From the NCBI GenBank assembly GCA_036630325.1, contig CP142736.1:372001-436000 (forward strand): a stretch of 64,000 bases of DNA, in the 5' to 3' direction. Positions 1 through 64,000 of this stretch are shown in pieces. This DNA comes from Vairimorpha necatrix. Lineage: Eukaryota. Both the position numbers and the translations under genes were made by a program. Each line of letters begins with the position of its first letter. The stretch's first letter is position 1. The notes under the pieces were generated by a model. That model was given only the letters and a program-made list of their open reading frames with translations. It had not been told where the DNA came from and did not search any database.

Positions 1-1
1 A

Positions 2-1153
2 ACTGTTTTAAACGTTTCTAGTAGTGAAGAGATATTAACTGACGGATTCTTGACTGTCGTTGATTTTAATACTTCTGTATCTCCATCACCATACATAAAA
101 ATTAATGATGCGAATGATGATAATTTTAAAACAGAATTACCTTCAACAATTACAACCGAAATAAACAAGATAGATAAGATTAAAAAAAGTTCTTATGACG
201 AAAATGATAAAAATAATACTCAGCCGATTAGATATTATTTACCTGATCAAAATTATAATAACCAAGATCCGTCCATTGAATCTGGTCCCAAAGGACCAGG
301 TTTATTATCGAAAGTCGTCAAAAAAGTCATTGATGTGGGCTCGGACGCTGTAGATGCAGTTGAAGATATAGCTGTAGAAGCTGGTGGTGCGATAGCTAAA
401 AAAGGCATAAGAAAAGTCACTAAGCGTATAGACAAAGGAATGCAAGCAGCCAAGGGAGCTTTAGATGCCATAGGCGTTGGTTCAGATATTGGCTCTGGTT
501 TACAATCTATAGTAAAAAATGAGGGAAATTCAAAAAACTTTCCAATAAAAAAAAAATCAACAGGAATACAAAAGCAAAAAACGCATGGAAAGTATAATTT
601 AAAGTCAAAAAAAAATAGTAGACAACAGTCAGTCGAAGGAACTAAAAAATCAGCAAGAGATAAAGGAGGAAAAACTAAAAATACAGATGGAAAGGAAGAA
701 AAGAAAACTAAAAAACCAGTAAAAGATAAAGAAAGGAAAACTAAAAATACAATTAGTAAAGAAGAGAAGAAAATTAAAAAACCAGAAAAAGATAAAGAAA
801 GGAAAACTAAAAATACAATTAGTAAAGAAGAGAAGAAAATTAAAAAACCAGTAAGAGATAAAGAAAGAAAAACTAAAAAACCAGTCAAAGATAAAAAAAG
901 AACTGCAAAAAAATCAGGAGAAAACAATAAAAAGGAAAAAAGTGATCAGTATAAAATGGCTAAGAATAAATCAAAAGATTTTTTTAGTGGAATTGCGGAC
1001 GTTTTAAAACTTAATTGGAAAATATTGACCGCATTATTGGGTTTTATATTACCTATTATTGCCGTATTATGTAGTTGTTTTGGAAAAACAATGTTTAAAT
1101 GTTGTAGCCCGAAGAAGAAAAATATCGACGAGGAGAAAAAAGAATTGAGTTAA
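2..1153 (+). CDS. 3' part of lineage-specific type I membrane/surface protein (family S); identical to the C-terminus of 25907-28459
   Basis: Frame is open from the window edge. It has a 22-aa K-rich repeat (KKPVKDKERKTKNTISKEEKKI), a C-terminal TM helix and a Cys/Lys-rich tail. Confidence 0.9.
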   Translation, partial: TVLNVSSSEEILTDGFLTVVDFNTSVSPSPYIKINDANDDNFKTELPSTITTEINKIDKIKKSSYDENDKNNTQPIRYYLPDQNYNNQDPSIESGPKGPGLLSKVVKKVIDVGSDAVDAVEDIAVEAGGAIAKKGIRKVTKRIDKGMQAAKGALDAIGVGSDIGSGLQSIVKNEGNSKNFPIKKKSTGIQKQKTHGKYNLKSKKNSRQQSVEGTKKSARDKGGKTKNTDGKEEKKTKKPVKDKERKTKNTISKEEKKIKKPEKDKERKTKNTISKEEKKIKKPVRDKERKTKKPVKDKKRTAKKSGENNKKEKSDQYKMAKNKSKDFFSGIADVLKLNWKILTALLGFILPIIAVLCSCFGKTMFKCCSPKKKNIDEEKKELS

Positions 1154-2930
1154 AATAAACAAATTTTTATTTTCTTTACATATAAATACATCATTATATG
1201 CTTGAAATATACAAAAAAGTTTTAATCTACATTAACATATCAAAACGCCGGAAGGATATGGTGATAAAATATAGGTCATAGCATGGATTTAAAAAAATAC
1301 AGTTACTGAGACATTAATAAATTATATTTATAGTAAATGCTTAGTTCTTATAACACCATAATCTACAAAATAAACGCTTTTCGACAATATTAGCAACACC
1401 GAGATTAAAATAATAGTGACATTATTTCGCTGATTATTATTATATTATATTATATGGAAAAGGAGATATTTGATATAAACCCTGTCATGGCCGATCAAAT
1501 ACTGACTAATCATATTCTAGAAAACGTACTGATGTGATTGGCCACAAAAAAGTATAGAAAATATATCAAAAGGATGGAATTAAAATGCAATAAAGTTTTT
1601 GACATTAATACATTAAAAAACTTTTGACTCTTTTCGCCCTATATCTTACTTGTTTGTCGATAATTGTATCTAAATCTCTCCCATTTCAGTATTTTAAAGA
1701 GAAGATACTCTTCTTGAATCTTAGTCCTTTTCTTAAAAGATAAAAATTATATTTATAAGAAGTTAATTGGATTGATTATTCTATTTTTTTATTATTAAAC
1801 TGTTTAATTTCTTGGTTTGTCTTTCTTTTTGCCCCAAGGACACTAGTTTCGAGTCCACGGGCGTAAAAAATAGTGTAAAAATAAAAACGTAGTCTGAAAT
1901 AGCTAAAAATCAGAGATAAGGTAAAATTTTATGTATATATATAAAAAAACAAAACTAGAATAAACAAAATTATTATCGTAAAGTGGGGAATGATACATGA
2001 CTGGTCCAGCTCGACAGCCCCCCTGCCGCTACATTTAACAACAAATTTATATAATTTAACTTAAAAATTTTTGCGAAAAAAAAAAATTGAGAAAGATCCA
2101 TAAAAATGATATTGAGATAAAAAACAAATCAGCAACATATAAACAAATAACACATTTTATGTCGCGAGCCTAGGCAGTTACAGGCCGAACTAATATGCAA
2201 CATTACTTATTTTTTTATTTATATTCTATGCTGTATATTTTCATAATTTTTTACCAATATCTTTGATCAGTAACTAATTACATGAAACTTTTTTTTGTGC
2301 ACTCAATTTTTGAGCTCATAAGACTCGAATCAAGAGCGTAGGAAAACTCGATTCCAGACCACTGAGCAAAACATCTAGTAAAAAAATAATTAGAATATTT
2401 AAATCAAACATAACTTCCTTTCAAAAATATTTTTTATTTTTTATATGAATTGGCTCAAAACTCATAAAAAAATATGATTTTTTGTTTAAATTTGCAAGGA
2501 GATGATTTGAGTAGTAACTTTGACAAACAAGTATGGTAAAGGCCAAAAAAGAGCTGAGAAGTTTCTTCTTGAGGTAAATTAATCTTTCGGGGATATTAGT
2601 AATTTGTTTAAAACGTAGTAGTAGAGAGTAAAGTGCATTTTTTGAAGGTCATAATATAATTTTCACAAAGTCAATATTACCATAGACACAATCTTCTGTA
2701 TACGTTGTGTCATCGATCTTACTTCAATATCCTCGAAGTATTGTGCGAGAGGTTTGCAAGGAGTCAATGTTGTTTACGGGCGTAACTTATAAAAACAAAG
2801 GAACCCTACAAGCATATATTGGCCAAGCGGCCCTTTGCGGGTTATTGTCAACCTAGTAGACATGAGAGTCTTTATCCAGAACGAAGGACATAGTTGGTTA
2901 ACAATGCTATACTTAAATGTTGTATTTATC

Positions 2931-4242
2931 GGCCAAAAACCACTTTAGTCCCCCCTTACATATATAAATATCAATTTTTAAAAAATATCCCTTTTTTTCG
3001 AAAACCAAAATGAAAAAAAAGGAGGAGGAAAAAATTAAAATAATAAATTTAATAAAACTTTATAATAATTGTCTTTAGAGTTTCTAAGTAACATAAATCT
3101 TAATAAAAAAGGGTAAATAAACGTTTTTGTTCTATATCTAAGCGGTGTTTGACGTTTTACAGCAGACCAATTACCTTCTATGGTGTTGGTATGAACACAA
3201 GTAATGGGATCTTTAAACCATTTACTATGATTAACTGTACAATGATTAGCAATTATAGACTCCATTTTCGTATACCCTTTCCACATATCTGAATAAACTG
3301 TCGATTGTTTATCTATATATGTTGAAATAAGGTTTAGTAAAGTATTTTTGCATCTATTTGGGACTGGAACAAGTAAAATTTTGTTTTTACAGTCCGTTCG
3401 ACCATCCCAAATACCCACACACCTTCTACTTTATGGCCAACGTTGTATTTCCGTTTTCCAAATTTGCTTTCGTCAACTTCAACTATAATATCTTTACCTC
3501 CTAATGTTTCTCTTGCTTTTTCCATGTATTTGTGATAAACCTCGTGCAACAAAAACTGCTGAAGGGACCTCGAAACTGCACTGGAGGAAATACCTAACAA
3601 TTTGACAATATGTAGAGGCGAGATTTTTGTCAGCCAGAGCTTCAGGATCTTTAACATGGTTATATGATCCAAGTGTGTTTTTGCAAAAATTGTATTTGTA
3701 AAAAGACTCCTCTCTTTTTGGCATTTTTTACCAATGCATCTGACTACATTCGAAGTTTGCTGTCTTATTTTGACTTCTTTCCCACATTTTAAGCATTTTA
3801 TTAAAAGAAGTTTTTCTTTTATTTTATCATATGCTTTGTATATTTCTTCGTTGCTAAGCATGAAATAGGGTATTGAATAAAAAATTCTTTATCAGTGTTA
3901 CTAAGAATACTAAAAAATCATTTATAATGATAAATGATTAAAAGAAGTTCAACAAATGAATTTATAGAAGATTTTGTTTACTTATTATTTTTTGTAAAAA
4001 TTAAAAACATAAATACTAAATATGAAACATACGACGACTTAAAGAGTTAAATTTACATTTTTATAATTAATTTGACAAAATTTATATCATTATTTTTGGA
4101 TATTCGATTATTTTAAACAGTACTTTTTTTTAATTTTTTTTCCTCCTCCTTTTTTTTTCATTTTGGTTTTCGAAAAAAAGGGATATTTTTTAAAATTGAT
4201 ATTTATATATGTAAGGGGGGGGGACTAAAGTGGGAAAGCTCC
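2931..4242 (-). mobile_element. Merlin (IS1016/ISXO2-like) DNA transposon
   Basis: GG...CC termini, ~110-bp TIRs (ccactttagtcccccc...), perfect 8-bp TSD tatttatc (2923-2930 / 4243-4250), internal DDE transposase. Confidence 0.95.
3035..3861 (-). pseudogene. Merlin DDE transposase, frameshifted (ORFs 3334-3861 + 3035-3418)
   Basis: N-terminal CxxC...C-x4-C. Motifs VEVDESKFGKRKYNVG, WVFGMVER, YSDMWKGY, VNHS and HTNTIEGNWS are split over two frames near 3390. Confidence 0.92.
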
Positions 4243-4427
4243 TATTTATCTTTTGTTACAAGAAACAGATGGTCTATTATTAAATAAATTTAGGCGGGGG
4301 TTGACGCTAGATAATGTCCTTCGATTCAAATTATTAATTACATTGTTAAAAGTAATATAATTATTGTTTTAAAATTATGTGATATGATATTATTTAAATA
4401 TTTTAATATATTGTTTTAATATGAAAG

Positions 4428-5214
4428 AGCCCTTAGTCCAGTGGTCGAAGACAATGTTTCCATTGAGCAATGGCTGGGTTTGATTCCCAAGGGCTATAAA
4501 ATTGCTTGTATTTTCTATGATACAGTTGGAACAACTCAGATAATGAAAATGTCCACGGAAATCATTAAGTTGATACAATGAAACTTGTGTGTGTCCAGCC
4601 ACAAAGGAATATGCATCTAGTTAAGAAACGCACCTCAAAGCCGAAAACAGTATCCTCCTTGCGTGACTAAATAAAACAACAAAGTATCTGATGGGTACGA
4701 CCAGTTGGAGCCCATGGCTGGTGCACTCTAGAGTGGGATACTAGAGCTAACTATGAGACTAAACGAAGTAGGGCAATATAACGTCTCGTGGGCCCTATCT
4801 TACATAATTCTGTAACACGGTGACCGAAACCACGGGGAGACTAGTGGTCAACGCAGTTCAATGAAAATGCCGGGCTTGTGATTTGGTCGTGTAAGGAGCC
4901 GTGTGTGCGATACAGATGATTGTATGGACCTTTGAGTTAATACGATGATGTCTCTCTTCGGGCTATAGATAACCATGCACGTTAAGTATATCCGCTGTGA
5001 GATCACTCTGGACGCGATTTTAGAAATAAAAGGAAAATGTTCTCTTGGAGATAAAGTCCAATGAATACGGTGGAGCTTGCCGCGCCAGCAAGTTGTACGG
5101 AGAGAATTTGAGTGAGTAAGAATTTCAAAGTACCAGTTGGATAAGGATCACGCCCAAATCCTTCTGGTCCCTATGTAAGGGTTCTCCCTACCTCTTACTT
5201 GCAAAGAAAAAAAA
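4428..5214 (+). ncRNA. Putative tRNA-headed structured non-coding element (SINE-like or Pol III RNA)
   Basis: agccctt/aagggct acceptor-like stem, A-box tagtccagtgg, B-box ggtttgattcc. Body is GC-richer, has many hairpins and no credible ORF, and ends in an A-rich tail. Confidence 0.5.
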
Positions 5215-5467
5215 TTATATATAAAACTACATATAAAACAAAATTATTTCCTACTGAAATCTATCTATTTGTAAAAAAATAATACATTTACAACATCAAC
5301 ACAAAAGCCCAATTTATTTATAAATAGCTAATAAACAAATTTTGAAATTAATAATGAAGGTTAAAATTGTGTTCAATCACAAATTCAAAAAAAGTACAAC
5401 AAAGAAGAAAATCTTGTACTTATCATATAGATGTGTTTTATTTTTTAATACCATTTCCTACATTAAT

Positions 5468-6172
5468 TTATGAGTGGGCTATCACAGTTCTATTGAAGCC
5501 ATTGGCTACTACATTCTTTGCATCTAAAATTTCTATCAGTATAACTAATTTTTTAGGGAATCGAGACCAGTGGATACTGTTTAAAATTTTTATATAACTC
5601 AATAAATTTTCTTTGCTTTTAATTTTATTATTAAGTAATACGATGACTGAATCACTATCAAGTTCTCTTTCGTGGCAGTTTTTGTATATTTGCTCTATGA
5701 AATTTTTTTTTATTCGTAGTTTTTCTGTTGATAGAGTTATATCTTGTTTGCTATGGTCAGGATTTTTTTGTTCATAAAACAACACTGTTATAGATTGTTT
5801 ACTTGTCCATTGTTGCGTAAAAAAGTCGACTTTGTGTATATTTCCCGACATCGAAATACGTTTCAATCTCTCAGCATTTTCATTACTTATTATCTCGTAG
5901 CCTACCGTATGCCTCATTGATGAAAGAATAAATCCTAATACTAAACATATAATAAGTGTGAAAATAGATACTAAAAAGGAAAATTGACCACAAGTTAATG
6001 CGGTGTAGATTAAAGAAAATGTCAATAATCCCAATATTAAAAATGAAATCGAATAAGAAGCTGTTATTATGGAGAAATCGAATACATACTCAGTAATTAT
6101 AACTGAAGTAATTATAAATAATAGAGCTATAAGTAACATCAATAAAGAATTTTTCTTAGAATGTAAATTCAT
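5468..6172 (-). CDS. Lineage-specific membrane protein, 3 N-terminal TM helices (family T)
   Basis: 234-aa ORF with three hydrophobic segments; paralogs at 32763-33467 and 36918-37625. Confidence 0.85.
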   Translation of the reverse strand: MNLHSKKNSLLMLLIALLFIITSVIITEYVFDFSIITASYSISFLILGLLTFSLIYTALTCGQFSFLVSIFTLIICLVLGFILSSMRHTVGYEIISNENAERLKRISMSGNIHKVDFFTQQWTSKQSITVLFYEQKNPDHSKQDITLSTEKLRIKKNFIEQIYKNCHERELDSDSVIVLLNNKIKSKENLLSYIKILNSIHWSRFPKKLVILIEILDAKNVVANGFNRTVIAHS

Positions 6173-6440
6173 GTACCCCGCTAAAAATATTTATTTGTAT
6201 GGCTGTCAAATATCATTTAATTCTGGAAACCAATTGGATATTCAATTATAATTATTTGTTTAATAGAATCATTAAAAGGATAAATTGAATTATATCTTAA
6301 AGGTAAATGCATAAAAATAATACCAATTAAGAATGTTTAAGTAAAAAAGAAAAGCTGAAAAAATTCTGCAAAAAATTAAACTAATTATACTCCTTTAAGT
6401 AAAAAATAAAAAATTTAAACACAAAACAAAAATCACATAT

Positions 6441-6669
6441 TGTTATGTCTTTTCATAACATAATTTTATTTTATTTATTTTATTTTCCCTCCAAGTTTTT
6501 TAAAAAATTATAAATAAAATTTTAAGAAAGGAGGGCATGATAAATTTAAAAGATAACTATAATCAAAAGAATAAATATAATGACAATAAAAACATTAAAA
6601 ATATAAAATATAACAAAAGCCTCATAGAGGCATATTTAAAAAATGGCCATGTCCCCATGGGACATCTCA
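6441..6669 (+). mobile_element. Solo LTR (peptide-encoding LTR family)
   Basis: TGTTATGTC...GACATCTCA with 5-bp TSD catat. It is absent from the duplicate copy (empty site tcacatatcttttg at ~33731). Micro-ORF from 6537 ends NKSLIEAYLKNGHVPMGHL. Confidence 0.9.
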
Positions 6670-8185
6670 CATATCTTTTGCATCGACTAATTGACACTAA
6701 AATAAAGATAAATTCCTAATCTTTAATTAATAACACTAATAACGAATTAAATCAAACTCATTTATTAATTGCACAGAGTTAATAAAATTTTATATTTTAG
6801 TCGATCTAAAATTTGTTTTATAATTAAAGTAAATAATACGTTTGCATGACAAATTTTTATATATATTCTTGTTTCGAGTGAAAAAGGTTAATTGTTAGAA
6901 TATCAAGAAAACAAAATCAATAATAATATAAAATAAGCATTCATTTGTGATGTGTTGTCATAAATTATAATGTTCATTCTTATAACTTTTATATAGGATC
7001 GACCTTTTTTTGCAATTTCCTCAATATTTTCTTTCGGCGATTTTTATAAAAATAGTGGGAACCTTTTTTTGTATTCAGTCCATTTTTCAAACAAAGTTTT
7101 TTTTCCCATTTCAATTTTTATGAATAGATTGATAAAAAATTAGAACTAAAAACAGTGGAGGCTCATTGAAAAATTACTTTATTTATTGTATTCTTTTTAT
7201 ATTTGTCTTACAATGAAATGTATAAAACAATACAACTTATAAATGTATTATAAAGCAAAAAAAGCGAGAACTGAAAGTTATTCTAATATTATCATTATTG
7301 GAATGTGTACCTTAAAGTTTAACAAAAATATTTCTCGTATCAATATAAAATATCAAACACAGATCTAATTTAATGGACTAATAATGTACATAAGTACAAA
7401 TTTTGTTGTTGATGATGTACACTGTTAGATTCTTAGATCTTATTAATTTTTTTTACTTATGTTAAATTTTTGAATTTTTTATTGACAGGGATTGTTTATT
7501 ACAAGCACTATTTAACAAACAACTTGTTTGTTAGAATGGTTAATTTATAACATTCGGTGGTTTCCTTTAGTTTTTTTATCTTAATTTATCTTGAAAAGAT
7601 ACTATTTTGTCAGTATTAATTGCAAAGGAGTCTTATGATTACATAAAATTGCAAGTTTGCATCCCGGTTAAACATATTTATTCAAAAATTAAGGGTATAA
7701 AATATAATTTTTTAAATCTCAACATCCCCCTCTTAAAAACATTCGTCTATTATCAATTTCAGCTGAGAAGAATGTCGCTTAATAGTTTTGTTTCCTGTCC
7801 TCACCAGATATGTGTTGTTTTCTAAAACTTTATAAATTAAACCTCTAACCTTAAATTTGGGTTCTCCCTTTTTGACACCTGTTTCCGTTTTTATAATAAC
7901 GCTATCCCTCTCTGAAAATTGTGGTTCGGTTTCTCGGTTTTTATTTCTTTCATTGAATTTTAGTATCTCCTCATATTGTTTTTCTTTCACCTTTTGGAAA
8001 TTGGTCGGGTTTAAAGCATCATTCGGAGACATACCTAACTTACTATGATATATATTGTTATATACATCTAAAACCTTTAAAGTTTAATTTTAAGATTTTC
8101 TTTTCCCTCTTGTTTGTATATTCCTTCTTGTATTGTCCTATTAAATCTTTCCACTCTTCCATTGGACTGGTGGTGAAATGGTGAG

Positions 8186-11100
8186 TGTTGAGTGAAATAA
8201 TAATTATTTATAGCCCCTATTCTAGAATAAATGTTTATGGTGGAGAATATGAAAACAGAGATTAGTAGTGAAAATATCTTGCAGGAGCTACAAAGAGCTT
8301 CTTTACTTTCCAGTTTTAATAAATTATCAAATGAGGAAAAAATTGATTATTTTATTCATAAAGCCAACATTGAGATACTAGATTGGCATAGTAAGTTAAT
8401 GAAGGAGAAACGGAAATGTTCATTAACATTTGAAATGTGGAAAGAGTTGGCAGAAACGGAATTTGACTGCGGTACTGGATTGTACGAATTATATACTTTA
8501 AAACAAAAAGAAAACCAAAGTATTGTGGAATTTAATAAAGATGTAGAAAAGAAATGTCTAAAGGAAAATATCAGAAATACGGATAAAAGGAAGATAATAA
8601 GAAATGGAATCCTACCAAGATATAAGGCTATAAAAATGGTATTAACAGGGCAATATGAAATTAATAAAGAATTCCTTGAAATAATTGATGAAATGGAAAA
8701 GGAAAATAATGATATAACAAAAAAAAGACAACCTGCCTCCAATAACATCAACAAAGGATATTCATGTTATTTTTGCCACAAGGATGGGCATATCGCTAAA
8801 GGCTTATTTGCGAAGAAAAAAAGAACTGATGGTAAACAACTACAGTATAAAAGGATAAATGAGATCCACCAAGAAGGCGGAATGTTGGATGCAAACTTTA
8901 TTAACAATAAAGAAGATTTAATATATGTTTATAATGAAAAAATTAATGTAACTTTTGACTCGGGTTCTTACTATAATTTTATGAGTAAAAAGGCTGCTTC
9001 TGAACTAACTTTAAAAATTTATAGAAGTACAGAGGAAATATATTTTTTAACATGTTTAGAGGAAAGATTCGGGATTACAGAATATGTGATATTAGATTTC
9101 TCTTATGGTGGTAAAAGTTATCGTTCTAAATTTTTTATATTCCCTAAGGTGGAAAAATTTAAAATACTTGTAGGAAAAAAGACATTACAAGAAATATTGA
9201 AAAGGGTGTCTAGCAATAGAATTTGTGAAATAAATACGATAAAAGGAGAAAAAATTGTTGAAAAGGTCTATACACTACCAAAAAAGTTAGAAGAAGGAGT
9301 GGAAAAATCTATCAAAGAACTACTAAGGAAAAATTACATAAGAAAATCAAAATCAACGTGGTTGAATAATTTAAGACCAGTAATTAAACCAGATGGTTCT
9401 ATAAGAGTTACTACAAATTTAGTTTCGTTAAACAAATTGGTAGAGCTAGATAATTACTCCTTACCACACATTGATAAGCTTTTATACGGGCTTCGTGGAA
9501 AAAAATATTTTAGTAAATTGGATTTAAAAGATGCATTTTTTTGTATAGAATTAGCGGGAAAAGATAGATATAAGACCGCTTTCAGATTTAAGCACCTATT
9601 ATATGAATGGAACGTTATGCCAATGGGGTTTAAAAATGCTCCGGCAATTTTTCAAAGATTTATAGATGATGTTTTACAAGAAGAAATAGGGAAAAGTTGC
9701 TTCGTGTATGTGGATGACATACTGGTTTTTGGAGAAAACGAGGAAGAACATGATTTTAATTATGAGAAGATCATAACAAAGCTTAAAAGCTATAACTTAG
9801 GTATTAATGAGGATAAAACAATATATAAGGTTAAAGAACTTACCTTTTTGGGACATTTAATAGCATTTAACGAAATTAAGCCAAAAATTACACGGGACCA
9901 AGCAATTAACGATATGAAAAGACCAATCAATAAAAAATCACTGCAAGAATTTCTGGGACTTATTAATTATTATAGAAAATTTATTCCTAATTGTTCAAAA
10001 ATCGGAGGATGTTTATATGATCTTACAAAAAATGATATTCAATTTAATTGGGGGAAGGAACAGGATGCTGCTTTTAATACATTAAAGAAAATTGTATTGT
10101 CGAGCAGTGTGCTTAAACAGCCAGATTTTAGTAAACCTTACATATTAGAAACGGATGCATGTGACTCTGGTCTGGGAGCGATCTTGTCACAAGAAAATGA
10201 AGGGCATGTGTACCCCATCGCGTACGCTTCTAGAAGATTGGTTCCAGCGGAAAGAAATTACAGTATCAGCGAGAAAGAATGTATGGGTGTCCTATGGGGA
10301 ATGGAAAATTTTAGATATTTTTTATATGGAAATGAGTTTAAAGTAATAACTGATCACAAAGCTCTAGAGGTCCTAAATAAAGGCGAAATAAAATCGTTAC
10401 GTATACAAAGGTGGCTTGATAAATTGAGTGAGTATAATTACACGATCGAGTACAAAAGGGGGACAGATATTCCTCACGTCGATTGTTTGTCAAGATCTTA
10501 TCTTAATGAGTTAAATACGGATGAAATAAATATGATTGAATTTAGCGAAGAAGAAAAAAGGTCTATCATAAGGAATAAACATATAGAATTAGTTCACAGA
10601 GGATCAAAAGTTATTGAAAATGAATTAAGGAAAAAATATCATTGGAAAGATATGTCGCATATGGTAAAAACGGAAATTAATAAATGTCTAAGATGTAAGA
10701 TGTACAATCCACAAAGAGGAAAAAAATTTATATTTGTGACAGCATACGAACCTGGCGAAAAGGTAGCTGCCGATATTATAGGACTAATCAATGGAAGCTA
10801 TATAATTACGGCGATCGACTATTTTACAAGGAAAGCATGGGCTAAAGTCATTACTACTAGAGAGAGTAATAAGCTAGTGAAATTTTTTGATGAAGTTTAT
10901 AATGACATAAAGATTAAAATACTAATTCTTGATCAGTCAAAAGAAAATTTGAGTATTGAGGTAAAACAATGGGCAACGAGAAATAATGTTCAAATTCATT
11001 ATATTTTTTCTTTTCATCACCAATCAAACGGAAGAATAGAAAGATTTAATAGGACAATACAGGAAGGTATATATAAAGATAATAGTTTTGGAAATTTGAA

Positions 11101-11519
11101 GACAAAAACTAAGCGTGTACTAGATGTATACAATAATGTTAGACACTCCGCTCTTGGCATGTCGCCAGACGAAGCATGTAATCCTAAGAGAGCTCAGGAG
11201 ATTAAACTAAAACAATTCGAAGAAATCGTAAAATTCAACCAACGACAGAAGAAAAGAGGAGCTGAATTTATTTTTAAAGAGGGAGATAGAGTTATAATTA
11301 GAAGAGAAACCGATTTAACAAAGGGAAAACCTAGATTTGAATCGCAAGGTATAATTATTAATATTTTAGGAAATAATTCTTATAACGTTAAGGTCCATAA
11401 TAAAACTATAAAGCGACATGGCTCGCAACTTAAGCTAATAGTAGAGGATTATTTTGAATGAGGGGGATGTTGAGTGAAATAATAATTATTTATAGCCCCT
11501 ATTCTAGAATAAATGTTTA
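8186..11519 (+). mobile_element. Ty3/gypsy LTR retrotransposon B, single uninterrupted ORF, identical 52-bp LTRs (8186-8237, 11468-11519)
   Basis: 5-bp TSD gtgag (8181-8185 / 11520-11524), PBS tggtggagaat at 8238, PPT gaggggga abutting the 3' LTR. Inserted in the integrase of element A. Confidence 0.97.
8231..11461 (+). CDS. Gag-Pol polyprotein (Gag-PR-RT-RNaseH-IN), single ORF, 1076 aa
   Basis: CYFCHKDGH knuckle, FDSGS protease, MPMGFKNAP/YVDD RT, ETDAC/EKE/TDH RNase H, HHCC plus D-D-E integrase. The RT-RH-IN order indicates Ty3/gypsy. Confidence 0.97.
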   Translation: MFMVENMKTEISSENILQELQRASLLSSFNKLSNEEKIDYFIHKANIEILDWHSKLMKEKRKCSLTFEMWKELAETEFDCGTGLYELYTLKQKENQSIVEFNKDVEKKCLKENIRNTDKRKIIRNGILPRYKAIKMVLTGQYEINKEFLEIIDEMEKENNDITKKRQPASNNINKGYSCYFCHKDGHIAKGLFAKKKRTDGKQLQYKRINEIHQEGGMLDANFINNKEDLIYVYNEKINVTFDSGSYYNFMSKKAASELTLKIYRSTEEIYFLTCLEERFGITEYVILDFSYGGKSYRSKFFIFPKVEKFKILVGKKTLQEILKRVSSNRICEINTIKGEKIVEKVYTLPKKLEEGVEKSIKELLRKNYIRKSKSTWLNNLRPVIKPDGSIRVTTNLVSLNKLVELDNYSLPHIDKLLYGLRGKKYFSKLDLKDAFFCIELAGKDRYKTAFRFKHLLYEWNVMPMGFKNAPAIFQRFIDDVLQEEIGKSCFVYVDDILVFGENEEEHDFNYEKIITKLKSYNLGINEDKTIYKVKELTFLGHLIAFNEIKPKITRDQAINDMKRPINKKSLQEFLGLINYYRKFIPNCSKIGGCLYDLTKNDIQFNWGKEQDAAFNTLKKIVLSSSVLKQPDFSKPYILETDACDSGLGAILSQENEGHVYPIAYASRRLVPAERNYSISEKECMGVLWGMENFRYFLYGNEFKVITDHKALEVLNKGEIKSLRIQRWLDKLSEYNYTIEYKRGTDIPHVDCLSRSYLNELNTDEINMIEFSEEEKRSIIRNKHIELVHRGSKVIENELRKKYHWKDMSHMVKTEINKCLRCKMYNPQRGKKFIFVTAYEPGEKVAADIIGLINGSYIITAIDYFTRKAWAKVITTRESNKLVKFFDEVYNDIKIKILILDQSKENLSIEVKQWATRNNVQIHYIFSFHHQSNGRIERFNRTIQEGIYKDNSFGNLKTKTKRVLDVYNNVRHSALGMSPDEACNPKRAQEIKLKQFEEIVKFNQRQKKRGAEFIFKEGDRVIIRRETDLTKGKPRFESQGIIINILGNNSYNVKVHNKTIKRHGSQLKLIVEDYFE

Positions 11520-14345
11520 GTGAGGTATAATGTAATTCGACATTATTACTTGCTGCCCAACATCTTACTTCTTTACTTAGGTTTTCTTTCGATTGATCTA
11601 AAATTAGTTTATGTATCTTAATTTTTTGATTTATCATATCTAAAAATTTTACAATTTTCTTACTCTCCCTGGAACTTAGTACCTTTCCAAATCCGAATCG
11701 ACTAAAGTAATCAATCCCAGACACGATATATTGGTTGTTAATTGGACCAATAATATCTTTTGCTACTTTCTCTCCAATTGCATGTGACTTTACAAATAAA
11801 ATTCTTTTCCCTCTTTTAGGATTATACATTTTACACCGAATACACCTCTTTAACTCGTTTTTAGTCAATTTTCCCATATCTTTCCAATCGTATTTCTTTT
11901 TAAGTTCATTTTGAACTGCTTTATAACCTCTATGGACAAGTTCTAGGTGTTTATCACGGATAATTTTTCTTTTGTCTTCCTCAGTCATTTCTAATTCTAG
12001 ATTTTTAATCTCTAATATTTCTTGTCTTGGTGATCTGGATAAGCAATCCACATGTGGAATGTTTGTTCCTTTTCTATATACAACACAATAATTATATTCA
12101 CTAAGTTTGTCTAACCATCGTTGGATCCGCAAAGATTTTATCTCTCCCCTATTTAGTGCTTCTAGGGCCTTATGATCAGTGACTGCAGTAAATTCATTTC
12201 CATAGAGGAAATATCTGAAATGTTCCATCCCCCATAACATCGCTAAACATTCCTTTTCGCTGATTCCATAGTTTATCTCAGCAGATAACAATCTTCTTGA
12301 AGCGAAAGCAATTGGTACTGGACCATTTCCATGATCCTGTGAGAGGATAGCTACTATTCCTGACTGGCATGCATCTGTTTCCAAAATATAAGGTTTTTTG
12401 TAATCGGGTTAGGATAGAACCACGCGTGATCTCAATATACTTTTTAATTTCTTAAAAGCTTTTTCTTCTTCCTCTTACACTTAAATACAACATCCTTTTT
12501 AAGTAAATCATACAATGACCCGGCAATGATTGGACATTGTGGAATAAATTTACGATAGTAATTAATCAATCCTAAAAATTCCTCACAAGATTTTCTATTA
12601 TTTGGTCTTTATATATTTTCAATTCCTTGTTCAGCCGAAAATTTCGGCTTTATCTTGTTATATTTAATAACATGGCCTAAAAATTCTATGTTCTCTTTTT
12701 TATGTATAGTCTTTGACTCGTTAATTCGTAGCTCATATTTTTGTAGCTTGTTAATAACCTTTGTATAGCTTGTATCATGTTCTTCTTCATTTCTACCAAA
12801 AATAAGGATGTCATCAACATAGACAAAGCAATTTTTCCCTATTTCTTCTTCAAGGACGTTGTCCATAAACCTTTGAAAAACGGCTGGTGCATTTTTAAAC
12901 CCCATGGGCATTACGTTCCATTCGTATAATAAATGATTAAATCTGAAAGCAGTTTTGTGTTTGTCTTTTTCAGCCAATTTAATTTGAAAAAATCCATCTT
13001 TTAAATCAATTTTTGAAAAATATTTCATGTCTCTAAGACTGAATATAAGTCTTTCAATATTGGGGAGGGAATAATTATCTAGATCTACCAATCTGTTGAG
13101 CGCTATTAAATTCGTAGTAACTCTTATGGATCCATCCGGTTTGATCACTGGCCTAAGGTTATTTAGCCATGTTGAATTAGATTTCCTTATATACCCGTTT
13201 TTTAATAACTCATTTATAGAGTTTTGTATTCCTTCCTCCAATTTCTTTGGTAAACTATAAACGTGTTCTATTACCTTCTCTCCTGGTTTTGTATTGATCT
13301 CACAAATTCTATTGATCGGTTGTCGAAAAACTTTACAAATATCATCTTTTCCTATTAACACTTAAAAATTTTTAACTTTAGGTAAAACATACATTCTGCT
13401 TTTAAATATTCTATTACCATATTTGTATTCCACAATAACATGGTTTTCAACTAGAAATTCTTCTTCAAGACATGTGAAAAATTTCAAAACATTCATATTC
13501 TTATTGAGTTGCAATTTTAAATCATAGATAGCTTGAAGAGAGATAAAGTTGTAGGCCGCACCCGAATCAAAAACCACGGGGACTTTTTTAGTCCCAACAT
13601 AAATAAAATTATTTTTATTCGTAATAAAGCTTTGATCTACTTCCTGACTATCCTTTTCAATCTCATTAATATTCCTTCGATCATCATTAGCCTGTTTATT
13701 ATTTCGATTCGCCCTACAATCCTTAGCTAAATGTCCTGGCCTTCTGCATCTAAAGCATGTATTTGGTTGGTTCTGTTTAGTAAGTCTTAAACCATCCAAC
13801 TTGATATTCAATAATGCTTCGTTCTTCATCTCATTTAATATTTCGTAAAATTCTTTGTTGATCTCATATTGGGTCGTAAGAAAAATTTTACATCATTTTT
13901 AACTTTTTATCTACTCCTGATCTAATAATTTTTCTTCTGTCAAAATTGGAAATTTCATTTTCATTACATTTAGAAACTACATCTTTGATAAAATCAACAA
14001 GTTTTTGTTCTTCCTTTTGCTTCATATTGTAAATGTCAAAAAGCAATGTTTTATTCTCAAATTCTTGTTCCACTTCTTTTTTCCAGATTTCAAACGTTAA
14101 AGCAGCTTTCCTTTTATCTTTAAAAGTCCTACAATGCCAATCTAAAATATGAGAGTTAAGTCTGCTTATAAAAAAATCTAACTTCTCCTCATTGGTCATT
14201 TTTGCCCAACTACTCAGAGCCTCTGCTCTTCTAATTTCTACTATTATATTGTCTTTGTTTATTTCGTTTTTTATATTCTCCACCATAAACATATTTATTC
14301 TAAAATTAAGGGTATAAAATATAATCTTTTAAATCTCAACATTAG

Positions 14346-14692
14346 TGTGGTATAATGGATCATACCACATGATATATAAAACCAATAAATACTTAAACGC
14401 TAATGCTTCTTCGGAACGATCAGTTATGGTCGACTATTATTGGTCAGCCAAATCTTATTTCTTCCTATTGGTTACCATGTATATAAATAAAGAAATTCCA
14501 TGAACAAACATGGTACAACATCAGAACGCAAACAAACACTCTTCTTCTACAAATCAGATAAACAAAACTCTTTCCATAACAATAAACAACCCTTTCACTC
14601 TAACTCTTTTAACTCCGGTTTTCACGGCTCCCCAAACCGTAGCATCATTGAATGCTTTCTTGCTACAGGCAAGCTTCCCGGTAAACACGCCA
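14346..14692 (+). mobile_element. Solo LTR (peptide-encoding LTR family)
   Basis: TGTGGT...ACGCCA, TSD attag (14341-14345 / 14693-14697), CCAAT boxes and TATA. Micro-ORF from 14500 ends NRSIIECFLATGKLPGKHA. Confidence 0.88.
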
Positions 14693-15278
14693 ATTAGTAA
14701 TTTCCAATCATTATTTTTTAGTATAAAAAGTACATTTAAAAATAAGTAAAATTTTTTTTATTCATTTTCAATGATACTACGAAATTACCATTAAAGGCGA
14801 TTAAGACGAGTTAGATATGGATATAATAACTATAAAAAATAATTTCTAAATAATTCATAAAGTTCTTGTTGATCAACGAGACGAAAATAACATCATATTT
14901 TTAAATCCCGAAAAATGATTATGATTTTTAAGGATAAAAAATGTCTTGTTTTGTAATAACATACAAAAAAATATTTTGAATCATTAGCAGACAGATCAGA
15001 TTTTTGCTGTTAATTTCTTGCGTTTCTAAGACGCGCCGCTACTATATCAGATGTGAATAATGTAAATTCCGATTTGATATGTGTAGGAAATTTTGTTAAA
15101 TCCTGGCCATGGACGGATGACCTTGGCTGTACAGTCTAAGTCCAATATTTATGTGAAAAACAAAAACTTAAAACTACCTCTAGAATCTACAGAGTGGCAA
15201 AGATTATATTTTAGTGTTAAATCTTGTAAGCTTACTTTTTAGAGGAATTTAGAGCTATCATGATTTTGTTAACATACA

Positions 15279-15615
15279 TGGCGTAATTGCCGGGAATTGT
15301 GCCAGAGGCAAGAAAGCATTCTAAGATGCTACGGTTATTAGAACCGTTGATTCCCAAGGTAGAGTTTTGTTTAGTGTAAATAGTTTTATTTGAGGCGTCG
15401 TTGCCCTGTTGTGAAGGATAGGAGAGCGTATTAGATTTCTTGTGCATCATATTTATGTTCATAATTTCTTTATTTATAGTTGTTGGTAACCAATAAGAAT
15501 ATATTGTTTCATGATAGACCAATAGACGTCGTGTTTCAAGATGTGTAAGAAACATCGTTGACGTGCTGTTGTTCTATTGGTTACTTATGATCCATGTGGT
15601 AGATATTATACCACA
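15279..15615 (-). mobile_element. Solo LTR (peptide-encoding LTR family)
   Basis: TGTGGT...ACGCCA on the minus strand, TSD tgtat, same CCAAT/TATA layout as 14346. Micro-ORF from 15462 ends NRSILECFLASGTIPGNYA. Confidence 0.88.
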
Positions 15616-16241
15616 ATACACTTAATTTTTGAAAAATAATTTCGGATAAAATTTTTCATTTGACATGTTTTGGAGACATGTCATGTTGGTAAGAAAAAAT
15701 TTAACTAATTATAAAAAGGTTTAATCATGTATAATTATTGTTCGAAGATAATTATAACATTGATATATTAGCATAGTACAAAGGCAGATTTTTAATGCAA
15801 ATACATTCTATTTTTATACAAAATGCAACATAAAAAAAAACTATTTAATGTGCAGCTTTTAAACTTATTATAAAGCAGATCCTACCATAAAAACTAAATC
15901 ATAAGTTTGATAAGTTAAATTTTCAGATTCAAATGTCAATATCAAAAAGATTTTGTGAAATTAATAATGCAAAACATAAAATATTGTTAAATGGTAGAAA
16001 GTTATATGATATTTCTTTTGATGTCTATCACACAGTATAGTTTTTTAAGTATTAGCAATTTAAATTTATTAATAAAGGATTTGACACCTTTCAAAAATAA
16101 TTAAGTCGTATTACTTCTATTGAATGCAATTTTTTAAAACATATTTTTATTTCAATTGAACTATAATCACTAATATTTGCAAAAAAAAACGTTTTTAAAT
16201 CATGATACTATAGTATAAATAATTTTTTTACAATCTACCCC

Positions 16242-18155
16242 ATGATCAAACAGCAATTTTTCATACCAACAATTGCATTCTTTTGTATGAAAAATTTTAT
16301 TAAAACTATTGAAATTGCCAAAGAGTCCAGTGAAATGATTGACCAAACTCTGGATACATATTCTAGCAATTTTGTAAAAAAGCATGATAATATTAATGAG
16401 TTGAAATATATAGATCATTCAGGAATTTGTTTTGAAAAAGATATTGAAAAAACTAATAATATTTCTGTATCTAAAATATTAAATGATCTGCAAAACGAAA
16501 ATAGCATATTTGGAAGCCCGTATGAGAACCTAAACGATAAAAAAACGAATAATATTGATTTTTATGTCCTTAAATATGTTTGTAATAAGTTTTTTCATTT
16601 ATTACTGTTGGAAAAGCCCTTTTATAGTAGGTTGCCCAAATTTTATCTTGTTAGAGAAAACACTACCATTTTTTCTGAAGAAATGGAGGTAATTTTTTAT
16701 AACGCAGTTAAAAATCATGCTTGCGGTGAAGAGTTACTCCCATCTGTCAAAGACTCCGCTTATGATTATTTAAACCCTTTTGTAATTGAAAGTTTAGAAC
16801 TTATTTACATATTATCTAGTAATGAGTTTCAAAAATTATTTCTGAAACCATTTGAGCTTGATCGAATATGGTCAGATATTGCCAAATGTTTTGATTTAAA
16901 ATATTCAACTAATAAAAAAGATAAATTAGAAACGATGTTCGAAAGCATAAAGTATAAGAAAATTCTGAATAAACTGTTTAGATTAGTTAATAAGTCCAAT
17001 GATAAATTAAATTTTAGCAATAAAACTCGAGATAAGAAGCCCAATTTTTTTAAACATTTGTTTGCTACAGCTTATGGATTAGCTTTATTGCCCTGTGCGA
17101 GTCTAGCGCCATTAGAGAATAATTTACTGCCTAGCGTAAAAAATGTTAATTATGATTTCAACAATGAAAACGAATCGGTATCTCAACACTCTGTAGTGAT
17201 AAATGACAATTTTAATGAAATAATTCATAATACAAAATACGGGTACAACAGAGAACTAGAATTACCAATTGATATGCGAGATGAAAATGAGGAGAAAGAA
17301 TACATAATCGGAGAAAATGAATATAGTATGTTTGAAAGTGAGGACGGTAAAACTTTTAAGACGATAAAAAAATACGACAAGGAAACTACAGGTGATTTGA
17401 ATGCGATCAGTTCAACAATAGAAAATTCTTTTGATAAACCTAGCCCAGAAGACGTTTCGTCTACTCATTACTTTTTATCTACCAACAAAAAGATTACGAA
17501 CGAGGAGGATTTGACTGTTGTTGATAATACACATGCTTCTTTATCACCATATATTGAAGCTAATAGTAAGACTAATAATAATTTTAACATAGATCTGCCT
17601 TCTACAATTACAACCGAAATAAACAAAATGGTTAAAAATGAAAAAAATTATATTGACCTAAAAGAATCGAAAACAAAAATACCGGCTAAAGGAAAAGAAA
17701 GGAGCAAAAGAGCACCGAAAGGATATAGATATAAATTCAAATTTAAACCTAAATTTAAACCCAGTAAACCAGCAAAAACTGGTGAAAGCAACCTTAAGCC
17801 CTCTAAAAACGATGTAAAAAGTGAGAGCATCCCCAAACAATCGAAAAACGGAGGGAAAAGTGGAGGTAAATTCTCTAAAAGTGGAAAAGCTGGTAAAGGT
17901 CTTTTTAAGAAGGGAGGTAAGAAATTAAAAAATCCTTTTAAAATGCCTGACTTCAATTTAAAAGAATTTTTTAGTAGAATATTTGAACTAATAAAGTCTG
18001 GTTGGTATATAGTGCTACCAATAATAGGTATCATAATTTCTATTATTGGCGCACTATGTCGTTTCTTTGGTAAAAAACTTTTCAAATGTTGCTGTTGCAA
18101 GAAGAAAAAATCTGACGAGGATAAAGAAAAACTTATACCAAATGAGAAAAAATAA
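16242..18155 (+). CDS. Lineage-specific type I membrane/surface protein (family S paralog)
   Basis: ccccATG start and hydrophobic N-terminus. Shares NNIDFxVLKxVCNKFF and LPSTITTEINK with the 25.7-28.5-kb gene. K/G-rich region, C-terminal TM, CCCC-KKKK tail. Confidence 0.9.
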   Translation: MIKQQFFIPTIAFFCMKNFIKTIEIAKESSEMIDQTLDTYSSNFVKKHDNINELKYIDHSGICFEKDIEKTNNISVSKILNDLQNENSIFGSPYENLNDKKTNNIDFYVLKYVCNKFFHLLLLEKPFYSRLPKFYLVRENTTIFSEEMEVIFYNAVKNHACGEELLPSVKDSAYDYLNPFVIESLELIYILSSNEFQKLFLKPFELDRIWSDIAKCFDLKYSTNKKDKLETMFESIKYKKILNKLFRLVNKSNDKLNFSNKTRDKKPNFFKHLFATAYGLALLPCASLAPLENNLLPSVKNVNYDFNNENESVSQHSVVINDNFNEIIHNTKYGYNRELELPIDMRDENEEKEYIIGENEYSMFESEDGKTFKTIKKYDKETTGDLNAISSTIENSFDKPSPEDVSSTHYFLSTNKKITNEEDLTVVDNTHASLSPYIEANSKTNNNFNIDLPSTITTEINKMVKNEKNYIDLKESKTKIPAKGKERSKRAPKGYRYKFKFKPKFKPSKPAKTGESNLKPSKNDVKSESIPKQSKNGGKSGGKFSKSGKAGKGLFKKGGKKLKNPFKMPDFNLKEFFSRIFELIKSGWYIVLPIIGIIISIIGALCRFFGKKLFKCCCCKKKKSDEDKEKLIPNEKK

Positions 18156-18753
18156 ATATTTTATCATATTTTACTTATATACATCTTAATATACTTATGA
18201 TATACAAGCAGGTAGATAAATGAAATAACGTATCGAATTCTAATAGGAAAAAAAATATTTGTAGTATTTGTTAGTATAGATCCCAATATCTAAGTTTTTG
18301 TGGTATTAATATAAATTATACTTTTCATAAAATGTCCATTTTTTATAAGATCATAGTCAGACAATTTAAATACTTATGAGACGCTATTGTCAATGCTTGA
18401 GCTTATAATAGATAGCGAGCTGAATTTCGGCGATTTTAATTGTTGAAAAGAGTAGATGAGTCTAAACGAAATTGCATATTTTTTAAATAACTTCTTTTTT
18501 TATTTTATATTTGTTTCTGAAACAATGGTTTGTGATAACCATGGTGGAATGGACACACTTGTGGTAAAACTGTTTGATATGTGATTAAAAACGATAATTG
18601 GGAACTAGAGTTACAACAATTATAATAACAAATTTAATGGAAGGAGAGCATTGGAGAAAACCTAATGTTTAATATGAAAAAAATAGTTTCTAATAAGATT
18701 ACAACATGATTCAATTTGTATGAAATAAAAATTATTATTGTAAAAAAAGTTTA

Positions 18754-20673
18754 TGTCTTTATTTATCATAATAGTGGGTAGAAATTATACAAATATATCA
18801 CATCCCCACTCAAGACGGTTAGTCCCATATAATTTTCAAATCTACCCAATCATACATTTCAAATCTTAATGTCTCTTCTTCCCAGGCCTACCATTACTAA
18901 GTTTTACAATATAAGAATCTTTTCCACACTTTTCAACAATTTTCCCTGTATCCAAAAATCTTCCTTTTTCATACTTATTAACACCTGCCAAATTTTCTCG
19001 TTTAGCTATTCTTACCAATTGACTTTTACTAAATTTTTCAATCTTTCCTTTTCTAAACCTATTACAGTATTTCCCTATAGGGCTATTTTCAAGCATACGT
19101 CTCCAGTTTTATCTTAAGTCGCTTCTATTGGTGTACATTTTATTCCTGCATGATAGCTCTGATTATATATCGATACTTTTATAAACTTTACCTTCAAAAG
19201 TTTGCGCTTCCGACTTAAAATATTTTCTCTCAGTTTCTATAACACGCTCTACTCTACCGTTACTTCTATGCGCTTCTATGATTATTGTTGAAGTATTATA
19301 TCCAGATCTCTACAAATTTTTATAAATTCCCGCCAATAAACTCTTTCTCGTTATCTGTAATATTTCTTTCGGTTTCTTCCCTTGTTCACATAATCTTTTC
19401 AAAAATCCAAAAACATTATTACTTGACTTGTTATTTATGACTTTTTTCCATACTCTTCGTGTAAAATAATCGATAGCAACTAAAACATATTTCTTCTCAT
19501 TTCTAAAGTCTATCAAACATAATGCAACCTTCTCTAGGTATCTCGACGTATCAACAAATTTACAACCATTTATATTTTCCTGTTATATATCTGACATTTC
19601 TGACACTGTTTTAAAACCTCGTTTATTTCTTTCTTTACTTCTGGCCAATAATATTCCTCTCTCATTGCATAATAAACACTTGCTATACGTCTGTGGTCTA
19701 CCTTTTCAGAATGTTTTTGGTTAATTGTCTTCTAATATTCTCCGGTGGTATTTCAATTTTACGTCCTGAATCAAACTTAAAATAATGCTTTCAATTCTCA
19801 GAAGAAACATGTGCCTTCAATTTACCTTCTGTTTGCTTGATTGTTCGCTATTGATTTTTCATTTGTTTAATATCCTCTTCCATGTTTATTCGACTCAACG
19901 CATCTGCTACCACCATCTCATAAAGTTTTTTTTTATATATAATGCTAAAACCATATTTCTGTATTCTTTCGATTAAGCGATTTTATCTGTTTTTGTTAAA
20001 AACGGTTTGTTTTTTATCTCCACCAGTGTTTTGTGATCCGTTTCTATCTTGAATTTCCTACCTTTTAACTCGTATTTAACTTATCAATGCCCCAATATAT
20101 CGCAAGCATTTCCTTTTCTGATATGCCGTATCTTACTTCTGTTGGTGTTAGCTTTTTAAATGTCTATTGGATAGCAACCCATTCTCCATTCTTCTAAAGT
20201 AATACCGCACCTAATCTCAAGTTACTAGCATCTGTTCTTGGGGAAAACTCCTTATTATAGCCCGGCAATCTTAGTCTTCACATAATTCTTAAAACGCTTT
20301 TCATTTCAGTAAGCTCCTCTCTTATCTCTTTTTCCATTTCCACGAATTGCCATTTTTTATAAACTATCAGTCATTTTCAATGTCAATCCGGCATAATCCT
20401 TTATAAATGGTCTGATCCGCCCTGTTAATAAAGAAGCCTCCTCTATTCCGTCAAACTTTTCAGTTCTGGATACTCAAGGGCTTCACTTTTCTTTATTTCG
20501 TCAGTCTTTATGTGTTTCATTCAACGTCACACCTAACAATTTTACTTCCTGTTGTCTAAAGGTATTTTCGCACTCTTTAATTTCATTTTATGTCTCTAAA
20601 CTCTTTCTAAAACCTCTATGACTAGTTCATCGTGTTTACGTCTATTGAAGGCATGTATTACTATATCGTACAT
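18754..20673 (-). mobile_element. Degenerate Ty3/gypsy pol remnant (RT C-term, RNase H, IN) with candidate 49-bp 3' LTR (18754-18802)
   Basis: Fragments YVLVAIDYFTRR, TDAS, ETDHK and YGISEKE. PPT gagtgggga then TGTGA...AATAAAGACA. Truncated at the hAT insertion. Confidence 0.85.
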
Positions 20674-23373
20674 CAGAGGTGGGCAAAAGCCGGCCCGCGG
20701 GCCGGATCCGGCCCTTTTGCTAATTTTATCCGGCCCGCTGAAAAATTCTAACGCAATTTTTTTAAAACTCTTTATGAGATTTTGTTGACATAAACATTAT
20801 TAGTATGCGAACTGTATATATAATAGGCGAAATAAAATAAGCGTTTGGCTGATTACACTAGTGTGAACGATGCGGGTCGCTCGCATGGCGGGGTTTTCAT
20901 CGAACACAAAGTAGATCGCGCTAGGTTTAAAATGCATGTGTGGACGACATATGCTGCACTCCTCTTAGCCTCTCAATGTTTGGGGGACGGCAGATCGCAG
21001 CCCAGGTATTGTTAATTATTATTTTATTCTGGTCGCATACTTATTTTTAGTTCGAATCTACCATTGGTTTGCATATATAAAATTGAAAAAGTGGACTTTT
21101 TGTAAGTAAATTTTTAAAACCTTGTTGTTTTTATATTGTTTTTATTTAACTTATTTTTTCGTAGCCCTTTTAAAATGAGAGAAACTAAAAAAAGAAAAGT
21201 TGATTTGGAATGCAGAAACTTCAATGAAGCTTGGACGGTAAAATATCTTTTTACAAACATTAATAAGAAAGCAATTTGTTTAGTTTGTCAGGAAACAATT
21301 GCTGTTTTCAAAGAATACAATTTAAGCAGGCATTTTACAACAAAACATCCAAAATATGCATCACTTTCTTTACAAGAACTTCAAAACATAGCTGAAAACT
21401 TAACAAAAAACTTGAATACGCAACAAAAAAATTTTACCAAACGAATTGATATTGTAAAATCTACTACAAAAGCAAGTCATGTTGTCGCACAAAAATTGCT
21501 AAGTTCTGTAAGCCGTTTTCAGAAGCAGAATTTGTTAAACAATGCATGGTACAAGTGTCGGAGATATGTTGTCCCGAAAAGAAACATATTGTTAAAAATC
21601 TAAGCCTTTCGAGAAGAACAATAGTACTCCGGATTGAAAATATTTCAGGAAACTTACTTGACCAGCTAAGCAGAAAAATTGCTGATTTTACCTATTGTTC
21701 TCTGGCTAGATGAGTCCTGCGATATTACTGATACAAGTCAATTATTAATATTTATTCGCGGCATTAATAAGAAATGTGAAATTATCGAGGAACTTCTTAG
21801 TGTGCATCCAATGAAAAATACAACTACTGGTAAAGACTTTTTTCTCGCTGTTGAAGAGTGTTTAATTAAAGTTAGTTTAATTTGGAATAAAATAGTAAGC
21901 GGCACTACGGATGGCTGTCCTAGTTTAACAGGGAAAAATATAGGCTTACTTAAACGAATTCGCGACAAAGTAAAAAAGTTTCAATTAGAACATGATATAA
22001 TATTTTTGCACTGCATTATTCACCAAGAAATGCTGTGCAGAAAAGTTTTGAAATTGAATCACGTCGTTACTGTTGTGACCAAAGTTGTAAATTTTATCCG
22101 AGGACGTGCCTTAAATCATCGACAGTTTCTTGAATTTTTGAAAGAAATTGAAAGTGACTACTACGAAATTCAATATTACACTAAAGTGAGATGGCTTAGC
22201 ATTAATAAAGTTTTACATAGATTTCAATATTTGCTTGATGAAATAGTATCATTCTTGTCGATAAAAGAAAAACTACAAGATTTTACTGAATTACAAAATG
22301 AGGCTTGGCTAAACGATTTTTCGTTTTTTAGTAGATATAGTTAAATATTTGAATGAACTAAATATAAATTTACAAGGTAAAAACCAATTCGCTTTAATAT
22401 GCACTCAACCGTCAAAGCATTTATGAAAAAACTCGATTTATTTGCTGAAAACTTTTATAATAAATTATTAAATCATTTCCCCCATTGCAAGCACTGCGAG
22501 AATCATTAAAAAATACAGATTTTAGTAAATAAAGTGCAATAACACAAGACCTGCATTCTGAATTCAAATGAAGATTTAAAAGATATTGAAAAACCTTTAT
22601 CATTAATTAGCCATCCTTTCAATTTCGACGTGCAAGAAGCTCCTGTTGAAATTCAACTATAACTAATTGACTTACAATCAAATAAATTACTAAAAGAAAA
22701 TTTTCACTCAAACGAATTGAGTGCTTTCTATGGCTCGTTAAATAATGAACATTTCAAACATTTAAAACTATGCTCAGAAACATCTTGTTTTATTTGATTT
22801 GACTTATATTTGTGAAAGAACTTTTTCTTTAATGGTTTCAACGAAAAATAAGTATCGATCACAAATTACTGACTGAAATCTAAACTCGGTATTAAGGATT
22901 GCTACAAGTGATTTAGAACCTAATTTTGAAGAAATAATGTCGGATGAATATTCGACATTTCACGTTTCGCATTAACATTAAATATTTATTTTAACGTTTG
23001 ATGTTTTTTTTATTTTTTGAATTTTTTTTACTATTATATTTAGAGATGCAATATAAATGTTAAATTGTAATAACCATGTGTCAATATCAAATAATTAATA
23101 TCGCTAGGACATAAATAAGTAACAAAATAAAACCTTTTATTGTGTGGTCTATCTAATAGCCATTTATTATAATAATATTTCCTTAGAAGGTACTTGACAT
23201 ATTATATTCTAATTGAAATGATACTTAATATTTTTGTTAAAAAAATACGCAGGGAAAAAACTTCATCCAAAATTTCCGCTTGTGTAAAGCAAAGCCGAAA
23301 TAGTCCTCCGGCCCGGGAGACATTTTAAAAAATTCATTTTGGCCCACAGCTTTAAAGTGTTTGCCCACCTCTG
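20674..23373 (+). mobile_element. hAT (Buster/Charlie/SPIN-like) DNA transposon, 2.7 kb
   Basis: 14-bp TIR cagaggtgggcaaa / tttgcccacctctg, subterminal ggccc palindromes, GTF2IRD2-like transposase. Confidence 0.95.
21175..22975 (+). pseudogene. hAT transposase pseudogene
   Basis: BED-like CLVC...RHFTTKH, LDESCD, TTDG, HCIIHQE and VRWLS motifs; multiple frameshifts and stops. Confidence 0.92.
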
Positions 23374-24277
23374 GTATATACCAATACCATATAAAGGAAT
23401 TGGTGATCTTGAAAAATTCCATATCAAATAAAAAGATTCGTTCGACGCGCAAAGCATTATTTGTAAAATATATCCTTTAAATATATTTAACAACCCCATT
23501 GTTAGAGCTTATTTACATCATTCATGTTATTTTTTATTTTTGTTACTTCCTCATCATTTTCTTTCCTTCAATTTCTAAAAAGGACAAAAAACTTCTATAT
23601 TGAAATTTTGTAACTAAAACTGACTTTAGTCAATATTTTCATTGTAAACATATTTATATTAATTTATGATTTAAAAAACGGGGTTATGGCTTGCAATTAG
23701 ATTTTTATGGCATAAACAATAAATTGTCCGTTTGCTACTTTGTTGATTTATATAGCAGATCAAAGATAAAACTAAAAGTCTTAGTATTTCAAACATCATT
23801 GAGTCAATAATAATATCAAATTTATAAAATATGATACATTGACCTTATAAAAGTAAAGATATATCTTTTTATATGGAGTTATTTCTTACAAAATCATATA
23901 TAACAATTTAATATATTTATAATAGTATTGATTACATATAAATAGAAGAATCTTATATTATCATATTTCATATGCGCCTTTCTAAATTTTTTTTGATTGC
24001 GTTTCTCGTCGTTTTTTTAGGATATTAAAATCAAGGTTTAAATTAAATGTTTGTTTATATGTTTAAGGTGTTCTAAATGAGAACGCCATTGATGTGAAAA
24101 ATTGAAATATGTATAAATAAAATTTTTCAATATCTTATTGTATAAAATTACATACCATAAATTATGCCATTTTTAGATTCGTAAGGATAAGATGTTTGTG
24201 TAAATGGTAAGTTTCCTAAATCCATGCATCGTAAAGATAATATGTTAGATGCTAAAAATGTGACAGATAAATTTAAG

Positions 24278-24649
24278 TGTGATGTACATTACTACATCAC
24301 ATAAGCAGTTGTCAATACTAGCAGCTGTCAAAACTATCACATGTCGAAACTATCAACCGGCGAACATTTCAAGTTGCATGTCAAGATGAGTCACACAAAC
24401 AAACGAAAGTTGCATGGTCGTTACTACATTCGTAAGTACGCCAATGTTTGTAGTTTAGTGTTGACAACAATCTTTAAATTAAAAATAAACTATAAAAGAA
24501 ATATTGCTGAGAAGGGGACGCGGAAATGATTAGAGAAGATTCATTAAACAATCAGAACAAATATCATAATAAACTTAATAAAACTATTAACATTAACAAT
24601 TATTTAGAACAATATTACAAAAATGGCCATGTACCCCGGATACATGACA
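24278..24649 (+). mobile_element. Solo LTR (peptide-encoding LTR family)
   Basis: TGTGATGTA...TACATGACA, TSD ttaag/ataag (4/5). Open micro-ORF from 24526 reads MIREDS...NNYLEQYYKNGHVPRIHD. Confidence 0.75.
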
Positions 24650-25656
24650 ATAAGTAAGAAAAACTTTACATTTAAATTTTAAAAACCTCAAACGTTGGTT
24701 TAACCCGGGTAATATTCTATAAAAACTTTATGGAAAGTCTAATGGCATCAACAATCTACAGTGCTATTATTAATTTATATGAATAATTATTACACAAAAT
24801 TATAGTTAGCATTTTTTTAAAATTGTCGATTATTCAGAATTAAAATTAATATTAATAATAAAATCGAAAGAGTATTAAAATAATATATCGGTACATATTT
24901 CTAGTGTTTATTTAACATATTTTTCAAGTAGCGAAGGAGGTGACTTGTTGAATGTAATACTCTCATAAGTTTGGGCATGTCATCGTCGTAATCTTCATTA
25001 TTCCTTTTCAGATATCTACTTACTTCTTATACGTACATTTCATATTGATATTCTCATAACGCATCATGATTTTTTTTTAAAAATTTATTTCAGAAAATTC
25101 GTCGATGGGTTTGACAGTTAAAAGTTTAATATTACGTGAAAACATTAATATAACAAAGGGGATTTTACAATACCTAGGAGAAAAAAAACATTTTTTTTTT
25201 GTTTATAAGAGCTAAGTTGTACTATTTTTGCGAAATAAAAATCAAGAAATCTTTTGAATTATGCATAGCTGAAACTTTTAATAGACAAATAATGTTTTAA
25301 AATACAGAAGCATTTCTTATCTACCTTTTTACGGTTAAACAGACGATAGCCGATTTTTTCACATTATAGCAGATAATTAAAAAGATCAAAAATTAATTAA
25401 ATATTAAAAATAAGGTACTTTATGCAATAATGTATTTATTACGCCAGTATATAATTGGTCAATACAAAATTTTTACATTATAAATAATGATTTGACATCT
25501 CTCTGTGATTCTATAATAAAATGTCAAAAAAAAATCTATAATTGTTGTAAATAGTTTATATTTTATAATTTTTAATATATTTATAAAATATTTTTGGAAA
25601 TACGGTTGAAAAATATGACATGAGACTATATATATATAATTTTCAAAATCTACCCC

Positions 25657-28459
25657 ATGATTAAACGGCTCTATTTAATACTAACAACTGTTTTTATTTG
25701 TTTGTTATTTTTCAATCAAAGTATTGCGCATATAGTAAAAAATAAAGAAATGATGACGAAAACTATGGATACCTATCTTAGTAATATGGCAGAAAAGCAT
25801 GATGATATTGATGAATTAAGATTTTCCGACCAGCCAGAAAAAAAGCCCTATTACAGATGTTGAAAACTTTTGTCATAATAATACTGAATTAACGACATCA
25901 TTTAATTTGCGCAACGAACATATCATAATTCAAAGTCCTTTTGCGAATGAAAACAAAGAAATAACAAATAATATCGATTTTGTAGTTCTTAAACATGTAT
26001 GTAATAAGTTTTTTCAATTATTATTAACGAAAAATGAATTTAATAGTAGGCTGAGGCAGATTTATCTTGCCACAAATAAAACTTATTCGTATACCAAGAA
26101 CTTGGAGGAGCTTTTTTATATATCAGTTAAAAATTATGCTTGCAATGTAGAATTACACCCATCTATCAAAATTTTGTATTTTGAATATTTGAAAGATTTT
26201 GTAGCCGAAAGTTTTGAACTGATATTTATATTATCTAGTAAAAAATTTCAAAGATCGTTTTTGACGCCACTAGAATATGAACGGATATGGTCTGATATAG
26301 ATAAATGTATTGAAATAAAATTTTATACTAATAGTGAGGATAAATTAGAAAAAATGTTCGATGGCATAAAATACAAGAAAATTGTAGGTAACCTCCAAAA
26401 ACTTGCTGATAGATTAAATGATCAATTTTATGCAACCAATAGAGCTAAAAATCAGATGCCTAGTTTTTTGGAATATATGTCAGCTGCTACTAATGGATTA
26501 TCTTTGCTAAAATACATGAGTCAGATATCAAATAAAAATAATGTATTGCCTACTGAAATGGTAATGTATGATGATCATAATAATCTGCGCGAAACAACTA
26601 CTCGATATTCTTCGGTTATAGATGATAATCCTTATGGATATATAGCCAATTCAAATTACGACTATAGCAGAGAACCTGAATTACCATTTGATGTGCAAAT
26701 TAAAAATAATGACAATTCTACTAAAGTCGGCAAAAATGAATATAGCACAATTAAAAGTGACATTGACTCTGCTGCCGACACAATAAGAATTTTCCACTTT
26801 GATACCACAACAAAGGTCGATTCTTCTACTGAGACAACTAAAAAATCAGACGAAGAAACAGCAACAAGAAAACATTTGGTTAGTTCAACAACAGACAACC
26901 ATTTTTCAGTTATAACTGAAGTTGATACAATCAGTTCACAATATAATAATTCTTTTGATCGAATTACAACAGAAGAGAATTCTACTAATATGACTCGAAT
27001 AAAACACGAAGAAAAAACTGCAAGAGAAATTTATACAAATAGTTCAACAAACGATGATTTATTTGGTACAACTACAAAAGAAGAGCATTCTACATATAAA
27101 ACAGTGAAAAGTTCTGACGACGAAAATACAACGGAAGTTAATACGTTAAGTTCAACGATAGATGATTCATTTTTTAAAACTACAAAAAAAGAGGATGCTG
27201 CTAATGTAACAACAAAAATTTATGAGGAAGAAACAACAACAGAAACTAATAAGAGTGTAACAATCAATGATTTTGTGTATAAAGCCCCCGAAGAGACCAT
27301 TTCGACAACTGTTTTAAACGTTTCTAGTAGTGAAGAGATATTAACTGACGGATTCTTGACTGTCGTTGATTTTAATACTTCTGTATCTCCATCACCATAC
27401 ATAAAAATTAATGATGCGAATGATGATAATTTTAAAACAGAATTACCTTCAACAATTACAACCGAAATAAACAAGATAGATAAGATTAAAAAAAGTTCTT
27501 ATGACGAAAATGATAAAAATAATACTCAGCCGATTAGATATTATTTACCTGATCAAAATTATAATAACCAAGATCCGTCCATTGAATCTGGTCCCAAAGG
27601 ACCAGGTTTATTATCGAAAGTCGTCAAAAAAGTCATTGATGTGGGCTCGGACGCTGTAGATGCAGTTGAAGATATAGCTGTAGAAGCTGGTGGTGCGATA
27701 GCTAAAAAAGGCATAAGAAAAGTCACTAAGCGTATAGACAAAGGAATGCAAGCAGCCAAGGGAGCTTTAGATGCCATAGGCGTTGGTTCAGATATTGGCT
27801 CTGGTTTACAATCTATAGTAAAAAATGAGGGAAATTCAAAAAACTTTCCAATAAAAAAAAAATCAACAGGAATACAAAAGCAAAAAACGCATGGAAAGTA
27901 TAATTTAAAGTCAAAAAAAAATAGTAGACAACAGTCAGTCGAAGGAACTAAAAAATCAGCAAGAGATAAAGGAGGAAAAACTAAAAATACAGATGGAAAG
28001 GAAGAAAAGAAAACTAAAAAACCAGTAAAAGATAAAGAAAGGAAAACTAAAAATACAATTAGTAAAGAAGAGAAGAAAATTAAAAAACCAGAAAAAGATA
28101 AAGAAAGGAAAACTAAAAATACAATTAGTAAAGAAGAGAAGAAAATTAAAAAACCAGTAAGAGATAAAGAAAGAAAAACTAAAAAACCAGTCAAAGATAA
28201 AAAAAGAACTGCAAAAAAATCAGGAGAAAACAATAAAAAGGAAAAAAGTGATCAGTATAAAATGGCTAAGAATAAATCAAAAGATTTTTTTAGTGGAATT
28301 GCGGACGTTTTAAAACTTAATTGGAAAATATTGACCGCATTATTGGGTTTTATATTACCTATTATTGCCGTATTATGTAGTTGTTTTGGAAAAACAATGT
28401 TTAAATGTTGTAGCCCGAAGAAGAAAAATATCGACGAGGAGAAAAAAGAATTGAGTTAA
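25657..28459 (+). CDS. Lineage-specific mucin-like type I membrane protein (family S), apparently frameshifted in an A7 run near 25840
   Basis: ccccATG start and signal peptide. ORF 25657-25863 aligns to the N-terminus and ORF 25907-28459 to the rest of paralog 16242-18155. T/S-rich stalk, K-rich repeats, TM, Cys tail. Confidence 0.85.
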
Positions 28460-30236
28460 AATAAACAAATTTTTATTTTCTTTACATATAAATACATCAT
28501 TATATGCTTGAAATATACAAAAAAGTTTTAATCTACATTAACATATCAAAACGCCGGAAGGATATGGTGATAAAATATAGGTCATAGCATGGATTTAAAA
28601 AAATACAGTTACTGAGACATTAATAAATTATATTTATAGTAAATGCTTAGTTCTTATAACACCATAATCTACAAAATAAACGCTTTTCGACAATATTAGC
28701 AACACCGAGATTAAAATAATAGTGACATTATTTCGCTGATTATTATTATATTATATTATATGGAAAAGGAGATATTTGATATAAACCCTGTCATGGCCGA
28801 TCAAATACTGACTAATCATATTCTAGAAAACGTACTGATGTGATTGGCCACAAAAAAGTATAGAAAATATATCAAAAGGATGGAATTAAAATGCAATAAA
28901 GTTTTTGACATTAATACATTAAAAAACTTTTGACTCTTTTCGCCCTATATCTTACTTGTTTGTCGATAATTGTATCTAAATCTCTCCCATTTCAGTATTT
29001 TAAAGAGAAGATACTCTTCTTGAATCTTAGTCCTTTTCTTAAAAGATAAAAATTATATTTATAAGAAGTTAATTGGATTGATTATTCTATTTTTTTATTA
29101 TTAAACTGTTTAATTTCTTGGTTTGTCTTTCTTTTTGCCCCAAGGACACTAGTTTCGAGTCCACGGGCGTAAAAAATAGTGTAAAAATAAAAACGTAGTC
29201 TGAAATAGCTAAAAATCAGAGATAAGGTAAAATTTTATGTATATATATAAAAAAACAAAACTAGAATAAACAAAATTATTATCGTAAAGTGGGGAATGAT
29301 ACATGACTGGTCCAGCTCGACAGCCCCCCTGCCGCTACATTTAACAACAAATTTATATAATTTAACTTAAAAATTTTTGCGAAAAAAAAAAATTGAGAAA
29401 GATCCATAAAAATGATATTGAGATAAAAAACAAATCAGCAACATATAAACAAATAACACATTTTATGTCGCGAGCCTAGGCAGTTACAGGCCGAACTAAT
29501 ATGCAACATTACTTATTTTTTTATTTATATTCTATGCTGTATATTTTCATAATTTTTTACCAATATCTTTGATCAGTAACTAATTACATGAAACTTTTTT
29601 TTGTGCACTCAATTTTTGAGCTCATAAGACTCGAATCAAGAGCGTAGGAAAACTCGATTCCAGACCACTGAGCAAAACATCTAGTAAAAAAATAATTAGA
29701 ATATTTAAATCAAACATAACTTCCTTTCAAAAATATTTTTTATTTTTTATATGAATTGGCTCAAAACTCATAAAAAAATATGATTTTTTGTTTAAATTTG
29801 CAAGGAGATGATTTGAGTAGTAACTTTGACAAACAAGTATGGTAAAGGCCAAAAAAGAGCTGAGAAGTTTCTTCTTGAGGTAAATTAATCTTTCGGGGAT
29901 ATTAGTAATTTGTTTAAAACGTAGTAGTAGAGAGTAAAGTGCATTTTTTGAAGGTCATAATATAATTTTCACAAAGTCAATATTACCATAGACACAATCT
30001 TCTGTATACGTTGTGTCATCGATCTTACTTCAATATCCTCGAAGTATTGTGCGAGAGGTTTGCAAGGAGTCAATGTTGTTTACGGGCGTAACTTATAAAA
30101 ACAAAGGAACCCTACAAGCATATATTGGCCAAGCGGCCCTTTGCGGGTTATTGTCAACCTAGTAGACATGAGAGTCTTTATCCAGAACGAAGGACATAGT
30201 TGGTTAACAATGCTATACTTAAATGTTGTATTTATC

Positions 30237-31549
30237 GGCCAAAAACCACTTTAGTCCCCCCTTACATATATAAATATCAATTTTTAAAAAATATCCCTTT
30301 TTTTCGAAAACCAAAATGAAAAAAAAGGAGGAGGAAAAAATTAAAATAATAAATTTAATAAAACTTTATAATAATTGTCTTTAGAGTTTCTAAGTAACAT
30401 AAATCTTAATAAAAAAGGGTAAATAAACGTTTTTGTTCTATATCTAAGCGGTGTTTGACGTTTTACAGCAGACCAATTACCTTCTATGGTGTTGGTATGA
30501 ACACAAGTAATGGGATCTTTAAACCATTTACTATGATTAACTGTACAATGATTAGCAATTATAGACTCCATTTTCGTATACCCTTTCCACATATCTGAAT
30601 AAACTGTCGATTGTTTATCTATATATGTTGAAATAAGGTTTAGTAAAGTATTTTTGCATCTATTTGGGACTGGAACAAGTAAAATTTTGTTTTTACAGTC
30701 CGTTCGACCATCCCAAATACCCACACATCTTCTACTTTATGGCCAACGTTGTATTTCCGTTTTCCAAATTTGCTTTCGTCAACTTCAACTATAATATCTT
30801 TACCTCCTAATGTTTCTCTTGCTTTTTCCATGTATTTGTGATAAACCTCGTGCAACAAAAACTGCTGAAGGGACCTCGAAACTGCACTGGAGGAAATACC
30901 TAACAATTTGACAATATGTAGAGGCGAGATTTTTGTCAGCCAGAGCTTCAGGATCTTTAACATGGTTATATGATCCAAGTGTGTTTTTGCAAAAATTGTA
31001 TTTGTAAAAAGACTCCTCTCTTTTTGGCATTTTTTACCAATGCATCTGACTACATTCGAAGTTTGCTGTCTTATTTTGACTTCTTTCCCACATTTTAAGC
31101 ATTTTATTAAAAGAAGTTTTTCTTTTATTTTATCATATGCTTTGTATATTTCTTCGTTGCTAAGCATGAAATAGGGTATTGAATAAAAAATTCTTTATCA
31201 GTGTTACTAAGAATACTAAAAAATCATTTATAATGATAAATGATTAAAAGAAGTTCAACAAATGAATTTATAGAAGATTTTGTTTACTTATTATTTTTTG
31301 TAAAAATTAAAAACATAAATACTAAATATGAAACATACGACGACTTAAAGAGTTAAATTTACATTTTTATAATTAATTTGACAAAATTTATATCATTATT
31401 TTTGGATATTCGATTATTTTAAACAGTACTTTTTTTTAATTTTTTTTCCTCCTCCTTTTTTTTTCATTTTGGTTTTCGAAAAAAAGGGATATTTTTTAAA
31501 ATTGATATTTATATATGTAAGGGGGGGGGGACTAAAGTGGGAAAGCTCC
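30237..31549 (-). mobile_element. Merlin transposon (duplicate of 2931-4242)
   Basis: Same TIRs, TSD tatttatc and frameshift; one G>D change (VEGVW to VEDVW). Confidence 0.95.
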
Positions 31550-31734
31550 TATTTATCTTTTGTTACAAGAAACAGATGGTCTATTATTAAATAAATTTAG
31601 GCGGGGGTTGACGCTAGATAATGTCCTTCGATTCAAATTATTAATTACATTGTTAAAAGTAATATAATTATTGTTTTAAAATTATGTGATATGATATTAT
31701 TTAAATATTTTAATATATTGTTTTAATATGAAAG

Positions 31735-32522
31735 AGCTCTTAGTCCAGTGGTCGAAGACAATGTTTCCATTGAGCAATGGCTGGGTTTGATTCCCAAGGG
31801 CTATAAAATTGCTTGTATTTTCTATGATACAGTTGGAACAACTCAGATAATGAAAATGTCCACGGAAATCATTAAGTTGATATAATGAAACTTGTGTGTG
31901 TCCAGCCACAAAGGAATATGCATCTAGTTAAGAAACGCACCTCAAAGCCGAAAACAGTATCCTCCTTGCGTGACTAAATAAAACAACAAAGTATCTGATG
32001 GGTACGACCAGTTGGAGCCCATGGCTGGTGCACTCTAGAGTGGGATACTAGAGCTAACTATGAGACTAAACGAAGTAGGGCAATATAACGTCTCGTGGGC
32101 CCTATCTTACATAATTCTGTAACACGGTGACCGAAACCAGTGGGAGACTAGTGGTCAACGCAGTTCAATGAAAATGCCGGGCTTGTGATGTGGTCGTGTA
32201 AGGAGCCGTGTGTGCGATACAGATGATTGTATGGACCTTTGAGTTAATACGATGATGTCTCTCTTCGGGCTATAGATAACCATGCACGTTAAGTATATCC
32301 GCTGTGAGATCACTCTGGACGCGATTTTAGAAATAAAAGGAAAATGTTCTCTTGGAGATAAAGTCCAATGAATACGGTGGAGCTTGCCGCGCCAGCAAGT
32401 TGTACGGAGAGAATTTGAGTGAGTAAGAATTTCAAAGTACCAGTTGGATAAGGATCACGCCCAAATCCTTCTGGTCCCTATGTAAGGTTTCTCCCTACTT
32501 CTTACTTGCAAAGAAAAAAAAA
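31735..32522 (+). ncRNA. Second copy of the tRNA-headed structured element
   Basis: Duplicate of 4428-5214 with a few substitutions. Confidence 0.5.
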
Positions 32523-32762
32523 TTATATATAAAACAAAATTATTTCCTACTGAAATCTATCTATTTGTAAAAAAATAATACATTTACAACATCAACACAA
32601 AAGCCCAATTTATTTATGAATAGCTAATAAACAAATTTTGAAATTAATAATGAAGGTTAAAATTGTGTTCAATCACAAATTCAAAAAAAGTACAACAAAG
32701 AAGAAAACCTGTACTTATCATATAGATGTGTTTTATTTTTTAATACCATTTCCTACATTAAT

Positions 32763-33467
32763 TTATGAGTGGGCTATCACAGTTCTATTGAAGCCATTGG
32801 CTACTACATTCTTTGCATCTAAAATTTCTATCAGTATAACTAATTTTTTAGGGAATCGAGACCAGTGGATACTGTTTAAAATTTTTATATAACTCAATAA
32901 ATTTTCTTTGCTTTTAATTTTATTATTAAGTAATACGATGACTGAATCACTATCAAGTTCTCTTTCGTGGCAGTTTTTGTATATTTGCTCTATGAAATTT
33001 TTTTTTATTCGTAGTTTTTCTGTTGATAGAGTTATATCTTGTTTGCTATGGTCAGGATTTTTTTGTTCATAAAACAACACTGTTATAGATTGTTTACTTG
33101 TCCATTGTTGCGTAAAAAAGTCGACTTTGTGTATATTTCCCGACATCGAAATACGTTTCAATCTCTCAGCATTTTCATTACTTATTATCTCGTAGCTTAC
33201 CGTATGCCTCATTGATGAAAGAATAAATCCTAATACTAAACATATAATAAGTGTGAAAATAGACACTAAAAAGGAAAATTGACCACAAGTTAATGCGGTG
33301 TAGATTAAAGAAAATGCTAATAATCCTAATATTAAAAATGAAATCGAATAAGAAGCTGTTATTATGGAGAAATCGAATACATACTCAGTAATTATAACTG
33401 AAGTAATTATAAATAATAGAGCTATAAGTAACATCAATAAAATATTTTTCTTAGAATGTAAATTCAT
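32763..33467 (-). CDS. Family T membrane protein (duplicate of 5468-6172)
   Basis: Start assigned to MNLHSKK by homology; three amino-acid differences from copy 1. Confidence 0.85.
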   Translation of the reverse strand: MNLHSKKNILLMLLIALLFIITSVIITEYVFDFSIITASYSISFLILGLLAFSLIYTALTCGQFSFLVSIFTLIICLVLGFILSSMRHTVSYEIISNENAERLKRISMSGNIHKVDFFTQQWTSKQSITVLFYEQKNPDHSKQDITLSTEKLRIKKNFIEQIYKNCHERELDSDSVIVLLNNKIKSKENLLSYIKILNSIHWSRFPKKLVILIEILDAKNVVANGFNRTVIAHS

Positions 33468-36400
33468 GTACCCCATGCTAAAAATATTTATTTTTATGGC
33501 TGTCAAATATCATTTTAAACTGGAAACCAATTGGATATTCAATTATAATTATTTGTTTAATAGAATCATAAAAAGGATAAATTGAATTATATCTTAAAGG
33601 TAAATGCATAAGAATAATACCAATTAAGAATGTTTAAGTAAAAAAGAAAAGCTGATAAAATTCTGCAAAAAATTAAACGAATTTTACTCCTTTAAGTAAA
33701 AAAATAAAGAATTTATACACAAAACAAAAATCACATATCTTTTGCATCGACTAATTGACACTAGAATAAAGATAAATTTCTAATCTTTAATTAATAACAC
33801 TAATAACGAATTATATCAAACTCATTTATTAATTGCACAGAGTTAATAAAATTTTATATTTTAGTCGATCTAGAATTTGTTTTATAATTAAAGTAAATAA
33901 TACGTTTGCATGACAAATTTATATATATATTCTTGTTTCGAGTGAAAAAGGATAATTGTTAGAATATCAAGAAAACAAAATTAATAATAATATAAAATAA
34001 ACATTATTTGTGATGTGTTGTCATAAATTATAATGTTCATTCTTATAACTTTTATATAGGATCGACCTTTTTTTGCAATTTCCTCAATATTTTCTTTCGG
34101 CGATTTTTATAAAAATAGTGGGAACCTTTTTTTGTATTCAGTCCATTTTTCAAACAAAGTTTTTTTTCCCATTTCAATTTTTATGAATAGATTGATAAAA
34201 AATTAGAACTAAAAACAGTGGAGGCTCATTGAAAAATTACTTTATTTATTGTATTCTTTTTATATTTGTCTTACAATGAAATGTATAAAACAATACAACT
34301 TATAAATGTATTATAAAGCAAAAAAAAGCGAAAACTGGAAGTTATTCTAATATTATCATTATTGGAATGTGTACCTTAAAGTTTAACAAAAATATTTCTC
34401 GTATCAATATAAAATATCAAACACAGATCTAATTTAATGGACTAATAATGTACATAAGTACAAATTTTGTTGTTGATGATGTACACTGTTAGATTCTTAG
34501 ATCTTATTAATTTTTTTTACTTATGTTAAATTTTTGAATTTTTTATTGACAGGGATTGTATATTACAAGCACTATTTAACAAACAACTTGTTTGTTAGAA
34601 TGGTTAATTTATAACATTCGGTGGTTTCCTTTAGTTTTTTTATCTTAATTTATCTTGAAAAGATACTATTTTGTCAGTATTAATTACAAAGGAGTCTTAT
34701 GATTACATAAAATTGTCGGTTTTCATTCCGGATTAGTTGTTTTTCGTTCCTTTTTGACACAAAATATGAATATATAGTATCTTTGCTATAGAAAGTATTG
34801 TGTAATTGTTTTTTCAGCTTTATATTTTTATTAATGATCAGATTATTCTTTGTTTTTTTTTAGAAATCAATCTAGAATTTAAATCATTCAAAAGTTCATT
34901 CAAAAATTTCACATATTATTTTGTATATATCAATTCAATTATATTTTGCAATGTTTACGTAGGCTACAAGATTTTTTTTATTACTTTCTTAGATAATAAT
35001 GAATTTTAATCATGGCAACTATTTTTTTGTTTTTATTTTTTTTTACAGCGAAACTTTTAAGCAAAATTAAAGACGTATTCTCAATTTTCTTCTCAAATTG
35101 TAAATAAACAAAATTTTTCCAGTATTTTTTTTTTCAAATTCAAAACATGTCATTCAGGTAAATTTAGCTAGGGATCTTTTGTTGTTTTAATATTTGCAGT
35201 CAAACTTCATATCTTATTTTTCAGATGTATTATAAAAGACACAACCAAATTATTTTTTTTATAAATTTTAAACACCATAAATTCAAATTTAACTCTTAAT
35301 TGAAACTTCTAGAATTTTTTATCCTGTTGTCTATTCAAAATCGGATTAAATTTTCCTTTATTATATGAATAAATAAAAAAAATTAATAAAATATAAAAAC
35401 AAAGTATCAAGGTTCTAAATGTACTTACCACAAATAACTTATCATATTATCAAACCATTGTAACATTTTTTTAATTTAACAATAATTTTAACTTGTAAAC
35501 ACGAATAAGAAAAATTAATGCCAAATATGCACTTATTAATTTCAAAGTTTGCTGAAAAGGCAAATTAAGAAATAACAAGCACTTGTTTAATTTGAAAGAA
35601 ATTATAAGAAAAAAATAGTAAATGAAATTAAGTTTGGTGTTTTGAACTAACAAATAAAAAATCATATGATTTCTGTTTTCCAATTATCACAGAAAACTGT
35701 TAGTCACACAAGTCCAAATACTTCGAATTATTTGAATATTAAAAAAATTGTGCTTATAGTAATATATTTGTATAATTTAATGTTATAATTATATTAAACT
35801 TTAATGTACATTATAAGTAATTGTTGAGAAAAAAAACATATTTTTATCAAAAAAATTCTGTTAAATGACATATATATTCATTTTAAAAACACAGACATAG
35901 TTTAAAATATTTAGGGGTTTTTTACAGCAAAACTTTATGTTATAATTTATATGACTAAATACATGAAATATATGATCTTCATGGATAAGTAATAACACAA
36001 ACCAACACTTTACAATTTTCAATTTTACTGTCGAATAACTTTTATTTATATTTCAGTGATTTTACAACCAAATTGCTTTTTAATTTTTTGTAATGTTCAA
36101 ATAAGCCATATTAATCAAATAATGAAAAAAAATGTTGATCTGAACATATTATACGAACACTGCAATGGCCTTGTACTACTTTTTGATATCATTTATGTTC
36201 AATTATACTAAAAAAATATTATTAAGTGTAAATTGCATATGTAACTAAATAATGTCGTTGGCAACTTAGAGTAAGCTTTTTTCTCAACTTCAATAGATAA
36301 AAAAATTAGAATATGTTTAAAAAATAATTATTAAAAACTTTTTTCGGCAATATATTTAAAAAAACAAAATCAAATTTAAAAATCGATAATTGTGAATTTT

Positions 36401-36917
36401 ACGACAGATGAATTATTATTATTTATTGCAATAAAACTATATTTAAAACATGCTGATTAAATATATGTAGTGTCCCCATTTTTTCTATAAATATATAAAC
36501 GTAACAATAATAATTACAATGAATAAGTAATAAAGTTATGATGGATTTATCGAGCGATTAATAGTTTATATGCTTGTTATTTGACATTTGAAGAATGATA
36601 AATACATTTATTAGAATATTCAATCTACAAATTCAATGGCATATGACATAATTTATGGATAAATTTTGTTTATAATCATATAATGACAGGAAAAGGCATT
36701 TATTGTCTCCGTGATATATTATTAACACATAGGATATTATATTTACAACATCAAAACATTAGCTCAATTCACTTAAAGACAATATATAATCATATGTTTC
36801 TGATTTTGAAGTTGATAATTGTTTTTAAAAAATTTGCTTGTCTAAAATTTAAAAGAAAATATTTTACTTATACGTATAAATATGGTTTATTTTTATAACA
36901 CCACTTTTTGCCTTAAT

Positions 36918-37625
36918 TTAAGAGTGGTTGATCACGTTTCTATTGAAGCCATTGGCTACCACATCTTTTGGTTCTAAGATTTCTATAAGTATAACTAAAT
37001 TTTTAGGGAATCGGGACCATTGAATGCTATTTAAGATTTTTATATAGTTTTGTAAGTTTTTTTTACTTCTAATTTCATTGTATAATGATGCAATAGCTGG
37101 ATCACTTTCCGATTTCCTATTATTACAAGCATCGTATATTGACTTTAAGAAATTTTTTTTTAAATCTATAAGATCTTCTGATGATAAAAGTTTATCTTGT
37201 TCATCACTTACATATTGTTTTTGTTCATAAAACAAAACCGATATAGACTGTTTACTTGTCCACTCTCGTGTTTTTTTCTTGGTTTTGCCCACATCGTTGT
37301 CAATGCGAGCATCTAATAAATTTACTGCATCAAATTCGCTTATAATCTCATAGCCTACAGTATGTCTCATTAGTAAAAGAATAAGTCCCAATATAAAACA
37401 TGTTATAAGTGTCAAAATAGATACTAAAAATGAAAAAGGACTTCGACACACTCCGGCATAGATTAAAGAAAATGCCAATAATCCCAAGATTGAAAATGAA
37501 ATTAAATAAGAAGCCGAGATTATAGAGTAATCAAATGCGTATTCAGTAATGATAAACAAAGTAAATATAAATAAAAGTGCTATAAGTAACGAATATAAAG
37601 AGTTTTTTTTAGAATGTAAATTCAT
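36918..37625 (-). CDS. Family T membrane protein, diverged paralog
   Basis: MNLHSKKNSL start, conserved MRHTVGYEIIS, WTSKQSI and C-terminal WSRFPK...VVANGFNR. Confidence 0.88.
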   Translation of the reverse strand: MNLHSKKNSLYSLLIALLFIFTLFIITEYAFDYSIISASYLISFSILGLLAFSLIYAGVCRSPFSFLVSILTLITCFILGLILLLMRHTVGYEIISEFDAVNLLDARIDNDVGKTKKKTREWTSKQSISVLFYEQKQYVSDEQDKLLSSEDLIDLKKNFLKSIYDACNNRKSESDPAIASLYNEIRSKKNLQNYIKILNSIQWSRFPKNLVILIEILEPKDVVANGFNRNVINHS

Positions 37626-38106
37626 ATGCCCCTATACTGAAAATATTTTATTTGTATAGCTGTCAAATATCGTTTTGATAATAAAAACCAATTGTCTGTG
37701 TATTTTTCATTATTTGTTCGATAGAATTAAACTAAGAATCAATAGCGAGGATAATAAATACTAAATTTTGAGAAAATATAACCAATAATCTTGTTATTCC
37801 TGTAAAAGTAAATTAAAAACCGAAAAAATTAATTAGAGAAATTAAGATATAACCAAAGATATAAAGAAAAATTACAAATCAAGGATCATTAAAGTTTAAA
37901 AAAGGCACTTGTAAAAATAAAATTATTTTTAACAAATCAAGAAATGTAATTTTAAAAATAGGTACTAAAATAAAATATACAAATAAGAACTAATAAAATT
38001 AAAAAAGATAAGAAAATAAAATAGTACAAAGTAAGAAATTTAAAGACTAATATTACAAAAAAAAGGAAGATTAAAAAATAATAAAATCATTTATGTCTTA
38101 AGAATA

Positions 38107-38634
38107 TTAACAACATTTATTCCTTTTATGTGCAGCTTTATAAAATATCTTAGAACTCACTGATAACTCAGAACTCCTTTTAACTAAATCTTCTAGTTTC
38201 TCATTTCTCTCTAATAAACTGTTAAGAGTTTTCACTGAAATTTCTCTTGTTTCTTTTAAATCTCTTTGAATTTTGTCCAAAATGTCATGACTCTTTGGAT
38301 CTTGAAATTCTTTAAGCAATTTCTCAAAATCACGACAATCTTTACACTCACTTAAAAATTTATTAGCAATATTAACTGGGTAATCTTTACCACAACTAAT
38401 ATAAGCATATTCATTGTAAACTTTAACAAAAACTAAAATAGATAATTCATTAAATTTTTGTTCAAAAACTTGAAAATCATATGATTGTAATCTAGATGTA
38501 ACTTCCTTAGATATCATCATTATATATTCTCTAATTGGTTTTCTCTGAAAAAAAGAAAATTCTGATAGATGAAAGTGTTTTTCTGTTACTTCATCTGTAT
38601 GAATGTTTGTTACTACGATAGAATATAATGGCAT
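38107..38634 (-). CDS. YKT6: Longin R-SNARE Ykt6
   Basis: FSFFQRKPIREY longin motif, LLERNEKLEDLV R-SNARE, C-terminal CC, no TM. Start placed at MPLYSI after a CCC motif. Confidence 0.9.
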   Translation of the reverse strand: MPLYSIVVTNIHTDEVTEKHFHLSEFSFFQRKPIREYIMMISKEVTSRLQSYDFQVFEQKFNELSILVFVKVYNEYAYISCGKDYPVNIANKFLSECKDCRDFEKLLKEFQDPKSHDILDKIQRDLKETREISVKTLNSLLERNEKLEDLVKRSSELSVSSKIFYKAAHKRNKCC

Positions 38635-38803
38635 AAAATGAAGGGTAAAATATAAGAAGAATTTTCTCAAAATTAAAATTTTAACATAGAAGAAAATGAG
38701 TTTGTTTGTTTTAACAAACTTTATGCAAAAAAAGTATTTAAGGAAGAAAAATGCATGAATAAAAAAATTCGAAAGGGTGAAATTTTAAAAAAAATTAAAT
38801 CCC

Positions 38804-40936
38804 ATGAAAGAAGAAAGCAACTTTGAAGTATTCAGATATGAAAATAAAGAGAATGGTTATTATGTGAAACCACCTTACACAAAATGGATAGAGGGAAGCA
38901 GTGACAAAGAAACAAAAATACAGATCACAGATCTTGAGACAATCATTCAAAATTTATTACTTACAAAAAATTGTAAAGTCGAAGAATATAAAGATGGTGT
39001 CTTAGTAAAACAAGGTTACCCAGGAAATTGGATGGACTTTACAGATCTTTGTCTTGACCACAGACTACCGCCGTCTTTATGCAGTGTAAAAATATCAAAG
39101 AGTCATGTGGAAATTTGTTTTATTAGAACAACGGAATCAACTTTTTATACATGTTCTATAGAAGATGATGACGTATACAGCAATTTATACGCAGTTTTAT
39201 CAGAAATCAATGCATTTGAAATAATTTATGATGATAAAAATCTTGTATCATTAGAAAGTACGGGGATTATAACACACTTATGTGAAAAGGCCAATAGTGC
39301 TATAGATTTATTAAAGAAATTTCTGAAGGTAGAAGTAGCAGACATTAAGACATATGTTAGACCAAATATATGTATAGTAGATTATAATACATTGGAGGCT
39401 CTTGACATTTATTCCAAGGAGAAATGTATACTCGATCAATTCCAATGTTACACCGTCCAAGGCAAAAGATTATTATTGCAATTTTTCAAACAGCCTTTAC
39501 GCAATAAAGAAGAAATAGAAGCACGCCTAAATATCATTGAAAAAATCAGAATGCTAGATTTAGAAATATTAAGAGAGTTTCCAGATATTTTAAAAATTAC
39601 GAAAAAAATATCAAAGATTTCTCTTTTAGAAATATTGAAATTGCACCAAGTAGTTGGTAAAATACCGAATTTATTAGATAAAATCAATTATTCTTCTTTA
39701 CAGAGTGATTTTTATATTCCGCTTACTAATATTAATTCGAGAGTTATTATGGAAGATATTGAAAAAGTAATAGACATAAAGAAATCCCAGAGAAATATTG
39801 TCGTATTTAATACAGTGCAAAAAAACGAGGGAGATCTAAGTTTACAAATAATTTCTGAACTATACAAATCTCTTGATAAGATCAATGCAGAATGTAATTC
39901 TGAATATAGAAAATTATTGGATATCTGTGATAAAATCAAATATGAAGAAGGAGACGATAATTTCAGAATTACAAGAATAGAATATAAAAAGGCAGAAAAT
40001 GCATTACAAAGATGCAATATTTTAATTATTAATATTTTGAAAAGTGGTGTAAACTTCACAACCAAGAGAATGTCAGAATTGACTTTAGAAAAGAATAATG
40101 TAAAGGAAAGTATTAACAAAGAAACTTGTCATATATTAAATGAGTTGAGATTGAAAATGAAGACATATGTGAATGAGTTGGAGGTATTGAATTATATAGT
40201 AGCCTTATTAGATGTATTTCATGCCATTGGTAAGAAAAGTAAAGATTTTGGATACACACGACCAACATTCATAAATCCTAAGACGAACAAAGATTCAAAT
40301 ATTGTCGACGATGACGTATTTATAGAGATTAAAGGGGGTATTCATCCATTACTAGAAGATAAGGATTGTATATCAAATGATATTTACCTAAATAAAAAAA
40401 GGCTGTGTGTCATAACGGGACCTAATATGGGCGGGAAAAGTACATATCTTAAAATGATAGGGGTTATTTCTATCCTGGCTCAAGTTGGCTGTTATGTCCC
40501 CGCGAAATATGCTCGCCTTCCCATTTTTGATGGTGTTTACATAAGAATTGGAGCCAATGACTGTACTTATAAAGGATCTTCTACATTCATGGTAGAAATG
40601 AAGGATATTTCTAGGATATGTAGAATGTCCACAGAAGAATCATTGATTCTTATTGATGAGCTCGGACGAGGGACTTCAGAAATAGATGGAATTAGTATAG
40701 CAAAAGCAGTGAAAGATTATCTACACGAAAAGAGGTGTATAACATTATTTGCTACCCATTTCCCCGAATTGTGTGATGATAGATCTTTAAATATGAAAGC
40801 TTCATTCGATCAATTAATTCTAAATTACAAAATAGTGGAAGGAATTTGCGATACATCCTGGGGGTTGAATGTGGCCAAAATGGTAGGATTTCCAGAGTCA
40901 GTCATCGAAGATATAGAAAAAGGACTAGAGCAATGA
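38804..40936 (+). CDS. MSH2: DNA mismatch repair protein MutS homolog, MSH2-like
   Basis: GYPGN N-terminal motif, TGPNMGGKSTY Walker A, STFMVEM, DELGRGTS, FATHF, SWGLNVAKMVGFP. Confidence 0.9.
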   Translation: MKEESNFEVFRYENKENGYYVKPPYTKWIEGSSDKETKIQITDLETIIQNLLLTKNCKVEEYKDGVLVKQGYPGNWMDFTDLCLDHRLPPSLCSVKISKSHVEICFIRTTESTFYTCSIEDDDVYSNLYAVLSEINAFEIIYDDKNLVSLESTGIITHLCEKANSAIDLLKKFLKVEVADIKTYVRPNICIVDYNTLEALDIYSKEKCILDQFQCYTVQGKRLLLQFFKQPLRNKEEIEARLNIIEKIRMLDLEILREFPDILKITKKISKISLLEILKLHQVVGKIPNLLDKINYSSLQSDFYIPLTNINSRVIMEDIEKVIDIKKSQRNIVVFNTVQKNEGDLSLQIISELYKSLDKINAECNSEYRKLLDICDKIKYEEGDDNFRITRIEYKKAENALQRCNILIINILKSGVNFTTKRMSELTLEKNNVKESINKETCHILNELRLKMKTYVNELEVLNYIVALLDVFHAIGKKSKDFGYTRPTFINPKTNKDSNIVDDDVFIEIKGGIHPLLEDKDCISNDIYLNKKRLCVITGPNMGGKSTYLKMIGVISILAQVGCYVPAKYARLPIFDGVYIRIGANDCTYKGSSTFMVEMKDISRICRMSTEESLILIDELGRGTSEIDGISIAKAVKDYLHEKRCITLFATHFPELCDDRSLNMKASFDQLILNYKIVEGICDTSWGLNVAKMVGFPESVIEDIEKGLEQ

Positions 40937-40943
40937 TGGCACA

Positions 40944-43316
40944 TTACATTAGAATTTTATAAAATTCACTATCATCATGTAAAATGATGCCTTCTGTCCC
41001 TCGTACGAATTTTAGTCCCGGTCTCTGATCACTAAATATTATGTTTCCAGTATTAATATCAAATATGTCTATCCAGTTCTTAGAAAGAGTTATTAGCTTG
41101 TTTTTACACAATTTAAAATCTACTGGTGTATTTTTCCATAAGAAGACTATTTCTGTTTTCTTGATTTTCCCTAATTTATCAGTATAAAATCCTACAGCAT
41201 CAAAGCATACTATGAAAGTATTTAAATCTATGGTAAACACGGACATGGCCTTAGCATTTGGCACCATTGATAATAGCATTGGCACACAGGGATTATACAA
41301 TTCTAAGAATTCTTCTGTCTTTAATGTTTCCATATCAACAATTTCAAAATCTTTACATGCTATTACGATCTTAGAGGGACAGAATATAATGTTGTATAGC
41401 TTAAATCCTACGTATAATTTTCTAGATAGGTCAATTTTGATTTTTCTGTCTTCTTTTTTCAGATGGAACAAATATATTAGACTTGATTTACTACTACCAT
41501 AATTCCTAGTGGCTATAAAAGAACCCCTTTCATTAGATCCATAGAAGAAATCTCCTACATTGTTTTTGATTTGTATTGGATTTATGGCGTCCATAGTATG
41601 ATTAAAATTGCAGACTAGGAGTATTGATCCTGTTTGAAACATTAATATTTCGAATTTTGTATCGTATAGAACTTTCTTAGTCGAGCCTGGATAAATTAAC
41701 CTTTCCTTACCATTTAGTAATAGGAATATTCCATTCTTCGTTGAGACTATCATCATTTCATTCTGATTTTCTATATATTCTTGATTTTCTGTCCGGTCCT
41801 GGAAGTCGTCATTTATCACGTGGTAGAATGTTTCTCCTTTGTAACACAGGGCTTTTAACCAGTACAAGTTGTCTGATTTCTCTTTTTCTGCTTCTTCGTC
41901 CATTTCGCTCATTGATTCCATTTCTGATTCTTGGTTTCCAAATGTTATATACCTTGACTTTGCATTTATTGAATGTTTTTCTATTTTCTGTGAATATTCA
42001 TTGACTGCATTTTTGAATTCTTTTAGTGACAGCAATTTCTCTGCAGTGAATTCTTCTGTATTTTCATTATTTGTTATTTGCGACTCACTTGAGCTTTGTG
42101 CGTCTTCATTCTCAGTACTCAATGTTATGTGTTTATGAGTCTTACAGGCACACAGAATATTTGATATGGGCGTTTCTACTTTTATAATTTCTATTCCTTT
42201 TCTATGATGCTTCTTTATATTTTTTAGTGCTCCAAATAATATATTTTTATATATTTTTCTTATCTCGAAATCTTCAAATAATATAGTCCTTATAATATTA
42301 TCAGATGTCTCTAGTAGAAATAAAGGAAAGAAGTGTTGTTCTTCGTCTTCTAATTTGTTAAATCCTAAATTGACATCGAAATATATTAATCTTTCTAGAA
42401 ATAGTGGCTCATACAATATTTTTTGCGCTGTAAATTCCCCTCTCGATTTCTCACTGAAGATGATGCAATTATCAAATATGTAAATTCTTATCAGGACTGG
42501 CAAAGCCCAAATATCAGATTTAAATAACAAATCTCCTTCTTTGAGAAGTTTCCTCTTTTTTTGGAATAATCCTAAGACCAATTGATTTCTTATTCCTGGT
42601 TCATATTTGAATCTCTGACTTAATCTATAGACTTTGAATTGCCCACTGTACTCTGCGAAATGGTCATCAACTACCAGAGTCAATTTCTTAATTTTGTCTA
42701 TTAATAATTCGTACTGTGCGGCTATCTCTGGATTTCCTTCATTTTTACTTATTGCTTTTAATAAAAGAGGCAGTCTTGCCAATTTTGTGCTTGGTCTATA
42801 CAAGAAATTCCTTACTCCTAAATATTCTATATTATTCGTATAGAGAAATTCTTCTAATCTTTTCTTAAATTCTGGGCTGTAATAGCAGACCCTTTCAAGT
42901 TCGTATTCTGCCTTAGGCAGTCTAGAGAAATAATCTCTATAAAGATAAATAAACCCACTATATTTGAAAAATATAGTGGCATATTCTAATTTCAAGACAT
43001 GTGGATTATTAAAATCTGATTTGTCAATACAAAAGGCTTCTTCATCTGTCTGCTTAAATCTTTCATCTATTTCTCTTCTTACTTGTAAATTTCTACTTTT
43101 CATTTCTTCAAATATTTCTCCATGCTTCAGTCGAATTTCATGCATATTTATAAAAACAGCATCACAAATTTCATACTTGACTTTCAAGCTTAGGAAAGGC
43201 AGATTGAGAATGCTTTTCCTGAATTCTGATTCCCAGAGTATTAGATCTGAAATGTATGTCTTTTCTGAGATGAACATTTCACTTATGGCTTCTATCCTTT
43301 TTCTTGGATTTGGCAT
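40944..43316 (-). CDS. Rho1 guanine nucleotide exchange factor, ROM1/2-like (DH-PH-CNH)
   Basis: EMFISEKTYISDL and RPSTKLARLPLLLKAI DH motifs, IYIFDN PH, C-terminal CNH-like region. Start likely MPNPRKR. Confidence 0.85.
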   Translation of the reverse strand: MPNPRKRIEAISEMFISEKTYISDLILWESEFRKSILNLPFLSLKVKYEICDAVFINMHEIRLKHGEIFEEMKSRNLQVRREIDERFKQTDEEAFCIDKSDFNNPHVLKLEYATIFFKYSGFIYLYRDYFSRLPKAEYELERVCYYSPEFKKRLEEFLYTNNIEYLGVRNFLYRPSTKLARLPLLLKAISKNEGNPEIAAQYELLIDKIKKLTLVVDDHFAEYSGQFKVYRLSQRFKYEPGIRNQLVLGLFQKKRKLLKEGDLLFKSDIWALPVLIRIYIFDNCIIFSEKSRGEFTAQKILYEPLFLERLIYFDVNLGFNKLEDEEQHFFPLFLLETSDNIIRTILFEDFEIRKIYKNILFGALKNIKKHHRKGIEIIKVETPISNILCACKTHKHITLSTENEDAQSSSESQITNNENTEEFTAEKLLSLKEFKNAVNEYSQKIEKHSINAKSRYITFGNQESEMESMSEMDEEAEKEKSDNLYWLKALCYKGETFYHVINDDFQDRTENQEYIENQNEMMIVSTKNGIFLLLNGKERLIYPGSTKKVLYDTKFEILMFQTGSILLVCNFNHTMDAINPIQIKNNVGDFFYGSNERGSFIATRNYGSSKSSLIYLFHLKKEDRKIKIDLSRKLYVGFKLYNIIFCPSKIVIACKDFEIVDMETLKTEEFLELYNPCVPMLLSMVPNAKAMSVFTIDLNTFIVCFDAVGFYTDKLGKIKKTEIVFLWKNTPVDFKLCKNKLITLSKNWIDIFDINTGNIIFSDQRPGLKFVRGTEGIILHDDSEFYKILM

Positions 43317-43566
43317 TTGTTTTTTGTTTATGCAGAATTTGTTTATAAATATAAACATAATCAAAAAAAAATAAAAAAACATTAGTTTATATTATTTAGA
43401 TTTTACTGTAACGAAACAGAAAGTGTATTTTGTAAAATTAATATTTTATATATAATATATTTGTCATTATATTAATTATTTACATAAATATACTTCATTA
43501 TAAATTTTCTTAGAAATTTATGATGATTTTTTAATTTTTTGTTTATGCATATTTTTTACCCCATAA

Positions 43567-46116
43567 ATGAATTTCATCTGGAAATCTGTGCCTTTAAATA
43601 TTAAAAATCCAACAATTTTAGAATGTTTTGAATGTCAGAATCATAAATTTAATACTGTTTTATTGCATAAAAATAGGGCTAATTATTTCTTTATAATTTA
43701 CAAAGGTGCTTCTTATTTTGATATAAATGTAGAGTATAAAATTACAATTAATAATAAAATAATCCAAGGACTTTATCAATTCTCTCAATTTAATAATCAT
43801 TTCGGGTTTAGTCTAGAAAATTCTTCCACATTTGATATTTCTTTAGAAATTGACATAATTACAAATTATAATTCAAAAGAAACTACAAGTTTCTGTGGTC
43901 TTAGAAATTTAGGAGCTTCTTGTTATTTCAATTCTTTAATTCAGCCACTATTTTTAATTAAAAAATTCAGAAATGAAATTTATCAATGTGAGCCAAAAGG
44001 GAAGCTTCTTCTTTTACAGAGGCTTTTTTATAACATGGAAAATCAAGAATGTGTGGATACATCAGAATTTTTGACTAATATGGTCAAGAATGTCACACTT
44101 CATCAAGACGTACACGAATTTTCTAAATATTTGTTTGACGTCATAGAAGAAGAATTAAAAAAATTTAAAAGTGTCAATAAAAATATCTGGGAAAAACTTA
44201 TACAAGGACAAATTGTCAATTATATTGACGCAGAATGCGGGTGTACAAGTAAAGTCAAGGAGAATTTTCAAGACATACAAGTCAGTATAAGAGATTATTT
44301 TACAAATACGCAAAATTCGAAATTAGAAGACTCTTTAGGCTTGTTTACAAAGATAGAAACCCTTTCTGGTGAAAATAAATATAAATGTGACAAACACGGA
44401 CTAGTAAATGCAAAAAAAGGCATTTTATTCGCCGATTTACCGCCAATATTATTTTTATTATTAAAAAGATTTGACATGGATTTTGAAACTGGCGAATCTT
44501 ACAAAATTGACGATTATTTCGAATTTCCAGAAATTTTGGATTTTAAAAATTTTTCAGTTGAAAATTCTGAAATCTCAAATTACAAATTGTATTCTGTCAT
44601 TGTCCACAAAGGTGTCCCTTCTGAAGGACATTTTTATTCTTATATTTCATTAAATAATCAATGGTATAAATTTAATGATAATGTGGTAACAAAAGTACCA
44701 AAAGAAGAAGCGATATTTTTTAATTTTGGAGGAAAAGATCCTCTAGATGATCGAGAGAAAGATTTTTCGGCTTATTATCTCATTTATCTTAGAGAAGATT
44801 TTGAGAAAAATGTGGAAATTAATATACCAGAATTAGTACTAGAAGAAATTAAGAAACAAAATCTAAAAAAAGAAATAAGATGTACAACATTTAAAAATAT
44901 AAAAAATTATAAAGGAATTGGATTTTATAATCCAATTTCTTACAGTTTTCCTTTAACAAATTATCAAGAATATATAATTAATGAATTTGATACAGTAAAA
45001 GCCTTAAAAAATAAATTAGAAACAGATCAAGAAGCTTATATTTTCAATATAACTGGAAATAAATTTGATCTTTTAAATGATGACTCGGTTTTAGAAGGCA
45101 AAGATTTTTTTATTTACAAAAAAAATGAAAATATTGATTTTACAAAAAAAAAATTTTTTTTTGTAAAAATTTTTAAAAATGAAATTTGGTTACCTGACAC
45201 ATTCCCGGAAAATCTAAATTTATCATTTATTCTTGTTATAGACAAAAATATACGAAAAAATATAGAAGCGAGAATGAAAATCAATGATTTTGAAATTTAC
45301 AAAGAAGATTTTTTTAATAAAAAAGTCGAATTATTAAATTCTCAAAATGAAGAAAATTTAAAAAATGGGGACATTTTAATTTTAGTCGAAAAAAATCACT
45401 GTGATGTTTTCGAGTGTTTTTATAAAGATTTTTCTAATAGAATGTGCATCAATGTTTTACTAAATGAACAAAATTGTGTCTCGCTTTTTCTCCCAAGGAA
45501 TATGGAAAGTGAGTTACTTAGTCAAAAAATAAGATCTTTTTTTAGTAATGACGAGGTTTCTGTTGAGCCTCTAGAAAGTTTAGTTTTAGAATATTTGCCT
45601 TTGACACGGAATATTATTTTTGTAGATATAAAAGATAATAAGATAATTTATCTAGGATATGATGACGCAATAGATTATAATTCTATCAAACATGTACATC
45701 CATTTATAATTCCTCCTAATACGACATTTAGAGATTTCTATAAAGTTGTTCTCTCTTCTAATTATTATTTGCCTATTAGTTTTCAGAATCTTCATATTGT
45801 CGACACTGTTAAAAACTCGCTATTTCTTGAGAAATATTCTTTTGACGAAGTCTTTACTTCTCAAGGTATGAACATTATTCAAGATTTTAAATCTAATTAT
45901 TTAAAAGTGGCTTATTTTACTGGTATGTACGAGATAAAAGGTTATCCTTTCTTTTTATTCATTGATCAGCTTACCGTGGCTGAGTTTAGAGAGAAACACG
46001 GGATAACAAGCAGGTTAGTAAAATACGATAATAGAGGATATAAAGATTTAGATGATATTGATGTGATCAGTGAATATAGTCCTGATACATTTATATTAAT
46101 TGAAAGAAGATATTAA
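43567..46116 (+). CDS. Ubiquitin carboxyl-terminal hydrolase, USP7/Ubp15-like
   Basis: Cys box GLRNLGASCYFNS, QDVHEF, LKRF, His box HKG...GHFY, WYKFND, SAYYLIY. Confidence 0.92.
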   Translation: MNFIWKSVPLNIKNPTILECFECQNHKFNTVLLHKNRANYFFIIYKGASYFDINVEYKITINNKIIQGLYQFSQFNNHFGFSLENSSTFDISLEIDIITNYNSKETTSFCGLRNLGASCYFNSLIQPLFLIKKFRNEIYQCEPKGKLLLLQRLFYNMENQECVDTSEFLTNMVKNVTLHQDVHEFSKYLFDVIEEELKKFKSVNKNIWEKLIQGQIVNYIDAECGCTSKVKENFQDIQVSIRDYFTNTQNSKLEDSLGLFTKIETLSGENKYKCDKHGLVNAKKGILFADLPPILFLLLKRFDMDFETGESYKIDDYFEFPEILDFKNFSVENSEISNYKLYSVIVHKGVPSEGHFYSYISLNNQWYKFNDNVVTKVPKEEAIFFNFGGKDPLDDREKDFSAYYLIYLREDFEKNVEINIPELVLEEIKKQNLKKEIRCTTFKNIKNYKGIGFYNPISYSFPLTNYQEYIINEFDTVKALKNKLETDQEAYIFNITGNKFDLLNDDSVLEGKDFFIYKKNENIDFTKKKFFFVKIFKNEIWLPDTFPENLNLSFILVIDKNIRKNIEARMKINDFEIYKEDFFNKKVELLNSQNEENLKNGDILILVEKNHCDVFECFYKDFSNRMCINVLLNEQNCVSLFLPRNMESELLSQKIRSFFSNDEVSVEPLESLVLEYLPLTRNIIFVDIKDNKIIYLGYDDAIDYNSIKHVHPFIIPPNTTFRDFYKVVLSSNYYLPISFQNLHIVDTVKNSLFLEKYSFDEVFTSQGMNIIQDFKSNYLKVAYFTGMYEIKGYPFFLFIDQLTVAEFREKHGITSRLVKYDNRGYKDLDDIDVISEYSPDTFILIERRY

Positions 46117-46695
46117 ATTAATAGTAAAATATTGAAAAAAATTTATAACTTCGTCAAATGATATGTTAATTTTTTAAAAAAAATATTGTAAATTTGAAAA
46201 TGTTATTTTCGAAATATTTTTCGTCAAAAAACAATATAATTATTATTATTTTTTAAATTTATCAGCTTTGTTTGATGATTATTTTGCAAATTTCAATAGA
46301 TAAACAAATTCATACACAATTTATTAATCTTATGATTCATTTTATAAATGAAAATTTGTATTTGTCAAATTTTCAGGGGTACCCCCTTGAAAAGTTCCAA
46401 TAAAAAAATAAAGCCTCTTTTTATAATCAACACACTAAAGGGCAAATTACTTTATAAATTGTTAATAATAATATTTCCTGGTTTTTTCTAGAGCTATCAA
46501 ATCTCAAGAATATTTTTTATTAAAAACGGTAAATTAAAATTTAAAATAATTTTAATTTCGTAGATTACTGCGTATATTTAATTTGCTATGACTTTATATT
46601 GATTTTTTATCACTTAATTATTAATTGGTCTTATCAAATTTAATATGATCTGATTATGTAAAGGAGTCTATATAAGAAGAAAATCCCTTAATCTT

Positions 46696-47187
46696 ATGAA
46701 CTTAGAAAATGGATCAAAATATTCGGGAAGACAATTATCGTCAACTGGCTCATTCAATTTAGTAATGAAAATTGATAATCTAAATCTAGATGAAAATATA
46801 ATGTGTGGTACTCTAAATATTTATAAATCTAATAGTAAAATTATTCAAATCTCGACATACTTCGAAGCCCGTGTAATTGGCAGCGAAATGGCTACTAAAT
46901 TAAAAGATTTAGAAAGTGATGGTGTAAATTGGGAAAAGTTCCCGGAATTTAGTAAAGGTGGAGATGAATGTTTATATTTTAGAATTAAAGAACTTTTTAT
47001 ATTGCCCAATATGAATTTAGAACAAGGTGAAGCTTCAATTGATGGATTTTATTATTGTTGTTATTATAAGAATTTAGATTGTTTTATGGGAAGATATTTT
47101 TATAAATGTGGAGAAAAAAATATGTCACAGCAAATTTTATTAGAAAGACAAGATGAAGGAATTTCAGGATCTGCCTGTATAATTTGA
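46696..47187 (+). CDS. GID4: GID4/Vid24-like substrate receptor
   Basis: L-x-x-GS-x-Y-x-G-x-Q start, ISTYFEA, RIKELF, ASIDGFYY and SQQILL motifs typical of the Vid24 beta-barrel. Confidence 0.75.
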   Translation: MNLENGSKYSGRQLSSTGSFNLVMKIDNLNLDENIMCGTLNIYKSNSKIIQISTYFEARVIGSEMATKLKDLESDGVNWEKFPEFSKGGDECLYFRIKELFILPNMNLEQGEASIDGFYYCCYYKNLDCFMGRYFYKCGEKNMSQQILLERQDEGISGSACII

Positions 47188-47353
47188 AAAATCTTAAATA
47201 AAAAAATTTTATAAAAAATCTCATATAATTTTTTCAAAATTAACACTAACTAGTATAAAATCAAATATAAATTTATGTGTACAAGATATTTTATGTGGAA
47301 TATACTAAATAATTAATAAATACTAAAAATTTTTATTGAAAACAAACAAATCT

Positions 47354-47941
47354 TTAAAAAACTACTATAATTGAAAAACATACATAAGTTATAAACAAAG
47401 GATAAAGAATCAATACTTGCTTATTTCTAACATTAATATGCCTAACAAAGACCAAAGAAGCTGTATAAGCAGACCAAAGTGCGAAAATAATACCCAATAT
47501 GATTTTATAGGTTATTTTCATCTTATTAATAAATAAATTAATAAATGAAAACATAACAAGAGGAGTAAAAGAATATCCCAAGACAGAGCAGCATTCCAAT
47601 ATCTTGATGTTCGACAAATCCATAACTTTTAGAAGTAGAAATGTACTTAGAACAGAAAAAAGCGAAATAGAATAAATATATCTAAAATGAACTTTATAAT
47701 TAAGTAAAAGGAATATAGAAAATAATATGATATTAAAAAGGGGACCTGTGACATCTGAACTTACAACACAATTAAAAGACGGACTAAATATTTTGAATAT
47801 CAAACAAGATTCTTTTTTTATTAGTCCCAAATCTATTCCTAATTCTTCTAGTAAAGGCTTGTCTCCTTTAATGTAGCCAGTGAAGGCGGATTTTAAATCA
47901 AGTTTGTCAACATAGCGCTCTTTTAAATCTTCAAATTCCAT
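47354..47941 (-). CDS. YIP1: Yip1/YIPF5-like Golgi membrane protein
   Basis: PLLEELGID, DVTGPL, HFRYIY, SVLGYS-x-x-P and ILYP motifs. Start MEFEDL follows a CCCC motif. Confidence 0.9.
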   Translation of the reverse strand: MEFEDLKERYVDKLDLKSAFTGYIKGDKPLLEELGIDLGLIKKESCLIFKIFSPSFNCVVSSDVTGPLFNIILFSIFLLLNYKVHFRYIYSISLFSVLSTFLLLKVMDLSNIKILECCSVLGYSFTPLVMFSFINLFINKMKITYKIILGIIFALWSAYTASLVFVRHINVRNKQVLILYPLFITYVCFSIIVVF

Positions 47942-50900
47942 AGTAGGGGTAGTAAAGTAAACAAAAGAAAAATAATAAAAAAATGCTTTTAGCATATCTT
48001 TGTGCACATGTAAATTTTCGATCTTTTTATAATTATATACGTTTTACGGGAGCATTCAAGATTGTTCTCGTCTCTACCAATACATCAACTCGCAGTACAG
48101 TGAATATAGCATGTCTAATTTCCAACAGATTTTAAAGAACTAAAACACTGAAACGAAAATCGAATTTATATCGCATTGCCTCTTGTGCTATGATTTTATA
48201 TCCATATTTAATTAACTGTTTTTTACATTTTATAACACCTCTAATTACAATATTTGTATAAAAAAGCTATGATGCGAACATAAGTAATTATAACTTATTA
48301 ATCATTCCTTAATTTATTCATGATATTGACTAATTGTATTCCTTTTTTTTATATGTCTATTATAATATCTAGAAGTAAAATAAAAAAAAAAGGCTGATAT
48401 TATTTATGAGAAAAGACTTCAAACTACCATTTACTAATCTTTTTGTATAATTTACGGGCGTATACATATTAATTTCTATGATTGGCCAGTGAAAACCCCC
48501 AATGAACTAGATCTTGTTTTTTATTGATCATTGAAATTAATATATATAATGACGCAGATAAAGATCTACAACTAGTGAATAACGATGTTTTCTCCATAAT
48601 ATGGTTTTTTTTCTATTATCTAATTCATTGAGGTTTTAAATGATCATTACTAAAAGAGCTATGTAACTAAAAAATTTTGATTTTACCTTTGGATTGTCAA
48701 ATAATGTTATCAAAAAATTAGAATTATATTAAGATATAATTTGCAGCTTAAAAATGCTTGATACGTTTCTGCGCCTGAATGCTTTGCAGTTATTAATTAG
48801 TGTTTAATCTGTAGATAAGATATTGAAAATAAATATATTATTTATTACATTCTCTAAATATAGAAGGAAATAAAATATTTTAGTGAATTTAAATATTAGA
48901 AAGAACATATTTAGAAAATGTTTTTTAATATATTAGTAAAATATTCCACTAAAAAGCCTTTATATATTACAATTTCACGAACTAGAGATTCTGTTTTTAT
49001 AATGTACTGCAAATATAAACATTTTTTGTGCTATAAAATAATTATTTTCAAACAAAAAATCCACAATGGTGAGTAGTGTTATAATTATAAATATATAGAT
49101 AAAATTTAAAAATTTTCATAGATGTTTTAAGAGGTTGATAAATTAATTCTTGTGGTTCTATATTTAGAACAGTGGTTATAGATATATATATTTTTTGAAT
49201 AGACTTTTTAGACTATATAGGCATGATTGATAAACTAGTTTGAAACTAATGGTGAATGTTGATATTTTATTCGAGTTTTATAGGACTTAAAAAAGTCTTT
49301 GAGTGAACGATTAATGACTTTTAGAGAAAATATTATCTTAATAAAGAAAGAAAGGCGCTTTTATTTTTTTAGATTTGTTAATTTAAATTTTTCGGAGAAA
49401 CAAGTGAGTATTTTATTAAATCAGGTAAAATGAACTAAAGTGGGAATATATAGACTCTATTAAAATTTTGAATAATTGGACATCGATTATGGTAAAAAAA
49501 ACAATTAAAAAGTAGCATTTATGTTGATGCCATGAACGTATAAATATAATAGAGTACTATACACTACGATTTAGATGTCTTTTTTAGTACGGCCTATGAA
49601 AAAATTTCATAGAGAGATCTAACGTACAATTAATTGTTTTATTTTAAATGTACTATAGTCACTAAAAACATTGTAGTGCTCTTAAAATTAAAAATAAAGC
49701 ACAGGTGAATCCACGTGATGAATTGATGAAACCATAGGGTATTTTTACCAATATGGTGTGATTATAATATAATGTAATTAAGTTTTATATACTTTAAAGT
49801 TCAAGTTGAGATGTCTTTTTGTGGCTTATAATTAAATTCGTATACATATCAAAATCTTTATTTTTGTATGAATTTATTTGTAATGGGAGGATATAAAGAA
49901 GCTAATGTGTAAAAACATAGTAGTAAGTTGGGCTCATTTGTGACGGATAATTTTTTTTATTAAAATGTCGTAACATTTTCATGTATATAGCTCTGAAAAT
50001 AAAAAGATCTAGAATCAATACATAATTTTATAAAAAGAATCTAATGATATTATATATAATTCATGGAGCGGCTTTAAACAAAAAGCATAATAGAAAAATA
50101 TACTAAAACAATGTTACAGGTAATTTATAATTTTTAGTTTAAAATAAAACTAAATAATCAAGGAGTAATTTTTTGAAATTTTTTTGAAACATTTACTCTA
50201 CTTGGTCAATTTTTACAAAAAAATCAAAGTTAAATGAAGCCTTGCCTTTTTTTGGGAATAATATAAATAACGTTCTTTATGATAGTATTATAATTCTTTA
50301 TTGAAATTATGCAAATTTTTTTTGAATAACACACATAGTTTTATTTGATAACTGATTATACATGAGGCATAAATGGTTTATTGTAAAAATTTTATCATAA
50401 ACAGAGCAAAATATAACCACATCTACAAATTATGAAACTTGACACAGTAAAGATAATATAATATATCAAAATACTAACATTTAAAAAAAATTCACACAAA
50501 ACACGTTTGAAACTTGTCGATATAGATTATTGATATAAAACTTTATAAAGTAATGATCTTGTACCTATGTCGACATAGCAATGATCAAATTAATAAAAAC
50601 TAGCAGATGAATATTTTAATGGTCTATAAAAGACTTCATTTGTTTGTTCAGACACCTTAAAATGTAATATAAAATACAGATAAATATATATATATTTTTT
50701 GTATCAAAACTTGTTGGTTTGACACATAATTAAAAAATCGTTCCAAGTAAAGTAATAAAGAGCACTTTATATTTACAAATAAAAAAGGTAAAGTTTTACT
50801 AATTATAATTAATTCAATACGACTGAATCAACTCATTTTATGAAATGCTGTTTTAGTAATTGTTAAAAAGTTAAACTCATTACACTAAGCACAAGTAGAT

Positions 50901-51926
50901 TTTGCCTAAAAAACGGCTCTTTATGTACTAATTTCAGTATCTATCTCAAAATCTATATAGTACTATAGCGAATAGTATAAAACACGACCAAGACGCACTG
51001 TTTTGATTCTTTCAGCTAATTTTAAAACTAGAAAAACTTTATCTGTAAAATATATTGGGGACATATTAAGATTCATAAACTTTTGCGACATAAGTTGTTA
51101 AGGCAAGGATAAAAGCAGACCCAAGATGTGGCAAATGGGGCGATATGAGTTGGATTGAGTGATAGTAGTGGTCGGTCGAAGTAATGCAATCATCTTTCGC
51201 ATTTATTTTTAACCTGTATCAAAGAAAAAAATCACAAGAATGTTTTAAGGCGATTTCTATAGAAATTAATTACATCGATATAGGGAAATTGCCATGCCAC
51301 AAACTTAGAATAAGTGGCTTTTTTAGCTTTAGCCTCTAGTATGAGGCAAATTTACAAATCTTAATCGTTTTAGATCTCTATGTCAGCAACGTTGCTACTT
51401 ATTTACAAAAAAAATTACTTTTACAGATCAATGAGAAGTTTAATCAAAATGTACTATAGTGATATGTACAAGGATTTGACGGCCATATAAAGCTAGATTC
51501 TAATTATATTTAAGACCTTGCCCCAAAGACAAACTTATAAAGTAAAAGTAATGATATAGATTATAATATACTCATGCAATAATTAAGTCAAAAATTCCGT
51601 CAAATCCAATGTTTTACTGTTCTGCCATGTTATTAAAAGAGATACACCTCAATAAATGATTTTTTTTATTGAAAACTGCAACGCTAGTGCTGTGTCGATT
51701 GTCGAATACCAACAAAAGAGAGCATAGCTCGCGTTTATAAACTATAATCTGAAAGTGTCTCGCATTTATTTTTTTTTATAACGTGCGATTATAAATAAAT
51801 ACATCAATAATTATAAGAAATACAATCGCGTGTGAAGGATAAACTTATAAATGACAATCTAATATATTTGTACGGTGATGTTACAAACTTAAAAAAATTA
51901 TTGGAATAGTTCATTTCATAGTATAT

Positions 51927-52176
51927 TGTGGTATCCACCACAATTATTTCTTAAATTTTTCTTCCTTTTCAATTTTTAGAAAATATTTTCTATAAATAAA
52001 AAATATTCAAAGAAAGGCATACAAAATGAAAAGAAAAAACCAAAGAGACAGACGACCTACGTACATGTCTCCACAGCGAGATTATGATAATAAACCTTTA
52101 ATTAAAAACAAACCTATTATTTGTTCATTCATAGAACAACAACTTCGTTTCGGACACCTCATCCGAGGTTATGACA
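51927..52176 (+). mobile_element. Solo LTR (peptide-encoding LTR family)
   Basis: TGTGGTATCCACCACA...TATGACA, TSD tatat. Open micro-ORF from 52026 reads MKRKNQ...CSFIEQQLRFGHLIRGYD. Confidence 0.82.
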
Positions 52177-53634
52177 TATATATATATAAATTTCAGAAAT
52201 GAGAGCTGCTTTATGAAAATATATTGAAAATTTATTATCTTTATTAAATATCTATGTATTTTCTCAATAATTAAACGGAGTTAAATAGTCAGAAGTTTTA
52301 CTTTTTAATTCGATAGGACTGCGATTTTGCATGACATTGTCTAAAAACTTCTATTACTACTCATCGTGATATTGGCTTTTTTTAAGAGACTGTCTCAAAT
52401 TATGAATATAAATTATAGTGTGTAACAAATTATCGTGATCTATAAGTTTTTTCGTATTATAGACAACACATCCATAATAAAAGCTGATTGAGGCAGATAT
52501 ATATTAAAATAAATGTGTGGTTTTTTTATCTACAAAATGATACAATTACACAAAAAAAATTGATAATTTGATTGAAACTTGAAAAATATTTGTATTAATA
52601 ATTGATCTAAAAAATACCTTTTATATCAATTAAAAAGGATTTATTGTGTGGATGCATTAACTTTGTTATTGTGAGATCCTTTTCATTGTACAATGCAAAA
52701 TGAGAATATGAAAATAAATTCACAATATGATAGATTTAAAGCTAGATAATTAGACTTTGTTATATAAACTTTGTTTGTTCTATTATACTTTATATAATTG
52801 AAATATTAGTTATTTTAGCGGGTTCATTATACGTAATGACATAAATTAAAGTTCCTCATTAAAGATATAAAAAAGATGAATTTTAAATTATATAAAAGCG
52901 TCAAGATGAAAAAAAATGCTTAGTAACAGACCTATAAGAAAATGTGAAAGTATTACTTGTAGATGTTTTTACTTTTGAGACAAAAATTTAGACTAAAATA
53001 ATAACAAGCACCAAGATTATATGTTCAATCAATCACGGAACAGCGAAGATTACTTTTTAGACTGAAAAAAAAATCGTAAATCATAAAAATAAACCAATTA
53101 AAGATGGATAGATACTAAAAATCCCTGATTGTTAATTTGTATTAGTCAGTTTTGTTAATGATGTAAAATATTAAACATTTGATAAAAATTATATATATCA
53201 ATCTCAATTTATTTTTATCGATATACCTGCATGATTTTAAAACTATTATCTTACAATACACTGATTTGTTTTTTTACGCCAGGTAAAGAAATAAATTTTA
53301 TAGATAGGGACTTTTTGACACTCTAAAGCATAGTGTATAACCTCAATGTTATTAAGACTGCGTTTTATATAGCGATAAAGCCTTATTTATTACTATCTCA
53401 GAACATTAGTCAACTCTATGATAAATAACATTTTACCTTCAAATAATAAAGCAGGCTTAATCGCCTAAATGCGCTAAAATGAAATAAATATAAATTAAGA
53501 AAATTAGCTAAATGCCCATTTTTTTCTCTTATATTGAACCTAAAAAAATCATCAACCCGACTGTTATTTTTGTATAAGATTTAATGTTTTACCTTATAAA
53601 TCTATTATTCTTGCTAATTTGTAAAAACATACAC

Positions 53635-53990
53635 TGTCATAAACAACCTTCTAATCCCTCTAAAGATATAGAAGAGCTATAAACACTAATCTCTCAGTCG
53701 AACTGTCAAATGCCCGAGATGCCCTTTGTTTACGATGGCTCATAGTAAACAAATAAAAAAATATATAAAGTGTTTAGGAATGCCAAAACACTCTAATAAT
53801 GCCGGTATCTATAACTCAATAAATAATTGGCCAGTTCTTGAAAATAATTGATGGGACGGGAAAATTAAACCATAAAAAGGAATTATTTCTAGCCCTTCGC
53901 CGAGATATGAAAGAGCGTAATTACAATAAACAATTTACTAATAAATCTTATTTAGACATATCGAGCAGCCAGGGGGCAGCTCGTGTCACA
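53635..53990 (+). mobile_element. Solo LTR (distant member)
   Basis: TGTCA...TCACA with perfect TSD tacac. Micro-ORF from 53907 reads MKERNYNKQFTNKSYLDISSSQG (weak motif match). Confidence 0.7.
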
Positions 53991-56900
53991 TACACTTTGT
54001 TCGCCGGGTAAATTGCCCCATAAACTATCGCGCGCTCTATAATTAAATATTAGGAATAAAAATAAGTTTACTGTGATTGTACCCCTTCAAAAACATAATT
54101 ATGCTTCTGTTTCTGTTGTGTACATTCAACATAATTACACAGCGATTGTATTTCCTTGATTAGCCTATAAGTTCCATTTAAGAATATTAAATATGTAAAT
54201 AATTTATTTTTAGCTTTGTTATATACAAAAAAATAAGTTAGTTTGAATCATAAGGTAAGTGATTATATTCTTTGTTACTTGCCCGGTACACTTATAGTAT
54301 ATGCTATCCTATATGCAATTTTAAGAGGGTCATATCTTTCTGATTTCTTTTAGAACTTTGTTCATAATACTTATGTATCATTTCGTCTTCCCACATCTAA
54401 TCTTCATATTTATGTATGCATTATTCTCTTTTTTATGCGCTCCCAGCTATTTTTGCTTCAAAGACAACAAAAACTTTTCAATGCCTTTTGCTTTGTCTTA
54501 ATAATGCTATTTTATAGCAAAAAAACATGATGTGTACAAATAAATGTGTAGTATGTGATAATATAATATGATTTTAAATCATTCTTCTTAATGTATTTCT
54601 ACTACGATTTGTCTCATGTATTCGTCTTTATACCAATTAGAATGCGCAATTGAGCGTTAAATATGATTGTTCTATTAAAATCATGCATTTTTTATATGTA
54701 TTAACTGGGTAAATGCACCGATATTTATCCTAAAAAATTTACTTGTATATAAAGAGGCTTTACATATCCCGTAATAATAAAATATTCATAAAACGAAAAA
54801 CTAAAATTGTGTAAATAAAGATAGATTTAAAACAAATCTGTAAAATCCGACTATAAAGGATATATTGTGCAAAAAAAACAGTAGCATATTTACAAATTTT
54901 AAGTCAATTATAGAATGTAAAAATTAAAAAAAGCTAGACTAAGTGCGAAAAGCATGGGAAACCAACTTCACAATATGCATGATAATTCAAATTTGCTACT
55001 AGTGACGAGGTGGTATAATAAAAAACGAAACTATTTACTACACTACATTAAATTGTTAACAATGATATTACATAGATATAACTGAGGCTATGTTGCTTTT
55101 TTGATTTCATAAGTTTATATCAACTAAGAATTGTCAATCAAATATAGTAAAATATTAAAATGTTCGATGTTGGAAAATGAATCGCACAAAATGGAATATG
55201 AAAGTGATACAAAACTGGGATTTATAAAATACATGGAAATAACACATGACGTGTAAATAAATTTTCGCAGATGAATAGTTTCGTTTGAAGAATAATGTAA
55301 ACCTTTATACATATTTTAGACAAATGTCTTTATATCAATAGGATAAATCATCGCAATTTGACCTATATTTTATTGATGAAGAAAAAAATCATAACTAATA
55401 TTAAAACTTGTTAAAGTTTACTTCCAAATTTTTTCTTAATTAAAAACCAAGACCAGATAGGGAGTAGATTAAGATCAATTGAAATGTAGTATTGAAGTAT
55501 GCATTAAAATGAGTTGTTATATGGCAAATGATTTAAAATAAAGATTGCATAGAAAATAGTCTATTTAAGAGGAATATCTCAAATGAAAAGAGACAATGGT
55601 GTTATGCTGAAAACTTACCATTTCCTATAATGTTTACTATTAATAAATAAAAGGCACTTCGGTTGCATATCATATGCAACACCAAGATTCGAGATATGGA
55701 AATAACCTTCTGATTAAGAATGAATGATTACCTCTGATAACTTATTTCACGCCAAATATTGAATAGCTTTAATACAAATGAGTAAGTTTATAACATGTGA
55801 TATAATAAAGAGCATTGGAAAAAATAATAAGATAGAAATATATATTTCTGAGTTGTAAGTATAAATATCGGGGATGCATTGTGACATGTGAAGGGACTTT
55901 ATTTTATAAAAAATTATATAATGTTAAAAACTTCTTCTTCATACCAAAAAGCTGTTTAATTGAAATTTATCAAAAACATTAGGGCTACAAGTAAAAGTTT
56001 AATTAAGTTGTTTGTTTTGTGTCTATTGGTGTTTAAATTTTTGTGTCCTTTCACATTTTCATTACCTAAACGTATTCTCAAAAGATGACCAAACAACCCT
56101 CAGAAGGTGTTCACTTTATTTTTTCAAGCCCCTGAAAAGAAGGAGCAAAGAAGAGACAAAAATTACTAAGCACTTATGATATAATTTGAATAACAAATAA
56201 ATATGTTGTGGTGTTACAACCAGGGAGGCGGCCTGTTTGTAAGTAGCACTCGATGGTGCTCCTCCCCGCAATATTAATTTGATTATTATTTTAATCATGT
56301 TTATTGTTTATTTTAAGAGACTCCATTTTTTCTCTTCTTAGTTCCATCTTGATGTGGGGGTAAAATAAAAAGAAAATATTTATAGTAAAATATTTTCTAG
56401 AAAATTCATTTGGAGGGAAAAATAAATAAAAATAAAAATAATGTGGTAATTAATACCACATACTACCTCCTCCAGCAGATTTGACGTTCCTAATATGTGT
56501 CCATCCATAATCACCAGAATCCTTTACTTCCTACTTCCAATATCCTTCGAGGTTTTAATTCGTATTTAGGGCCTAACTTATTGGCATTGAACTTAACCTT
56601 ATATACTAGGTCCACAAAAGTAAATTTTTTATCGAACGCTTTGTGCCTCAATTTTAATTAAATTTTCTTTTTTAAATTATATCTATCACAAAAATTTCTT
56701 CCTAAGATCACGTTCATTGGTGATGTCCCTATTGTTCGGTTGTAATTAATATTTAGAACATCCTCCGATCTTTTAACTACATTACATGTGTGTTTTCCTT
56801 TATTTAAAGCCATAGTAAAGGCTATTGTTTTATTTAATCGTTCGGAGACTCCATTACTACTTGGAGTATACTCTGGAACAAGTATTTGCCTTAAGTTATT

Positions 56901-58349
56901 TTCATGGCAGTATTTAGTAACTAGCATGTTATCAAATTGTTTTCCATTGTCAAAAATTGTATGCTTAGGCGGACTATATTCTCTTGTCCACTCCTGTATC
57001 GCTTGAATCACGTCACTTGATTTAATTCTCTCAAAGAAGTATAGTTAGGTAAATCTTGAACAAATGTCCGTTATTGACAATATATTCCTTGTCTCTTTTA
57101 CACAGTCATTTTGAAACTCCGAGACGTTAAATGGACCGAAAATGTCCATCGAGATTCTTTCAAACTTACTTTCTGATATGATTTTATTCTCGACATTATG
57201 CTTATACCTGCTAATTTTTAGTCTGTAGCACATTCCGCAAGTATTGGTTATTTCAGTTATTAATTTGAATAAGTTTCTTATCTCGAGATAGCTTTTAATG
57301 TTGTTATATAGGGTAATTATTCCTCTATGTCCAGATATTTTATGGATTTGTTCAAATAGATATCTGTATTTAGTTTTGTTAAATATTGATTCGTTTTGTT
57401 TATCGAGTTTAAACCCTCCGTCACGAGCTCTTATTGCACATTTATCTATCAATTCATTATACCTGGACTTAATATCTCCATCTTGAACATATAAGCATCG
57501 CGATAGTTTATCGGCAATTATGTTTTTATCTCCATCAATATGAACAATCTTATGGTTGAACTCGTTCATTAACAGTCGCCATCTTTCAAGTCTAGATGTC
57601 TTCTTATGGCTATCATGTACACAGTTTCTGCTGTCTGTGTGTATATCAGTGTAGCAACCTTGGACGATGGTTTGAAATGCATAGATGCTAAGACTATGGC
57701 CAAGTATTCTTTTTCTACTATTGTATAGTTTAGTTCATGACCATTTACATTCTTGGAGTAATATCCTACTACTCGGTCATTTTGTTTAAGGACTGCACCG
57801 AGTCTTATATCAGAAGCATCACACTCTAGTATAAACTTTTCATTATGATTAGGAAAGGAGAGTTTCGCCTCTACAGATATGTCTTTCTTAACTTTATTAA
57901 TTATTGATGTTAACTTGTTTATTGTTATTATCCATAAAAATTAGGGGTTACATATAAAATATTTAAAAATTATCAACAATTGACTTTAACTTTTTATTTA
58001 AATGTATTTTTTTATTGTCTTGTTTCAGCATATTAGTTATTTCATAAACTCTAGTCGATAAGTTTGGTATGAATTTTCTATACCAGTTTAAAACACCTAT
58101 TAACTTTTGAACATCCTTTCTATTTTTTATTTCCTTAGTAAATATTTTATTCTCTAAACTCTTTAGGTCGGGGTATATCCCTTCTTTATTAATCCTATAA
58201 CCTAGTACATTTATTTCTTCTGGGAAGAACTTTGACTTTTCAAAATTTATTTTAACGCTCTTTTCGCGTAGTTTATCTAAAACGGTCTCTAAGGTTTTAA
58301 TATGGTCTTCCTTGGTTTGGGTATATACGACTATGTCGTCGATGTAAAC

Positions 58350-58653
58350 TGTGGTATTATAAACACCACAAATTATTTATATTTATTTTATCAATTTTCC
58401 CTTTTTGGAAAATAGACCATTCGACCGGTCTATTCCAAAAATCGAATATTTATTTCTTTTTTGCCCCGAGCCCCACACCAGATAACGAAATTAACAGGCG
58501 ATCAGTACCCTTGGAAAAATAGACCAAGGAAGGGCTACCAAGCCAGGGATCAGTATTTGTTACAGATGCCTAACGAGGCTCATCTAATACTAATAAAACC
58601 ATTAACTATATCGAATTATATTTATCCAGAGGTGGCTCCTCTGGGCTACGTCA
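58350..58653 (+). mobile_element. Solo LTR inserted in the RT of the 56-62 kb element
   Basis: TGTGGT...CTACGTCA with perfect TSD taaac at the VYIDD codons. Motif NYIELYLSRG lies near the 3' end (out of frame with the nearest ATG). Confidence 0.88.
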
Positions 58654-59589
58654 TAAACGAAGCAGTTAGGTACCTCATGTAAAATATTTGCAATGTATCT
58701 TCGAAACATCTTTGGACCTTTTTATACCGAAAGGGATTCTTTTGTATTGGTATTGACGTCCCAATAACATAAATGAAGTAAATTTTTTACTTTTCTCGCT
58801 TATTTGTATCTGATTGAACCCATTTTATAGGTCTAATTGACTAAAACATGTGTTTTCTCCCATTATTTGCAAGCAGTCATCTATCTTGGGTAATATCCAA
58901 AGGTCATCTTCTATGTGTTCGTTTATTTTCTTATAATCTACGACCAATCTAAAGTCATTATTCCTTTTCTTTAGGAAGAATGCAGGGCTAGAGAATGGAG
59001 AGTTACTTACCTCAATTATGTCCTCTTTCAGTAGTCTTGAGACTTCTGCTTTCCCTTGAAATAGTATTTATGTGGGACACCATATCCATGCGATTGGCTA
59101 CTTTCATAGTGTTTTTAATACTAAACGATGCGGGTTCCGCCTGCATATTTTTAAATTTAATATTCATAACCATGTAATCCTTCATTTTTTTATTAAATTT
59201 TCCTTCGCTTTCATGACAAGACAGATCTTATCATCAAGACAATCGTCTAATAATTCGTCAGTAGTTTTTTTTGCAGCCTATCAGCATTACCAACTTATCG
59301 TTTATAATTGGGGTTTTCTGCGAGAAATCGATTTTGCAGTTATTATTTTCAAAAAACTGTAGGCCCAGTATAAGGTTGACGGGTAACCGCTTAAGGACGT
59401 AAAATTATATAGGGTAATCATTCTCTCTGATTCTTACTATTTCTCTTGCGACTTTCGTTGAAACTTCTTTGTCACTATTTCCGAAAAAGAACCTAATCGG
59501 TTTCGTTTCTTCTTGTTTCAATCCTAACTTCTTGGCTACATCTTCTAACACAAGTTTTATCTGAACCATTATCCAACATAAAAATTTCC

Positions 59590-61219
59590 GGCTCTAGGGC
59601 CTATTCCCGGGCATTTTTTTGTTTAAAGGTCCCCCTTTAAACAAAAAAATTATAAAAAAAAAGAAATCTCAATTATTTATTTCGAATTAAAAGTTTTAAG
59701 AGAGTTAAAAGGGCGTCTTTATAGGCTTTGGAATCATGAGTTTTTAAATTTCTTCTCCTCCAAACATATTCTTCTATATACTCTGGCATTGCTTAACCTG
59801 GTATTCTTTTCCTCGTTTTGATGTCCGATTTGAAATGAGACCACTCACATACTATTAAATTAGTGTGGTCTCCATCAGCATTGGTGAATCCTTCCTCATG
59901 GTTCACGATTTTATGTACTCCGCCAATCCCATCAACAGCGTATGGGTAGGATCTGTGCCCATCTGTTTTTATTACAGACATGGGACTAATATTTGTAGAG
60001 AAAAGGTCGAAGAATGTTTCCTTTTTTCTATTTGGTAAAACTTTAAGAACTAGTTTTCTAGTTTTTTCTTCTACTGCGCCAATTATCCAAGTAGCTTTAC
60101 TAATTGAATCATACATTTCAGATGGTGACTTAATAAGTTTTCCTTTTATTATAACACTCTCATCGACTTGTATTGGGTGCTCTGGCCCCAATTTCTTCCA
60201 TATATTCTTATTATCTTCAGTTATTACTTCTATAATATTCCTTTTAATTCTTTTTATAGTATTTAAAGAAACCGAAGTATTTTTATTAATATTATATTCA
60301 TAATTTTTTTTGAACCATGAATCATCATCATATATATAAAAGAATTTTATTTAATTTTTTGCCCCTCTTTTTTGTGATTTTGTAAAATCTAAACTTCTTA
60401 TTATAGCTTATTGTGTTATTAAAATAGTGTTTTCGGATTTAATGCTTTCGTTTGAATATCGTAAGTGCGTACACTATATATAAATGCATTTTTATTTTAA
60501 TTCTTTGTTTTGTAAAACACAGTTCCAAAATATCGTCAGAATCGTTTTTTAGAATTTATTTGACCCTTCCACGAAAAATTGTAAAAACATCTGAAATTTT
60601 TTTTTTGAATGTAAGTGTCAAATTTTGAACGTATAAACATAATAAAGTTATCAAATTAGATTTTATAGAATTATTTGATTTGAATTCTATATTCAAGTTT
60701 CGCATTGAAAATAATTTTAATGTTGTTAAACATTGCATTCCCCTTTTCATTTCAAACCAAATATGACAACTTAAAAAAAAATTAAAGGAGGGACATATCA
60801 TGAAACAAAACATTTAAATCCCGTTTTCAAAACGGGAAAGCATACGCTAGTATATTATAAATAAGTATTCGCTTGTGTCTATCTTTGGACTTGAAATTTT
60901 TAGCCCCTCAAAAACTGATTTGGATTTTCTACACAATAATTTATACATCTGAATCGAAAACCGTTCGAATAAGAAATATCATGTTCCAAAACCATGCTCT
61001 CATAACATTTCGTGCATGTTTTAAATTCTTCAAGTAAGCCATGCCTTTGAATAAAGGCCATGGCTGCTTCATTTGAAAAAAATGTCAGATCTCGAATTTC
61101 TTGGTTCTTCTTCAAAATTATTCATTTTTTAGGGGCTGTAAAAATTTCCCAGTTTAGGGCCTATTCCCGGGAAATGCCGTCTTTTTTACGTTCATTACCC
61201 GGGAATAGGCCCTAGCGCC
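59590..61219 (-). mobile_element. Merlin transposon inserted in the retroelement protease region
   Basis: TIR ggctctagggcctattcccggg / cccgggaataggccctagcgcc and perfect 8-bp TSD aaatttcc. Transposase fragments IQVDES, WIIGAVE, KTDGHRSY, VNH and HTN. Confidence 0.93.
60322..60850 (+). mobile_element. Non-autonomous Helitron
   Basis: 5' TC(ATCATC)ATATATATAAAA and 3' CTAG. Hairpin cccgtttt-c-aaaacggg (60820-60836) lies 10 nt before CTAG. Inserted between A and T with no TSD; removal restores the Merlin frame LFIIYSWFKK. Confidence 0.8.
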
Positions 61220-62465
61220 AAATTTCCTTATTACTTCCTATTTCTCCTGCTATTTGTTGACTTCTAGAAGTGCTTCGTCTTGATTTCTTGATAATAAAAG
61301 ATTTTCTTTCCTTCTTCTCGTTCTACCTTTTTAAGTAACAGTCCCGCGTATCGTGGGATTTGACTCGGCGCACAGAACACCATTTATTTGTTTCCACATA
61401 TCTGCCTGTTTCTGGGGGAATTACTTGTTTAATTGCACGTCTCTCACTGGGGGTTATACGTGTTTGTGCGTGAGTTCCCCGCAACTCAATGCCTTCTTCT
61501 AATTTCTGAAGGTACTTAAGTAGATCGATTGTGGAGTTGTTGTCCACCCTTTCAAATAACTCAATAGCCGTGCAAGGGCCCAATCCTCCGTTAAATGCCT
61601 CGTGTAGTCTGGCATTAGACTCCTTCTTGTTCAGTCCCGTTATCATTCCATAAATTAGAATTATTCTCTCAATCTCTTCGTAATAGTCCAAATTTTTTTC
61701 AAAATCAACTTGTCTAATCGTTTCTAATTTTGTCATAAGTAAGGTGACATCGTTCCTAGAGTACATTATGTTCAGTAGTTCCTGTCTCAAACTTTTGTAG
61801 GAATTGCTCGTTTACTTGTTTTCGAGCCTTGAATCTTCTATCATTGAATGACAAATCATCCCATCTGTTCGTCTGTCCACTCGTTAGCACTAGACAATGA
61901 CTCAAATCTTTCGAGATGCTTTAAATTTCAATCTCTCTTAACGTTCTTGATTTTTTTTTTTATTTTACTACCACTGTAGTTCCTTTAATCTTTTTGTCGA
62001 ATAGCGTAAATTCTTCGCTATCGACCATACGGCTTTCATTATTCCGTTTTTCTTCATAAGCACTGGTCTCTCATTAACACTTAATGAGCTCTTTGGGTTT
62101 TATTACCAGGGAGGCGGCCTGTTTGTAAGTAACATTCTAAGATGCTCCTCCCTGCGATATATTTTTAATTATTATAATAAAAAGATTGTTTATTTTTACT
62201 TTTTGACTTTAGAGACTTCATTTTCTCTCTTCTTAGTTTCATCTTTAGGTGGGGTAAAATAAAAAGAAAATATTTGGAGGGAAAATGAAGTAAAAATAAA
62301 AATAATGTGGTTAAAAATACCACATTTGTATTTAGATACAAAAAATAATTTTTATTAATTCTAATGATTATAGTTATTGTCACAGTTCGGAGCGAACGCC
62401 AAGGGTAAAAAATTAAAAAAAATCTTTCAGTGAGGGGCGAACCAGAAAATAAGAACAAAAAAATG

Positions 62466-63813
62466 GGTTAAGTTGCGATGTTGCCTCCCTCCACCCCCCA
62501 AAAAAATAAAAAAAGGGGAAAAAATAAAAAAAGACAAAACCAAATCTTATTCAATTAATTCTAAATCAAATTCAGGGATTGTATCGTAATTTAAAAACCA
62601 TATATTTTGAACTTCAAAAAAGCATAACATTCTTTCAAGTAGTGATTCTCTAATAATTAACTTAAAACGAGCTATATAAAGTTTTCGAATTAGGTTTTTT
62701 AAAGAACCATGGCTTGTTCCTTCTTTGCGCAATTCCCTTTTAATTACAGACAACATTCCAACAATTGTTTGGGTGTGGGCGCCTGTTGTTGGATTTACAA
62801 AATTTTGGTTATAATTTACAGTAAAATGTAAATAGTTATAATCCGGACATAGTTCCGAAAACCCTTCATAACCCCGCCAACAATCAGTAATAATTGTAGA
62901 TCCGGGTTCGATTTTTCGTTTTATTAAATCGACAAGAGTAGTTCTTGATCGATTTTCAACAATTTCGAAAAAAAAGAATTGCTGTCTCCTCTTACAACTT
63001 CACCAACAGCCCAAACTTGGTATTAATGGATTCAACCGTTATGGTTTTTACTTTAACAAGCAATGTTTCGTCTATTTCAACTACGCAATTTAAACCTCCT
63101 ATGGTTTTGTTTTGAAGGTAGTTGAAATAGGATAAGAATACAGCGTTATTAAAACGCGTAAACCAGCGAGATACGGTACTACTATCTATATCCAATTCGA
63201 TAATGGCCGAAACATTCCTGACGTAGCCATGCTGGTAAAAATGTTCCAGCATGTTGTCGTGGTCGTTTATATTAAATTTTTTATTTACAATGTTTTGTTT
63301 CTCGTTCCTCTGTTTTCTCATATTCATCGTTAGTTCGTATTTTAGGTATGGGTAAGGGCAAAATTTATATTTATAGTTTTCTTTGTTTGTTTGTAAACAA
63401 TTCGTTGAGATCAAACAAACAAAGAAACAAAAAAAAATGAATTACTTGTGGGATACCACAATTGCTTACGCCTTTAACCCATTTACACAGCAAAATTAAA
63501 AGATCTTCGATATCTAATCTAGAACTTTTAAAGATGCTTTCTTTGTAAATGTTACCTTCGTTTGAGCATTTTCTTCCATTTTGTCGTAAGTAACAACGAT
63601 ATTTGTCCAAATTATTTCTAATTTTGGTCATGAGTGTCATGTGCTTATTGCACATTGGTACCTTTAATATATTTTTTTCAAGAAGAAATAAAAATAATTA
63701 CTCTTATTTATATATTAATTTTCTAAAATTCTTTATGTTCATTTTAAAGGTATAATTTTATTCCTTTTTTTTATTTTTTTAGGGGTGGGGGGGGGTAACA
63801 TCGCAATTTAACC
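62466..63813 (-). mobile_element. Merlin transposon, degenerate
   Basis: TIR ggttaagttgcgatgtt / aacatcgcaatttaacc and 6/8 TSD. Transposase fragments VEIDETLL, ITDCWRGY and HTQTIVG. Confidence 0.9.
63219..63460 (-). mobile_element. Solo LTR inserted in the Merlin transposase
   Basis: TGTGGTATCCCACA...CTACGTCA, TSD gcaat/ggaat. Removal restores KGVSN|VSAIIELDID. Micro-ORF from 63327 ends DNMLEHFYQHGYV. Confidence 0.85.
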
Positions 63814-64000
63814 AAGAAAAGTTTATTTTGGAAACATTTGATGCTGAATCGGCGTGCGCCTTGCTCGTTTCTGTAACTAGTAGAAATACTGCTTTTCCTT
63901 GAGGGGTTACAAGAAAATATATAACCTGTTTCTGTTATGATCTCTAATCAATGGGTAGCATATGATGCCATATTAGCTAAGCAAAGGGACGGAGCACAGT

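What the first reader, a model, noticed from the sequence alone, without database searches (positions are those of the whole stretch)
6441..63460. A dispersed family of LTRs that encode a conserved micropeptide motif in fixed phase at the LTR 3' end
Seen: ten LTRs, most barely alignable to each other as DNA, carry an N/K-rich micro-ORF ending in one motif. The copies read: 6441-6669 NKSLIEAYLKNGHVPMGHL; 14346-14692 NRSIIECFLATGKLPGKHA; 15279-15615(-) NRSILECFLASGTIPGNYA; 24278-24649 INNYLEQYYKNGHVPRIHD; 51927-52176 ICSFIEQQLRFGHLIRGYD; 56207-56460(-) GRSTIECYLQTGRLPGCNT; ~62093-62324(-) GRSILECYLQTGRLPGNKT; 58350-58653 TINYIELYLSRG; 63219-63460(-) HDNMLEHFYQHGYV; 53635-53990 NKSYLDISSSQG (weak). 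In the first five, the E codon starts exactly 14 codons + 1 nt before the LTR end, and the frame has no stop inside the LTR. Pairwise changes include synonymous ones (GCT/GCC, GGT/GGC, TGC/TGT). The 56-kb and 62-kb LTRs each have one premature TAA where the other has a sense codon, and the indel between them keeps frame. Established: R-U5 and the PBS of LTR retrotransposons are normally an untranslated leader. Inference: here R-U5 is protein-coding, either as the Gag N-terminus read through the PBS or as a stand-alone LTR peptide. This may reflect the very short 5' UTRs of microsporidian mRNAs. Each solo LTR would then be a portable promoter-plus-peptide cassette.
Basis: partly seen in the sequence, partly recalled or inferred. 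Interest (0 to 1): 0.9.

Follow-up and report, generated by a model that had tools for sequence, protein, structure and literature searches.

The report
Microsporidian LTRs that encode Gag's start
In this microsporidian parasite, the terminal repeats of gypsy-type jumping genes carry a real protein-coding stretch with a conserved motif, most likely the first part of the element's Gag protein, so the usually untranslated leader is translated here.

Summary
The window is Vairimorpha necatrix (name on the window's own protein). The LTRs are real: TG..CA ends, 5-bp target duplications, and one empty site in a duplicated segment.

The micro-ORF looks coding:
- It starts at the first ATG behind a TATA-like box, and 8 of 11 LTR ATGs also have a CCC/GGG signal.
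- It has no stop before the LTR end in 7 of 10 LTRs.
- Peptide similarity appears in one frame only.
- pN/pS is 0.61, against 0.96 and 1.13 in the control frames.
- The same motif occurs in V. ceranae ORFs whose tails diverge at the LTR end.

It is most likely the start of Gag, as in yeast Ty1, not a stand-alone peptide. In the one full-length element, the LTR frame, the 41 open codons after the LTR and the Gag frame coincide once a 1-nt gap is allowed for. A second family in the window has 52-bp LTRs and a Gag-Pol ORF that starts inside the LTR and reads through the PBS.

No intact fused copy, transcript or peptide was seen. "Fixed phase" holds for 5-6 LTRs. 53635 is not a member and 58350 is doubtful.

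The parts
6441..6669 (+). Solo LTR (229 bp), TSD CATAT. ORF runs from ATG 6537 to the LTR end (44 codons), motif SLIEAYLKNGHVP, phase 1.
   Evidence: Empty site in the duplicated copy.
14346..14692 (+). Solo LTR (347 bp), TSD ATTAG. ORF ATG 14500 to the LTR end (64 codons), motif RSIIECFLATGKLPGKHA, phase 1.
   Evidence: Most other copies in runs X1/X2 carry a -1 indel at 14506 and a +1 indel after 14543 (table 4).
15279..15615 (-). Solo LTR (337 bp), TSD TGTAT, related to 14346. Motif RSILECFLASGTIPGNYA, phase 1.
24278..24649 (+). Solo LTR (372 bp), TSD 4 of 5. ORF ATG 24526 (41 codons), motif NYLEQYYKNGHVP, phase 1. Very abundant family in run X2.
51927..52176 (+). Solo LTR (250 bp), TSD TATAT. 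ORF ATG 52026 (50 codons), motif SFIEQQLRFGHLI, phase 1.
56207..56460 (-). 3' LTR of a degenerate Ty3/gypsy element, preceded by the purine tract GAGGAGGTAGTA. Motif STIECYLQTGRLPG; its frame ends exactly at the LTR end (phase 0). One premature TAA.
62094..62324 (-). 5' LTR of the same element. It is 1 nt shorter than the 3' LTR between the motif and the CA end. Motif SILECYLQTGRLPG. One premature TAA.
61971..62093 (-). 41-codon open frame that starts at the first base after the 5' LTR. It is in the phase the 3' LTR predicts and in the same frame as the Gag ORF 61811-61323.
   Evidence: P 0.05 for a given frame.
56461..61811 (-). Degenerate Gag-PR-RT-RH-IN body of the 56-62 kb element. It is interrupted by a Merlin/IS1595 transposon piece (about 59796-60350) and by the solo LTR 58350-58653.
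58350..58653 (+). Solo LTR (304 bp), TSD TAAAC. Doubtful motif (NYIELYLSRG) in phase 2; the long open frame (79 codons) is in phase 1.
63219..63460 (-). Solo LTR (242 bp), TSD 4 of 5, inserted in a Merlin/IS1595 transposase gene. Motif NMLEHFYQHGYV, phase 1, five codons shorter.
53635..53990 (+). Solo LTR-like insertion (356 bp), TSD TACAC. Unrelated as DNA and without a convincing motif. Not counted as a member.
8186..11519 (+). Comparison element: a 3334-bp Ty3/gypsy element with identical 52-bp LTRs (8186-8237 and 11468-11519). TSD GTGAG, PBS 8238-8249, PPT 11460-11467. Its 1076-aa Gag-PR-RT-RH-IN ORF (8231-11461) has its first ATG inside the 5' LTR and reads through the PBS.
   Evidence: joint with 52 shared letters.
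7669..14341 (-). Related, degenerate 56-bp-LTR element that hosts the element above. 3' LTR 7669-7724, 5' LTR 14286-14341, PBS 14274-14285. Its Gag starts MFMVEN, as in the nested element.
   Evidence: the uninterrupted form is seen in X1/X2 contigs.

Best explanation
These are LTRs of Ty3/gypsy retrotransposons of the microsporidian Vairimorpha necatrix. In them the whole R-U5 part is an open reading frame.

Proposed mechanism. Transcription starts a few bases upstream of the first ATG, behind a TATA-like box and often a CCC/GGG signal, as at ordinary microsporidian genes. Translation starts at that ATG. It runs through a fast-evolving N/K/R-rich stretch and a conserved block of about 19 residues (S-[IL]-[IL]-E-x-[FY]-L-x-x-G-x-[LIV]-P). 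In a full-length element it then leaves the LTR, crosses the primer-binding region and continues into Gag. The motif is therefore the conserved part of an N-terminal extension of Gag. Solo LTRs keep the promoter and the headless ORF, which then runs into whatever lies next to them.

Shown: the LTRs and their insertion signatures; the open frame; the coding-type substitution pattern; conservation in a second species; and a family in the same window whose Gag-Pol ORF starts inside the LTR and includes the PBS.

Inferred: the transcription start; actual translation; continuity into Gag in intact copies of the motif families; and what the motif does. Small RNA hairpins overlap the motif and probably add a second, cis-acting constraint.
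For: 1. Real LTRs: TG..CA ends, 5-bp TSDs, an empty site, and an LTR pair around a Ty3/gypsy body.

2. Coding signature.
- Mean BLOSUM62 per residue between LTR groups is 1.56 in the claimed frame, against 0.02 and -0.21 in the other two.
- For the five LTRs anchored only by their 3' end it is 1.32, against 0.08 and -0.70. None of 3000 column shuffles reached 1.32 (maximum 0.96).
- pN/pS is 0.61 in the claimed frame, against 0.96 and 1.13 in the control frames. For 14346 vs 15279, pS is 0.39 and pN 0.12.
- Arg is CGT or AGG and Leu is CTT or TTA between LTRs that do not align as DNA.

3. Open frame to the LTR end: Fisher P 9e-6.

4. Start context: a TATA-like box lies 16-48 nt upstream in 9 of 11 LTR ATGs. 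CCC/GGG lies within 30 nt in 8 of 11, against a background of 0.177 (P 1e-4). This matches microsporidian gene starts with 5' UTRs under 7 nt (PMC2803860, abstract and passages).

5. Second species: ORFs from V. ceranae and from unnamed assemblies keep RSI[IL]ECFLATG..P.KH[AT]. Their tails become unrelated exactly at the LTR end.

6. Continuity.
- No LTR contains a stop for the ORF.
- In the 56-62 kb element the 3' LTR puts the motif frame in phase 0.
- The 5' LTR has a 1-nt gap before its end.
- The frame starting at the first base after the LTR is open for 41 codons (P 0.05) and is the frame of the 162-codon Gag ORF.

7. Proof of principle in the same window: in the element with 52-bp LTRs, the Gag-Pol ATG is at 8231, six bases before the LTR end at 8237. 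The PBS TGGTGGAGAATA is translated as part of M-V-E-N, which is conserved in a 51%-identical relative.

8. Most other copies of the 14346 family differ by a -1 indel at 14506 and a +1 indel after 14543, both inside the ORF. Together they keep the motif in frame (table 4). Whether both lie on the same contigs could not be checked.

9. Precedent: the Ty1 PBS lies in the GAG ORF (PMC4974528, passages).
Against: - No intact full-length copy of a motif family is in the window. The only full-length one has stops and frameshifts, and its present 5' LTR frame stops five codons after the LTR.
- The 1-nt gap is the more parsimonious reading, but two substitutions are possible instead.
- No TGG-type PBS is recognisable after that LTR.
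- Among predicted proteins of 113-2000 aa, the motif was found only in the window's own chimeric gene model P0001. This rests on three searches: the single 14346 peptide, the profile against 5.8 billion clusters, and the profile against 1.84 billion representatives. Both word-based searches warn that finding none is weak evidence.
- All six solo contexts and all four database ORFs end in unrelated tails, so none shows the 5' LTR-internal junction.
- Phase at the LTR end is not uniform: 1 in six LTRs, 0 in the 56/62-kb pair, 2 for the 58350 motif.
- The U5 ends are more structured than shuffles (mean z -1.96), so part of the conservation may be RNA-level.
Confidence: 0.6

Rival explanations
1. 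The LTR ORF is translated but is separate from Gag. It would be a short leader peptide or upstream ORF that begins in R, ends a few codons after the LTR in the full-length element, and acts on its own or controls Gag translation.
For: The coding signature is the same as for the main reading. No long predicted protein carries the motif. The present 5' LTR frame of the 56-62 kb element stops five codons after the LTR. Database ORFs with the motif are 51-74 aa.
Against: The LTR supplies no stop codon, so the product would have no defined end in solo or 3' LTRs. The database ORFs end in unrelated tails, as expected of solo LTRs, not in a shared short tail. The ancestral phase, the 41 open codons and the Gag frame coincide in the one full-length element. 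With the very short 5' UTRs of microsporidia (PMC2803860), re-initiation at a distant Gag ATG is hard to picture (inference).
Confidence: 0.2
2. The block is not translated. It is a cis-acting nucleic-acid signal at the U5 end, such as hairpins for reverse-transcription initiation or strand transfer plus the integrase att site, and it only looks like a peptide.
For: Each LTR has small hairpins in its last 70 nt. The z scores run from -4.4 to +0.1, mean -1.96, P 0.0015. One stem shows a two-sided change: AGCAU/AUGCU in 14346 against AGCAC/GUGCU in 56207. The last roughly 10 nt resemble each other across families.
Against: The hairpins lie in different registers and use different arms in different families, whereas the residues stay aligned. 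Similarity is confined to one reading frame and exceeds all 3000 column shuffles. Synonymous sites are nearly saturated (pS 0.76) while pN is 0.47, and the control frames give ratios near 1. The frame is open from an ATG in a gene-start context. No Rfam family matches in the window.
Confidence: 0.13
3. The similarity is chance plus selection by eye, acting on N/K-rich, AT-rich sequence.
For: The alignment was chosen by a reader looking for peptide similarity. 53635 and 58350 are weak. With all ten LTRs anchored at the 3' end, no frame stands out.
Against: Five LTRs aligned only by their independently defined 3' ends give the signal. None of 3000 sets of random window segments reached it. A profile search of 1.84 billion proteins recovered only LTR-derived ORFs. 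The motif recurs in V. ceranae.
Confidence: 0.02

Closest known systems
Ty1/Ty2 (Pseudoviridae, Ty1/copia) of Saccharomyces cerevisiae
   Same: GAG translation starts upstream of the PBS, so the PBS lies inside the GAG ORF (PMC4974528, passages). That the Ty1 GAG ATG lies in U5 of the 5' LTR is my recollection and comes from no call.
   Different: Ty1 is a copia-type element with pol order IN before RT. By recollection, only about a dozen codons lie in its LTR and a 5' UTR of about 50 nt remains. Here the elements are Ty3/gypsy, 41-64 codons (all of R-U5) are coding, and a motif is conserved across LTR families that do not align as DNA.
Ty3/gypsy (Metaviridae) LTR retrotransposons, e.g. yeast Ty3
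   Same: Single Gag-PR-RT-RH-IN order, TG..CA LTRs, 5-bp TSD, PPT and tRNA-type PBS.
   Different: In Ty3 the PBS segment is adjacent to an untranslated 5' UTR (PMC4974528). Here the leader is coding.
MMTV sag, a protein-coding gene inside a retroviral LTR (recalled, no call)
   Same: It is a precedent for an LTR that carries a coding sequence.
   Different: sag lies in U3, has its own stop and is an accessory gene. Here the ORF lies in R-U5, has no stop and is most likely part of Gag.
Ordinary microsporidian gene starts
   Same: TATA-like box, CCC/GGG signal and an ATG almost at the transcript's 5' end (PMC2803860, abstract and passages).
   Different: Here this layout is built into a mobile element's terminal repeat.

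Membership tests
LTR retrotransposon (solo LTRs and full-length elements) | Terminal TG..CA and a 4-6 bp target-site duplication | tested here: met
   All ten have TGT..CA. The 5-bp TSD is perfect in six and matches 4 of 5 in three cases. One empty site was found.
LTR retrotransposon (solo LTRs and full-length elements) | Two LTRs in direct orientation flanking gag-pol, with a PPT before the 3' LTR and a PBS after the 5' LTR | tested here: inconclusive
   The LTR pair 56207/62094 flanks an RT-RH-IN body, with a purine tract before the 3' LTR. No TGG-type PBS is recognisable after the old 5' LTR. All of these features are met in the 52-bp-LTR element.
Ty3/gypsy (Metaviridae) | Pol domain order PR-RT-RNase H-IN, with gypsy-type RT_RNaseH and Integrase_H2C2 domains | tested here: met
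   Pfam RVT_1, RT_RNaseH, Integrase_H2C2 and rve occur in that order in ORF 8231-11461. The same domains occur in pieces of the 56-62 kb element.
Elements with gag starting in the 5' LTR (Ty1-like layout) | The first gag ATG lies inside the LTR and the ORF is continuous through the PBS | tested here: met
   This is met for the 52-bp-LTR family: ATG 8231, LTR end 8237, PBS 8238-8249, and an ORF of 1076 aa.
Elements with gag starting in the 5' LTR (Ty1-like layout) | The same layout for the motif-bearing LTR families | tested here: inconclusive
   The frames coincide after allowing for a 1-nt gap in a degenerate copy. No intact copy was available, and no long predicted protein carries the motif.
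Protein-coding sequence under purifying selection | Frame-specific residue conservation, pN below pS, and an open frame | tested here: met
   The sample is small: 7-9 sequences and a block of 15-19 codons.
Expressed peptide | A transcript 5' end upstream of the ATG, ribosome occupancy, or detected peptides | not testable with these tools
   No run on record as RNA was listed for the stretch. Only contigs of two runs could be laid.
Known structured RNA family | A match to an Rfam model | tested here: not met
   There were 0 matches at gathering score in the whole window.

The most novel reading that the evidence does not exclude
Microsporidian LTR retrotransposons have adapted to a host whose mRNAs have almost no 5' UTR by abolishing the untranslated leader. 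This window shows two routes. One shrinks the LTR to about 52 bp, so that the Gag ATG sits at the LTR-PBS junction of a 3.3-kb element that is 97% coding. The other turns all of R-U5 into an N-terminal extension of Gag. Its conserved S-I-I-E-C-F-L-x-x-G-x-L-P block would be a new functional Gag module, kept across families and species and overlapped by U5 hairpins (dual coding). Thousands of solo LTRs would then scatter ready-made promoter-plus-start-codon cassettes through the genome.
Probability: 0.45. Interest if true: 0.7.

Novelty: new variant of a known kind. Interest (0 to 1): 0.58.

Why it matters
- It would show how a retroelement's obligatory leader (R-U5-PBS) is reconciled with a host translation system that uses almost leaderless mRNAs. 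It also gives a concrete, testable case of overlapping protein and RNA constraints in U5.
- It matters for annotation. Solo-LTR ORFs are already deposited as "hypothetical protein" (P0003, V. ceranae), and one is spliced into a gene model named "reverse transcriptase" that is really a Merlin transposase with an LTR in it (P0001).
- By my recollection, LTR finders use a default minimum LTR length of about 100 bp. If so, they will miss the 52-bp-LTR elements and microsporidian retroelement content is under-counted.
- My literature searches listed no paper describing coding LTRs in microsporidia. The library lacks most subscription papers, including the original Nosema bombycis LTR-element description that I recall. 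Supplements were not opened.

Tried and rejected
- Whole genome: none is held for this window, so a genome-wide LTR census and a search for intact copies were impossible.
- Metagenome contigs: three scans got no answer from the machine.
- Viral contigs with the Gag-Pol protein and with P0002, and genome contigs with P0002: no relatives. The motif alignment was too weakly conserved for a locus scan.
- Sequencing runs: no RNA holder was listed. Laying contigs of X1 and X2 on 6001-26000 confirmed the nesting and the LTR length, but gave no readable LTR-internal junction for the motif families. Most loose ends were not shown.
- tRNA genes for matching a PBS: none in the window.
- Protein atlas with the 14346 ORF: no usable hit. 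Pfam on the Gag pieces: nothing.
- An idea that the motif is related to the N-terminal helix of Merlin/IS1595 transposases arose because the 63219 ORF runs into one. I rejected it: the LTR is a simple insertion, and removing it plus one TSD copy restores the transposase frame.
- Tf1-like self-priming in the 56-62 kb element: by eye, the sequence after the LTR is roughly complementary to a stretch in R. I did not pursue this, because the copy is too decayed to judge.
- One common hairpin register for all families: rejected, because stems differ in position.
- The third short-LTR end at 18750-18801(-) has no second copy in the window, so its 3' boundary and phase are not established.


Full report
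**What the window is.** The window has 28% G+C and holds compact, intron-poor genes: a MutS homologue, a RhoGEF-CNH protein, a ubiquitin hydrolase, Vid24 and Yip1. A profile search returned the window's own gene model P0001, which NCBI and UniRef label Vairimorpha necatrix. The published V. necatrix assembly has 28.3% G+C (PMC12449221, Table 1 passage).

**Are the ten stretches LTRs?** Yes.
- All begin TGT (eight begin TGTGGTAT or TGTGATG) and end CA.
- Six carry perfect 5-bp target duplications, and three cases match 4 of 5.
- The 6441 LTR lies in a segment duplicated at 27307-34620. The second copy lacks exactly the LTR plus one CATAT, so this is a recent insertion.
- 56207-56460 and 62094-62324 are the two LTRs of one old Ty3/gypsy element on the minus strand. 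They are 82% identical over the aligned stretch with its flanks, and a purine tract precedes the 3' LTR. RT, RNase H and integrase pieces lie between them.
- The other eight are solo LTRs.
- As DNA, only 14346/15279 and 56207/62094 align well (z 25 and 34). A loose group (6441, 24278, 51927, 56207/62094, 58350, 63219) shows mostly weak similarity (z 1-8). The 14346 pair aligns with none of the others (z below 3). 53635 aligns with nothing.

**Is the motif there, and in fixed phase?**
- The E codon begins 43 nt before the LTR end in 6441, 14346, 15279, 24278 and 51927. It begins at 28 nt in 63219 (same phase, five codons fewer), at 45 nt in 56207 and at 41 nt in 58350.
- Phase is therefore fixed in 5-6 of 10 LTRs.
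- In 58350 the motif sits in a 26-codon frame, while a 79-codon frame in phase 1 abuts the LTR end. I count that copy as doubtful.
- I do not count 53635 as a member.

**Is it coding?** Several independent lines say yes.
- Open frame: a frame open for 24-98 codons abuts the 3' end of each LTR. Against first-order Markov simulations, single P values are 0.01-0.38. Fisher combined P is 9e-6, or 5e-5 with one LTR per alignable pair.
- Start context: in seven LTRs the frame starts at an ATG and reaches the LTR end 28-64 codons later, counting 15279 from the ATG homologous to 14346's. A TATA-like box lies 16-48 nt upstream in 9 of 11 LTR ATGs. CCC or GGG lies within 30 nt upstream in 8 of 11, against 0.177 of random 30-mers of the window (P 1e-4; 6 of 9 independent families, P 0.002). 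These 11 ATGs include two from the short-LTR family.
- That is the layout of microsporidian gene starts. 5' UTRs are under 7 nt, a CCC-like (rarely GGG-like) motif lies just upstream of the ATG, and TATA-like promoters were suggested for N. ceranae (PMC2803860, abstract and passages).
- Frame-specific similarity: mean BLOSUM62 per residue between LTR groups is 1.56 in the claimed frame and 0.02 and -0.21 in the others. That gave 1.32, against 0.08 and -0.70. None of 3000 column shuffles (maximum 0.96) and none of 3000 sets of random window segments (maximum -0.06, compared with 1.46 for the four independent LTRs) reached the observed value.
- Codon positions: between-group differences are 244, 232 and 303 of 476 at positions 1, 2 and 3.
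- pN/pS is 0.61 in the claimed frame (pS 0.76, near saturation) and 0.96 and 1.13 in the control frames. For 14346 vs 15279, pS is 0.39 and pN 0.12. For 14346 vs 56207, pS is 0.72 and pN 0.32.
- Between 14346 and 56207, which do not align as DNA, Arg is CGT against AGG and Leu is CTT against TTA.
The sample is small.

**Beyond this genome.**
- A profile of the nine peptides was searched against 1.84 billion representative proteins. It found two proteins at E up to 0.001: P0001 (the window's own) and P0002, a 51-aa ORF from an unnamed metagenome contig of 1802 bp.
- A word-based search among 13-112 aa proteins gave three more, at E 0.03 to 1.1. One is named "hypothetical protein [Vairimorpha ceranae]".
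- All four database ORFs keep RSI[IL]ECFLAT(G/A)..(P/S).KH(A/T). Their N-terminal parts differ from the window's copies, and their tails become mutually unrelated at exactly the residue where the LTR ends.
- The LTR family and its motif are therefore shared by two Vairimorpha species, and these ORFs come from solo or 3' LTRs.

**Gag N-terminus or stand-alone peptide?** Direct proof needs an intact full-length copy, which I could not obtain. Three observations favour Gag.
- No LTR contains a stop for the ORF, so its end is set by what follows.
- The 56-62 kb element gives a frame argument:
  - In the 3' LTR the motif frame ends exactly at the LTR end (E plus 15 codons plus 0).
  - The 5' LTR is 1 nt shorter between the motif and its CA end (ACC-CA against ACCACA). 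This moves its true end to 62094.
  - The frame that starts at the first base after the 5' LTR (62093) is open for 41 codons (P 0.05 for one given frame). It is the same frame as the 162-codon Gag ORF 61811-61323 (62093 - 61811 = 282).
  - In between lie about 53 codons with stops, next to an A run.
  - The present 5' LTR frame stops after five codons, but before the 1-nt loss the LTR ORF and the downstream frame were one.
That alternative is less parsimonious but not excluded.
- The window holds a second kind of Ty3/gypsy element in which the layout is plain (next paragraph).

**The 52-bp-LTR elements.**
- The element at 8186-11519 has identical 52-bp LTRs (8186-8237 and 11468-11519).
- It has a GTGAG target duplication, the PPT GAGGGGGA directly before the 3' LTR and the PBS TGGTGGAGAATA directly after the 5' LTR.
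- Contigs of run X1 loop from 11467 back to 8186 with 52 shared letters. Contigs of X1 and X2 bridge 8182 to 11522, which is the uninterrupted host element.
- Its single ORF (8231-11461, 1076 aa, with RT-RNase H-IN domains by Pfam behind about 385 residues of Gag-protease region) starts at an ATG inside the LTR. It has a second ATG made of the LTR's last A plus the TG of the PBS. Its stop codon overlaps the PPT. About 97% of the 3334-bp element is coding.
- The host element (7669-14341, minus strand, 56-bp LTRs) starts Gag with the same MFMVEN. The next in-frame Met is 31 residues on, and the two Gag regions are 51% identical over residues 1-134. Gag therefore begins at the LTR-PBS junction and the PBS is translated.
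- In this family the LTR's last base is codon position 1, the same phase as in the five phase-1 motif LTRs. If their PBS also starts TGG right after CA, the junction codon is ATG in frame. That is a prediction, not an observation.

**Evidence against the Gag reading.**
- Among proteins of 113-2000 aa, neither the 14346 peptide (7 candidates, none scoring) nor the profile (3901 candidates, only P0001) found a Gag or Gag-Pol carrying the motif. The search of representatives found none either.
- The tools warn that this is weak evidence. Cluster representatives or gene models may start downstream, and intact copies may be rare or collapsed in assemblies. It is still the main reason my confidence is 0.6 and not higher.
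- No TGG-type PBS follows the old 5' LTR. A hairpin, CTCATTAA..TTAATGAG, lies there instead.

**The RNA-structure rival.**
- The last 70 nt of the ten LTRs fold better than shuffles. The z scores run from -4.4 to +0.1, mean -1.96, P 0.0015.
- One small hairpin overlaps the S-I-I-E-C codons and another overlaps the G-x-x-P codons or the bases just before the LTR end.
- In the 14346/56207 group the first stem changes on both sides (AGCAU/AUGCU to AGCAC/GUGCU) and becomes G-U in 62094.
- The stems sit in different registers in different families, whereas the residues stay aligned. Synonymous sites are free to vary. No Rfam family matches.
- I conclude that structure is a real second constraint, as expected for U5, and not the source of the peptide-like pattern.

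**Further hint.** Most other copies of the 14346 family in X1 and X2 lack one base at 14506 and have one extra base after 14543 (table 4). Both changes lie inside the ORF and together leave the motif in frame. By my reading of the window sequence, the 12 codons between them are open in either version. Whether both changes lie on the same contigs could not be checked.

**The 63219 case.** Its ORF runs 75 codons past the LTR. This is because the LTR sits in a Merlin/IS1595 transposase gene (Pfam PF12762). Taking out the LTR and one copy of the target duplication joins ...VKGVSN to VSAIIELD... in frame. The public gene model P0001 splices part of the LTR ORF into that transposase and is named "reverse transcriptase".

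**Comparison and novelty.**
- It works like yeast Ty1, where the PBS lies in the GAG ORF (PMC4974528, passages). That the Ty1 ATG lies in U5 is my recollection.
- By domain order and Pfam families these elements belong to Ty3/gypsy.
- New here are the extent (all of R-U5, 41-64 codons), a motif conserved across LTR families that no longer align as DNA and across two species, and the association with a host that has almost no 5' UTRs.
- My seven answered literature searches listed nothing that describes this. The library lacks most subscription journals, and supplements were not opened.
- I rate it a new variant of a known kind, with interest 0.58. It is real and instructive. The principle has a textbook precedent, and expression and continuity remain to be shown.

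Noticed in passing
window 8186-11519 (+); relatives at 7669-14341 (-) and about 18750-20274 (-): Ty3/gypsy elements with LTRs of only 52-56 bp and a total length of 3334 bp. About 97% of the element is one ORF. The start codon lies in the 5' LTR and the stop codon overlaps the PPT. These are far below the roughly 100-bp minimum LTR length that, by my recollection, LTR finders use by default. How R, the promoter and the poly(A) site (AATAAA at LTR positions 41-46) fit into 52 bp is unexplained.
   Followed up: partly
window 1-7556 and 27307-34620: A segmental duplication of about 7.5 kb at 95-100% identity. It includes a gene with a 33-bp tandem repeat (574-978 and 27880-28284). A third, more diverged partial copy lies at 36859-37632. 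The 6441 solo LTR was inserted after the duplication.
   Followed up: partly
window 62547-63697 (-) and 59796-60350 (-): Two Merlin/IS1595-type (ISXO2-like DDE) transposase remnants. One is interrupted by the 63219 solo LTR, and the other is inserted in the 56-62 kb Ty3/gypsy element. The public gene model for the first (P0001) is named 'reverse transcriptase' and splices LTR sequence into the transposase.
   Followed up: partly
window 14341-14346: The 14346 solo LTR is inserted at the very first base of the 5' LTR of the minus-strand short-LTR element. That element's flanks (ACTAA and ACCGG) do not form a target duplication, which suggests recombination between copies.
   Followed up: no
window 62056-62085 (-): A perfect 8-bp hairpin, CTCATTAA-GTG-TTAATGAG, lies a few bases after the 5' LTR of the 56-62 kb element, where a tRNA-type PBS would be expected. 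By eye, the bases after the LTR are roughly complementary to a stretch near the second ATG of the LTR ORF, which is reminiscent of self-priming elements such as Tf1. The copy is too decayed to judge.
   Followed up: no
window 14346-14500 and 15463-15615 (-): The U3 parts of the 14346/15279 LTRs share islands (TGTGGTATAAT, ACCACATG, several CCAAT/ATTGG boxes, TATAAATAAAGAAATT) between unalignable stretches. These are candidate promoter elements.
   Followed up: no
window 24278-24649: This LTR family has by far the highest summed contig depth in run X2 (about 120,000, against 12-60 for neighbouring single-copy bins). It may be the most abundant repeat of the organism in that sample. Depth from contigs is not a copy number.
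   Followed up: no
window 38804-46116: Three host genes are packed with 7-bp and 184-bp spacers: a MutS homologue (+), a RhoGEF-CNH protein (-) and a ubiquitin hydrolase (+). This is typical microsporidian compaction next to repeat-rich DNA.
   Followed up: no

What the first reader, a model, noticed from the sequence alone, without database searches (positions are those of the whole stretch)
8186..11519. Minimal 3,334-bp LTR retrotransposon with 52-bp LTRs, gag ATG inside the LTR and a translated PBS
Seen: identical 52-bp direct repeats (TGTTGAG...ATGTTTA, a TG...TA rather than TG...CA end) with a perfect gtgag TSD. The 1076-aa Gag-Pol ATG (8231) lies in the last 7 nt of the 5' LTR and reads ATG TTT A|TG GTG GAG AAT straight through the PBS. 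The stop codon (11461) overlaps the PPT, so nothing between the LTRs is non-coding except 6 nt of PPT. The LTR is only TG + AT-rich tract + CCCC + AATAAA + ATG, which looks like a microsporidian minimal promoter fused to a poly(A) signal. Established: LTRs are usually 100 bp or longer, and common LTR finders default to about that minimum. TGGTGGAGAAT is complementary to a tRNA-Ala-type 3' end. Inference: this is among the most compact LTR elements, and strong-stop DNA and R must be extremely short. The frame exits the LTR in the same +1 phase as the micropeptide LTRs. Identical LTRs suggest recent insertion, although the knuckle lacks its last Cys (HIAKGL).
Basis: partly seen in the sequence, partly recalled or inferred. 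Interest (0 to 1): 0.8.

Follow-up and report, generated by a model that had tools for sequence, protein, structure and literature searches.

The report
Tiny-LTR gypsy retrotransposon in a microsporidian
This is a real, complete 3.3-kb jumping gene of a microsporidian parasite whose terminal repeats are only 52 bases long, and its relatives are built the same way, so such elements need far less control sequence than usually assumed and standard search tools probably miss them.

Summary
Two identical 52-bp direct repeats (8186-8237, 11468-11519) with a perfect 5-bp GTGAG duplication bracket one 1076-aa Gag-PR-RT-RNaseH-IN frame. Its ATG (8231) lies in the 5' LTR. It reads through a TGG-type primer-binding site, and its stop overlaps the polypurine tract.

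The element sits inside an older, degenerate relative on the minus strand. That relative has homologous 56-bp LTRs and the same LTR/PBS junction. Public contigs contain the exact empty site (skip of 3339 = 3334 + 5) and other flanks at the same LTR ends.

The short LTR is native, not a deletion. Three environmental relatives have 39-, 53- and 66-bp LTRs, two of them with perfect 5-bp duplications. In an RT tree they fall with the named microsporidian proteins. Twelve of 19 Gag relatives carry M-V-E-(N/S), the translated PBS, near their N-terminus.

The best named match is a Vairimorpha necatrix protein (98% identity). The broken zinc knuckle is specific to this copy.

Not tested: transcription start, poly(A) site, length of R, and which tRNA primes. 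A translated PBS is already known from Ty1. I call it a new variant of Ty3/gypsy, interest about 0.6.

The parts
8181..8185 (+). Target-site duplication GTGAG, left copy
   Evidence: The empty-site contig skips 3339 nt with 5 ambiguous bases.
8186..8237 (+). 5' LTR, 52 bp, TGTTGAG...ATGTTTA (TG...TA ends)
   Evidence: identical to 11468-11519.
8204..8217 (+). TATA-like AT-rich tract TTATTTATAG followed by CCCC. Putative microsporidian core promoter (inferred).
   Evidence: Sequence. The CCC motif rule comes from passages of PMC2803860. Window ORFs (three with cellular Pfam domains, three without a Pfam match) show CCC or GGG 0-6 nt before the ATG.
8226..8231 (+). AATAAA, a putative poly(A) signal when read in the 3' LTR copy (11508-11513). 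Its TAA is the in-frame stop before the ATG.
   Evidence: AATAAA is present in four of the five short LTR types compared: inner, outer, L001 and L012, not L002.
8231..11461 (+). Single Gag-PR-RT-RNaseH-IN ORF, 1076 aa. In-frame ATGs at 8231, at 8237 (straddling the LTR/PBS junction) and at 8249.
   Evidence: Pfam gives RVT_1 aa 386-542, RT_RNaseH 607-735, Integrase_H2C2 773-828 and rve 840-978. Catalytic residues are invariant in alignment A1.
8238..8250 (+). Primer-binding site TGGTGGAGAAT(AT), directly abutting the LTR and translated as (M)VEN
   Evidence: It is identical in the outer element (14285-14273). M-V-E-(N/S/D) is conserved in relatives.
8765..8806 (+). Gag zinc knuckle CYFCHKDGHIAKGL. 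The last Cys is replaced in this copy.
   Evidence: Other copies read D-C at 8801-8806 (table 3; P0001).
8957..8965 (+). Protease active-site motif D-S-G (aa 243-245)
   Evidence: Translation. D243 and G245 are invariant in A1.
9386..10435 (+). Reverse transcriptase (YVDD at aa 493-496) and RNase H
10547..11164 (+). Integrase: HHCC zinc domain and DDE core
   Evidence: H784, H789, C819, C822, D848, D901 and E937 are invariant.
11460..11467 (+). Polypurine tract GAGGGGGA, overlapping the stop codon TGA (11459-11461)
   Evidence: The outer element has AAGAGGGGGA in the same place.
11468..11519 (+). 3' LTR, 52 bp
   Evidence: Contigs with other flanks break at 11467/11468 and at 11519/11520 (table 7).
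11520..11524 (+). Target-site duplication GTGAG, right copy
7669..14341 (-). Older related element that received the insertion. It is 6673 bp, or 3334 bp without the insert. Its 56-bp LTRs are at 14341-14286 and 7724-7669 (2 mismatches). Its PBS is at 14285-14275. The ORF is broken by frameshifts and no TSD is visible.

Best explanation
This is a structurally complete single-ORF Ty3/gypsy-type LTR retrotransposon of 3334 bp. The host is Vairimorpha necatrix or a very close relative. The family transposed recently. It belongs to a clade, associated with microsporidia, whose LTRs are natively only about 40-66 bp long.

**Shown**
- Exact 52-bp LTRs and a 5-bp target duplication.
- A precise empty site in public contigs.
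- Other copies with the same LTR ends.
- A full Gag-PR-RT-RH-IN frame that starts in the LTR and reads through the PBS.
- A PPT that touches the 3' LTR and overlaps the stop codon.
- The same design in a 69%-identical sister family and in distant relatives.

**Inferred mechanism**
- The first ~32 nt of the LTR are U3: the TGTT integrase end plus an AT-rich/TATA-like tract and CCCC, which resembles the microsporidian core promoter.
- Transcription would start between the CCCC and the ATG (window about 8218-8231). R+U5 would then be at most about 20 nt and partly coding.
- AATAAA in the 3' copy would direct cleavage at or just beyond the LTR end.
- A tRNA whose 3' end is ...AUUCUCCACCA would prime an 8-20-nt minus-strand strong-stop DNA. 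This would transfer to the 3' R.
- GAGGGGGA would prime the plus strand.
- The integrase would join TG...TA ends and make a 5-bp duplication.

**This copy**
The window copy carries a mutated zinc knuckle and may not be autonomous.
For: **Anatomy**
Searches give the features listed in the observation check.

**Nested insertion**
- blastn and tblastn show a related element on the minus strand. It is split at inner-protein residues 924|928 (subject 11527 and 8178).
- Between those points lie 2 + 5 (one TSD copy) + 2 = 9 nt, or 3 codons, matching the 3-residue gap. Removing the element restores the frame.

**Empty site and other copies**
- An X1 contig of 1330 nt joins 8180 to 11520. It skips 3339 nt with 5 ambiguous bases.
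- An X2 contig joins 8182 to 11522.
- X2 loose ends with unrelated sequence lie at 11467 (before) and 11520 (behind).
- X1 and X3 contigs join 11467 back to 8186 through 52 shared bases.

**The short LTR is native**
- The outer element's LTRs are 56 bp and 54/56 identical, with the same ATGTTTA|TGGTGGAGAAT junction.
- Of 80 metagenome loci examined, 24 had plausible flanking repeats. Three of these were 39-66 bp with a TGG PBS and a PPT:
  - L012, 39 bp, TSD TTATA;
  - L002, 53 bp, TSD GATGT;
  - L001, 66 bp, ATG inside the LTR reading GAC A|TG GCA CCC.
- In the RT-RH tree these three loci and all named microsporidian proteins form one 15-row clade (SH-aLRT 86). Loci with 101-378-bp LTRs fall outside it.
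- Six relatives of 1071-1111 aa sit on contigs of 3304-3519 bp.

**Translated PBS**
- MVEN or MVED occurs in 5 of 8 rows of alignment A1, and MAPD in 1.
- MVE(N/S) lies within the first 21 residues in 12 of the 19 Gag representatives that reach the N-terminus. These 19 come from 41 hits.

**Promoter logic**
- CCC or GGG lies 0-6 nt before the ATG of 6 of the 10 other long ORFs in the window.
- Passages of PMC2803860 report CCC-like motifs after AT-rich tracts, 5' UTRs under 7 nt and AAUAAA signals.
- Only 1.5% of 52-nt windows here hold both CCC and AATAAA.
Against: - There is no RNA evidence at all. No listed run is on record as RNA, so the transcription start, the poly(A) site and R are unmeasured.
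- In the LTR the CCCC lies 13 nt before the ATG (17 nt in the outer element). In the six other window ORFs with the motif the distance is 0-6 nt, so the motif may not act in the same way.
- AATAAA ends only 6 nt before the LTR end. A usual cleavage distance (about 20 nt, PMC2803860) would fall in the flanking DNA.
- The 3' end is TA, not the canonical CA.
- The primer tRNA is unidentified.
- The window copy lacks the last knuckle Cys, while other copies have it.
- The only other named copy, P0001, is truncated in the integrase. No copy has therefore been shown to be fully intact in every motif.
- The empty-site contig starts exactly at the outer element's end (7669). It may come from a paralogous copy of the outer family rather than from an allele.
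- The outer element has no recognisable TSD (ACTAA versus ACCGG).
- Clade support is moderate (SH-aLRT 86-87, quick search), and L002 sits on a long branch.
Confidence: 0.8

Rival explanations
1. The 52-bp repeats are remnants. This copy would be an internally deleted or truncated derivative of a family whose normal LTRs are 100 bp or longer.
For: LTRs under 100 bp are rare in the literature I could search. The shortest figure quoted among the 8 papers was 194 bp (PMC3701649).
Against: - A sister family only 67-69% identical in DNA has homologous 56-bp LTRs.
- X1 and X3 contigs show exactly 52 shared bases at the LTR.
- Relatives L001, L002 and L012 have 66-, 53- and 39-bp LTRs, and two of them have perfect TSDs.
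- Six relatives of about 1080 aa lie on 3.3-3.5-kb contigs.
Confidence: 0.03
2. The tiny LTR carries integration ends and strand-transfer homology but no promoter or terminator of its own. Expression would depend on read-through from neighbouring genes or elements. Here that would mean antisense to the outer element.
For: - Only about 32 nt are available for U3.
- The CCCC-to-ATG spacing is unlike that of the other window ORFs with the motif.
- Passages of PMC2803860 report frequent transcriptional overrun in a microsporidian.
Against: - A transcript that starts upstream of the LTR would give a strong-stop DNA ending in flanking sequence. That DNA could not pair at the 3' end.
- TATA-like tract, CCC and AATAAA recur in four of the five short LTR types compared: inner, outer, L001 and L012, not L002. 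Only 1.5% of random 52-nt windows hold both CCC and AATAAA.
- Microsporidian promoters are reported to lie within a few tens of nt of the ATG.
Confidence: 0.1
3. This particular copy is defective. Its Gag knuckle is broken, so it was either mobilised in trans by intact family members or mutated after insertion. It will not transpose by itself.
For: - Codons 8801-8806 read GGC TTA (G-L).
- Every X1 and X2 contig covering these positions reads 8802 A, 8805 G and 8806 T, which gives D-C (table 3).
- P0001 also has HIAKDC.
- The CCHC knuckle is intact in relatives P0002, P0007, P0009 and P0010.
Against: - The rest of the 1076-aa frame is open, and all catalytic residues are present.
- Some Ty3/gypsy lineages tolerate variant knuckles (recalled, not tested).
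- Three changes within 5 nt could also be an assembly or consensus error in the window.
Confidence: 0.45
4. The structure is an assembly artefact, for example a collapsed or duplicated junction.
For: Short repeats and multi-copy elements are prone to misassembly. Circularly permuted contigs were seen.
Against: - Both LTRs, both TSD copies and both flanks are present in the window.
- The flanks form one continuous related element once the insert is removed.
- Contigs of X1 and X2 contain the empty site; X1 may be the sample the window was assembled from.
Confidence: 0.01

Closest known systems
Microsporidia-specific single-polyprotein Ty3/gypsy groups (Parisot et al. 2014, PMC4202319; passages read)
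   Same: - One Gag-Pol polyprotein instead of separate gag and pol ORFs.
- Ty3/gypsy domain order.
- Microsporidian hosts.
- In my tree the window element groups with V. necatrix, Nosema granulosis and Nematocida ausubeli proteins.
- The paper also mentions a microsporidian regulation signal in the putative promoter of one such element.
   Different: - The main text says nothing about LTR length, PBS or the position of the start codon. It contains one occurrence of 'LTRs' and none of 'PBS'.
- Its figure 1A and its supplements, which I could not see, may show LTR sizes.
- The Nbr elements of Nosema bombycis (recalled; the paper is not held) may be the same kind.
Ty1 of Saccharomyces cerevisiae (Ty1/copia)
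   Same: - The PBS lies inside the GAG ORF (PMC4974528 passages).
- The GAG ATG lies in the 5' LTR (recalled).
- The window element therefore works like Ty1 in translating R-U5 and the PBS.
   Different: - Ty1 has integrase before RT, two frames joined by a +1 frameshift, LTRs of about 330 bp (recalled) and a total length of 5.9 kb.
- The window element has RT-RH-IN order, one frame, 52-bp LTRs and a length of 3.3 kb.
- It is not a member of the Ty1/copia group.
Ty3 and canonical Ty3/gypsy (Metaviridae) elements
   Same: PR-RT-RH-IN order, YVDD reverse transcriptase, HHCC+DDE integrase, 5-bp TSD, a TGG PBS next to the LTR, and a PPT next to the 3' LTR.
   Different: - Ty3 is 5.4 kb with two ORFs, untranslated leaders and a bipartite PBS.
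- Here there is no leader, and the LTR is about 6-7 times shorter than Ty3's (Ty3 LTR length recalled).
- The 3' terminus is TA instead of CA.
Mag lineage / 'K02A2.6-like' metazoan elements
   Same: - The K02A2.6-like proteins form the sister clade in my tree (SH-aLRT 98 for that clade).
- Mag-lineage elements often have one ORF and short LTRs, 119-304 bp in Culex (PMC3286476 table).
- Mag of Bombyx is recalled to have LTRs of about 77 bp. This is not verified, because PMC333496 is not held.
   Different: - All printed Mag-lineage LTRs that I saw are 119 bp or longer.
- Those elements are 4-10 kb long.
- Their PBS is assigned to tRNA-Leu, Ser or Arg.

Membership tests
LTR retrotransposon, Ty3/gypsy (Metaviridae-like) | Two direct terminal repeats flanked by a short target-site duplication | tested here: met
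   52-bp identical repeats and a GTGAG TSD. The empty site skips 3339 nt.
LTR retrotransposon, Ty3/gypsy (Metaviridae-like) | Domain order PR - RT - RNase H - IN | tested here: met
   DSG at aa 243-245, RVT_1 386-542, RT_RNaseH 607-735, Integrase_H2C2 and rve 773-978.
LTR retrotransposon, Ty3/gypsy (Metaviridae-like) | RT groups with Ty3/gypsy sequences in a phylogeny | tested here: met
   The 43-row RT-RH tree with a caulimovirus outgroup places the window element inside the ingroup. That ingroup also holds Ty3-I, Tf2-like, K02A2.6-like and microsporidian proteins. No curated Ty1/copia or BEL/Pao references were included.
LTR retrotransposon, Ty3/gypsy (Metaviridae-like) | PBS next to the 5' LTR, complementary to the 3' end of a host tRNA | tested here: inconclusive
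   TGGTGGAGAAT starts with the TGG that pairs with CCA, abuts the LTR, and is conserved in the sister family and in relatives. No tRNA gene is in the window and no genome is held, so complementarity to a real tRNA is untested.
LTR retrotransposon, Ty3/gypsy (Metaviridae-like) | Polypurine tract directly upstream of the 3' LTR | tested here: met
   GAGGGGGA at 11460-11467. The outer element has AAGAGGGGGA.
LTR retrotransposon, Ty3/gypsy (Metaviridae-like) | LTR termini 5'-TG...CA-3' | tested here: not met
   TG...TA in both the inner and outer elements. Relatives L001, L002 and L012 have TG...CA. This is a common but not an absolute feature; TG..TA is recalled as a known non-canonical pair.
LTR retrotransposon, Ty3/gypsy (Metaviridae-like) | Gag with a CCHC zinc knuckle | tested here: not met
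   This copy reads CX2CX4HX4L. The family meets the feature: P0001 and the X1 and X2 contigs read ...DC.
LTR retrotransposon, Ty3/gypsy (Metaviridae-like) | LTR of 100 bp or more (an operational threshold of common finders, recalled; not a biological definition) | tested here: not met
   52 bp.
LTR retrotransposon, Ty3/gypsy (Metaviridae-like) | LTR divided into U3-R-U5, with a promoter and a poly(A) site that define a terminally redundant RNA | not testable with these tools
   No run on record as RNA was listed. Only sequence motifs are available.
Ty1/copia | Integrase encoded upstream of RT | tested here: not met
   The integrase domains lie downstream of RT-RH.

The most novel reading that the evidence does not exclude
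The window element would represent a whole clade, associated with microsporidia, of the smallest autonomous LTR retrotransposons known. They are about 3.2-3.9 kb long with LTRs of 39-66 bp.

In this reading U3 is a host-style core promoter of about 30 nt. R+U5 is at most about 20 nt and is itself translated as the first residues of Gag, together with the PBS. That would set a new practical lower limit for what an LTR must contain.

It would also mean that LTR finders run with the usual 100-bp minimum systematically miss these elements. They would then be counted as host 'endonuclease' or 'integrase' genes in microsporidian annotations.
Probability: 0.5. Interest if true: 0.72.

Novelty: new variant of a known kind. 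Interest (0 to 1): 0.6.

Why it matters
**A lower bound for LTR function.** A 52-bp LTR (39 bp in a relative) would have to carry the integrase ends, the promoter, R, the poly(A) signal and the start codon. That bounds the cis-requirements of reverse transcription and integration much lower than textbook elements suggest. It gives a natural minimal system for asking how short R can be.

**A practical effect on annotation.**
- Such elements probably escape LTR finders at default settings.
- The near-identical V. necatrix copy is deposited as a protein named 'endonuclease', and it starts at the third ATG.
- TE content, insertion dating and gene counts in repeat-rich microsporidian genomes may therefore be biased.

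**An example of genome compaction reaching the parasite's own parasites.** The N-terminus of Gag (M-V-E-N) is fixed by the PBS, not by any need of the protein.

Tried and rejected
- **Whole genome:** none is held. I could make no copy census, tRNA catalogue or solo-LTR count.
- **tRNA search:**
  - 0 genes in the window.
  - Among 60 of the 80 metagenome loci, the only hits were tRNA-Ser-like sequences in 7 distant loci. The last 20 loci were not scanned.
  - The PBS-tRNA match stays open.
- **RNA evidence:** no RNA holder was listed among the 6 runs. All four runs laid were contigs, so no transcription start or poly(A) site could be read.
- **The 'goes back 3282' joint** (X1, X3). It could be a 1-LTR circle, a tandem array or simple graph collapse of a repeat. 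Contigs cannot tell these apart, so I do not count it as evidence of extrachromosomal cDNA.
- **Contig depths:** not used as copy numbers.
- **Metagenome scan:** it did not return the close relatives P0002 and P0005-P0010. The best locus was 34% identical. The tool for fetching their contigs is closed, so their LTRs were not seen. Only contig length minus ORF length (46-198 nt) bounds them.
- **Gag-region word search:** found only P0001.
- **Earlier findings of this scan:** three look-ups, nothing.
- **Literature:**
  - Microsporidia + LTR retrotransposon + primer binding site gave 1 unrelated paper.
  - Short-LTR phrases gave 8 papers, none with LTRs under 100 bp in the passages read.
  - 'Nbr1' with Nosema bombycis gave 0.
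  - 'mag' with '77 bp' gave nothing relevant, and PMC333496 is not held.
  - Microsporidia + LTRharvest gave 13 papers (listing only), none on this point.
  - I therefore cannot exclude that short LTRs were reported for Nosema bombycis elements in a paper that is not held. Supplements were closed.
- **Repeats set aside:**
  - Five 21-nt repeats (L007, L042, L062, L067, L069) were treated as chance.
  - Five repeats at both contig ends (L024, L026, L052, L056, L080) were treated as assembly overlaps.
- **TSD of L001:** cannot be read, because the contig ends 3-4 nt after the LTR.

Full report
**1. The observation**

The window holds two identical 52-nt direct repeats, at 8186-8237 and 11468-11519. 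A search allowing three mismatches finds only these two copies, against 0.00 expected in 100 shuffles.

GTGAG lies immediately outside both repeats, at 8181-8185 and 11520-11524.

Between the repeats there is one open frame, 8231-11461, of 1076 aa.
- Its ATG is the A46-T47-G48 of the 52-nt LTR.
- An in-frame TAA (8228-8230, part of AATAAA) directly precedes the ATG.
- The frame continues ATG TTT A|TG GTG GAG AAT across the LTR boundary.
- The stop TGA (11459-11461) overlaps the purine run GAGGGGGA (11460-11467), which touches the 3' LTR.

**2. What the ORF encodes**

Pfam finds these domains, in this order:
- RVT_1 (aa 386-542, E 1.4e-32);
- RT_RNaseH and RT_RNaseH_2 (607-735);
- Integrase_H2C2 (773-828);
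- rve and rve_3 (840-978).

Upstream of them lie a D-S-G protease motif (aa 243-245) and a Gag-like region with a CX2CX4HX4 knuckle.

In an alignment with seven relatives the catalytic residues are invariant: D243/G245, Y493-D495-D496, D642/E683/D708, H784/H789/C819/C822, and D848/D901/E937.

The order PR-RT-RH-IN is that of Ty3/gypsy, not of Ty1/copia.

**3. Host**

- The best protein match is a Vairimorpha necatrix protein deposited as 'endonuclease' (P0001). It is 794/807 identical and begins at the third in-frame ATG. It ends inside the integrase zinc domain.
- The window is 22-34% G+C. The published V. necatrix genome is 28.3% G+C and about 50% repeats (PMC10759460 passages).
- I take the organism to be V. 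necatrix or a very close relative.

**4. The insertion is nested and precise**

blastn of the element against the window finds a related element on the minus strand:
- query 1-258 matches 14341-14080;
- query 1029-2818 matches 13314-11526;
- query 2827-3334 matches 8178-7669;
- identity is 66-69%.

tblastn gives 51-63% amino-acid identity in several frames, so the outer copy is frameshifted and old.

The outer protein alignment stops at inner residue 924 (subject 11527) and resumes at residue 928 (subject 8178). Once the insert and one TSD copy are removed, 2 + 5 + 2 = 9 nt remain for the three missing residues. The frame is restored exactly.

Without the insert the outer element is 6673 - 3339 = 3334 bp.

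**5. Independent support from public runs (all runs laid were contigs)**

- A 1330-nt contig of run X1 joins 8180 to 11520. It skips 3339 nt, which is 3334 + 5, with 5 ambiguous bases.
- A contig of X2 joins 8182 to 11522.
- This is the empty site. The X1 contig begins exactly at 7669, the end of the outer element. It may therefore come from another copy of the outer family rather than from an allele of this locus.
- X2 contigs carry unrelated sequence directly before 11468 and directly after 11519. Other copies therefore have the same LTR boundaries.
- Contigs of X1 (3226 nt) and X3 (241 nt) run from 11467 back to 8186 through 52 shared bases. Whether this reflects circles, tandems or graph collapse cannot be told from contigs.

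**6. The short LTR is native to the lineage**

The outer element has 56-bp LTRs, at 14341-14286 and 7724-7669, with 2 mismatches. It shares these features with the inner element:
- the TGTTGAG start;
- a TATA-like tract, CCC and AATAAA;
- the ATGTTTA end;
- the PBS TGGTGGAGAAT;
- a PPT, here AAGAGGGGGA.

A scan of metagenome contigs returned 80 loci, 25-43% identical to the query. A self-comparison script gave these results:

| Result for the 80 loci | Loci |
|---|---|
| No repeat flanking the match | 51 |
| Flanking direct repeat found | 29 |
| - 21-nt repeat, treated as chance | 5 |
| - repeat at both contig ends, treated as assembly overlap | 5 |
| - LTR of 101-754 bp | 16 |
| - LTR of 39-66 bp with a TGG PBS and a PPT | 3 |

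The three short-LTR loci are:
- L012: 39 bp, TG...CA, TSD TTATA.
- L002: 53 bp, TG...CA, TSD GATGT.
- L001: 66 bp, identical copies.

L001 is the closest metagenome relative. It has an ATG inside the LTR and reads ATG ACT TAC TTC GAC A|TG GCA CCC, which is the same architecture with a different PBS.

All the LTRs compared start with TGTT and end with A before TGG.

In a maximum-likelihood tree one 15-row clade (SH-aLRT 86) holds:
- the window element;
- every named microsporidian protein (V. necatrix, Nosema granulosis, Nematocida ausubeli);
- all three short-LTR loci.

The four loci with 101-378-bp LTRs fall outside it. The sister group is a metazoan 'K02A2.6-like' clade. The tree used the RT-RH core: 363 columns, 43 rows, a quick IQ-TREE search and a caulimovirus outgroup. 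Two of the outside rows (L008, L036) are short and on long branches, L002 is on a long branch too, and support is moderate.

Another LTR element in this same window (56210-62325) has LTRs of about 250 bp. Short LTRs are therefore a property of this lineage and not of the genome.

Six relatives of 1071-1111 aa lie on contigs of only 3304-3519 bp. That leaves 46-198 nt outside the ORF. This fits equally compact elements, but I could not fetch those contigs.

**7. The PBS is translated across the clade**

- In alignment A1, 5 of 8 rows carry MVEN or MVED at or near the N-terminus. One row (P0008) carries MAPD, which matches L001's PBS. Two rows carry neither.
- An exhaustive HMMER search with Gag-PR (aa 1-330) found 41 representatives. 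Nineteen of them have a match that begins within the first 30 query residues.
- Of those 19, 12 have MVEN (8) or MVES (4) within their first 21 residues, preceded by 0-17 further residues. The other 7 begin downstream of that position and say nothing either way.
- A tripeptide conserved at the extreme N-terminus of an otherwise fast-evolving Gag is best explained by a nucleotide constraint, namely TGGTGGAG as the PBS.
- An LTR ending in A followed by TGG always makes an ATG. What is unusual here is that the polyprotein frame is open from that ATG.

**8. How it probably works (inferred)**

Passages of PMC2803860 report three things for microsporidia:
- a CCC-like motif just upstream of start codons, following A/T-rich sequence;
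- 5' UTRs under 7 nt in E. cuniculi;
- AAUAAA-type poly(A) signals, with frequent overrun.

PMC5499648 extends the CCC/GGG motif to Nosema.

In this window 6 of the 10 other long ORFs have CCC(C) or GGGG 0-6 nt before the ATG. They include a MutS homologue and a ubiquitin hydrolase.

The LTR has TTATTTATAG-CCCC, then 13 nt, then the ATG. The spacer is 17 nt in the outer element, 5 nt in L001 and 10 nt in L012. The distance from the CCC to the LTR end is similar in all four: 20, 23, 21 and 16 nt.

My proposal:
- Transcription starts just after the CCC.
- R+U5 is then at most about 16-23 nt, and part or all of it is coding.
- The N-terminal extensions of 0-17 residues before MVE in relatives are the translated R-U5.

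AATAAA lies after the CCC in the two window families and before it in L001 and L012. In the window element it ends 6 nt before the LTR end. Cleavage is therefore expected at or beyond the LTR end, which would leave no separate U5.

Only 1.5% of 52-nt windows in this sequence hold both CCC and AATAAA.

None of this has been measured.

**9. State of this copy**

- The knuckle reads ...HIAKGL (GGC TTA at 8801-8806).
- All X1 and X2 contigs covering these positions read A at 8802, G at 8805 and T at 8806, which gives GAC TGT, or D-C. P0001 also has HIAKDC.
- The family therefore has an intact CCHC knuckle, and this copy is a variant with three clustered changes.
- Identical LTRs say little. At 2% divergence the chance of no difference in 52 bp is 0.35, and it only falls to 0.05 at 5.8%.

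**10. Comparison and novelty**

- The element is a Ty3/gypsy member by domain order, RT phylogeny, TSD, PBS position and PPT.
- It departs from the family in LTR length, in the TA 3' terminus and, in this copy, in the knuckle.
- Single-polyprotein microsporidian gypsy groups are known (PMC4202319). The main text of that paper gives no LTR lengths or PBS.
- A PBS inside GAG is known from Ty1 (PMC4974528).
- My searches found no printed description of LTRs under 100 bp in autonomous elements or of microsporidian PBSs.
- The library lacks the original Nosema bombycis retrotransposon paper and the Bombyx mag paper, and supplements were closed.
- I therefore rate it a new variant of a known kind. 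The clade-wide reading is the boldest one not excluded.

Noticed in passing
window 7669-8185 and 11520-14341 (-): The outer, degenerate sister element has 56-bp LTRs that differ at 2 of 56 positions. It has no recognisable target duplication (ACTAA upstream, ACCGG downstream). This may be decay, or recombination between two copies.
   Followed up: partly
window 56210-62325 (-): A third, more distant RT/IN-bearing element (tblastn 56718-59043). Its flanking repeats are about 250 bp long and 77-89% identical (56210-56461 and 62096-62325). It shows that ordinary-length LTRs coexist with the tiny ones in this genome.
   Followed up: partly
window 19244-20274 (-): A short RNase H/integrase-like fragment, 29-54% identical in pieces to the Gag-Pol. 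It is probably another decayed retroelement.
   Followed up: no
window 607-945 and 27913-28251; 16214-17665 and 25629-27513: Two identical arrays of eight overlapping 33-nt tandem units lie 27 kb apart, inside ORFs 440-1153 and 26354-28459. Nearby there are paralogous stretches 72-73% identical. This suggests a duplicated gene pair with an internal 11-residue repeat.
   Followed up: no
window 5468-6172, 32763-33476, 36918-37625 (-): Three paralogous ORFs of about 235 aa start MNLHSKKN and have no Pfam match. Each is preceded by AAATAAATATTTTTAG plus GGG(G). Two of them lie in a 4158-bp tandem duplication.
   Followed up: no
run X3: A run labelled bat gut metagenome holds short contigs nearly identical to the element (three contigs, all 99% or more alike). 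One of them is the LTR-spanning join. The likely source is DNA of an infected insect that the bat ate.
   Followed up: no
L053-L058 and L060 (e.g. L053 6191-6273): Distant gypsy-like metagenome loci carry a tRNA-Ser-like sequence (anticodon tga or aga) a few kb from the RT.
   Followed up: no
P0001 versus window 8231-8248: The deposited V. necatrix protein for a 98%-identical copy is named 'endonuclease'. It starts at the third in-frame ATG, so it omits the residues encoded by the LTR and the PBS.
   Followed up: partly
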